DNA of 43,561 bases from Chiloscyllium plagiosum. Taxonomy: Eukaryota. A model generated the notes under the pieces. That model made no database searches, had not been told where the DNA came from, and saw nothing but the letters and a program-made list of their open reading frames with translations. Below are positions 1-43,561 of the stretch, piece by piece. A program made the translations under genes and the position numbers. The stretch is taken from positions 11,444,241-11,487,801 of the forward strand of contig NC_057753.1 in the NCBI RefSeq assembly GCF_004010195.1. Reading direction: 5' to 3'. Within the stretch, counting starts at the first letter, position 1, and each line of letters begins with the position of its first letter.

Positions 1-117
1 TATGAATAGGAAGGGTTTGGAGGGATATGGGCCGGGTGCTGGACTAGATTGGGTTGAATATCTGGTCAGCATGGACAGGTTGGGCTGAAGAGCCTGTTTC
101 CGTGCTGTACGTCTCTA

Positions 118-1195
118 TTATAAGGTGCCACCCAAGAGGCTGCTGCATAGGATAAGGATGCATGGGGTTATGAGTAAAGTATTAGCATGGATAGTGGATT
201 GGTTGACTGTCAGGAAGCAGAGTGGGGATAAATGAGTGCTATTCTGGCTGGCATTCTGTGACTAATGGTGTGCCTCAGGGATCGGTGTTGGGACCACAAT
301 TATTTACAACTTATATCGATGATTTGGAGTTGGGAAGCATGTGTACGGTGTCAAAGTTTGCTGATGACACTAAGATGAGTGTCAGGGCAAAGTGTGCAGA
401 GAACTGTGAAACTGTGCAGAGGATCGTAGATACATTGGGTGAGTGGGCAAAGGTCTGGTGGATGGAATACAATGTTACCAAATGTGGAGTCATCCATTTT
501 GGCTGGGGTAACAGTAAAATAGCTTGTTACATGAATGGTAAGAAGTTGCAGCATGCTGCTGCTGTGCAGAGGGACCTGGGTGTCCTTGTGCATGAATCGC
601 AGAAAGTTGGTCTGCAGGTACAACAAGTAATTCGGGAGGCAAATGGCATGTTGTCCTTCATTGCTAAAGGGGTTGAGTTTCAAAGCAGAGAGGTAATGTT
701 ACAGCTGTATAAGGTGCTGGTGAGGCCACACCTGGAGTACTGTGCGGTTTTGCTCTCCTGAGGATGTACTGGCACTGGAGGGAGTGCAGAGGAGGTTCAC
801 TAGGTTGGTTCCGGAGGTGAGGAGATTGACTTATGAGGGGAGTCTGAGTAGACTGGGATTACATTCATTGGAAGTTAGAAAAATGAGGAGGGATCTTATA
901 GAAACATATAAAATTATGAAGGGAATTGATAAGATGGAAGTAGAGAGGATGTTCCCACTGGTGGGTGAGACTAGGACAAGAGCGCGTGGCCTCAAGATTA
1001 GAGGGAGCAGGTTTAGGACTGAACTGAGAAGGAACTTCTTCACCCAGAGGATTATATATCTGTGGAATTCCAGGGAAGTAGTTGACGCTACTTCAGTAAT
1101 CGCTTTTCAAGCTAAGATCGATTTCTTTTTTCTGAACAGTAAAGGAATGAGGGGTAAGGGTGAGCCAGCGGGTAAGTGGAGCTGAGTCCATGAAA
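118..1195 (+). mobile_element. CR1-clade LINE ORF2 (RT C-terminal half to 3' end), degenerate; preceded by another CR1 3' tail at 1-117
   Basis: ORFs 222-761 and 742-1185 contain GVPQGSVLGP, FADDTK, LVRPHLEYC and RRNFFTQR motifs typical of CR1 RT. Confidence 0.9.
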
Positions 1196-1199
1196 GGAT

Positions 1200-1294
1200 T
1201 AGAGCTGAAAAATGTGTTGCTGGAAAAGCGCAGCAGGTCAGGCAGCATCCAAGGAGCAGGAGAATCGACGTTTCGGGCATAAGCCCTTCAGGAA
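1200..1294 (-). mobile_element. Short Penelope-like (PLE) non-autonomous element, family A, with degenerate hammerhead core
   Basis: Reverse complement CCTGAAGGGCTTATGCCCGAAACGTCGATT; same body as copies at 20520, 26812, 28047. Confidence 0.75.
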
Positions 1295-1297
1295 GAG

Positions 1298-2302
1298 CGT
1301 GCAGGTCCATTGTACCCTGAAGTTGCTGCACAGGTGGATAGAGTGGTCAAGAAGGCATATAGTATGCTTGCCTTGGATGGGGTATTGAGTATAAGAGCTG
1401 GCAAGTCATGTTAAAATTGTACAAGACATTGTTTCGGCCGCATTTAGAATACTGTGTATAGTTCTGGTCGCCACATTGTGGGCGGCATGGTGGCACAGTG
1501 GTTAGCACTGCTGCCTCACAGTGCCTGAGACCCGGGTTCAATTCCTGCCTCAGGCAACTGACTGTGTGGAGTTTGCACGTTCTCCCCGTGTCTGCGTGGG
1601 TTTCCTCCGGGTGCTCCGGTTTCCTCCCACAGTCCAAAGATATGCAGGTCAGGTGAATTGGCCATGCTAAATTGCCCGTAGTGTTAGGTGAAGGGGTAAA
1701 TGTAGGGGTCTGGGTGAGTTGCGCTTCGGCGGGTCGGTGTGGACTTGTTGGGCTGAAGGGCCTGTTTCCACACTGTAATGTAATCTAATCATTACCAAAA
1801 GGAGGTGGACACTTTGGAGTGGGTGCAGAGAAGGTTTACAAGGATGTTGCCTGGTATGGAAGGTGCGAGCTATGAAGAAAGGTTGAGTCGGTTCGGTTTG
1901 TTTTCATTAGAAAAATGAAGATGTGGGGAGACCTGATTGAGGTTTACAAAATCAAGAAGGGTATAGACAGGGTGGATAGAGACAAGCTTTTTCCCAGAGT
2001 GAAGGATTCAATAATGAGAGGTGTCACTTTCAAGGTGAGAGGTGGAATGTTTAAGGGGGATACACGCGGCAAGTACTTCACACAGAGGGTAGTGGGCATC
2101 TGGAGCGCGTTGCCAGCACGTGTGGTAGAGGCAGGCACGGTAGATTGATTTAGGATGCGTCTGGACAGATGCATGAGTCGGTGGGGAGCAGAGGGATACA
2201 TATGTTTAGGAATTGGGCGACAGGTTTAGACAGTACATTTGGATCGGCTCAGGCTTGGAGGGCCGAAGGGCCTGTTCCTGGGCTGTTAAATTTTCTTTGT
2301 TC
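1298..2302 (+). mobile_element. CR1 LINE 3' fragment interrupted by a SINE
   Basis: GDLIEVYKI...YFTQRVV translation; 3' tail GGCCGAAGGGCCTGTT. Confidence 0.85.
1479..1790 (+). mobile_element. tRNA-derived V-SINE (HE1-like), full length
   Basis: A box TGGCACAGTGG, B box GGTTCAATTCC, central TGTGTGGAGTTTGCAC domain, LINE-shared tail and TAATC repeats. Confidence 0.9.
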
Positions 2303-4258
2303 TTAAAGGGACAGCTGGAAAATGAGAAGCCTTCAAAATGAGAGAACATGAGTCCAGATACAGAATATTCCTGACGGGGAAAAAGGAAAGGTTGGTAGGT
2401 GTAGGGAATGCTGGGTGACCAGAGAAATTGAGATTTTGGTTAAGAAAAAGAAGGAAGCATATGTCCGGTATCGACAGGAGAAACAGAAAGGCAGGAGGAG
2501 TCTACTTAAGAGGGAAATCAGGAGGGCAAAAAGGAGACATGAGATTGCTTTGGCAATTAGAGTTAAGGAGAATCCAAAGGGCTTTTGTAAATATATTAAG
2601 CTATACAAAAAGGTAACTAAGGAGAGAATAGGTCCACTCAAAGGTCAGCAAGGCAGCTTATGTGTGGAGCTGCAGGAGATGGGGGAGTTACCAATTGAGT
2701 ATTTTGCATCAGTATTTACTGTGGAGAAGGACGTGGAAGATATAGAATGTAGGGATATAGATGGTGACATCTTGAAAAATGTCCAGATTACAGAGGAGGA
2801 AGTGATGGATGTCTTGACATGCATAAAGGTGGATAAATTCCCAGGACCTGATCAGGTGTACCCTAGAACTCTGTGGGAAGCTAGAGAAGTGATTGCTGGG
2901 CCTCTTGCTGAGATATTTGTATCATCGATAGTCACAGGTGAGGTGCCGGAAGACTGGAGGTTGGCTAACGTGGTGCCACTGTTTAAGAAAGGTGGTAAAG
3001 ACAAGCCAGGGAACTACAGACCAGTGAGCCTGACCTCGGTGGTGGGCAAGTTGTTGGAGGGAATCCTGAGGAACAGGATGTACATGTATTTGGAACGGCA
3101 AGGACTGATTCGGGATAGAAATCATGTCTCACAAACTGGATTGAGTTTTTTGAGGAAGTAACAAAGAGGATTGATGAGGGCAGAGCAGTGGACCTTATCA
3201 ATGTAGACTTCAGTAAGGCATTTGACAAGGTTCCCCATGGGAGACTGATCAGCAAGGTTAGATCTCATGGAATACAGGGAGAACTAGCCATTTGGATTCA
3301 GAACTGGTTCAAAGGTAGAAGACAGAGGGTGGTGGTGGAGGGCTGATTTTCAGACTGGAGGCCTGTGACCAGTGGAGTGCCACAAGGATCGGTGCTGGGT
3401 CCACTACTTTTCAGCATTTAAATAAATGATTTGGATTTGAACATAAGAGGTATAGTTAGTAAGTTTACAGATGACACCAAAATTGGAGGTTAGTGGACAG
3501 CGAAGAGGGTTACCTCAGAATATAACGGGGTCGTGATCAGATGGACCAGTACACTGAGGAGTGTCAGATGGAGTTTAATTCAGATAAATGTGAGGTGCTG
3601 TATTTTGGGAAAGCAAATCTTAGCAGGACTTCTACACTTAATGGTAAGGTCCTAGGGAGTGTTGCTGAACAAAGAGACCTTGGAGTACAGGAGTTGTGAG
3701 GTCATGTTGCGGCTGTACAGGACATTGGTAGGGCCACTTTTTTGGAATATTGCGTGCAATTCTGGTCTCCTTCCTATTGGAAAGATGTTGTGAAACTTGA
3801 AAGGGTTCAGAAAAGATTTACAAGGATGTTGCCAGGGTTGGAGGATTTGAGCTATAGGGGGAGGTTGAACAGGCTGGGGCTGTTTTTTCCCTGGCGCATC
3901 GGAGGCTGAGGGGTGAATTTATAGAGGTTTACAAAATCATGAGGGGCATGGATAGGATAAATAGACAGGGTCTTTTCCCTGGGGTCGGGGAGTCCGGAAC
4001 TAGAGGGGCATAGGTTTAGGGTGAGAGGGTAAAGATATAAAAGGGACCTAAGGGGCAACTTTTTCATGCAGAGGTTGGAGCATGTGGTGGAGGCTGGTAA
4101 AACTACAGCATTTAAAGGCATCTGGATGGGTATGTGAATAGGAAGGGTTTAGAGGGACATGGGCCAAGTGCTGGAAAATGGGACTAGATTAGGTTGGGAT
4201 AACTGGGTTGGCATGGGCGAGTTGGACCGAAGGCTCTGTTTCTGTGTTCTATGACTCT
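2303..4258 (+). mobile_element. CR1 LINE ORF2 (tether + RT) to 3' UTR, frameshifted
   Basis: PEDWRLANVVPLFKKG, PGNYRPVSLTS, DFSKAFDKV, GVPQGSVLGP, FTDDTK motifs. Confidence 0.92.
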
Positions 4259-4315
4259 TCTTCAGGACTCTGACATTGTTCGTGAAAACCACTTCAGTAA
4301 TCTGCCCAGTTTTAA

Positions 4316-5299
4316 GACCATAATACGCAGGAGCAGAATGAGGCCATTTGGCCCATTGAGTCGTCTGCACCGGTTTCTCGACCCCATTCTGCTGCCTTCT
4401 CCTTGTAACCCTTGATCCCCTTACTAATCAAGAACCTATCTATCTCTGCCTTAAATTCCCTCAATGGCTTGGCCTCCACAACCCTCTGCAGCAGTGAGAT
4501 CCACAGATTCACCAAAATCTGGCTGAAGAAATTCCTTCTCATCTCAGTCCTAAAGGGCATTCCTTCACCTTGAGCCTGTGTTCTCGGGTCCTAGTCTCTC
4601 ATTGTAGTGGAACCATCTTCTCCACATCAACTCTATCCAGTCATAGAGTCTCACAGCACGGAAACAGACCCTTCTGTCCAACCATGTCGACCATAATCCC
4701 GAACTAAACTAGTCCCACCTGCTTGTGGTTGGCCCAATATCCCTCTAAATATTTATTATTCATGTACTTATTCACATGTCTTTTAAACGTCATGACTGCA
4801 CCCACATCCACCACTTCCTCTGGAGGTTCATTCCAAAACGAACCACTCTCTCTGTAAAAACGTTGCCCCTTGTTTTGTTTTTAAATCTTTCTGTTCTCAC
4901 TGAGCTCAGTGGTCAGCGCTGCTGCCTCACAGCACCAGGGTCCTGGGTTTGATTCCCACTTGTCTGTGCAGAGTTTGCACATTCTCCCCGTGTCTGCGCG
5001 GGTTTCCTCCAGTTGCTCCGGTTTCCTCCCACAGTCCGAAGTTGTGCAGTTTAGGTGAATTGGCCATGCTAAATTGCCCGTAGTGTTAGGTGCGTTAGTC
5101 AGGGGTAAATATAAGGTAGGGGAATGGGTTTGGGTGGGTTTCTCTTCGGAGGGGCGGTATGGACTTGTTGGGCCGAAGGGCCTGTTTCCACACTGTAGAG
5201 AGAGAATCTAATGTCCGCTAGTCTTGAAATCCGTCAGCTCGGGGAAAAGACCCCTGCCCATTCACCTTATCAATACCCCGCATGACTTTATAAATCTCT
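4316..5299 (-). mobile_element. Two CR1 3' fragments on the minus strand with a plus-strand V-SINE (~4900-5212) inserted
   Basis: ORF 4312-4560 FRTEMRRNFFSQ; CR1 tail reverse complements; SINE consensus. Confidence 0.8.
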
Positions 5300-5426
5300 G
5301 TGATGAAGAGTCATCTGGACTCGAAACGTTAGCTTGCCCTCTCTGCGGGGACGCTGCCTGACCCACTGTGATCTCCAGCATTTGTTGTTTTTGGGACAGA
5401 TTCCAGCATCTGCAGCAATGTGCTCC
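5300..5426 (+). mobile_element. PLE-like short element with hammerhead-like core
   Basis: GTGATGA-A-GAGTC-ATCTG-GACTC-GAAA-CG-TT (first core C replaced by G), followed by CCAGCATCTGCAG body. Confidence 0.7.
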
Positions 5427-6519
5427 TAAATTTTGTACCCAGTTGGCTAGCTCTCCCTGGACCCTGTGAGATTTAACTTTACTCAACAACCTACTGTGCA
5501 ATACAGTTAATAAAGTTCCCATCCTGCACCACTTTCAGCACATGTAGGCAGCACAGACGCTGAGTGGCTAGGACTGCTCCCTCTTGGCGCCAGGGACCCA
5601 GGTTCACTTCCAGCCTCAGGGTGACTGTCTGTCTGTGTGGAGTTTGCAAAGTCTCTCNNNNNNNNNNNNNNNNNNNNNNNNNNNNNNNNNNNNNNNNNNN
5701 NNNNNNNNNNNNNNNNNNNNNNNNNNNNNNNNNNNNNNNNNNNNNNNNNNNNNNNNNNNNNNNNNNNNNNNNNNNNNNNNNNNNNNNNNNNNNNNNNNNN
5801 NNNNNNNNNNNNNNNNNNNNNNNNNNNNNNNNNNNNNNNNNNNNNNNNNNNNNNNNNNNNNNNNNNNNNNNNNNNNNNNNNNNNNNNNNNNNNNNNNNNN
5901 NNNNNNNNNNNNNNNNNNNNNNNNNNNNNNNNNNNNNNNNNNNNNNNNNNNNNNNNNNNNNNNNNNNNNNNNNNNNNNNNNNNNNNNNNNNNNNNNNNNN
6001 NNNNNNNNNNNNNNNNNNNNNNNNNNNNNNNNNNNNNNNNNNNNNNNNNNNNNNNNNNNNNNNNNNNNNNNNNNNNNNNNNNNNNNNNNNNNNNNNNNNN
6101 NNNNNNNNNNNNNNNNNNNNNNNNNNNNNNNNNNNNNNNNNNNNNNNNNNNNNNNNNNNNNNNNNNNNNNNNNNNNNNNNNNNNNNNNNNNNNNNNNNNN
6201 GGGTGCTGGCAAGTGGGACTCGATTGGGTTGGGATATCTGGGTCAGCATGGATGGGTTGGACCGAAGGGTCTGTTTCCATGCTGTACATCTCTATGACTC
6301 TGTGTGTAGGTGAGGGTGAATTGGCCATGCTAAATTGTCCCATAGGGTCCAGGAATGTGCAGGTTATGTGCATTAGTCAGGGGTAAATGTATTGCAATAG
6401 GGGAGGGGAATAATGCGTCTGGGTGGGTTACCCTTCGGTGTGGACTCGTTGGGCCGAGCGGCCTGCTTCCACACTGTCGGGATTCTGTGAAGGAAAGGGA
6501 TTTTTGTAACCTCTGCTGT

Positions 6520-6831
6520 TAAAGGACAGCGCAGGCGCAGTGCGGGCGGCCCGGCCGGCCGGCTGTCCGGAGCAGGCGCAGTGTGGGCCGGCCGGCCGGC
6601 TGTCCGGAGCAGGCGCAGTGCGGGGGCCAGCTGTCGCCTTCACCCCGCCCTCTTTCCCGATTCAGTCGCCCCATTGTTGACGTCACAACGCGGAAGTGGC
6701 CCTGTCAGTTTCAGAGAGAGACTCCCTCCCTCTGGGCAACTCCTCATCCTGGGGGAGAGGGGGGAACCTGTTCACTGGTAGCAACTGGAGTGAATCCAGG
6801 GAGGGAGCAGACTCTACAAACTTGGGTATGT
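6520..6831 (+). promoter_or_regulatory. CpG-rich promoter and probable non-coding first exon of the zinc-finger gene
   Basis: NRF1-like motifs, CRE TGACGTCA (6677-6684), ETS CGGAAGTG (6690-6697), candidate donor GTATGT at 6826. Confidence 0.7.
6529..6635 (+). repeat. GC-rich tandem repeat (41/37/27-bp units) with NRF1-like GCAGGCGCA motifs
   Basis: GCAGGCGCAGTG starts at 6531, 6572 and 6609, each followed by a GC-rich spacer ending in GCTGTC. Confidence 0.85.
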
Positions 6832-7179
6832 GTCTTAATTACCTGGGTAGGGAGGGACAGAAGGTTAGAGATTGTGAGGGGGAGGGGGAGATGTATTTTC
6901 TGTTCTTATTTTTTAAATGCACCCTATTCCCATAAATGCAACAGGTACAAGTACAGAACATGCAACATTCCTCATTGCAGCTTCAAGCCGGCTGCAACGG
7001 TTTTGCATCCTCTGTTCTTCCTCCGCCTTGGCTCCAGCACATTCAGCTTCCTTGCCCCATCCCCACCCCCCAACCCCGAGGCATTGATGCTTCCAAGCTG
7101 ACTCTCAAAAGTTCACTTTGTCCCTCCATTGTTTCCCGGTTGTCTTTAGTGGGTTTTGAAAACTTTCCCAATCCTCTGA

Positions 7180-8547
7180 TAGTTGGGAGGTTATGTTGTG
7201 GCTGTACAGGACATTGGTTAGGCCACTTTTGGAATATTGTGTGCAATTCTAGTCTCCTTCCTGTCAGAAGGATGTTGTGAAATTTGAAAGGGTTCAGAAA
7301 AGATTTACAAGGATGTTGCCAGGGTTGGAGGGTCTGAACTGAATAGTCTTGGGCTGTTTTCCCTCGCATGCCGGAGGCTCTGGCATTACTTTATCGACAT
7401 TTATAAAATCGTGAATGGCATGGATAGGGTAGATAACGTATTGAGGAATCAACGGTTAAAAGTTTTTATTGTAATAATGATTTACCATAAAGTTTGAATT
7501 AAGTGTCTGTATTCGTGGCAGGCTGAAGGTCACAGTAACTGTATGCATGATGAAGATTGCAGGTGTTCTTGCCTAACCTTGGAGCTGTTCCTGTCAAATT
7601 CCTATCCTTGGATCAAGCTGTTTTCTTTCATATAATGAAACATTGTTAACCGCACTGCTTATGTGCTTATGACTAATGTGAACAGTACAGGATAAGGTAA
7701 CATTTCGCCTTGCGTGCAATTCTGGTCTCCTTCCTTTCGGAAGAATGTTGCGAAACTTGAAAGGATTCAGAAAAGATTTACAAGGATGTTGCCAGGGTTG
7801 GAGGGTTTGAGCTATAGGGCAAGGCTGAACAGACTGGGGCTGTTTTCCCTGGAGCGTCGGAGGCTGAGGGGTGACCTTTATATAGAGATTTACAAAATTA
7901 TAAGCGGCATGGATAGGATAAATAGGCGAAGTCTTTTCCCTGGGGTGGGGGAGTCCAGAACTAGAGGGCATAGGTTTAGGGTGAGAGGGGAAAGATATAA
8001 AAGAGACCTAAGGGGCAACGTTCTCACACAGGGTGGTACAGGTATGGAATGAGCTGCCAGAGGATGTGGTGGAGGCTGATACAATTATGACATTTAAAAG
8101 GCATCTGTTTGGGTATATGAATAGAGGGATATGGGCTAGATTAGATTAGATTAGATTAGATTACTTAGTGTGGAAACAGGCCCTTCGGCCCAACAAGTCC
8201 ACACCGCCCCGCCGAAGCGCAATCCACCCATACCCATACATTTACCCCTTACCTAACCCTACGGGTAATTTAGCATGGCCAATTCACCTGACCTGCACAT
8301 CTTTGTGACTGTGGGAGGAAACTGGAGCACCCGGAGGAAACCCACGCAGACACGGGGAGAACGTGCAAACTCCACACTCAGTCGCCTGAGGCGGGAATTG
8401 AACCCGGGTCTCTGGCGCTGCGAGGCAGCAGTGCTAACCACTGTGCCGCCCAGCTGGTGCTGGCAAACGGGACTCGATTAGGTAGGATATCTGGTCGGCA
8501 CAGATGAGTTGGACCAAAGGGTCTGTTTCTGTGCTGTACATCTCTAT
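7180..8547 (+). mobile_element. Two CR1 3' fragments (7180-7436, 7712-8547); the second contains a minus-strand V-SINE at 8137-8451
   Basis: QFWSPSFRKNVAKLERIQKRFTRMLPGL...GLFSLERRRLRGDL; SINE reverse complement. Confidence 0.85.
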
Positions 8548-9065
8548 ATGGCTGTGGCTTGCCAGTAACGTTTGCCACATCTGTGTGTTCAGTTTCTCTC
8601 TGGTGTTGGTATCAATGCCTTGATGTCTCATTTCCCCCACCCCCCGGGGCACTAACGTTTCGTGACTGGTTGGTTGTTTCTCAAGAGGCTGCAGGTTCAC
8701 CCTGAATTTACACTTTGTTTTTGCCTTCCAAAATCAGACCTGCTCACTCTCCACAGTATCCCAGTGTTGGGAAAGATATTAACTTCCAGGTGGAGTAATC
8801 CAAAACTCAAAGAGATGTCAGTCTTGACGTTTTTGCTCTTCTGCCCCATAAGATTCTGAATCAGCACCTGCAGGAGAATGAGTTAGAGGTGTGTGTGTGC
8901 GCGCGCGTGTGTGGTGCTTTCAAATTTTGTGAAATAACAAAGGAAAAGAATGTTCTGCAGAAAATAGAATTGTTCTGAATTTCTACCCTGGACTGACAGA
9001 GATGACTTTTGTAATCTCTTTTTACAGAGTATTTGAAGATCTGAAGACGGAAGTTCCAAAATAAA

Positions 9066-9172
9066 CAGATGAAGGGCTTAGGCCCGAAACATCGACTCTC
9101 CTGCTCCTCGGATGCTGTCTGAGCCACTGTGCTTTTCCAGTGCCGGATGCTCCATCTGCAGTCCTCGCTTTC
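9066..9172 (+). mobile_element. PLE family A element with mutated hammerhead, in the predicted 5' UTR of the zinc-finger gene
   Basis: CAGATGA-A-GGGC-TTAG-GCCC-GAAA-CA-TC; lies downstream of acceptor TTTTTACAG (9027). Confidence 0.7.
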
Positions 9173-9404
9173 ACGTCAATGACAGTCACTCGATCCATTG
9201 GGACCGCAACAATTTTCAGCTATGAGTCTGTGAGAAGGAGCAAAGCTCTTTGGTTCCTGTTTCGGTCAATTTTCAGCATCAGGGAGACTGGATGAGACGC
9301 CGTACTGTTAGAGCGCACTGAGTGTGGAGCCTGAAACAGTTATACGGCCTGGGAAGAACGAGGAGGGGCTGCACACACGTTTGTGTGCAGCTGAAGCTTC
9401 AGCC

Positions 9405-10070
9405 ATGGAGAAACCCGAGGAATCCCACCCCGTGGAGAAACCGTGGAAGTGCGGTGACTGCGGGAAAGGCTTTTCTTTCCCATCTCTCCTGGAGACTCAT
9501 CGGCGCAGTCACACAGGGGAGAGGCCGTTCTCCTGCCCCGAGTGCGGGAAGGGCTTTACCCGCTCCTTCCACCTGCTGAGACACCGGCCGGTCCACACCG
9601 GGGAGAGGCCCTTCAGCTGCCCTGAGTGCGGGAAGGGCTTTACCCGCTCCTCCACCCTGCTGGCCCACCAGCAGGTCCACGCTGGCGAGGGGCACTTCAT
9701 CTGCTCTGAGTGCGGGAAGGGCTTTACCTGTTCCTCCATCCTGCTGGCCCACCGGCGGGTCCACACGGGAGAGAGCCCTTTCAGCTGCCCCGAATGCGGG
9801 AAGGGCTTCAACCGCTTCTCCCACCTCCAGACCCACCGGCGGGTCCACACCGGAGAGAGACCCTTCATTTGTCCCGAGTGCGGCAAGTCCTTCAGCCATT
9901 CCTCCACCCTGATGACCCACCAGCTGGTCCACACCGGGGAGAGGCCGTTCGCCTGCCCCGAGTGCGGCCGGAGGTTCATGTTGTCCTGCAATTTGCGGAG
10001 GCACCAGCGGGGGCACCAGCGCTCCCAACAATCGGATTCTGACGCTGCTGTGGGTCACCCCCAGGACTGA
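9405..10070 (+). CDS. C2H2 zinc-finger protein, 7 tandem fingers, 221 aa, no KRAB/SCAN/BTB visible
   Basis: Kozak GCCATGG; seven CxxC-x12-HxxxH fingers with TGERP-type linkers; uninterrupted ORF; upstream acceptor at 9026-9027. Confidence 0.92.
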   Translation: MEKPEESHPVEKPWKCGDCGKGFSFPSLLETHRRSHTGERPFSCPECGKGFTRSFHLLRHRPVHTGERPFSCPECGKGFTRSSTLLAHQQVHAGEGHFICSECGKGFTCSSILLAHRRVHTGESPFSCPECGKGFNRFSHLQTHRRVHTGERPFICPECGKSFSHSSTLMTHQLVHTGERPFACPECGRRFMLSCNLRRHQRGHQRSQQSDSDAAVGHPQD

Positions 10071-10199
10071 ACCTCCTGCCCGTTCTGGCAGTGGGTGTGG
10101 TGGGAGAGTCAGTGGGCTTTTATTTTTGCTTTCTGCTGGTCTGTCTCCATCCCCCACAGCAGCTCAGGAACGACACGGTGTGTGGAAGCTGTTCTTTGT

Positions 10200-10590
10200 C
10201 AGCTGACGGTTTTTGCAAACGTAGCTCTTAACTGAAACTGCAGGGTCTCAGGCAGGAAGCAGAATATAGGTCCAGCTAACTTGCTGTTTTTCTGCACATC
10301 AAAACCATAAGGCCTCCTGAGCTCAAACTGTGCATAGTCTGTGTGATGTAGGCTGTGTCATATGGTTATCCTGTGGTTTGTAAGTAACTCTCAATGTGTA
10401 CAATGTAAGTCCGTAGTGACCTGTACTGCTTTGGAGAAAGCACTGGATCATTCTTGAGGAGGTCTCTGTCTCTGTCTCTGTCTCTGTCTCTGTCTCTGTC
10501 TCTGTCTCTGTCTCCACCCCCCCCCCCATGATATCATGTTAATAAAATTTGTCAGTGCTCAAGGTCTGATTCCGGGGAATTTCTTCAACA
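10200..10590 (+). mobile_element. ERV LTR 3' part (start approximate)
   Basis: AATAAA 10541-10546, end TTCTTCAACA followed by a PBS; similar to LTR pieces at 33271-33402 and 34586-35291. Confidence 0.75.
10463..10527. repeat. (TCTCTG)n hexamer microsatellite plus poly-C tract
   Basis: Directly visible; explains the ETETET ORF. Confidence 0.95.
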
Positions 10591-10593
10591 ATT

Positions 10594-10611
10594 TGGAGTA
10601 GTCGGCAGGAT
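10594..10611 (+). promoter_or_regulatory. Retroviral primer-binding site, tRNA-Ser
   Basis: TGGAGTAGTCGGCAGGAT matches 17/18 the complement of the vertebrate tRNA-Ser(AGA) 3' end (TGGCGTAGTCGGCAGGAT); 3 nt after the LTR CA. Confidence 0.88.
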
Positions 10612-11167
10612 CCCTTCTTTACAGGGTCCTCAACAAACCTAAAATTATAAAAGATCCTGTCCTGAGTCAACAGGCTGATCCCAAGGTGGGGAAAGATGCT
10701 GAGACAAGAGGGAGGACTGTTTCTCCACCGATTATAAATCCGCATTTTAGAACGAAAGAAAAACACTATGTGGTCTGTGACTTCTAAAACAGGCCGTACC
10801 CGGAGACACTGAAAACTTATCCCGCTGAGAAGGACGGCCCCCGTCCATTTCTCCTCTTGGAGAAAACACAAGCGCGCAGGAACGCCACAGTAAACACGTT
10901 CGATGCAAAAAAAATAGGGGATTGAAGCTCCTCTGAAATAGAGGTTCAAGGCCCTTCAGGGAAATAGGACATTTTGGTAAATCCTTGGTGAACTGGGCAA
11001 CTTGATAAATCATACAAATTTGAAGGACATTCAGTTTGAATGATTGCACGATTGTGTGGTTGGGTGTGTTTGAGTGCAGTTGGGTGGGTGTGCGGTTCGG
11101 TGGGTGAGTGTGTGACAGCTCCCAAAAGAATGGGCAACGATATCTGTCATGAGGCGCACCCTCAGCA

Positions 11168-11422
11168 GGGAACACGTTGACTGCACTTGACAGTCCATTA
11201 TGGGTCTGGTTCCAAAACAAAAACTTTGTCAACCAATGGGTGAAATGGACGCAAAGAACTGAGAAGCCATTTCCGCCTGATGGCACATTTAATTGCGATT
11301 ACAGAACACAGTTGGCAGATATTTTGAGAAAATCAAAAAGGAGACAGAGTAAGACACCAGCATTTAGTATTGCGTTGATTGAACTCACTGTTAACTCGTG
11401 GTCTGTTTTGAATGTAACTTAG
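11168..11422 (+). pseudogene. gag: ERV gag matrix remnant
   Basis: GNTLTALDSPL...WVKWT...FPPDGTFN resembles the gamma/epsilon-retroviral MA motif WPxxGTF; ~570 bp after the PBS. Confidence 0.7.
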
Positions 11423-12681
11423 TTCGTTGGTGGTTACATGTGGTCTCGTGTAAATATTTGTTGTATTTTTGCTCCCTGGAGCTCGGGATCTGGGAAATGT
11501 TTTGAATTAAGTATACATTTTGGAAATCCATGGTGATTTTAAAGTGTTGTCTGTATCAGTGTGGATCATGCATGGTTAATGCAATGTCCCTTTTTTTTAA
11601 TTAAGAAAGATTTTTTATTCTTCACAAAATTATAAAACTTCAAAAATAGAACAATCTGATAGCCATAAACTATCGTTGCTATACTAACTATTAATCTACC
11701 ACACATAATAGAAAAGAAAAACCACCCAAACTGCAGTTTAATAAATAATTGAACAGAATAATTGAAATAATTAAATTAAATTATACTATCCAGTGCAGCC
11801 CCACCAAAGCTCCACATCCTCAGGAGCATCAGTTAGCATGCCCACATTTATTTGGGATTCTTCCTCTCAGGGTACCCAGCCCAGCAGGCCCAAGTCTCGT
11901 GGCTAAACAAAAACTTGAGTTAATATAGCCAACAAGTCTGCTTCTATATAGTTCAAAAAAAAAGGCCACCATGTCTTATTTTAAAAAAAGGTTCTGCTTT
12001 CTACTGCATCATACTTGTAAGGAAGTCGAGGGGCACGTGTCCCGTAACCAGTCAGCGCCACCCTGAGAGAGACGGAGGACTTTCTGAGATCCAGCTCGTC
12101 AGCCTGTTCTTCCCCGTGCAATACATAAGAATATTAAACCGCTTCTTCCCGTGCCGATCGCGATAGGCGGACTCCGTAAGCACAAAAGAAGAGAGCCCCA
12201 GAACCCCCATCGAGACACTTGCTATAGCGCCCCAGTATTTGCAAAGCGTACCGTGTGACCACCAAACAGTGGGGTGCGTGCGCCAATATCTATTTTGCAC
12301 TTGGGACACATTGGAGGTGCTCCTTTTTTAAATTTCGCGAGCTGTTCTGGGGCCAAAGTGAAGGACTTTCAGCTTGTGTTCTGTCACATTCTCCCAAATG
12401 TCTTCCCGTACCTCTGAAGAGAGCTCCACTCCCAGTTCGTGCGCCCAGACCCCCATGCAGCTGTTCAATAACTTTCGAGGTCCCACCTCCCAGTAGATGG
12501 TAGCAGGTACTCAGGGAGAGGGTACCTCTGGTCTGAAGCACTCTCCTTTCTGCATCAGGCCCTTGTCAGTCAACCCACAGTGCGGTCTTTTTCCGAATAA
12601 AGTCCCCAATCTGAAAATAACAAAAGAGCTCCCTGGTGGGCAATTCATATTTACAGCTCAACTGATCAAAGGGCATCGTGG

Positions 12682-13005
12682 TGTGGCACGGTGGCTCAGT
12701 GGTTAGCACTGCTGCCTCACAGCACTAGGGACCCGGGTTCAATCCAGTCTCGGGCAACTGACTGTGTGGAGTTTGCACGTTCTCTCCGTGTCTGCGTGGG
12801 TTTTCTCCGGGCGCTCTGGTTTCCTCCCACAGTCCAAAGATGTGCAGGTTAAGTGAATGGGCCATGCGAAATTGCCCATAGTTTTAGGTGGATTAGTCAG
12901 GGTAAGTGCAGGGGAATGGGTCTGGTGGGGTTGCTCTTCAGAGGGTCGGTGTGGACTTGTTGGGCCGAAGGGCCTGTTTCCACGCTGTAGCTAATCTAAT
13001 CTAAT
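12682..13005 (+). mobile_element. V-SINE (HE1-like)
   Basis: SINE consensus with TAATC tail. Confidence 0.9.
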
Positions 13006-13189
13006 CATGACTTCCCCTTCAAATCAGTCTCCTAGATGAGCGACCCAACCCCTGCTCACCCATGACATAAACCAGAATCCATTCACCCTGGCCAAAATCC
13101 TGGCATTCCTACTATGGGGGTGAGAAAGGAAGTTTTAGTAAGCTGTCCTCGCTTTCTCGCATCATTCCCCACACTCAGATAATTGCCTT

Positions 13190-13612
13190 AGGAAGAAAGG
13201 TTGAATAAGCTCAGACTTTTCTCTCTGGAGAGAAGGAGGAAGAGAGGTGACCTGATTGAGGTATACAGGGTAATGAGTGGAATAGATAGAGTCAATAGCC
13301 AGAGACTTTTCCCCAGGGCAGGATTGACTGGTACGAGGGGTTATAGTTTGAAGATATTAGGAGGAAGGTATAAAGGACCCGTCAGAGGTAGGTTCTTTAC
13401 GCAGAGAGTTGTGAATGCGTGGAATGCGTTGCCAGCGGTGGTGGTGGAAGCAGGGTCATTGGGGACATTTAAGTGACTGCTGGACATGCACACGGATAGC
13501 AGTGAATTGAGGGCTGCGTAGGTTAGGTTACTATATTTTACATTAGGATTAAACCTCGGCACAACGTTGTGGGCCAAAGGGCCTGTTCTGTGCTGTACTT
13601 TTCTATGTTCTA
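13190..13612 (+). mobile_element. CR1 3' fragment inserted in L1
   Basis: LFSLERRRKRGDLIEVY...FFTQRVVNAWNALP. Confidence 0.85.
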
Positions 13613-14884
13613 TGATATTGATGATAATCGGGTTCTGGCAATAACCCGCCACTGCCCTCATCTTATCCATCAATTTGATAAGGGGTCACTTTGCCTGGGA
13701 GGCCTCAATATCCACCTCTGAACCTGACAAGCCCAATCATTCACAGAGACTGAGAGAGCGCTTTTGAGATCTGGAAAGTCTCCCTCCTTTTCCCCCCCAC
13801 CCCCGCAACTCCACCGAATTTCCTGGGGAAACCGCAACTTGCCAACCTTAATGAGAGGCCGTGTGCAACGCCAAATAAAAGAACTGAGCAATTGTTAAGT
13901 CTCCGCGACGTTTGCCTCCGCACTGTCACAGGGAGAGCATGCGCAAGGGACATAAAAAGCGAGGAAGAACATTCATTTTATTCCGAGCTATTCAACCCAA
14001 CCTAGATATTGGAAAAGCCTCCTGGTGCTGAAGCTCTTGCCTTGTCTTCTCAAACAAGTGCACCAAAGTAGCCTAGTTTGAGAAGACAAGGCAAAAGCAG
14101 GGGGTAACGAAGATACCTAGGTATGGAAAACCTCCCAGTGATCACCTGCAAGGGAACTAGGCCTCACCTTGGAGATCCACTAAGGCCCCCTTTCATAAAA
14201 TTTATCTTATACCCTGAGAAAGAGCCAAGTAAGGTGATGTGTTGTGTCGGGCGAGGTACAGACGCTGTCGGGTTTGACAGGAAAAGGAGAGCGTCATCTG
14301 GGTAAAGAGTGATCTTCTGACCCCTGACCTCACCTCCGGGGTGACCACATTGGGTTCCCCCTGGATAGCCTCCGCCAGCGGCTCAATCACCAGCGTGAAC
14401 AGCCATGGTGAGAGGGAACAACCTTGCCGGCTGCCTCTACCAATACTGAAATGATCAGACCTCGCGCTGCTAGGAAGGACCGCTGCCATAGGGCCCGCTA
14501 TATAGCACTTCCACCCATTTGGTGAAAACCCCACCAAGACCAAAGTGCTCCAGAACATAAAAAGCTATGGCCATTCTATCCGGTCAAACGCCTTCTCAGC
14601 ATCTCGGGAGACCACCAAGCCCAGCATCGATCTCTGCTGGCACACCAGACCACGTTCGGCACACTTTTGATATTACTAGAGGACCTACGGGCCTTTAACA
14701 AAACCTGTCTGATCCTGCTTTACAATCAAGGGCAACACCTTCTCCACTTCTGCCTTAGACAGAGTTTTAAAATCCGAGTTTAGCGGTGAGATGGGTCTGT
14801 ACGAAGCGCAGTCCTCTGGGGCTTTCCCTCTCTTGAGAATGAGGGGTATCAGCTCCTCTCAAAGACGACGCCATGCCACTAAGA

Positions 14885-15280
14885 ATTCTTGCGAGTTTCT
14901 TTGTTTTGCCTTCCATACATACAAAGATGGACAGCACTTTGACTGGGATAACACACACACCCTAGGACAGGTGAAACAAAGACGTGCACGAGGATTCTTA
15001 GAGGCATGGCACTCTAACCAGAACTCCATCAATAAACGCATCGATTTTTTTTTTTCCCTGTCTACCTTCCCTTAAAAAAAAACAGAAATGACATCACCCA
15101 CCTTAAGAGACCAAGATCTAGAAATAGAGAGGCAGGACCTACCACCAGCACTTCACTGGAGATTCTCGCTGATTATATTACCTAGTCATGATGATGAAAT
15201 GTCTGAAAACAAACCTTCCCACTCACTGAGCTAACTTACATACTTATCATCAACCTGAGCTATAAATCTTCTCAAAAAAT
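14885..15280 (+). mobile_element. Penelope-like element 3' end (GIY-YIG C-terminus + pseudo-LTR, degenerate HHR)
   Basis: HFDWDNTHTLGQ...RARGFLEAWHSNQNSINK; tail CTGAGCTATAAATCTTCTC similar to that at ~34500. Confidence 0.8.
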
Positions 15281-15643
15281 TGCTAGTTGTTTAGATTGTG
15301 GGGAAGTACGCAGGGGACTCCTAGACATCCTGTCCACTGTGGGATCCATGAGACAATGAGTCTCCCCCTATGATCATATGGCGCACTCCAAGGGCCACTG
15401 ACCTGGAAAGTCCATCCGTTAAAAATTTAAGGGGGTAGTCAACATTCTGGATATTGTATTCCTCACCACGTATTCGAGCTTTAAAGATCACAAACCATCT
15501 GTATTCATCCTTAATTCGGTCTAATAACTGAAATGGGACATTCTTCTGGACAAGAATGGCCACTCCCCTGCTTTTTGAGTTAAAAGACAAAAGAAACACC
15601 TGGCCGTACCCTCCCTGCTGCAACTTTAAATGCTCCTTGTCAT

Positions 15644-16469
15644 TGTTATGATGGGTGTAGAGGTACTGTACCTTTAAGAGAGTTAAAAAGCTAGCAAGGA
15701 CTTGGAGAAGCACAGAGAGTCTGGAACAAGGCAACAATGTAACATTTGGTCGAAGTTAAAAATCACACAACACCAAGTTATAGTCCAACAGGTTTAATTG
15801 GAAGCACTAGCTTTCGGAGCGCTGCTCCTTCATCAGGTGGTTGTGTCCAAATCATTTGGTTGAAACAGCTAGAGTAGATGGGTTGCCATGAGACACAAAC
15901 AAATTCAAATTTGGCCAAACAGTTTAAATTATGCTCCAAGATACCAAACTCCAATCAAGTTTGAATTTGGTTTTAACATTATCAAAATACTAATGAAACG
16001 ATCCAATGTTTTGGGGTATAAAACCAAATGTTTTTTGAACAGTTGAGGGAGAACTGCCAAAGACCAATAGGCTGCTAGTTTAAGAGCTCTCATAAAGGTA
16101 CTGTCTGTGGAAGAAGCTTGTACAGCAGGACATAGAAACCGACCTGGAAAGAGAATCTATGGAGGAAATTCAGCAAAGCTGACTGGTTTTGAAATATAGT
16201 TAATTTATTTGTAAATCAGAATCTGGATTTTTAAAATCAGAATAGTATTGAAGAGGGGGAGGTAAAATATAGGTTTAACAGAAACCAATTGTAAATAATT
16301 GTTAGTCGTTATCCTCTGTTAGACTTAAAGAATAAAGTTATTAATTTTTACTTTAGTGACTTTGGGGATAGTTGGTCGTCTCTTGAATTTTAACAGATTA
16401 CAGCACAGGGTGAATCTTTTCTGTGTTGCTGGTTTAAATTAGCAGAGGGGTTTACCCCATGTCATAACA
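15644..16469 (+). mobile_element. Solo LTR (probably Gypsy-type) inserted in the L1 endonuclease domain
   Basis: Termini TGTTATGA...TCATAACA, 4-bp TSD TCAT/TCAG, AATAAA at 16331; L1 sequence resumes on both sides. Confidence 0.85.
15805..15839 (-). ncRNA. Minimal hammerhead ribozyme (PLE family B)
   Basis: CAC-CTGATGA-A-GGAGC-AGC-GCTCC-GAAA-GC-TA-GTG: intact core with stems I and II. Confidence 0.8.
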
Positions 16470-16861
16470 TCAGCGGGATGGATATCTTGCAAGAGAGCGA
16501 TGTCAACCCTCTCCTTTCTAAGGCTCAAAAGTACTTATTTTCTCTCAATCAGTGAGTGACTTCCTTTAATGTTCCAAGTGCACCATTTAAAGGCATGATG
16601 AGCCATAATCGTCTGAGACAACATGCAAACCCGCCCCCCCCCCTCCCCCCAAGAGGAAGAACACCGTTCACCATGCTACAAAAACTACCAAAACTATACG
16701 TCTAAAAACTGCACCTACAATCAACCAATATAAAAAATCAGATAAAAGGAGACCTTTACCCCCTTGCCCATAGGGGGCACTACCCTTAAGCACCTCCATG
16801 GCTCCTACCAGTTGAAGCCGTGCCCCAAACCCAGGCAAACAAGAAGTAGAGAGTATGTGAA

Positions 16862-17149
16862 TTTAGACTAGATTCCCCACAGTGTGGGTACAGGCCCCTT
16901 GGCCCAACAAGTCCACATCCACCCTCCAAAGAGCAACCCACCCTCCCCCTCTGACTAATGCACCTAATGCATTATGGACAATTTAGCATAGCCAATTCAC
17001 CTAGCCTGCATGTCTTTGGATTGTGGGAGGGAGCCGGAGCACCCGGAGGAAAAACACGGTGCGAACTCCACACAGACAGTTGCCCGAGGCTGGAGTCAAA
17101 CCTGGGACCCTGCTGCTGTGAGGCAGCAGTGCTGACCACTGTGACGCCC
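16862..17149 (-). mobile_element. V-SINE (HE1-like)
   Basis: Reverse complement of SINE consensus. Confidence 0.85.
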
Positions 17150-17160
17150 ATTACAGCACC

Positions 17161-17215
17161 GCGACGGTTGGGAATCGAACCCAGGCAGCTATGCTCACCA
17201 CTATACCACCATCAC
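17161..17215 (-). pseudogene. tRNA-Gly-derived pseudogene lacking most of the anticodon arm
   Basis: GTGATGGTGGTATAGTGGTGAGCATAGCTGCC/TGGGTTCGATTCCCAACCGTCGC resembles tRNA-Gly(TCC) with a ~16-nt internal deletion. Confidence 0.8.
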
Positions 17216-18131
17216 CGTTCTTTCAAACAAAGAGGTTAGACGTGAGCATTTCGCCCAGCCCCGCCCATAGATCGACCCCTGTCATTGATGGTAAAAATCA
17301 ACAAAAGAGGAGTTCCGGCAATGTTTCCCAAACCCCAGGAAAGTGAAAAGGGAAGAGAATGAGTAAAATATTGGAGGGAAGAAACCCAATGAACAAAGCA
17401 AAAACAGGAAAAGAAAAGGAAAAAAAAAATTATTGTCCACTTTGCTTCATCTAGCCAGTCTATTTTAAAAAAGTCCTTTGCCTTTTCTGATGAATCAAGG
17501 ATATGAGTGACCCTCCCTTAATTCCTTGCGAGATCAAGAATTTATCAATCTCTGCCTTGAAGACACCTAATGTCCTGGCCTCCACTGCGCTCCATGGCAA
17601 TGCATTCCACAGGCCCACCACTCTCTGGCTGAAGATGAGGCGTAACACTGCCGGGTACCCTAAAATATCCAGGTCCCTCAGCCTCCTCTTTATTTCATCA
17701 AAAGATTTCCTCTCATGGATCACGGCCGCATGAAGAATATGATTTTTGACCCCTTGTAAATCAGGGCCTGTGGACCCTCCCCGAGCATTCTGGAAGCTTC
17801 CAGTATCTCCTGCTTGTCTCTGTGTGATTGGAATCGCACTCAGACTGGGCGGGGGCGCAGATCCGACCCAGCCACGGTATGCCCACTCGACCTCATCCAC
17901 GCGCTGCCCGACATTCTGCATCTCCTGCTCTTGCTTCTGCAGTGTGGCCGAGATCGGTTCTAGCCCGGCACGGGTCTCCTCCGTCGCTGACTCGATCTTG
18001 TCTCAGAGTTTAACAAGCTCCAATGCCAGGCTCTACTTTACAGGTCAGGCTAGCAGGGACTCTACAGAGGTCAGTGCTGCAGCCATGGCTGTGTCTGTTG
18101 TTGCAGGGTGGTGCCCTGCTTGTTGCAATCT

Positions 18132-18720
18132 GGGTGGTGTGGCGGCTCAGTGGTTAGCACTGCTGCCTCACAGCACCAGGGACCCGGGTTCGATTCCAGC
18201 CTCGGGCAATTGTCTGTGTGGAGTTTGCACATTCTCACCCGATACGGGCTGGGTGCTGGCAGGTGGGACTAGATTGGGTTGGGATATCTGGTCAGCATGG
18301 ACGGGTTGGACCAAAGGGTCTGTTTCCATTCTATGACTCTATGTCTGTGTGGGTTTCCTTCCACGATCCAAAGCTGTCTGGTCAGGGTGTATTGGCCATA
18401 CTAAATTACCCATAGTGCCCAGAGATGTGCAGGTTAGGGTGGATTGGCCGTGCTAAATTGCCCATAGTGCCCAGGGTCATGCAGATTAGGGTGAATTGGC
18501 CATGCTAATTATCCCCTGGTGTTCAGGGATGTGAAGGGTAGGTGCATTAGTCAGGTGTAAATATAGGGTAGGGAAATGGGTCTGCGTGGGTTACTCTTCA
18601 GAGGGTTAGTGTGGACTTGTTGGGCTGAAGGGCCTGTTTCCACACTGTAGGGATTCAGGTCCTGATGAAGGGCTTACATCCGAAACATCGATCTCCTGCT
18701 CCTCAGAAACTGCCTGACCT
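18132..18720 (+). mobile_element. Composite V-SINE with CR1 tail insert and ~52-bp internal tandem units, followed by a family A HHR element at 18661
   Basis: SINE head, repeated GGCCATGCTAAATTGCCCATAGTG-like units; CTGATGAAGGGCTTACATCCGAAAC. Confidence 0.8.
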
Positions 18721-18724
18721 CTCA

Positions 18725-20012
18725 GTACTGGTGTAAATCAAAACCTGCCAGGAAATGTTGATTTTTAAAAATTTGGTCTGAAAGATTAGTGAAATTTATC
18801 TCTCAGAATTGGAATTTATCATGCTTGGAATTTTATTTTCTGGCCAGAGTGAACTGTCAAATACTGTTTTAGTCAAATATACTCTTTAATTCCAGCTGAC
18901 ACAATTTTCTTGTACTTTGTGAAAATTGGCATTTTGGAAATGCAAACTTGTTTGAACTAGATTTTGGATTAGTGATGCTGGAAGAGCACAGCAGTTCAAG
19001 CAGCATCCGAGGAGCAGTAAGATCGGCGTTTCGGGCAAAAGCCCTTCATCAGGAATAAAGGCCCAAAACGTTGATTTTACTGCTCCTCGGATGCTGCCTG
19101 AACTGCTGTGCTCTTCCAGCACCACTAATCCAGAATCCGGTTTCCAGCATCTGCAGTCATTGTTTGTACTGAACTAGGTTTTGGTCAAGTGTTCTAAAAT
19201 CTGTAAAATAAAACTGATGAAGATGTGGCGGTGACATTGAACGACATTCGGGTATTGAACGAGATGTGGGGACACCCATCCTTGTCAGTGCTAGTGTAAA
19301 TAGGCTGTAACCATCATGGAACACCCGTTCTGTACCCTCTGTATAGGTCAGGGAACTAAGACTGTGAACGAAATCTTGAGCAACCTGCAACTTGACAGTG
19401 CTAATTACAGGAGAAAGTGAGGGCTGCAGATGCTGGAGATCAGAGCTGAAAATGTGTTGCTGGAAAAGCGCAGCAGGTCAGTTCAAATAGACTAGTGCTA
19501 ATTACAGCTCCAGTAAATGAAACGGAAAGATCTGATTGGATCTTTGGGGTGGTCTCACTCCATCAGCCATGTTGACCCCTTGGGCTGGTGTGGACAGAGA
19601 CAGGGGATTGGCCAGTGCTGTAGAAAATTTCAGAAAGAGACCTTCAGTATTGGCCAACGTTATTTCACTACTTATCACGGGAAACAGCCAGTAAAACTGC
19701 TTCGAAATTACAATTCAGCTTGAGGTTTAGAGGAGCCTCAATTGTCTGAATTTCGGAGTATCCGAAGAAGATCTCAAGGTCCAGCTTGAGATACGTGTAT
19801 TTGATTTACCTGTACTGAAGAACATGTGAAAATGCTGGCAAGAACAAAGAAACACAAGCAGCTCAAGCGACTGGATATTTTTTCGGTAAGGGTTAATTTC
19901 ACAGCCCTGAAGTGTTTTACAGGGTATTCCCATCACTTTACTGAGCTGTTCATGAACAAAATGGCCGACAAAGTAAACGCATGCATGAGGCAGTGCTTCT
20001 GTCTTTGGAGTC
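18725..20012 (+). pseudogene. Candidate endogenous viral element: decayed Mononegavirales L (RdRp) N-terminal region
   Basis: Colinear YLSELEFIMLGIL (18797), WGHP (19267), TGDWPVL (WP 19609), SEEDL..FDLP (F 19800), DKA-like..SDW (W 19872), SKRMHEAVL (19972); needs frameshifts and stops. Confidence 0.55.
18961..19169. mobile_element. Inverted (head-to-head) pair of family A PLE elements
   Basis: ~75-bp arms 18960-19036 / 19062-19138; TGAACTAG duplicated at 18953 and 19170. Confidence 0.8.
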
Positions 20013-20069
20013 CTAGAGTCATAGAGATGTACAGTTTCCGGGAACTCAATGTCGCGATAGAATTCTATT

Positions 20070-20845
20070 CGTTTTAAAATAGTGATGGAAAAGGATAGAC
20101 CAGATGTAAAAGTTGAAGTTCTAAATTGGAGAATGGCTAATGTTGACAGTGTTAGGCAAGAACTTTCAAAAGCTGATTGGTAAAGGGACGGCTGGAAAAT
20201 GGGAAGCCTTCAGAAATGAGATAGCGAGAATCCAGAGAAAGTATATTCCTGTCAGGGAAAGCTGGTAGGTGTAGGGAATGCTGGATGACTAAAGAAATTG
20301 AGGGTTTGGTTAAGAAAAAGAAGGAAGCATATGTCAGGTACAGACAGGATAGATCGAGTGAATCCTTAGAAGAGTATAAAGGAAGTAGAAATATACCTAA
20401 GAGGGAAATCAGGAGGGCAAAATGAGATAGCTTTGGCAAATAGAGTTAAGGAGAATCCAAAGAGTTTTTACAAATACATTAAGGACAAAAGGTAGACCAG
20501 GGAGAGAATAGGGCCCCTCCTGATGAAGGGCTTTTGCCCGAAACGTCGATTTTACTGCTCCTCGGATGCTGCCTGGACTGCTGTGCTTTTCCAGCACCAC
20601 TCTAATCTAGACCCTCCCCTCAAAGATCAGCAAGGCGGCCTTTGTGTGGAGCCGCAGGAGATGGGGGAGATACTAAACGAATATTTGGCATCAGTATTTA
20701 CTGTGAAAAAGGATATAGAAGATATAGAATGTAGGGAAATAGATGGTGACATCTTGAAAAATGTCCATATTACAGAGGAGGAAGTGCTGGATGTCTTGAA
20801 ACACATGAAAGTGGATAAATCCCCAGGACCTGTTCGGGTGTACCT
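20070..20845 (+). mobile_element. CR1 ORF2 middle fragment with an HHR element inserted at ~20519-20614
   Basis: Highly similar to 2303-2870; LKDQQGGLCVEPQEMGEILNEY. Confidence 0.85.
20520..20547 (+). ncRNA. Minimal hammerhead ribozyme core (family A)
   Basis: CTGATGA-A-GGGC-TTTT-GCCC-GAAA-CG-TC; stem I weak. Confidence 0.72.
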
Positions 20846-20999
20846 AGATTCATTAATATTAGAGATTTAAACAGATTCTCCGGTAGAGCACAGCGTTAGA
20901 TCAGTATTGCTTCCTTTGTTTAAGATAAAATCAATTATCCGAACGAAATAGTGCCCGCCCATCTCGTTCGGAAAATACAAGGTTCCTCTGTATACAGGA

Positions 21000-21172
21000 A
21001 GATAATTCTCAATGTATAATTTCAGTTACATCACACTGTAAAATTTTGCTATAAATTCTGTGCCTTAGAATTGTGTCCTCCACAACCACCTGATGAAGGA
21101 GCGTCACTCCGAAAGCTAGTGTGCTTCCAATTAAACCTGTTGGACTATAACCTGGTGTTGTGTGATTTTTAA
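21000..21172 (+). mobile_element. PLE family B pseudo-LTR with HHR (21087-21121)
   Basis: 15-bp TSD CCTCTGT(A/T)TACAGGA at 20985 and 21173; CACCTGATGAAGGAGCGTCACTCCGAAAGCTAGTG. Confidence 0.85.
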
Positions 21173-21509
21173 CCTCTGTTTACAGGATTTCAGCTGATAA
21201 TTTACATTAATTGGACGCAGTACGAGATGGCCTGCTTGCACCTGCATTGGACAGAGTGGAGGTCTTGCCAAAAATGTATATTAAAAGGTCTATTGTTTTA
21301 GGTTTGTGTCAATACTTTGAAGTTACTTTGTAACCCCTCCCCTGCTGATTTAACGACATTCCATAGATAAAGTATTTCATGAGTTATGCAGAAGCGTGCT
21401 TAGGGTTATCAGAGGACAAAACCTTAAATCAAGAAAAGGCAGCACGGTAAGTAAAGGAAAAACAGGGACTATTCAGGAAAGGACCTAAATTCTTCACTGA
21501 ACCCTTTTA

Positions 21510-22456
21510 TTTATTTATTTATTTTTTTGAGACACAGTGGAAGACACAAAGTGCACAAATCTTTATTCAATTTCCACCACCAGGAAGATAGGAAAACACC
21601 CGGGTGGCCAGTGACAAACACTGCCCTTCACATCAAAGGGCAAGCACACCTGTTTTTTTTCTTTTTTTTTCTTTTTTTNNNNNNNNNNNNNNNNNNNNNN
21701 NNNNNNNNNNNNNNNNNNNNNNNNNNNNNNNNNNNNNNNNNNNNNNNNNNNNNNNNNNNNNNNNNNNNNNNNNNNNNNNNNNNNNNNNNNNNNNNNNNNN
21801 NNNNNNNNNNNNNNNNNNNNNNNNNNNNNNNNNNNNNNNNNNNNNNNNNNNNNNNNNNNNNNNNNNNNNNNNNNNNNNNNNNNNNNGTCGTCGAACAGGA
21901 GCTGCGTGTCGTAGTTGAGGTTACGCACCTGGCGGAAAAAATAGGAGGAGGCTCGACGTAAAGGTATCGCCGCAAGGTCTGAAGGCGGAAGGTCGCGACC
22001 TGGGTGCGGACGCACACCAGCGACTGACCGCCCTCCTCAATAGGGAGACTCAGAACCTGCGCGGCGACCCAGTGCATCTTTTTGTCCCAGAAGAAATCGA
22101 CCAACGTTCTCTGGATGTCAGTGACAAAGACAGGAGGAGGGACCAAAGTGACCAGCCGGTACCACAGCATGGCGGCCACCAGCTGGTTTATGACCAGCGC
22201 TCGACTCCTGTAAGATAGCACTCGGAGCAGTCCTGTCCAGCGGCCTAGGCGAGCCGAGACTTTGGCCTCCAGCTCCTGCCAGTTGGCCGGCCAGGATTCC
22301 TCAGCCGGGCTGAGGTAGACCCCCAGGTAGAGGAGATGGGTGGTACTCCAGCTGAACCCCCGTAACTCCTCCGGCAGAGAGTCCACCCGCCACGGGCCGA
22401 CCAGTAGTCCGGAACATTTGGCCCAGTTGACCCTGGCGGAAGACGCCGCTGAGTAC
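21510..22456 (-). mobile_element. Tx1-clade LINE ORF2 fragment (spans gap)
   Basis: ARVNWAKCSG...YLGV...LSYRSRALVINQLVAAMLWY...LPIEEGG; T-rich tail; AACCCTTTT at both flanks. Confidence 0.85.
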
Positions 22457-22544
22457 AACCCTTTTTTTTTATTCTAGGAGTCTCAAATTAACAGACGTTT
22501 ATCTGAGTTTTACTAATTGCAGGCTGATAATTAATTGCAGACCG

Positions 22545-23146
22545 TTTAGATTCCCTGCAGTGTGGAAACAGGCCCTCCGGCCCAACAAGTCCACATCGAC
22601 CTTCCGAGGAGTAATCCACCCAGACCCATTCCCCTATCCTATATTTACCCCTGACTAATGCATTACGGGCAATTTAGCATGGCCAATTCACCTGACCTGC
22701 ACGTCTTTAGCTTGTGGGAGGAAACCCACGCAGACACGGGGCGGAATGGCTAATCCACCCGAACCTCGCAGCGTCAGAGATCCGGGTTCAATTCCCGCCT
22801 CAGGCGACTGACTGTGTGGAGTTTGCACGTTCTCCCCGTGTCTGTGTGGGTTTCCTCCGGGTGCTCCGGTTTCCTCCCACAGTCCAAAGATGTGCACGTC
22901 AGGTGAATTGGCCATGTTAAATTACCCGTAGTGTTAGGTAAGGGGTAAATGTAGGGGTACTGGTGGGTTGCGCTTCGGCGGGGTTGTGTGGACTTGTTGG
23001 GCCGTAGGGCCTGTTTCCACACTGTAAGTAATCTAATCTAATCTAATCTAAATGTGCTACTTCACACAGACAGTTGCCCGAGGCAGGAATCGAACCAGGT
23101 TCCTGGCGCTGTGAGACAGCAGTGCTGACCACTGAGCCAACATGCT
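22545..23146. mobile_element. Nested V-SINEs (plus copy ~22785-23051 inside a minus copy)
   Basis: SINE consensus in both orientations. Confidence 0.85.
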
Positions 23147-23424
23147 ACAAGAATTCATTCTCTTGTACAGAACAGGACTGACCACTGTTAATTTTCAATA
23201 ATGATTTGTTTCTTATGGGTAAAACTTCATCTCATCCCTCCAGGGTCAGGTCAGACTATGACACAGAATCTCGTTAGACAGTTAGTTACAAATTTCTCTC
23301 GATAATGACTTTTAGGGTAGTTAACGCTCAATGAAAATGGCTTCCAGGGCCACAAAATTACTTCCACAATATCTCCTTTTTTCTCGTTTGAGATCAAAAG
23401 AATAGGTCCGGAGACTCAAGAGAG

Positions 23425-23747
23425 GATTAGATTCCCGAGAGTGTGGAAACAGGCCCTTTGGCCCAACCAGTCCACACCGACCCTCCGAAGAGTAACCCAT
23501 CCAGACACCATTTCCCTCTGATGCACCTAAAACTATGGGCAATTTAGCACGGCCAATCCACCCTAACCTGCACATCCCTGGGCACTATGGGTAATTCAGA
23601 ATGGCTAATCCACCCTAACCTGCACATCCCTGGGCACTATGGGTAATTCAGAATGGTCAATCCACCATAACCTGCACATCCCTGGGCACTATGGGTAATT
23701 CAGAATGGCCAATCCACCCTAACCTGCACATCCCTGGGGAACTATGG
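23425..23747 (-). repeat. V-SINE 3' part with four 52-bp tandem units
   Basis: Units start at 23553, 23605, 23657 and 23709 (CCAATCCACCCTAACCTGCACATCCCTGGG...). Confidence 0.9.
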
Positions 23748-23749
23748 CC

Positions 23750-24240
23750 TAATTTTGTCTCTCAGCAACCCAGGTACTGCTAACTGCTGGACCAAATGTT
23801 ACGTTGTAAATTCTTCAGCACTCTGTGTGTTTGCTAAGTTCTTCAACTCTCTTCAGGGTACGGTATACATCTACACTTTCATAGTAATGGCAAAGAACTG
23901 CTCAGTCTCGTTTATACCTATCTTGGTATGAGTCTAAGGTTATTTGAATGGGGAGGAGTACGTGTAGTAAATGAGGAGAAGCACATGCCCCAGATAGCAA
24001 TGAGTAGTCCAGGAGAGTGGTAGCCAGGAGTAGGCATCATGGCCGCAAATAAAATAGGTGTCATCGATTTTCCTGCTTCTCGGATGCTCCCTGACCTGCT
24101 GTGCTTTTCCAGCACCACTCTAATCTTGACTCTGATCTTCAGCATCTGCAGTCCTCACTATTGCCCATGTCCTGTGGAAATTAAATCCTCTCTGTTCCCA
24201 CAAAGCTCCGTAACCATGGGCCACGCCAAAAGCACAATGA
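23750..24240 (-). pseudogene. env: ERV env remnant (SU C-terminus, cleavage/fusion region), interrupted by a PLE piece at ~24062-24165
   Basis: TYFICGHDAYSWLPLSWTTHCYLGHV...HTKIGINETEQFFAI resembles gamma-type Env YFxCGxxAYxxLPxxWxGxCYLG plus a decayed RxKR site. Confidence 0.82.
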
Positions 24241-24467
24241 GAGACAAAAAAATACCTGCAGATGCTGGAATCCAAAGTAGACAGGCAGGAGACTGGGAGA
24301 ACACAGCGAGCCAGGCAGCACCAGGAGGCGGAGAAGTCGACATTTCGGGTTAACCCTTCTCCAAACCCGAAATGTCAAAAACACAACGAGGGTCAGTAAA
24401 TATATTTGCAGATTTTCCTTTTGTCAAGATGCAAGCACGTTGATCCCTGCATTAGTTCCAAGGTAAT

Positions 24468-24778
24468 AGATTAGATTACTTACAGTGTGGAAATAGGCCC
24501 TTCGGCCCAACAAGTCCACACCGCCCCTCCGAAGAGCAACCCATTCCCCTACATTTACCCCTTACCTAACACTACGGGCAATTTAGCATGGCCAATTCAC
24601 CTGACCTAACCTGCACATCTTTGGACTGTGGGAGGAAACCAGAGCACCTGGAGGAAACCCACGCAGACATGGGAAGAATGTGCAAGCTCCACACAGACAG
24701 TTGCCTGAGGCAGGGATTGAACCCGGGTCTCTGGTGCTGTGAGGCAGCAGTGCTAACCACTGAGCCACCGTGCCACCC
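24468..24778 (-). mobile_element. V-SINE (HE1-like)
   Basis: Full reverse-complement consensus. Confidence 0.9.
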
Positions 24779-24809
24779 ACATGCAGCTGCATGTGCAAAC
24801 TCCATACAG

Positions 24810-24940
24810 ACAGGAGGATATTTGGCTCTCCAGTGACCATACCTCCCACAGTTAAAGCAAGGACCTGCCACTCATCCCTGGGGGATTTCACTGTCTTGTT
24901 CCCAGTCCCTACTGGAGCCTGCCTGTCCCATTTTACTCGG
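24810..24940 (-). pseudogene. gag: ERV gag nucleocapsid zinc knuckle remnant
   Basis: GPCFNCGRYGHWRAKYP = CX2CX4HX4(C>Y). Confidence 0.78.
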
Positions 24941-24952
24941 GAAATAGTGTTC

Positions 24953-25529
24953 ACTATTCAAAAGGGCCACAACACACTGCAGTACACCAGAACTGCAAAA
25001 AGAAGAAGAGGAACACCTATGCAAGGTATTCGCCAAAAACGGATACCCGCGCAACTTCATCAACAGATGCCTAAGAGAAAGACCACGGAACGAGGACATA
25101 CCACAACCAAAAGGACTAGCCACACTACCATACATCAGGAGCATCTCGGAACTGACTGCTAACTACTGCGACCCCTAGGACTCATAACGGCACACAAACC
25201 AACAGCCACGCTCAGACAACAACTCACCACAACGAAGGACCCGATACCCAACATGAGAAAAACTAATGTACAGCCAGGGAATTCCTAGAGGCATGGCATT
25301 CATCCACAAACTCCATCAACAAACACGTCGACCTGGACCCAATATACCAACCACTACAGCGGACAGCTGAAACTGACAACCGGAAGCGGCAGAGACAGAC
25401 CACTATAAACACCGGAGGAAACATCAAAGAAGCGCTTCGCAGGAGGCTCCCAAGCACTGATGATGTCGCCTAGCCAGGGGACGAAACGTTTGCAACAAAA
25501 ACTTCCAGCTCGGCGAACACAACCACAAC
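24953..25529 (+). mobile_element. Penelope-like element 3' fragment (RT thumb/linker, internally deleted GIY-YIG, pseudo-LTR with HHR 25454-25493)
   Basis: LFKRATTHCS...NGYP...LPYIRSISE...REFLEAWHS; GCA-CTGATGA-T-GTCGCCT-AGCC-AGGGGAC-GAAA-CG-TT-TGC. Confidence 0.9.
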
Positions 25530-26080
25530 AGTGTCGGTATGCCAGACATAGGCTCAGGATGCAGTGTATAACTTAAGTTATTTTTACAGCGCTGTTGCTT
25601 CAACTCCTTTTTCAACGGTTCGTTTCCTACACTTTCCAACATATCGCCCACTTCTATTGCCATTTGGATGTACAATACTCAACTTGTTTTAATGGATGGT
25701 TCAGGTGAACATTAGTCAATGTAGCCAAGCTTCAGTTTAATCAGGAGGCAATGCCACAGATCACTGACAATGTATAAAGGTAGAAAAACCAATCAAACTT
25801 GCCAATTATTTCTGATTATGTAATTCAGGACTAATACAAATAGTGTAAAATATTGACTAATGTAACCATATTTTCTCATTGAGAGATGGAAACTGTACAA
25901 ATGACTGAGACGTTTCACTGTTAATTAATAAGAACAAATGGATTTTAATGTCACAAAAATGATTCAAATCTGCTCAGGGTTGTACACATAAAATTATATC
26001 AGGACTGTCCTATTATGCGCATATTCCACTCAGCTATTACATTATAAGTTTTCTTCCTACTGAGTATGAGTTTTGTTAAG

Positions 26081-26375
26081 AGGCACGGTGGTTCAGTGGT
26101 TAGCACTGTTGCTTCACAGCGCCAGGGACCTGAGTTTGATCCCAGCCTCGGGCGACTGTCTGTGTGGAGTTTGCACATTCTCCCCTCGTGTCTGCGTGGG
26201 TTTCCTCCCATAGTCCAAAAGATGTGTAGGCTAGGTGAACTGGCCACACTAAATTGCCCATAGTGTTAGGTGCATCATTCAGAGTGAAATGGGTCTGAGT
26301 GGGTTATACTCTTCGGAGGGTCAGTGTGGACTTGTTGAGCCAAAGGGCCTGTTTCCACACTGTAGGGAATCTAAA
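26081..26375 (+). mobile_element. V-SINE (HE1-like)
   Basis: SINE consensus. Confidence 0.88.
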
Positions 26376-26382
26376 TAATCTA

Positions 26383-26900
26383 TGATTTGGAGATGCCGGT
26401 GTTGGACTGGGGTGTACAAAGTTAAAAATCACAGAACACCAGGTTATAGTCCAACAGGTTTAATTGGAAGCACACTAGCTTTCGGAGCGACGCTCCATTA
26501 AACCTGTTGGACTATAACCTGGTGTTGTGTGATTTTTAACTTTGCACAGCCATCTGATGAAGGAGCGACTCCAAATCCAAACCTGGTAGCATCCTTGTAA
26601 ATCTTTTCTGCATCCTTTCAAGTTTCACAAAATCCTTCCAACAAGAGGGAGACCGGAATTACTAGCTTTCGGAGCACCGCTCCATTAAACCTGTTGGACT
26701 ATAACCTGGTGTTGTGTGATTTTTAACTTTGCACAGCCAACTGATGAAGGAGTGTCGCTCCGAAAGCTAGTGTGCTTCCAATTAAACCTGTTGGACTATA
26801 ACCTGTTGTTCCTGAAGAAGGGCTTATGCCCGAAACGTCGATTCTCCTGCTCCTCGGATGCTGCCTGGCCTGCTGTGTTTTTCCAGCCCCACATTTTTCA
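26383..26900. mobile_element. Cluster of PLE pseudo-LTRs in mixed orientation with HHR cores at 26741 (family B) and 26812 (family A)
   Basis: Three direct and one inverted ATTAAACCTGTTGGACTATAACCTG; CTGATGAAGGAGTGTCGCTCCGAAAGCTA; CTGAAGAAGGGCTTATGCCCGAAACGTC. Confidence 0.85.
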
Positions 26901-27794
26901 ACTCATAGCCTGGTGTTTTTTAACTAAAATAAACTAGAAATTCATTTAATCAAATCCCAATGTTATAATATAAAACCTGCACAGTTTCCAACGCTGAAAT
27001 TCATTACAATTACCTGGTTCCAGTCTCTCAATTTAAATCCCAAATTTGATTCTTTAAGCAGTTTTGATCAGACATTGCTCATTCATATTGCGACAGGCTT
27101 AATTGCAAATGATTGCAACTGCATGGACAAAAGTCTTGCCTACTCACATTCATTTTGTTTAGTTTTGTTCATGTTAACAAAATGTGTCTAATGCACAAAT
27201 AATGATTAATCCAAGGACACAAATATTAACCATAGTGTTAAGTGCATGTAACTTTGTTACATGCGTTTTACAAAATAATGTTGAACTGAAACTTCAATTC
27301 TCAGTGAGGAAGGGAAATCTAAACAGAATAAAGCTATGGCCTCACAAATGAAATGCAGCAGTTTCTCAAAATTATCTGGAAACAAACAAGTCCAAAACAT
27401 TTTTTTAAAAATTTCTGCTCGTATCATTTTCTGAAAACAATATTTTTGGTTTGGGATATTTAAATCCATCTTTATGCTTTCAGTTTTACATTTTTAATTA
27501 AATTATCTAAAGTTCACTGTAATGCCTCCTCTTAATGAGTACATGTTAAAGTCTGAGGTGACCTTCCTCAACGTTAGGCTTAGATTATTTTTTCAAGAAA
27601 TGAGCAGACACCTGTTTTAACCTGAGGTCAGGATGCTGAAAAGTTAATGTCACTGTACTATACCATAAGATCGAATTTATTAATTACAAAACAAACGTGC
27701 TTCAGAAAACTTTGATAGGAAAGCAGTGTGCAGATTGATTCTGATTTGGTTACAGTGCTACTGCTTTTACCTCCTTTAGTCAATCCTTTGACTA

Positions 27795-28770
27795 GGACAA
27801 AGAACAAAGAAAATTTAACAGCCCAGGAACAGACCCTTCGGCCCTCCAAGCCTGAGCCGATCCAAATGTACTGTCTAAACCTGTGGAAAAAGCTTGTCTC
27901 TATCTACCCTGTCTAGACCCTTCATGATTTTGTAAACCTCAATCAGGTCCCCCCTTAATCTTCTTTTTTCTAATGAACATAAACCCAACCCACTCAACCT
28001 TTCTTCATAGCTAGCACCTTCCACACCAGACAATATCCTCGTATTCCTGAAGAAGGGCTTATGCCCGAAACATCGATTCTCCTGTTCCCTGGATGCTGCC
28101 TGACCTGCTGCGCTTTTCCAGCAACACATTTTCAGCTCTGATCTCCAGCATCTGCAGCCCTCACTTTCTCCTCAATATCCTCGTAAACCTTCTCTACAAC
28201 CTCTCCAAAGCATCCACATCCTTTTGGGAATGTGGTGATCAGAAATGTACACAGTATTCCAAATGTGGCCGACCCAATGTCTTGTACAATTTTAACATGA
28301 CTTGCCAGCTCTTATACTCAATACCCCATCCAATGAAGGCAAGCATACTATATGCCTTCTTGACCACTCTATCCATCTGTGCAGCAGCCTTCAGGGTACA
28401 ATGGACCTGCCCTCCCAGATCTCTCCGCCCATCAACTTTTCCCAAGGCTCGTCCGTTCATTGTGTAATTCACTCTAGAATTAGTCTTGCCTAAATGCATC
28501 ACCTCACATTTGTCTGGACTGAAATCCATCTGCCACTTTTCCACCCAACTCTCCAGTCTATTTATATCCTCCTGTATTTGGACAGTCCCTTATGTTTTCT
28601 GCTATTCCACCAATCTTTGTGTCATCTGCAAACTTGCTGATCATACCAACAGTGCCCTCTTCCAGATCATTTATGTATATCACAAACACCAGTGGCCCCA
28701 ACACTGACCCCTGTGGAACAACACTGGTCACCTTTCCCCATTTCGAGAAACTCACTTCAACTACTACTCT
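27795..28770 (-). mobile_element. CR1 RT to 3' end with a family A HHR element (28044-28172) inserted
   Basis: VPQGSVLGP, FADDTK; insertion flanked by 13-bp TSD CAATATCCTCGTA (28031, 28173). Confidence 0.9.
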
Positions 28771-29196
28771 CACTAGTCCAACACCTGGGGGTGAAAGGAG
28801 TGAAATTGATCTTTAGCAGTAGTATGATATTATGATGGTGTTAAGAGCAGGTTTATACTGGTGTAAAATGGTGCAAGAATCTTAAGGAAAAGACATTTTT
28901 GAAAGATTGTAATGTTATTTTCCTCCATGTTAAACTGATTTGAATTAAATAAGATTGGCTTCCATGAAAACATTAAAAAATGTGACGGGTTAGAACTTGA
29001 CAGTAGGGCAGTCATGGTTTGTAAGAAGAACAGGTGGGTTAATACTTTATTAATGTTACTTTTTCTTTTACAGAATTTGCATTTTGTAGTCACTGATGGT
29101 TCCTTAAAAAAAATCCCCATAGATTGCCAAAATGCAAATTAAATTCAAAGCATTCCCAGATCTCGAGCTCCAGGGAATAAAAACACAAACATTCAG

Positions 29197-29510
29197 TCAC
29201 GGCACTGTGGCTCAGTGATTAGCACTGCAGCCTCACAGCGCCAGGGACTCTGGTTCGGTTCCAGCCGCGGGCGAGTGTCTGTGCAGAGTTTGCACATTCT
29301 CCCTGTATCTGCATGGGTTTCCTCCCATGGTCCAAAGCTATGCAGGTTAGGTGAATTGGCTGTGCTAAATTGCCATAGTGTTCAGGGATGTGCAAGTTAG
29401 GTGCATTAGTCAGGGGTAAATATAGGGTAGGGGGAATGGATCTGAGTGGGTTACTCTTTGGTCGGTGTGGACTTGTTGGGTCGAAGGATCTGTTTCCACA
29501 CTGTAGGAAT
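29197..29510 (+). mobile_element. V-SINE, diverged
   Basis: SINE consensus. Confidence 0.85.
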
Positions 29511-29539
29511 TATATGGAACACCAATAAGCAAATATGTA

Positions 29540-30110
29540 TTCAAACCTGACCACAAAGAGTTAACCCTTTGACAAGGTTTAGTGAATCTCTCTCTCTTGC
29601 AAGTATGAACATTTTCCAACTTTCTTCCTATCTCAGTTTTTAGCTTTTGTTTATTCCTTGCTTGTAAGGGTAATGAGACCTTCACATTCCAGCACAGCCA
29701 AAGTTAGGGAGTTTAGCCTTATAAATCCTGGCTGTGACACATAGCTGCTTAAACAAGTGGGAATCATAAATACCTCTTAGTCATTCCAATTGCAGTCTTA
29801 ACAGTATTTTCAAGCCTCTGCATTAGTCCACAGCCCAAAGGGAGATACAATGCAGTCTTTAATGGTTGCCCAATGTGTCCCCTATGCCAAATTCATTAAA
29901 GTCTGGACGTCCTGATGCAAGCAATTATACTTACTGCAGATTTGTACTGGCCAACTCAAACATGATGTTGGGCGTTTCAGCAGATCTGCGGAAGGACACT
30001 GCAGACCTCAGAGTGGGTCCAGGGCTTGTCAAGTGGGGTTTCACCGATCATAATCCGGGGGCAAGTAAGTTCTTTACTACTAATGTTCTGTGAACTGTGA
30101 GATTGGGTGC
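29540..30110 (-). pseudogene. Probable ERV gag capsid remnant
   Basis: KPWTHSEVCSVLP resembles the PWTxxE...LP start of epsilon-like CA; lies between MA and NC remnants in the same orientation. Confidence 0.45.
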
Positions 30111-30189
30111 CTTGTACAGAACCAGACAAGTTAGAAGTGGACAAGACAGCAGACACTGAAACAGAGTGTATGGTGCCAGAAAAAGCATA

Positions 30190-30420
30190 AAGTTACAAAT
30201 TCCACAACACCAGGTTATAGTCCTTCATCAGGTGGTTGATGAAGGACCGTCGCTCCGAAAGCTACTGCTACCAATCAAACCTGTTGGACTATAACCCGGT
30301 GTTGTGGGATTTGTAACTTTGTACACCCCAGTCCAACACCGGCATCTCCAAATCAGAAAAAGCACAGCAGGTCAGGCAGCATCCGAGGAGCAGGAGAATT
30401 GATGTTCCAAGCAAAACGCT
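30190..30420. mobile_element. Inverted family B PLE pseudo-LTR pair nested in a family A-like element
   Basis: CACAACACCAGGTTATAGTCC vs GGACTATAACCCGGTGTTGTG; TGATGAAGGACCGTCGCTCCGAAAGCTA. Confidence 0.75.
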
Positions 30421-30441
30421 GATTTCAAGCATCACACCTCT

Positions 30442-31455
30442 GGGTGGCACGGTGGCACTATGGTTAGATTAGATTACTTACAGTGTGGAAACAGGCCCTT
30501 CGGCCCAACAAGTCCACACCGCCCGGCAAAGCGCAACCCACCCATACCCTTACATTTACCCCTTTACCTAACACTACGGGCAATTTAGCATGGCCAATTC
30601 ACCTGACCCTGCACATCTTTGGACTGTGGGAGGAAACCGGAGCACCCGGAGGAAACCCACGCAGACACGGGGAGAATGTGCAAACTCCACACAGTCAGTC
30701 GCCTGAGGCGGGAATTGAACCCGGGTCTCTGGCGCTGTGAGGCAGCAGTGCTAACCACTGTGCCACCGTGCCACTGCTGCCTCAATTCCCGCCTCAGGTA
30801 ACTGTCTGTATGGAGTTTGCACATTCTCCCCGTGTCTGCGTGGATTTCCTCTGGGTGCTCTGGTTTCCTCCCACAATCCAAAGGTGTGCGGATCAGGTGA
30901 ATTGGCCATGCTAAATTGCCCATAGTGTTAGGTGCATTAGTCAGAGGGAAATGGGTCTGGGTGGGTTACTCTTCGGAGGGTCGGTATGGACTGGTTGGGC
31001 CAAAGGGCTTGTTTCCACACTGTAGGGAATCTCATCTAATCTACTCCTCGTCAGACTTCTGTACAGTTTCAAACCTCTCAGCTGGCTGCTATCCGAAACA
31101 ATTTATGTGGCTCGTTGGTCTAGGGGTATGATCCTTGTTTTGGGGTGGCATGGTGGCACGGTGGTTAGCACCGCTGCCTCACAGCGCCAGGGACCCGGGT
31201 TCAATTCCAGCCTCGGGCAACTGTCTGTGTGGAGTTTGCACATTCTCCCCCTGTCTGCGCGGGTTTCCTCTGCGTGCTCTGGTTTCCTCCCAATGTCCAA
31301 AAAATGTGCAGTTTAGGTGAATTGGCCATGCTAAATTGCCTGTAGTGTTAGGTGTAAGGGGGGAATGGGTCTGAGTGGGTTGCTCTTCTGAGGATCGGTG
31401 TGGACTTGCTGGGCTGAAGGGCCTGTTTTCACACTGTAAGTAATCTAGTCTAATC
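30442..31455. mobile_element. Three V-SINEs (plus 30442-31042 with nested minus ~30465-30772; plus 31144-31455)
   Basis: SINE consensus in both orientations. Confidence 0.88.
31109..31147 (+). pseudogene. 5' half of tRNA-Pro(TGG), joined to a SINE head
   Basis: GGCTCGTTGGTCTAGGGGTATGATCCTTGTTTTGGG vs tRNA-Pro GGCTCGTTGGTCTAGGGGTATGATTCTCGCTTTGGG. Confidence 0.85.
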
Positions 31456-31639
31456 AGTGCTGCTTCAATTCTTTCACCAAACATTTAAGAGGCATCTGGA
31501 TGAGTATATGAATAGGAAGGGTTTGGAGGGATATGGGCCGGGTGCTGGCATGTGGGACTAGATTGGGTAGGGATATCTGATCGGCGTGGATGGGTTGGAC
31601 GGAAGGGTCTGTTTCCGTGCTGTACATCTCTATCTCACC

Positions 31640-32420
31640 TTCCACCCCAGACACTAGGACCCCATCGAGTACACGCACCAGTATCTTGCAGCTGAACTGT
31701 ACCCGCGTTTCTCTCTGCATTTTGGCCCTGCATGTTCAGGAAGCGACAAAAGCAGCAATCTCGTCAATTTGAGGGTGGGAGTCCGAAGCAGGGATGGTAT
31801 GTTTGGGGGACTGAGCGCAGCCGCGATTTTTATTTTTAGGGGGCTGATCTTTAAAATGTATCGATGCAAATCCTATCCCACAATGGGTCGGCATATTCAC
31901 CCCCTCGGTGTTAGTCCTCCAGTCATCAATCTTTTCCAACTTAAAGGACCCTCCATAAGGCCAGTTGCCATGGGACAACCCGTATAGATTAGATTAGATT
32001 CCCTACAGTGTGGAAACAGGCCCTTCAGCCCAACCAGTCCACACCGACCCTCCGAAGAGTAACCCACCCAGACCCATTCCCCTACGCCTAACACTATGGG
32101 CAATTTAGCGTGGCCAATTCACCTGACCTGCACATCTTTGGACTGTGGGAGGAAACCGGAGCACCCGGAGGATACCACGCAGACACGGGGTGGTATGTGC
32201 AAACTCAACATAGACAGTCGCCCGAGGCTGGAATCAACCTGGGACCCTGGTGCTGTGAGGCAGCAGTGCTAACCACTGAGCCACTGTGCCACCCCTGGGA
32301 AAAGGCTGGAGGGAAAAGGAATGATATTTCTCTACCATCACCTGTCTCTTTCCAAACAATATTGGCTGGTGATTCTGACGGAACCAGGGAGTCTCCTACC
32401 TTAATTGTGCCATTAGCGAG
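31640..32420 (-). pseudogene. gag: ERV gag matrix remnant split by a V-SINE (31986-32294)
   Basis: VPSESPANIVWK...[SINE]...GNWPYGGSFKLEKIDDW resembles the MA motif WPxxGSFxL. Confidence 0.65.
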
Positions 32421-32575
32421 TTTTGAGAAGATTTGTAGCTCAGATTGAGGTTCTGGATGTAGGTTTGCTCGCTGAGCTGGAAGGTTCATTTTCCGACGTT
32501 TCGTCACCATCCTCGGTAACATCTTCAGTGAGCCTCCGGACGAAGCACTGGTGGCATGGCCCGCTTTTCTATTTT
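32421..32575 (-). mobile_element. Penelope pseudo-LTR (family C) with HHR 32495-32528
   Basis: CTGAAGA-T-GTTACC-GAGGAT-GGTGAC-GAAA-CG-TC on the minus strand. Confidence 0.82.
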
Positions 32576-33270
32576 TTGTCCTATCCAAGAACTTTTGGGA
32601 AATTACAAACATTGCATCCACGCTCTCTGTAACTACATCTTTCAGGATCCTAGGGTGCAAGTAACCAGGGCCAAGGAACCTGTCTTCCCTTGAGCCTCAG
32701 GAGTTTTTTCCTAATACAGCTTCTTATGATGGTACTTAATTCGACCACTTTTATTCTTTCGTATTAATGGGATGTTCAAACTATTTTCCACCAGCTAGTG
32801 CTTCCAATTAAACCTGTTGGACTATAACCTGGTGTTGTGTGATTTTTAATTTTGTACACCCCAGTCCAACACCAGCATCTCCAAATCATTCCACCATAAA
32901 GACTGATGCAAAATGTCTGTTCAACTCCTCCACCATTTCCATGCTCCCCATAACTATCTCCCAAAATAATCTTCTTGTTGTTGTTGCATTTCATTCACAT
33001 GGTTTTGCATCCTCGTCGAGTGGACAAACAGATGGAGACTGTCCTTCTCAGCAGGACATGATTTACTTGTCCCCCAGAGACAGCCCTTCCTTAGAGTTCA
33101 GCGACCCCCCCATCGGTCTGCAGGTGAATGAACAAAGAAAAAACAAAAAAAACCCTGAAACAGAGCCGGACGCTGGCGCCCCGGTCAATTTCTCAAGGCC
33201 TACTTTAAATTAAATGTACACCCGCAGCGATCTTCCCAAATCTTGCCTCAGCATTATTTCCCAAGCTGGG

Positions 33271-33415
33271 ATCAGATACAAGACATCAACCCTCGCTGCT
33301 CATTGCATTTCGGAACAGTCTATTGACTGTTTCCCATGATATATCACGAGATGTAATAAAGTTGGGCAATACTGAAGGTATATTTCCAAAATCTACTTCA
33401 ACAGTTGGCGGTCAA
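33271..33415 (+). mobile_element. Inverted ERV LTR R-U5 fragment plus decayed PBS, within the proviral leader
   Basis: Close reverse complement of 34575-34717; AATAAA 33355, ends CTTCAACA then GTTGGCGGTC. Confidence 0.8.
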
Positions 33416-33460
33416 CCATACAGTTTGAATACCGCTCCTTCCCCTTCTCCCTTCTTGTCA

Positions 33461-33898
33461 TGATTTGCAGGAGCTGGTGTTGGACTGTGGGAGTGTGTAT
33501 AGGAGTGCCTGTGTGTGTGAGAGAGAGAGTGTAAAGGGCTCTAGGTCTGTGAGAGGTTGCATTGTGTGTGTGCATAGGAGTGCCTGTTAATTCATTTTTT
33601 TTAGAGTTCATTTTTGTTAAAGTTCACTTTAGAATGTAAATTTTAAAAAGATATTTTGCGATTTATAGATGAAAGAAGAGAAACTAAAATGGTCATTCTA
33701 ACAGATGAGAGACTTAATAGACAATCAAGATATTTTTCACTGTATAATTTCAGTTACATCTCACTGTAAACTTTTGCTATAAATTCTGTGTCTTATAATC
33801 GTGTCCTCCACAATCACCTGATGAAGGAGCGTCGCTCCGAAAGCTAGTGCTTCCAATTAAACCTGTTGGACTATAACCTGGTGTTGTGTGATTTTTAA
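33461..33898 (+). mobile_element. PLE family B element with intact HHR (33815-33849)
   Basis: 14-bp TSD CTCCCTTCTTGTCA (33447, 33899); CAC-CTGATGA-A-GGAGC-GTC-GCTCC-GAAA-GC-TA-GTG. Confidence 0.88.
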
Positions 33899-33977
33899 CT
33901 CCCTTCTTGTCAGCCTTCTGACTCGGGTCAGGATCATGATATGAAACCGGAGGTCGAAACCAATTCTTATAATTTCA

Positions 33978-34526
33978 CCGAGCTGGGAATTTGTGTTGCA
34001 GACGTTTCGTCCCCTGTCTAGGTGACATCCTCAGTGCTTGGGAGCCTCCTGTGAAGCGCTTCTGTGATCTTTCCTCCGGCATTTTGGTTTGAATCTGCCG
34101 CTTCCGGTTGTCAGTTCCAGCTGTCCACGCTACTAAGGATAGCTGGTCGTGTTGTTTCGTGGCTAGTTGGTGTTCATGGATGCGGAGCTTTAGCTTTTAG
34201 TGTTTTGTGCAGTCCTTGCATGGGATTTTGTACACTATGTTGGTTTTGCTCATGCTGGGTATCGGGTCCTTTGTCCTGGTGAGTTGTTGTCTGAGAGTGG
34301 CTGTTGATTTGTGTGCTGTTATGAGCCCTAGTGGTCGCAGTAGTCTGGCTGTCAGATCGGAAATGCTCTTGATGTACAAGATCACAGAAGCGCTTCACAG
34401 GAGGCTCCCAAGCACTGAGGATGTCACCTAGACAGGGGACGAAACGTCTGCAACACAAATTCCCAGCTCGGCGAACAGAACCACAACAACGAGCACCCGA
34501 GCTACAAATCTTCTCCCAAACTTTGA
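33978..34526. mobile_element. Penelope element with inverted pseudo-LTRs, two HHRs and a GIY-YIG-proximal fragment
   Basis: 13-bp TSD TCTTATAATTTCA (33965, 34527); ~90-bp inverted repeat; NIVYKIPCKDC; GCA-CTGAGGA-T-GTCACCT-AGAC-AGGGGAC-GAAA-CG-TC-TGC. Confidence 0.92.
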
Positions 34527-34585
34527 TCTTATAATTTCAGGCTCGGTCTCATTGTAAGTAGAGAACCTGCTGACTGACTGCCAAT

Positions 34586-35291
34586 TGTTGAAGAAAATTT
34601 CGGAAATATACCTTCAGTATTGCCCAACTTTGTTACATCTCATGATATATCATGAAAAACAGTCAATAGACTGTTCCGAAATGCAATGAGCAACAAGGGT
34701 TTATATCTTGTACCTGACAGCTCTTACAATACAACAAAACAGCCACTAGATGGCTGACTTGCACTTTCTTTGGATGAAATGCCAAAAAATGTTTATCAAA
34801 AGGTCTATGGTTTTGGGTTTGTGGAAATAATTTGTACTTACATTGCTGATTTAACGAGTTTGCACATTCTCTCCCTGTGTCTGTATGGGTTTCCTCCGGG
34901 TGCTCCGGTTTCCTCCCACAGTCCGAAGAGGTGCAGGTTAGGGTGAATTGACCATGCTAAATTACCCATGGTGTTCAGGGATGTGTAGGTTAGGGTGAAT
35001 TGACCATGCTAAATTACCCATGGTGTTCAGGGATGTGTAGGTTAGGTGCATTGGTCTGGGGTAAATGTTTGAGTAATGGGTTTGATGGGTTTGGGTGGGT
35101 TACTCTTCGAAGGGTCGGCGTGGACTCTGGGAATTCTAGGATCTCTTTATTTACAAGGTCGGGCCAGACAGTGACACATCCTTAAATTGTCACGCTGTTA
35201 GTTATAAAATTTCTCTTTAGTGACGATTATTTTAACTTGGCTAGGTTTAAAATCTAAAAATGGCCTCCAGGGCCAGAAAATTACTTTGACA
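34586..35291 (-). mobile_element. ERV 5' LTR (SINE fragment inside at ~34857-35135) followed by a degenerate Ser-type PBS (34583-34564)
   Basis: TGTCAAAGTAATTTTCTGGCCCTGG...TTCTTCAACA, then AT-TGGCAGTCAGTCAGCAGGTT; leader similar to 10612-10860. Confidence 0.8.
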
Positions 35292-35699
35292 AGTCTGAAA
35301 CCTTGTTCATATTTTTAAAAATAAAACTGCAGACATCTTCCTGAAACTTGTATTGAAATATGCGCGGTTGGGCCACAGCTCAGGACAGGCTCAAAGGGCT
35401 GAATGGCCTTTTCCTAGTCCTGTGAAATTGGTTCCGACAATGTGGAAATAGAGTCACAGAGTTGTAGGGAACGGTAACAAACCCTTGTTGAACAGACATC
35501 CCAAATTAATCTAGTGACCCATTCACCAGTATCTACCCTGGGGGGGGGGGGGGAAATAAACATACAGAAGTTGAGCAGGCAGACAAAATGCAAAAGGAAT
35601 AAAACGTCGAGCCACAGGAGGGAAAAAAAATGTGGCTCCAGCCTTTAATTTGCTCCTTTTGGCATTTGGACATTTAAAATCTGTCAGTAACACCAGCAT

Positions 35700-36340
35700 C
35701 TCCACAGGGCGGACTGCGCATACTCTCCGGTGTCAGCAAGCAGTGCCCACGACCATCTCTTGATGGACCAATGGGGAGCCCGAGAGGACCGGAAGGGGTC
35801 TGTTATTGTCTGAATGCGGAAGTTGGACCATGAGTTCCTGAAGCTGCTTCATCCCAGACTGCAACTTCCTTCCCCTGTGTGTACAGCACTCTCTTTTCTC
35901 ACCCCCTTTTCCATTTTGTTTTTCATTCTGGGGTTGAATTGTTGACTTGCAGCAACTGGAGGGAAAGGGAGTGAAACCAGGGAGGGGACAGACTCTGGAA
36001 AAGTTAAATTAGATTACATTACAGTGTGGAAACAGGCCCTTCGGCCCAACAAGTCCACACCGACCCGCCGAAGGGCAACCCACCCATACCCCTACATTTA
36101 CCCCTTACCTAACACTATGGGCAATTTAGCATGGCCGATCCACCCTGACCTGCACATCTTTGGACTGTGGGAGGAAACCGGAGCACCCAGAGGAAACCCA
36201 CACAGACATGGGGAGAACGTGCAAACTCCACACAGTCAGTCGCCTGAGGCGGGAATTGAACCCGGGTCTCAGGCGCTGTGAGGCAGCAGTGCTAACCACT
36301 GTGCCACCGTGCCGCCCACAGTTGGTCCAGGTCTGTGTCT
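35700..36340 (+). promoter_or_regulatory. Second promoter/first-exon module paralogous to 6520-6831, with a V-SINE inserted at 36008-36318
   Basis: GGGCGG, TGCGCA, CCAAT, CCGGAAG, GCGGAAGT; GCAACTGGAG..GAGTGAAACCAGGGAGGGGACAGACTCT matches 6781-6815. Confidence 0.6.
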
Positions 36341-36814
36341 CAATTGGCAAACACATGGCAATGTGGTACCACAATGAAGTTATAGGCTTTGCTGTGAAAA
36401 AAGCAGAAAGGACATGCGTTGTTTAAATGGTGACGCATTGGGATGTGGAGAAATGGGGACTGCTGATGGTGGGGGTCGGAGTTGAAAAGTGTGGTACTGC
36501 AAAAGCACAGCAGGTCAGGCAGCACCTGAGGAGAGTTAACATTTCAGGCATGAGCTCTTCATTAGGACCGATGTCTGGACAAGGGGCCTCAGCGTCCTTC
36601 TACATCAGTAAATGCCAGTTGTCAGACAAGCAATGATCAAGGCAAGTGACATATTAGCAAGAGGAATTGTGTTCAGAAGTGGGGATGTCTTCCTGCAGTT
36701 ACGGGGATATTTAATATATTCAAGGCTGAGTTCATCTGATTTTTGAACAACAAATAAATGGATGTTTGTGGGGGAAGGCAAGAACATGGTTTTAAGACCA
36801 GTACAGAACAGTTA

Positions 36815-37625
36815 CAGTCAGACAGCACAGAAACAGACCATTCAGTTCAACTAGTCCATGCTGAGTATGTTCTCAAACAAAGCTAGTCACACCTGCAAGT
36901 GTTTGGCCCATATCCCTCCATTCCTTGTATATTCACATGCAGCCACCACTTCCCCTGGATATTCATTCCACACACAAACCACTCTCTGTGTAAAAACAAA
37001 ATGGTGCCCCTCACGTCTTTAAAATCTTTCTCCTCTCACCTTCAAAATTTGCTCCCTCATCTTGAAACCCCCCACTAGGGAAAGGACACCCAACGTTCAC
37101 CTCATCTATACCCCTCATGATTTTATAATCCTCTATAAGGTCACCTCTCAACCTCTGATGCTCCCAGATGTAGGCATATTTATATCCAGTTATGATCTGT
37201 TCAGTGCTGGTGCAAGCTCGAAGGACTAAATGGCCTACTCCTGCTCCCAATTCTCTCACTGTCCAGGACAGCAAAAGACCATAAGATATAGGAGCAGAAG
37301 TTAGGCCATTCAGCCCATCAGGTCTGCTCCACCATTTAGTCATGGCTGATAAGTTTCTCAACCCCATTCTTCCGCTTACTCTCCGTAATCCTCGATCCCC
37401 TTGCTACTCAAGAACCTGTCTATCTCAGTCTTAAGTATACTGAATGACCAGGCCTCCACATCCTTCTGTAGCAGTGAATTCCATAGATTCACCGCTCGCT
37501 GGCTGAAGATGTTTCTCCCTGTCTCCCTTCTAAAGATATTCCTTTTACTCTAAGGCTGTGCTCTTGGGTCCTAGACTCTGCTACCGATGGAAACATTTTC
37601 CCAACGTCCACTCTGTTCAGGCCGT
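36815..37625 (-). mobile_element. CR1 3' fragments
   Basis: RLRGDLIEDYKIMRG; LINE tails. Confidence 0.8.
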
Positions 37626-37799
37626 TCAGTCTGTTTTTATTAGATTCCTCCCCCCCCCCCCCGAGTGTAGGCCTGTTAATCAACCTGAATCAGACCCTTC
37701 AGGATGAGGTTCAGCAAAGTGAGAATGGAGGGAGTGTGTGTGGGATGGAGATTTTCAGCTTTTAGGGAATGTGAGAGGCAAGGAAGTTCGATTATAAAT

Positions 37800-38615
37800 T
37801 AGAAGTGATCGGATGGGCTGATGGGGTCGAGGAGTGGCAGATGGAGTTTAATTTGATAAATGCGAGTTATTGCATTTTGATAAGACAAATCAGGGCAGAA
37901 CTTACACAGTTAATGGGGAATGTTGCTAAAAAAAAGTGATCTTGCAGTGCAGATTGATAGCTCCTTGAAAGCGGAGTAGCCGGTAGATAGGATAGTGAAG
38001 AAGACTTTTAGTATGCTTGCCTTTATTGGTCATTGCATGTAGTATAGGAGTTGGGAGGTCATGTTGCGGCTGTACAGGACATTGGTTCAGCCACTTTTGG
38101 AATACTGCATTCAGTTCTGGTCTTCCTGCTATAGGAAATATGTTGTGAAACTTGAAAGGGTTGGGAAAAGATTTATAAGGCTGTCACCTGGGTTGCAGGG
38201 TTTGAGCTGTAGGGAGAGGCTGAACAGGCTGGGGCTGTTTTCTCTGGAGGCTGAAGGGTGACCTTATACAAGTTCATGGGGGGGCGTGGATCAGGTGAAT
38301 GGTCAAGATATTTTCCCCAGGGTAGGGGAGTCCAGAACTAGAGGGCATAGGTTTGAGGTGTGAGGGGAAAGATTTAAAATGGACCTGAGGGGCGACATTT
38401 TCACACAGTGGTGCATGTATGGAATGAGCTGCCAGAGGAAGTGGTGGAGACTGGTACAGTTACAACATTTTAAAAGGCATCTGGATGTGGACATGAATAG
38501 GAAGGGTTTAAGAGGGATATGGGCCAAGTGCTGGCATATGGGAAGAGATTAATTTAGGATATCTGGGCAGCACGGTTGAGTTGGACCGAAGGGTCTGTTT
38601 CTGTGCTATATGACT
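37800..38615 (+). mobile_element. CR1 3' fragment
   Basis: MLRLYRTLVQPLLEYCIQFWS; 3' tail. Confidence 0.85.
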
Positions 38616-39785
38616 CCAACTGTTTTCGGTGAAAGCAGAAGTGTCATTGTGAAGATTGGACTTTCAGAGCAGCTTACAAAGATGTTTTGCGCTTACTGGA
38701 AGAAGTTACAATGAAATCTTTCATTTGTGAGACACCGACTGACTGAATGAGTAAAACCAGGATTTTGTTTGAAAGTGGGAATTCGTTGCACTGTGGCGAT
38801 GAAGTGCTTTATGGTTTACCAGCAGGAAGTAAAGTGTGCTGAGTGGGGACCCTAGTGAAGGGGTAGGTGGGTTTTTGAGTTAAACTGCTCATTTCTTTCA
38901 GCCTCCAACATTGTATTTTCAATGCTGTGCATCAGAAGGAGCGGTGATTCAGTAACTGGTTATGTGAGATGCCTTACAAATTTCAGTACTGCAGGTTTTG
39001 CATTGTTTTATCAGCATTGTAAAGGTTACTGGCAGCAGTGGGAGGTGTGGGCTGTGTTCACCAGAAACAATTAAGCAGTTAGATAACACACATACGAGAG
39101 GGCAGGGTGGGACTTATCTTTCAATTTGCAGAATTGAACGGTTCTGGGTTCTGTGATCCGGGGCGTGGACAACTGCGGTAAATCATAGAAGCCCTACAGT
39201 GTGGAAGCAGGCCATTCAGCCCATCACGTCCACACCGACCCCTCCAAAGAGCATGCCACCCAAACTACACACCCCCCCCACCCCCACCCCAACCATATTA
39301 GGTCCTTTCTACTGGTGGGTGAGACTAGGCCTCGATTAGGGGCAGTAGATTTAGGACAGAGATGAAGAGGAACTGCTTTTCCCAGAGAGTTGTTAAGCTA
39401 TGGACCGCTTCATTAAGTATATTCAGGACACAGTTGGATAAGGTTTTGCATGGTAGGGGAATTGCGGGTAGGTGGGATAATGCAGGGAGGAGGAGCTGAT
39501 ACGATGGGTAGATGAGCCATGATCTTAATGAATGGTGGAGCAGGCTCGACGGACCAAATGGCCCACTCCTGCTTCTATTACTGTGAAACATAACTCTGCA
39601 TTTCCCATGGCTAACCCACCTAACCTGCACATCCCTGGACACTATGGGCTATTTAGCATGGCCAATCCAAATCAGGGCAGGTGAGCAATGTAGTGATGTG
39701 GAAAATGAACATCAGAGAACGATAGAAAGAGACAAGGAGAGCAAATGTCCCAGCGATCAAAACTGGATCCTAAAGATCACAAAAA

Positions 39786-40002
39786 TTGAAACTAAAGACT
39801 GTGTGTCTGAATGTGTGCTGCATCGTAACAAAAGTGAATGAACTGACTGCACACATTGAAGAGAATAATTATGATCTGAGACTCCTTACAGAGATATGGA
39901 TTCAGGATGACAAGGATTGGATCCTGAATATTGAGGGGGGGCACATGGCATTCAAGTCGAATGGGAAGTTGGGTAAAGGTAGAGGGTTGGCACTGCTAAT
40001 CA
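39786..40002 (+). mobile_element. CR1 ORF2 APE endonuclease N-terminal fragment
   Basis: CLNVCCIVTKVNEL...LTEIWIQ...KGRGLALLI. Confidence 0.75.
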
Positions 40003-40177
40003 CAGCTCTGATAATATGGTAGCCTGGTGTCAGCTTGGATTTCAGGTCCGGATTTCTCTGTCCTCTGTTGATCTTCCTGTTCCCACAGAGTAAGATGTCG
40101 GTCTGTCCTCAGCTCTGTTGGATTTCTGCTGAAGCTCTGACCCCCTTTTACACCTTCCAGAGCAATAAAACATTCAG

Positions 40178-40365
40178 AGCTTAAAAATGTGTTGCTGGGA
40201 AAGCGCAGCAGGTCAGGCAGCATCTAAGGAGAAGGGCTGAAGAAGAAGGGCTTATGCCCGAAACGTCGATTCTCCTTCTCCTTTGATGCTGCCTGACCTG
40301 CTGCGCTTTTCCAGCAACACATTTTTAAGCTCTGATCTCCAGCATCTGCAGTCCTCACTTTCTCC
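40178..40365. mobile_element. Family A PLE element with inverted 5' copy and HHR-like core (~40238-40268)
   Basis: Perfect 15-bp TSD CAATAAAACATTCAG (40163, 40366); inverted arms; core has a duplicated GAA. Confidence 0.88.
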
Positions 40366-40674
40366 CAATAAAACATTCAGTCACTCAAGGCCCAACCCCC
40401 AGTCTCCCAGCCTGTCAACCATCCAGACACAGAGTGTTGTCATAGCAGGGAATCAAACAAGAAAAATGAAACAAAATTATAAATAAATGCACGGTTGGTG
40501 CTTGTGCTTAAAGTTTGTTCAATAGGAAGTAAATCACAAATCGGGGTCTCCCAGGATTCTTATAGTGCCCTAATTGAAGAATTCTCTCTCCCTTACAAAT
40601 ATATATTAATATCCAGCTATGATTTACAACAATATTTACATCAACAAAAATAAAGCATCTGTTATCAAATAGAC

Positions 40675-41690
40675 ATGGAGATATACAGGACAGAAACAGA
40701 CTTCTCAATCCAACACATCCATGCTGACAACATATCCTATGTAAATCTAGTGGTCATGATTTGGAGATGCCGGTGTTGGACTGGGGTGTACAAAGTTAAA
40801 AGTCACACAACACCAGGTTATAGTCCAACAGGTTCAATTGGAAGCACACTAACTTTTGGAGCGACGCTCCTTCACCTGATGACTATCACCTGATGAAGGA
40901 GCGTTGCTCCGAAAGCTAGTGCTTCCAATTAAACCTGTTGGACTATAACCTGGTGTTGTGTGGTTTTTAAACTATGTAAATCTAGTTCCATTTGCCAGCA
41001 TTTCGCCCCTATCCCTCCAAACCCTTCCTATTCACACACCCATCCAGATGCCTTTTAAATGTGATTGTACCAGCCACTTCCTCTGGGAGCTCATTCTATA
41101 CACGCACCACCATCTGTGTGAAAAACCTGCCCTTTAGATCCCTTTTAAATCTTGCCATTCTCACCCTAAACCTAAGCCCTCTGGTTTTGGATGCCCCGCC
41201 GTGGGGAAAAGATCTTGTCTATTTACCCTGTCCATGCCCCTCATTATTTTATAAACCTCTATCAGGTCATCCCTCAGCCTCCGACGCTCCAGGGAAACAA
41301 CCTCATCCTATTCAGCCTCTCCTTATACCACAAACCCCGGTGTCGTCCTTATCAATCTTTTCTACACCCTTTCACGTTTCACAAAGTTTTACCTATCCTA
41401 TAGCAGGGAGACCAGAATCGACTGAAATACTGTATTCGAAAAGTGGCCTAACCAATGCCCTGTACAGCTGCAACATGACCTCCCAACTGCTATACCTAAT
41501 GCATTCAATGGGCCAAATGGCCTCTTTCTGCACTGCAGGGGTTTCGTGATTTTATTCTGTGTCACAGTCAATTTTAGTCACAATCTCTGGTATATGGTAT
41601 GTCAGGTGATACCAGAATTGCACGCAATACTCCAAAAGTGGTCAAACCAACTTTCTGTCCAGCCGCAGCATGACCTCCCAACACCAATAC
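40675..41690 (-). mobile_element. CR1 3' fragments
   Basis: Reverse complements of CR1 C-terminal coding and tail sequence. Confidence 0.8.
40752..40971. mobile_element. Family B PLE inverted pseudo-LTR pair, intact HHR 40887-40921
   Basis: 15-bp TSD CTATGTAAATCTAGT (40737, 40972). Confidence 0.88.
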
Positions 41691-41699
41691 TCCAATGCA

Positions 41700-42262
41700 C
41701 TGGTTAGCACTGCAGCCTCACAGCGCCAGGGACCTGGGTTCAATTCCAGCCTCAGTGACTGTCTGTATGGAGTTTGCACATGATGAAGGGCTTTTGCCCA
41801 AAACGTCAATTTTCCTGCTCCTCGGATGCTGCCTGACCCGCCGCGCATTTCCAGCACCGCTCTAATCTTGACTCTGATTTCCAGCATCTGCAGTCCTCAC
41901 TTTTGCCTACATTTCCCCCATGTCAGCGGGGGTTTCCTCCGGGTGCTCCGGTTTTATCCCACAATTGCCTGTAGTGTTAGGTGCATTAGTCAGGGGTAAA
42001 TGTAGGGGAATGGGTCTAGGTAGGTTGCTCTTCGGCGGGTCGGTGTGGACCTGTTGGGCCGAAGGGCCTGTTTCCACACTGTAAGTAATCTAATCTAATC
42101 CAAAGATATGCAGGTCAGGTGAATCGGCCGTGCTAAATTGCCCATAGTGCTCGATGCATTAGGCAGAGGGAAATGGGTTTGGGTGTGTTACTCTTCGGAG
42201 GGTCGGTGTGGACTTATTGGGCTGAAGGGCCTGTTTCCACACTGTAGGGAATCTAATCTAAT
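41700..42262 (+). mobile_element. Composite V-SINE with a nested degenerate family A element (~41781-41910) and a second SINE tail
   Basis: SINE head, TGATGAAGGGCTTTTGCCCAAAACGTC, two TAATC tails. Confidence 0.82.
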
Positions 42263-42779
42263 CTTAAAAAAAAAAGACGAAAGCGTACCCAAACACCTTC
42301 ATTATTCTGCCTACCTGCGACTCCACTTTCAAGGATCTATGAACCTGCCACAGAGTCACACAGCATGGAAACAGACCTCCGTTCCTACCGGTCCATGCCA
42401 ACCATAATCCCAAATTAAAGCAGCCTCTCTCGCCTGCCCCTGACCTGTATCCCTCCAAACCTTTCCCTTTCATGCACTTATCCAGATATTTTTTAATTGT
42501 ATCCCCATCCACCACTTCCTAAGGAAGTTCATTCCACACGTGAACCACCCTCCGTGTATGATTAGTATTTGAACGGCAAGGATGAGGTTGAATTGAAATG
42601 GTTCATAAAATAAATAGTTTGTACCAAACCCCCTACAGCAGGTTTGGTAGCAACTCCAACTCGGGAGTCTCTCAAATCGCTATTGCCATGGGGTGGATAT
42701 GAGGGGTAAAGTGTTGGATTCACAGAGGAGGAGATTTTCTGTGAGTGTGAAGCTAAAATGAAACCCCGTGCTTTCCATG

Positions 42780-43561
42780 AACTTTTCGCAGCAGAGAGCG
42801 GCGGGAGCTGGGCGGAAGTTCAGACGGAGCGCAAAGCCGGCCAGGAAGGTAAGTGATTACTATTAGAGTGGGTGTGTTCTAAACCCCAGGTCCTACAAAG
42901 TAGGGCCTCCCTCCCTCCCTCCTCCTCTAACCTTAATTAAGAGTCCACAGACGTGCCACAAAAAGAGGGTCTAAGGAAGTTTAGATCGAAGAGTGAGGCT
43001 TCAGCTCAGGACTCTTTGACAAGGAGGTTGAGTTGAAGAGGGTAAAGACATGACTGCCCAGCTGGTTCAGTGGGCTACGTGCTTGATGTGGGAGGTCAAC
43101 GACTCTGGTGTGTCTGGCTCGTATATGTGTGGAAAGTGTGTGCACATTCAGCAATAGACCGAGCATATTGCAGCGCTGACGAAAGAACTCGAAGACCTTA
43201 GGCTCATCCGAGAGAACGAAATCTTTCTGGACAAGACCTTCAGCGATGTTATTACACCAATCATGCCAGAAGAGAGCAGAAGAGAGCAAATGATGAGGAA
43301 GGCAGAGAGGAGACAGGTGCAAGAGACCCCGGGAGAAATACCTGTCAGGAACAAGTTGAAGCTTTTGGAAGCAGAGACTGATGACACTGCCAGTTCGCAA
43401 GGCGGCCAAGTTTGTCAATCAAAAGTTGCCGCAGAGGCAGACCGGAAGAGTCGGACATCGCACAGAGCCGTGGCAATAGGGGACTCCATCATGAGAGGAA
43501 CTGACCGGGGTTTTTGTGGCAGCAGATGGGATTTAAGGATGGTGTGTTGCCTTCCTGGTGC
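42780..43561 (+). mobile_element. 5' end of a CR1 LINE: 5' UTR and ORF1 (ATG 43050; Zn finger, coiled coil, SGNH esterase), one in-frame stop, runs off the window
   Basis: MTAQLVQWATCLMWE...YMCGKC...IAALTKELEDL...AVAIGDSIMRG...VCCLPG; TAG at 43155; GDS in frame at 43479. Confidence 0.88.

Follow-up and report, generated by a model that had tools for sequence, protein, structure and literature searches.

Most of a 43,561-nucleotide stretch of Chiloscyllium plagiosum DNA (the window) is studded with small repeats. Every family of them probably represents terminal repeats (pLTRs) with hammerheads from endonuclease-positive Penelope-like elements (PLEs), inserted as short dead copies. As suggested by the PLE literature, a PLE protein would nick DNA and begin reverse transcription from one of two positions located 80-130 nt downstream of the hammerhead core. 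Synthesis would usually break off soon, mostly on reaching the hammerhead's front edge, and in some cases an inverted arm would be added. Any role of the hammerhead would lie in intact master transcripts, through dimer- or protein-assisted cleavage. The kind has been known since 2014, when minimal hammerheads in the pLTRs of metazoan PLEs were described as mostly single copies of probably truncated PLEs, with opposite-strand pairs too (Cervera and De la Pena, 2014, PMC4209133). The window adds shark examples from several lineages; sharks are not named in the results and discussion of that paper.

The strict pattern CTGANGA-N10-22-GAAASSTH matched 12 times in the window, against a shuffle mean of 0.11 and maximum of 2. 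A structure-aware scan, which is blind to three C1 copies with a mismatch in stem II, gave 9 matches versus 0.03 expected, or 13 versus 0.62 with one core mismatch allowed. Because the copies belong to about five repeat lineages, these counts are not independent events. Every motif coordinate in the initial annotation, which had described three families (A, B, and C), was correct on re-scan, and its assignment of the motifs to PLE-type minimal type I hammerheads with a palindromic stem III is supported by the anatomy of 24 anchored sites (11 A, one A-related "D", seven B, and five C; anchoring is off by 1 nt in two of the 24 rows, both degenerate regardless). The CUGANGA / GAAA / UH core is intact in 14 of these sites, 12 of which also carry the 4-nt palindrome (ACGT or AGCT) without a stem III loop; core, palindrome, and a stem I of at least 2 bp coincide in 9/24 sites, and stem I is 2-3 bp in 9 of the 12 sites with intact core and palindrome. 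All 14 core-intact sites have the G10.1-C11.1 pair, and the unpaired insert after A9 is 1 nt in 13 of them and 4 nt at 40237. The cut triplets predicted earlier (GUC, CUA, and GUU) are consistent with the anchored sites. Stem I pairing needs correction in places: B at 26741 and A at 40237 have no adjacent stem I, C at 32528 opens with an A-G mismatch, and the family A stem I is only 2 bp, as in D. virilis, compared with 4-5 bp in Schistosoma (PMC4209133). The listing of families had also overlooked lineage D (5299..5425, +, borders approximate), which is ~65% like A downstream and whose hammerhead (5300-5330) has one core mismatch, a 5-bp stem II, and ACGT.

Could these motifs have arisen by chance, or as a side effect of coding or repeat sequence, and not be ribozymes? 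No Rfam hammerhead model matched the window at E<=1, the drawn active dimer lies 9-17 kcal/mol above the minimum-energy dimer in 7/7 copies, and the family C core sits within codons. The energy model, however, ignores the folded core, and the excess of strict matches over shuffles speaks against chance. Moreover, stem II differs in sequence among the five lineages, and all retain its pairing, the extra base before G10.1, the G10.1-C11.1 pair, and the palindromic 15.2-16.2 pair; these features, the type I core, and the missing stem III loop are shared with the minimal hammerheads of PMC4209133, as are several families per genome, mostly in single copies, and opposite-strand pairs. We therefore give the chance reading almost no credence. 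Judged by sequence, the motifs are genuine sequences of minimal hammerhead ribozymes, with self-cleavage predicted.

In family A, the hammerheads at 20520 and 26812 are intact, the one at 28047 has ACAT, and the one at 19052(-) has ACGC and lacks U16.1. The first (20520-20547) fronts a stub in a LINE fragment (20520..20615, +) with a 6-bp target duplication, around which DNA reads gave an empty-site joint, 20513-20616, with 6 shared letters; the second (26812-26839) belongs to a stub inside a B copy (26811..26908, +). The ACAT motif (28047-28074) lies in a tailed stub with a 13-bp target duplication (28044..28172, +), and the ACGC motif (degenerate, 19025-19052, -) in a head-to-head inverted insertion (18955..19159) with a 7-bp flanking repeat. 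Another inverted insertion (40178..40365; 15-bp target duplication) contains the hammerhead at 40237-40267(+) that is without stem I, and in both inverted insertions the right arm alone has a tail. Further stubs lie at 1197..1293 (-; 2-nt deletion at the core/stem II, no tail) and 24062..24165 (+; starting inside the palindrome, with tail), and degenerate ones at 9066..9175 (+; a C2H2 zinc-finger ORF lies downstream), 18660..18720 (+; ACAT, broken stem II), 36444..36567 (-; tail), and 41780..41909 (+; tail). A 3' fragment (19409..19481, -) has the tail and no hammerhead, the copy at 30358-30416(-) hosts an inverted B insertion, and an old degenerate A-like stub lies at 24256..24364(-). Among the 11 core-bearing A copies, the palindrome was lost by CpG-type changes in five and by another change in one more. 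Selection on RNA structure, as originally proposed, thus fits the differences between lineages but not the inserted copies, which decay: structural selection would apply to master elements, and the scattered single copies, which have no dedicated same-strand partner, decay neutrally.

Family B cores lie at 15836(-), 21090, 26741, 33818, and 40890. Stubs are found at 15755..15852 (-; intact hammerhead 15808-15836, short inverted tail piece, 12-bp target duplication with one mismatch) and 32794..32888 (+; starting in the palindrome, with tail and an 8-bp flanking repeat). Inverted insertions occupy 30188..30353, within the A copy noted above (11-bp target duplication), and 40752..40971 (15-bp target duplication, tail on the left arm alone, intact hammerhead 40890-40918, +). 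The copy at 21000..21172 (+; intact hammerhead 21090-21118; 15-bp target duplication with one mismatch) includes 90 nt of upstream parent sequence, and a long insertion at 33461..33898 (14-bp target duplication) consists of an inverted tail plus a microsatellite-rich piece, then upstream parent sequence and an intact hammerhead (33818-33846, +). A cluster of duplicated, inverted, and partly tandem B sequence surrounds a LINE fragment (26382..26810) and holds the core-intact hammerhead at 26741-26769(+).

Together, hammerhead elements make up ~12% of the readable bases of the window, as measured with rough borders, and several properties of the A and B insertions resemble those of ordinary truncated PLE insertions. 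First, target duplications scoring at least 10 flank 8/27 hand-bordered units (A 2/14, B 5/9, C 1/4), compared with 6/1500 random pairs, and are absent from the other 19; at A and B they are typically 11-15 bp, with an overall range of 6-15 bp. Second, in all six inverted A or B insertions with both ends readable, only one end has a tail. Third, 3' ends fall into two classes 33-39 nt apart, the tail being optional. Inverted arms, one-ended tails, duplications of 6-15 bp, and partial tandems are likewise found in PLE insertions, which are described as having 5' truncation, an inverted pLTR, an optional 30-40-bp tail, and a target duplication (Craig et al., 2021, PMC8557442; Arkhipova et al., 2013, PMC3846280). 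By comparison with those accounts, nearly all A and B insertions here are stubs of 95-220 nt, and in most of them the 5' end coincides with the front edge of the core instead of the cut site (+28). The initial proposal of non-coding elements mobilised by PLE enzymes holds for the stubs themselves.

Family C supplies the coding link. Its cores lie at 25457, 34034(-), 34415, and 32528(-). In the C1 copy at 24948..25530(+), a broken RT-thumb/GIY-YIG fragment, 85-94% identical to protein P0001 in three tblastn pieces, leads into an intact hammerhead (25457-25490); an inverted C1 insertion (33978..34526; 13-bp target duplication) has a GIY-YIG fragment (34092-34388, -) and intact hammerheads at 34001-34034(-) and 34415-34448(+). 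The second lineage, C2, comprises a copy at 14870..15281(+), with an endonuclease C-terminal fragment (14875-15048; tblastn 59% to P0001, E 3e-14) and a degenerate hammerhead (15169-15203), and a stub at 32419..32585 (-; upstream border approximate) whose core-intact hammerhead (32495-32528) has the A-G mismatch at the base of stem I. Seven homologues of C, 69-89% identical and all from carpet sharks, gave RT matches and one weak GIY-YIG match; the Pfam GIY-YIG match on P0002 has an E of 0.027, and the C coding sequence is broken in the window. As RT/GIY-YIG sequence is continuous with the repeat, the tie between C and GIY-YIG coding sequence first noted in the initial annotation is borne out. 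The C-terminus of P0001 crosses the hammerhead core within the last codons of the ORF, and an ATG at the start of stem II opens a second frame in 3/4 translated C copies. By this overlap of ORF and hammerhead, as opposed to a tree, C is classed as Poseidon-like. In the anole PAc Poseidon (Frangieh et al., 2024, PMC11167929), the ATG is also at the stem II start, the cut site follows it by 26 nt (28 in C), and the longest copies end 111-118 nt after it (~105 in C). PAc cleavage was shown in vitro and is protein-assisted; cleavage of C is predicted.

For A and B, the evidence for PLE proteins is indirect, and in the window none of their copies adjoins a coding region. Two protein searches found no PLE ORF beginning with the A-frame peptide, the matches being host or unrelated models. 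A metagenome contig (L058) contains a hammerhead 34/36 identical to that of B, with AATAAA behind it, ~750 nt downstream of a same-strand ORF in which a CxxC linker and a GIY-YIG-like motif were recognised by eye (relatives P0010/P0011); Pfam gave no match in this ORF, and only the 36-nt hammerhead is common to L058 and B. In the whale-shark gene model P0014, an inverted A pair is joined to a segment that, when read antisense, matches the "FLD" region of RT in P0010/P0011 (0/2000 shuffles each), although the segment was chosen by eye, only 2/5 PLE targets were significant, and the model may splice across unrelated repeats. By the CxxC linker, an indirect indicator used in place of a tree, A and B are probably Neptune-like.

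The initial annotation had taken A and B to be retrozyme-like. As non-LTR retrozymes, they would consist of tandem units that dimer cleavage releases and that circularise before integrating again. Known retrozymes form tandem repeats of 150-450 bp, carry canonical hammerheads, and are expressed in circular form (Cervera and De la Pena, 2020, PMC7229834; Li et al., bioRxiv 10.64898/2026.07.22.740005); A and B share with them a non-coding nature, a type I hammerhead, and a probable dependence on PLE enzymes (PMC7229834), and the bioRxiv study, whose single chondrichthyan has retrozymes, traces these elements to pLTRs. We found one head-to-tail B junction (26684-26810), which is partial, has a period of 97 nt, and lacks a hammerhead in its first unit. 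None of 12 TRF tandem-repeat rows contains a hammerhead, and no head-to-tail joint crosses an A or B hammerhead among the best 15 of 337 joints from two DNA runs; by these two measures, complete hammerheads in two consecutive tandem units are absent from the window. Nor did we find a canonical type I hammerhead with a 6-bp helix I and loop contacts of the kind retrozymes carry (PMC7229834), the motifs being minimal and the copies dispersed as single or inverted stubs. Finally, 5' ends fall at the front of the core and not at +28, as cleavage-defined units need, and in one RNA run B transcripts are polyadenylated and continue past the cut site, where read ends do not accumulate. A retrozyme origin of A and B is thus very improbable, and we abandon that part of the earlier interpretation.

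A dedicated short non-autonomous element of ~130 nt, derived from a pLTR, with its own masters and mobilised in trans by PLE protein, would account for other properties of A and perhaps also of B. Each of the 11 core-bearing A copies has its start between about -10 and +6 relative to the core, the three starts fixed by flanking duplications fall at 0 to -3, no upstream sequence beyond a few bases is shared between A copies in the window, upstream loose ends agree poorly in DNA contigs (0.34), and A reads are very abundant. Nevertheless, these reads show little strand bias (~1.4:1), unlike those of a dedicated transcript, and an upstream consensus does exist in RNA (401 reads, agreement 0.45), its last 8 letters matching the arm at 19052. 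The ATG at +46 is kept in 7/8 translated A copies, and its frame stays open through the tail despite a 3-nt indel that separates two A subfamilies. P0014, moreover, puts A beside antisense RT. Similarly built B copies reach upstream by 90 and at least 115 nt, and an upstream loose end common to 458 B RNA reads matches 33703-33728 at 23/26 letters; B is continuous with a longer non-coding upstream parent. We consider the short element unlikely and prefer truncated PLE repeats.

The ends of B transcripts bear on how such stubs arise. In one poly(A) single-cell library (run X21), whose reads may come from any B copy at least 88% alike, transcripts run through the uncut hammerhead and are polyadenylated ~30 nt past the cut site. 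An ATTAAA signal at 21130-21135(+) precedes the family-wide addition sites 21147 and 21150, where oligo-A loose ends number 368 and 478 reads, respectively. Read ends do not pile up at the B cut site in this run, although a product of 30 nt would be lost from a single-cell poly(A) library; PAc RNA likewise shows no ends at its cut site (PMC11167929). Processed B RNA, which terminates at +57 to +60, stops short of both genomic 3' ends (+82 and ~+121), and therefore the 3' repeat of the polyadenylated transcript cannot be the template. For B, this geometry favours a tentative idea, to which we give rather less than even weight: that the stubs are run-off ("strong-stop"-like) cDNAs instead of random truncations, and the uncut B hammerhead a tail-removing switch. 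With the 5' repeat of the element mRNA as template, PLE RT would initiate at an internal point 80-130 nt past the hammerhead and run off the RNA 5' end just upstream of the core, and the uncut hammerhead, ~30 nt before the poly(A), could detach the tail from the very mRNA that carries it.

The role of the PLE hammerhead is called still unclear in PMC8557442. A B poly(A) site between the cut site and two genomic 3' ends, combined with 5' ends at the hammerhead front edge, is in our view worth a specialist's time, as this end geometry leads to a direct test of which RNA PLEs copy and what the hammerhead does. The Clec2 3'UTR hammerhead (PMC6765202) is like that of B in having its cut site just upstream of a poly(A) signal, such that cleavage would remove the tail; the Clec2 motif is a split, host-domesticated ribozyme, whereas B is a retroelement repeat with predicted cleavage.

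The strict hammerhead pattern matched the window 12 times, compared to 0.11 matches in shuffled sequence, and a scan that also required stem II gave 9 matches versus 0.03, which leaves a negligible chance that the motifs are chance matches; the motifs lie at the positions given in the initial annotation. The matches represent about five lineages rather than 12 independent events. In 24 sites anchored by hand (a listing with 2 degenerate rows 1 nt off, and not a statistical covariation test), the core was whole in 14, ACGT or AGCT was also present in 12, and a stem I of 2–3 bp was present in addition in nine. Stem II comprised 4 bp in family A, 5 bp in family B and in the lineage at 5300, 3 + 3 bp flanking a mismatch in C1, and 6–7 bp in C2. 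In the usual numbering of hammerhead positions, G10.1–C11.1 was present in all core-intact sites and a single unpaired base followed A9 in 13 of 14. PMC4209133 lists both as features of the minimal hammerheads of Penelope-like elements (PLEs), with which the window motifs also share the core. The window elements belong to this known kind. Rfam at E ≤ 1 gave 10 matches in the window, none to hammerhead models, and its miRNA-like matches were the inverted insertions; a pattern scan of viral contigs gave 0 matches. The A-related lineage at 5299–5425, with a different stem II, has one copy in the window and also begins at the core.

Among 11 core-bearing A copies, ACGT was kept in five, CpG-type changes were found in five, and one had ACGC. 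The inserted copies are decaying, and the earlier suggestion of selection on RNA structure can thus apply to master elements only; it fits the differences between lineages, and the decay of inserted copies counts against it for the copies themselves.

The hammerhead-bearing stubs are, with good probability, pieces of the terminal repeats (pLTRs) of autonomous PLEs: the PLE would insert by nicking, with reverse transcription primed internally, and the inserted stubs would then be left to decay. First, flanking duplications scoring at least 10 bordered 8 of 27 hand-bordered units, compared to 6 of 1500 random pairs; the 6-bp duplication at 20520 was weaker, but reads and contigs that join across the empty site confirm it. 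Second, a head-to-head inverted build was common among A/B insertions. The 3′ end of each family occurs in two versions, separated by 33 nt in A and by about 39 nt in B. Both ends could be read in six inverted A/B insertions, and in every one of them the 3′ extension was on a single end only. This one-ended extension corresponds to the PLE "tail" as described in PMC8557442 and PMC3846280, and PMC11167929 ties the tail to two reverse-transcription start sites. A copy of A is nested within B at 26811 and a copy of B within A at 30188, so the activity periods of the two families overlapped. The nesting could reflect targeting of pLTR sequence or chance; joints of a B end to an A start occurred in 42 contigs of one DNA run and 37 of the other, with more than 110,000 matched contigs in each, a frequency indistinguishable from chance. 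A GT/GA microsatellite-rich stretch (33480–33590) lies inside a B insertion bounded by a target duplication and probably represents part of the parent's long non-coding region in inverted orientation.

All 11 core-bearing A copies begin within about −10 to +6 of C3, with no common upstream sequence, and 7 of 9 core-bearing B segments (26554 and 26741 being duplicates) begin within −9 to +4, the other two being longer. The cut site is at +28, and the only stubs starting nearby are those at 24062 and 32794, each a few bases upstream. Because starts fall at the front of the core and not at the cut site, most of the copied RNA was uncut, and copying stopped at the hammerhead front. In both DNA runs, contig depth for B was ~4- to 11-fold lower upstream of the core than over the 3′ part, a drop that may reflect divergence as well and is not a copy number. 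It is possible, though doubtful, that the stubs arose as run-off copies made on the 5′ repeat of PLE mRNA. A search of the openly available literature listed nothing on shark PLE hammerheads, neighboring poly(A) sites, or run-off copies. An initiator-like motif at −4 of A was given no weight, as it is too frequent and had been spotted only in hindsight.

The initial annotation had regarded A and B as retrozyme-like. PMC7229834 and bioRxiv 2026.07.22.740005 define retrozymes as tandem repeats whose consecutive units each contain a complete hammerhead. Their presence in the one chondrichthyan of the latter study speaks for this reading, so that arrays may occur elsewhere in the genome; a partial head-to-tail B junction at 26684–26810 also speaks for it. 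However, none of the 12 tandem repeats in the window contains a hammerhead, the first unit of that junction, the sole one of its kind, begins downstream of the hammerhead, and the best 15 of 337 joints from the two DNA runs included no head-to-tail joint across a hammerhead. These results run counter to the proposal, and it is very improbable that A and B are retrozymes. The nearest same-strand intact pair, 26741 and 26812, has mismatched palindromes. For 7 of 7 copies tested, the active dimer as drawn was never the lowest-energy fold, by energies that ignore the core and cannot decide activity; an unfavored dimer agrees with the activity described in PMC4209133 and PMC11167929, which is low or assisted by protein. 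Inverted hammerhead pairs would fold into long hairpins.

Family C was said to be linked to RT/GIY-YIG coding sequence, and this link is upheld by broken coding pieces found by tblastn (24951–25467, 34021–34388 on the minus strand, and 14875–15048) and by the last codons of the query, the carpet-shark PLE protein P0001, which cross the hammerhead core. The ORF piece at 24948–25175 is 69–89% identical to seven shark proteins, which gave RT matches plus one weak GIY-YIG match, and the nearest named proteins to the window's PLE fragments come from carpet sharks. Pfam searches of six short C fragments returned nothing relevant. C1 and C2 differ by a 3-nt indel that keeps the frame, and an ATG located where stem II begins opens a second frame in 3 of 4 copies translated. 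The layout of ATG, stem II, and ORF is the same as in the anole Poseidon PAc (PMC11167929), and on this anatomy C may be labeled Poseidon-like. The C2 copy at 14870–15010 starts with 42 nt of its own endonuclease coding sequence in inverted orientation.

RNA reads came from run X21, a single-cell poly(A) library of which about 2% was read, with 4632 reads matched at 88% likeness. Mate-direction depth was 1250 versus 128 at the B hammerhead and about 1.4:1 for A. Read parts running off the matched sequence as oligo-A were found behind 21147 (368 reads) and 21150 (478 reads), 12–15 nt past an ATTAAA (21130–21135); the DNA there contains no A run, and GT-rich sequence comes next. Because these ends follow ATTAAA without a genomic A run, some RNA of the B family carries a poly(A) tail added about 30 nt beyond an uncut hammerhead, as observed in one sample with reads that may stem from any B copy. 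The 3′ tail extension of B was reached by 309 reads that continued past these sites. No pile-up of read ends was present anywhere in X21, although a poly(A) library would lose a cut 30-nt product. B copies may serve host genes as poly(A) sites.

No A or B copy in the window is joined to a coding parent. Two B copies have 90 nt upstream of the core in common, and 458 RNA reads extend B further upstream, with a consensus that matches 33703–33728 at 23 of 26 letters; judged from these sequences, B clearly has a longer parent. A pattern scan of metagenome contigs gave no shark DNA among the matches listed (at least 120 loci), and among these only contigs L027 and L058 were similar to the window, over 36 nt. 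PLE-like RT/EN matches were present at 17 of the 120 loci listed, and a poly(A) hexamer in 9 of 75 distinct downstream sequences among the matches listed, a count without a control. Because parts of stem II and of the palindrome are prescribed by the scan pattern, these loci were kept out of covariation. The L058 hammerhead is 34/36 identical to B. An ORF on the same strand, ~750 nt upstream of it, contains a CxxC linker and a GIY-YIG-like motif, and the relatives of this ORF are two proteins (P0010 and P0011) and no shark protein; L027 has a region in common with L058, plus an RT fragment. L058 is an analogue of B's parent, not the parent itself. Both contigs are marine and have AATAAA about 17 nt past the cut site, and their similarity to the window ends at the hammerhead.

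Of 8 A copies translated, 7 retain an ATG at +46. Protein searches gave no PLE ORF beginning with the A peptide, returning instead host gene models P0008 and P0009 and two unrelated repetitive proteins. The A peptide lies within or at the end of the models P0008 (Hemiscyllium, H2A-like) and P0009 (Chiloscyllium, PDZ protein), a possible exonization of A stubs or annotation noise. It is unlikely that family A is a short non-autonomous master. In the whale-shark gene model P0014, also returned by the A-peptide searches, residues 55–121 are an inverted A pair, and the antisense of residues 2–38 fits the RT "FLD" region of P0010 and P0011 more closely than any of 2000 shuffles; its fit to three other PLE targets was not significant. 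This order would suit a repeat placed upstream of an RT ORF.

The window consists of vertebrate DNA rich in repeats, and it includes LINE reverse-transcriptase fragments and two N runs (about 5660–6200 and 21680–21890, with approximate borders; 751 bases in total). A C2H2 zinc-finger ORF occupies 9312–10067 on the plus strand; a GC-rich stretch at about 6490–6800 may be the promoter of this gene, and a degenerate A copy at 9066 may lie within its exon, given that a pyrimidine tract ends in CAG at 9027, about 40 nt before the copy. Pfam matched neither the ORF piece at 21628–22473 (minus strand), presumably Tx1/L1-type, nor that at 43158–43559 (plus strand), which we take to be a CR1 ORF1 esterase-type fragment. 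An abundant repeat, which we assume to be SINE-like, forms inverted pairs at 30566–30933 and 22546–23499, and its 3′ part is expanded as 52-bp tandem repeats at 18380, 23532, and 34931.

Follow-up and report, generated by a model that had tools for sequence, protein, structure and literature searches.

The locus at 20856..35291 (minus strand) of the window, i.e. the whole 43,561-nucleotide stretch of Chiloscyllium plagiosum DNA analysed here, is a real but ordinary endogenous retrovirus (ERV) relic, very old and dead. Along the minus strand, it comprises an LTR, a decayed PBS, gag-like scraps, a zinc knuckle, RNase H scraps, an env scrap, a PPT and a second LTR. The order and identity of the LTR blocks, PPT, knuckle, RNase H and env scraps were directly observed, as were three large gaps in comparison with natural ERVs, each of them occupied by repeats. 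Because only 5,279 of its 14,430 bases lie outside nested repeats, the analysis supports an old, decayed class I-like ERV that was enlarged by later insertions, in agreement with a previous sequence-only reading of this DNA. There is no viral activity today, as all reading frames are broken. The explanation that we favour, with slightly better than even confidence, is a relic in proviral order in which most of pol and env disappeared at this very site, by deletions at nested repeats of younger age, and in which the two ends stem from two related proviruses that recombined. No tRNA gene or Rfam family was found in the window, and the possibility of a tandem provirus lying upstream, beyond the 5' LTR, was rejected, as 35293-36002 displayed no env or pol signal.

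Long terminal repeats

The 5' LTR (34586..35291, minus strand) starts with TG at 35291 and ends with CA at 34586, and encompasses a clipped SINE (about 35126-34856) that replaces the TATA/R segment. The 3' LTR (20862..23368, minus strand) is present in pieces (23368-23150, 22545-22472, 21511-21176 and a weak U5 at 20998-20862), interrupted by SINEs, a Penelope-like piece and, at a TATA-like word, a LINE (22471-21512) that contains an N gap. The U3 and R blocks of the 5' LTR were shown to be collinear with 23368-23255 and 21354-21176, with none of 500 shuffles reaching either score; homologous direct LTRs flank the genes with respect to these two blocks, while the U5 end of the 3' LTR is uncertain. 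The LTR pair proposed earlier was thus recovered for the 5' LTR and the homologous U3/R blocks, but not for a 3' end at 20856, which lacks a CA end. The U5-like piece at 20984-20862 represented a marginal match to U5 (6/500 shuffles), and a better match was obtained at 19731-19616 (0/500 shuffles). This further U5 copy (19616..19731, minus strand), which differs from the 5' LTR by 22% and has no PBS behind it, is either an alternative 3' LTR terminus or an independent fragment. An inverted U5 copy (33272..33414, plus strand) differs from the 5' LTR by 9%.

As cautioned in the sequence-only reading, the two homologous LTRs are noticeably diverged: their blocks are 22-23% apart (p 0.22-0.23), with large indels between them, and their substitutions comprise 19 transitions versus 39 transversions. 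This ratio differs from that of younger repeat pairs (48:27; Fisher p 4.5e-4) and of the inverted U5 copy (9:2; p 0.005), and its transversion share was reached in 0-25 of 400 neutral simulation runs; compared with the remaining old pairs of LTR paralogues in the window (19:20), no difference was seen (p 0.14). A TSD outside the LTRs, named earlier as a check on the element, was not found when the 4-6-base 5' flank was searched for near both candidate 3' ends, although a 4-6-bp TSD is often unreadable at such an age and the 3' end is itself uncertain. Because of the lack of a TSD, the 22-23% divergence and the odd substitution spectrum, these findings suggest that two related proviruses contributed the two LTRs, i.e. 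that the LTRs are non-sister and the locus is chimeric.

A single very old integration, in which sister LTRs would have decayed to 22-23% divergence and deletions would have occurred in place, is considered quite unlikely. It would account for the collinear LTR blocks around one ordered gag-pol-env set, and the other, paralogous U5 copies in the window are equally distant (22%), as expected from one ancient burst. It is further consistent with the finding that a segment of the CA-like stretch occurs nearly unchanged in runs labelled with three organisms (13, 6 and 1 of the 20 matches listed; two of the 20 covered small shares and were not used). RNA runs did not feature among the matches listed, which carries no information about expression. 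Conversely, it is at odds with the transversion excess of the LTR pair, with the missing TSD and with a K of about 0.27, which corresponds to 614 My at the rate given in the available part of PMC4422223, or to 135 My at 1e-9 per year.

PBS, leader and PPT

The LTR family has a second member in the window (10527..10896, plus strand), which retains a U5 end, a PBS, a leader and a gag start. The PBS of this second copy matches a tRNA 3' end at 17 of 18 positions, representing the best such match in the window; we take its word to match vertebrate tRNA-Ser, and the fetched viral tRNA was assigned to Arg by ARAGORN. The decayed PBS of the present locus (34565..34583, minus strand) is recognised by its position and by homology to 10594-10611 of the second copy. 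The PBS reported earlier is a candidate on these grounds; on its own it does not rise above the window background (score 21 versus 22-24 elsewhere). The leader (33108..34564, minus strand) is broken by two insertions, presumably Penelope-like, with 13- and 14-bp duplications, and by the inverted U5 copy. The earlier PPT call (23372..23385, minus strand) was confirmed, with 14/14 purines directly abutting the 3' LTR, against a background of 53 all-purine 14-mers among 43,547 minus-strand positions in the window.

gag remnants and the AT-rich block

The likely gag start (32985..33107, minus strand), with ATG-Gly at 33107, has its homologue in the second copy at 10772-10896, also at the protein level (0/300 shuffles). 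An MA-like scrap (31640..31990, minus strand) was assigned by means of WPYGGSF, which we assume to be an MA motif and which is the sole basis of this assignment; the scrap had no matches among 1.84 billion representatives, no usable Atlas match, chance-level PDB matches and no match in Pfam or in reference-ORF and profile comparisons. The CA-like scrap with PWTHSEV (29520..30188, minus strand) contains many stops and yielded a weak post hoc signal at the PW motif (2/300 shuffles; 45/300 for the MHR), with no match in Pfam or in reference-ORF and profile comparisons. The letters of both motifs are therefore present where the sequence-only reading had placed them, but the MA and CA assignments are statistically weak, and the 5' half is carried by LTR, PBS and leader homology. 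The gag end (24812..24966, minus strand) encompasses a single zinc knuckle (24859-24818), which bears out the CCHC knuckle read at ~24840: it passes Pfam zf-CCHC (21.3 bits versus a cut-off of 20.8) and scored z 7.1 against a Gag profile, with the fourth ligand (last Cys) reading Tyr. A Gag profile derived from 8 amphibian-type and metagenome proteins was rejected, as its top score was a reversed decoy.

Within gag, AT-rich DNA (25531..29199, no strand assigned; three pieces totalling 1,878 bp, GC 32-35%) alternates with SINEs, part of a CR1-type LINE and further repeats, and the distance from the PW motif to the knuckle is 5,163 nt, compared with 780 nt in the class I-like ERV locus L004. This insert of ~1.9 kb lies outside what a model of deletion in place explains. 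It has neither a poly(A) tail nor a coding match; the only RVT_1 match (27840-28788, E 7e-5, below the cut-off) corresponds to the LINE piece, and an RRM_10 match (E 0.034 in 25525-26078) was not taken as evidence of captured cargo.

The presence of non-coding DNA where Gag has none would fit two truncated proviruses lying side by side, with a 5' half (LTR-leader-MA-CA) and a 3' half (knuckle-RNase H-env-LTR) separated by host DNA. The 22-23% difference and large indels of the LTR pair, the lack of a TSD and the occurrence in the window of three or more additional pieces from this LTR family point in the same direction. Such an arrangement is nevertheless unlikely, since both halves share the same orientation, follow gag order and have no homologous content in common, a combination that independent insertions would produce only by luck, and since a stretch of 90 bp from the AT-rich block (29200-29110) recurs behind gag of the second copy (z 15.8).

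Remnants of pol and env

The claim that no recognisable pol is present was not upheld, as a pol remnant (24170..24466, minus strand) consisting of two RNase H scraps (24466-24387 and 24237-24170) was found between the knuckle and env, the scraps being separated by a nested repeat of ~150 bp that has a short duplication. The first piece (24461-24387) beat 1000/1000 shuffles with three of the four reference Pol ORFs, the fourth of which begins downstream of this region; it is collinear with the second piece, and the reference residues aligned to it fall within Pfam RNase_H. This piece is independent of the pattern used for fetching the references, while the pattern match itself and the alignments of the second piece are circular and were excluded from the evidence. 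The fetch pattern retrieved no viral contigs, and one of the five metagenome loci (L002) was dropped as a likely chance match, having no ORF of 150 aa. Searched alone, the scraps displayed no RNase H in Pfam (five readings) or the PDB, and matched none of five protein-collection candidates. Protease, retroviral RT and integrase were not matched by any of 14 reference ORFs across the whole window. The reference-query comparison flagged 6 of 99 tests (12 shuffles each); near-misses of an integrase query on 28765-29200 (z 3.5) and of an RT query on the CA scrap (z 3.0) were out of gene order and attributed to chance.

The env remnant (23897..24062, minus strand) spans the SU end to about the SU/TM boundary. 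In line with the Env motif noted earlier at ~24050, positions 24059-23979 match a natural retroviral Env that carries Pfam TLV_coat (E 5e-5, 52% identity over 27 aa, z 9.6). The best PDB match was syncytin-2 (E 0.34), the TM core is absent, none of 43 candidates was matched in the protein search, and Atlas yielded nothing for the scrap. The deleted parts include the TM immunosuppressive and CX6CC region. The remnant is followed by the clipped end of a different LTR family (23781..23896, minus strand; other copy at 15644-16469) and then by a tandem SINE piece to 23425.

Gaps at nested repeats

The missing sequence amounts to about 2.2 kb (protease-RT), 2.6 kb (integrase and most of SU) and most of TM. 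The knuckle and RNase H are 420 nt apart, compared with 2,286 nt in L004, and RNase H and the env landmark 124 nt, compared with 2,651 nt in L001. All three gaps abut repeats, and no clean virus-virus junction was observed. The repeat between RNase H and env ends short of its fuller copies exactly at the env start, and the other-family LTR between env and the PPT matches over its first ~120 bases only. The chance of three such coincidences was roughly 0.001-0.01 in a junction test that was post hoc, with hand-set boundaries and 10-40 bases lacking an assignment at some junctions. As a younger repeat, visibly clipped in two cases, fills every gap, the losses likely occurred at the locus itself and not in a pol-less family that was replicating.

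A non-autonomous, largely pol-deleted family replicating in this form, possibly with the AT-rich block as captured host cargo, appears improbable. Retention of the required cis elements (LTRs, PBS, leader and PPT) and recurrence of piece 29200-29110 behind the second copy would agree with it. Yet all three gaps carry younger repeats in place of clean junctions, an RNase H scrap persists, and the AT-rich block has no poly(A) tail or coding match. Moreover, only one of 15 segments matched between the second copy and this locus, with no MA/CA, knuckle, RNase H or env sequence in common; the MA-like frame of the second copy had no match in Pfam, Atlas or PDB. The pol-less, non-autonomous element suggested by the sequence-only reading is thus not supported. 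Also improbable is an ancient shark ERV derivative that combined the loss of most of pol and env with ~1.9 kb of AT-rich host DNA in gag, non-autonomous spread and exchange between sister LTR subfamilies.

Under the favoured explanation of in-place losses and recombined ends, a replication-competent class I retrovirus (epsilon-like by host range) with gag-pol-env would have entered the germ line, and SINEs, LINEs and other LTR elements would subsequently have inserted into the provirus. Insertion-associated deletion or repeat-repeat recombination may then have taken out protease-RT, integrase, most of SU and most of TM, and crossing-over between neighbouring proviruses that belonged to sister subfamilies could have produced mismatched LTRs and no TSD.

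Comparison with known systems

No description of this ERV family was found in the literature listings searched. The significance of the locus is modest: it adds one more very old class I-like ERV relic, and a nearby family member, to the thin cartilaginous-fish record, and opens no new mechanism. It indicates that SINE and LINE landings can pare a provirus until it resembles a pol-less non-autonomous element, and that LTR-divergence dating is unsafe where the pair may be non-sister. MaLR, ETn and VL30 are non-autonomous LTR derivatives that spread with deletions which are clean and fixed, and their paired LTRs are young. The present locus resembles them in having kept cis elements and lost pol function, and differs in that nested repeats occupy its gaps and some of pol remains.

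According to the available part of PMC6001957, the gamma-type clade Jin infects amniotes only, and epsilon-like is therefore the expected class I type in fish. Compared with the class I clade of Mu/epsilon-like ERVs, as presented in the available parts of PMC6001957 and PMC4977317, the locus has no RT for placement in a tree. The available part of PMC4422223 describes CmiERV lineages II/III of the elephant shark as epsilon-like, with few near-complete insertions and many short fragments, defined by Pol and a downstream Env, and with LTR pairs 2.4-3.3% apart. The present locus, putatively epsilon-like, is likewise an ERV of a cartilaginous fish, a likeness by description and not by sequence comparison (PMC4422223, in part), whereas RT is gone and the LTRs are 22-23% apart here. 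The locus matches the natural class I-like ERV loci L001, L004 and L005 in having one Gag knuckle, a pair of RNase H motifs and the SU end of a gamma-type Env.

Remnants of gag, pol and env in the provirus

The minus-strand element at ~35291-20862 is, by the features tested, a class I-like proviral relic. Its zf-CCHC knuckle (24859-24818) was the sole ERV-side reading above the Pfam cut-off among the 45 readings scanned. As a reference set, a pattern scan gave five metagenome loci, four of which were retroviral, and the 14 ORFs of these loci served as queries for the whole window; Pfam confirmed RT, RNase H, integrase and TLV_coat in five of the seven reference ORFs scanned. The RNase H references matched two adjacent pieces of the element (piece 1, 24466-24387; piece 2, 24237-24170); a ~150-bp repeat, accompanied by a short duplication, lies between them. 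The match to piece 2 is circular, because this piece seeded the fetching pattern; piece 1, which is independent of the pattern, beat 1000/1000 shuffles with three of the four Pol ORFs, the fourth being without the matching region. Pol is therefore not absent, contrary to the sequence-only reading, which had found none recognisable. Protease, retroviral RT and integrase gave no signal when the 14 reference ORFs were compared with the whole window.

The previously suggested Env motif was borne out, as the Env of one retroviral reference locus (L001) matches 24059-23979 (E 5e-5), in an alignment extending to about the SU/TM boundary. The PPT was likewise observed, with 14/14 purines immediately ahead of the 3' LTR. 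The proposed MA and CA motifs (scraps at 31990-31640 and 30188-29520) are present as written but, with the available Gag references being distant, received no support from databases, except that the score at the PW motif of the CA-like scrap was reached by 2/300 shuffles in a post hoc test.

Repeats at the broken junctions

Within-window repeats cover ~47% of this repeat-dense vertebrate DNA. A SINE-like family, presumably of the shark HE1 type, is represented by at least 18 copies, three separate ones of which (23532-23747, 34931-35053 and 18380-18508) contain tandem amplifications of the same 52-base internal unit; HE1, CR1, Penelope and Tx1 are labels that we assume for the repeat families of the window.

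Using L001 and a second retroviral locus, L004, as rulers, and net of repeats, ~2.2 kb was shown to be missing from the knuckle to RNase H and ~2.6 kb from RNase H to the env scrap (24062-23897), as was most of TM ahead of the PPT. A repeat occupies each of these gaps: a SINE fragment and a SINE immediately adjoin the end of the knuckle, a short repeat ends where env begins (fuller copies continue further) and, before the PPT, ~120 bases from the start of another LTR family precede a SINE piece beginning mid-element. Four random insertions on 520 viral bases would strike all three junctions with a probability of 0.001-0.01, a rough, post hoc estimate. Nested repeat pairs are 4-11% apart, versus 22% for the LTRs. 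We infer that at this locus insertions came first and deletions later, an order that speaks against a pol-less family replicating in this form; the clean junctions of such a non-autonomous family, also put forward earlier, were not found.

The clipped piece at 23896-23781 belongs to the same LTR family as an apparent solo LTR (15644-16469, minus strand), which has inverted termini and a flanking duplication (3/4) and lies inside an L1-like LINE.

Divergence of the LTRs

The 5' LTR extends as claimed, from TG at 35291 to CA at 34586. Its U3 block aligns with 23368-23255 (111 columns, fraction of differing sites 0.234) and its R block with 21354-21176 (145 columns, 0.221), each score being reached by 0/500 shuffles. 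Between these blocks, the 3' LTR is interrupted by SINEs and by a LINE (22471-21512, minus strand; presumably Tx1-like), whose insertion, at a TATA-like word, is marked by a 9-base duplication; the LINE contains a 208-base N gap, and its open frame gave no Pfam match. The 3' end placed at 20856 lacks a CA. A U5-like piece at 20984-20862 is collinear but marginal (6/500 shuffles), 19731-19616 being a better U5 match (0.221, 0/500 shuffles), and no second occurrence of the 4-6 bases next to the 5' LTR was found at either candidate 3' end.

Proviral LTRs are identical at integration, according to PMC4422223 and PMC4643047; therefore, the two LTRs of this diverged pair either are of great age or are not sisters. 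Across U3 and R, the pair differs by 19 transitions versus 39 transversions, distinct from younger repeat pairs (48:27, p 4.5e-4) and from an inverted U5 copy (9:2, p 0.005), and its transversion share was reached in 0 to 25 of 400 neutral simulation runs. As counter-evidence, other old LTR paralogues in the window, also 22% apart, exhibit 19:20 (p 0.14 versus the pair). Non-sister LTRs are moderately preferred over very old sisters.

The inverted U5 copy (33272-33414, plus strand), located within the leader and 9% from the 5' LTR, has a different sequence where a PBS would be, and is possibly a templated insertion. Ahead of the 5' LTR, a non-repeat stretch (35293-36002) harbours a strong splice-acceptor-like tract near 35540 (minus strand) as well as 47 bases that match 6774-6820; the relic may be located within a host-gene intron.

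Second family member and AT-rich DNA

A second member of the LTR family (10527-11420, plus strand) begins ~450 bases behind a C2H2 zinc-finger open frame (9312-10070, plus strand; also delimited as 9399-10070), which has seven Pfam finger matches and no further domain among the best five Pfam matches listed. It comprises a U5 end, PBS, leader and gag start (10527-10896), followed by an 89-residue open stretch with what we take to be an MA-like motif and no database match. Its PBS matches a tRNA 3' end at 17/18 bases, more closely than does any other site in the window; that of the main element has decayed to window background. ARAGORN types the fetched viral tRNA as Arg, in disagreement with our assumption of Ser.

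The interval from the CA-like scrap to the knuckle contains 1,878 non-repeat bases (32-35% GC) with no accepted coding match. A 90-base piece (29110-29200) recurs at 11448-11540 (84% identical, z 15.8), the only one of 15 main-element segments to match the second copy. This recurrence lies downstream of the second member in the same relative orientation, and the block follows gag-like sequence in both elements. The AT-rich DNA may be cargo or an insertion not recognised as such, or it may be host spacer that separates two half-proviruses.

Comparison with known ERVs

No published description of this ERV family was found in the literature searched. Epsilon-like elements rank among the principal ERVs of fish, according to PMC4977317 and PMC6001957. 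The elephant shark, according to PMC4422223, carries epsilon-like class I ERVs plus many short fragments. The present relic is class I-like, the RT that would allow finer placement being gone.
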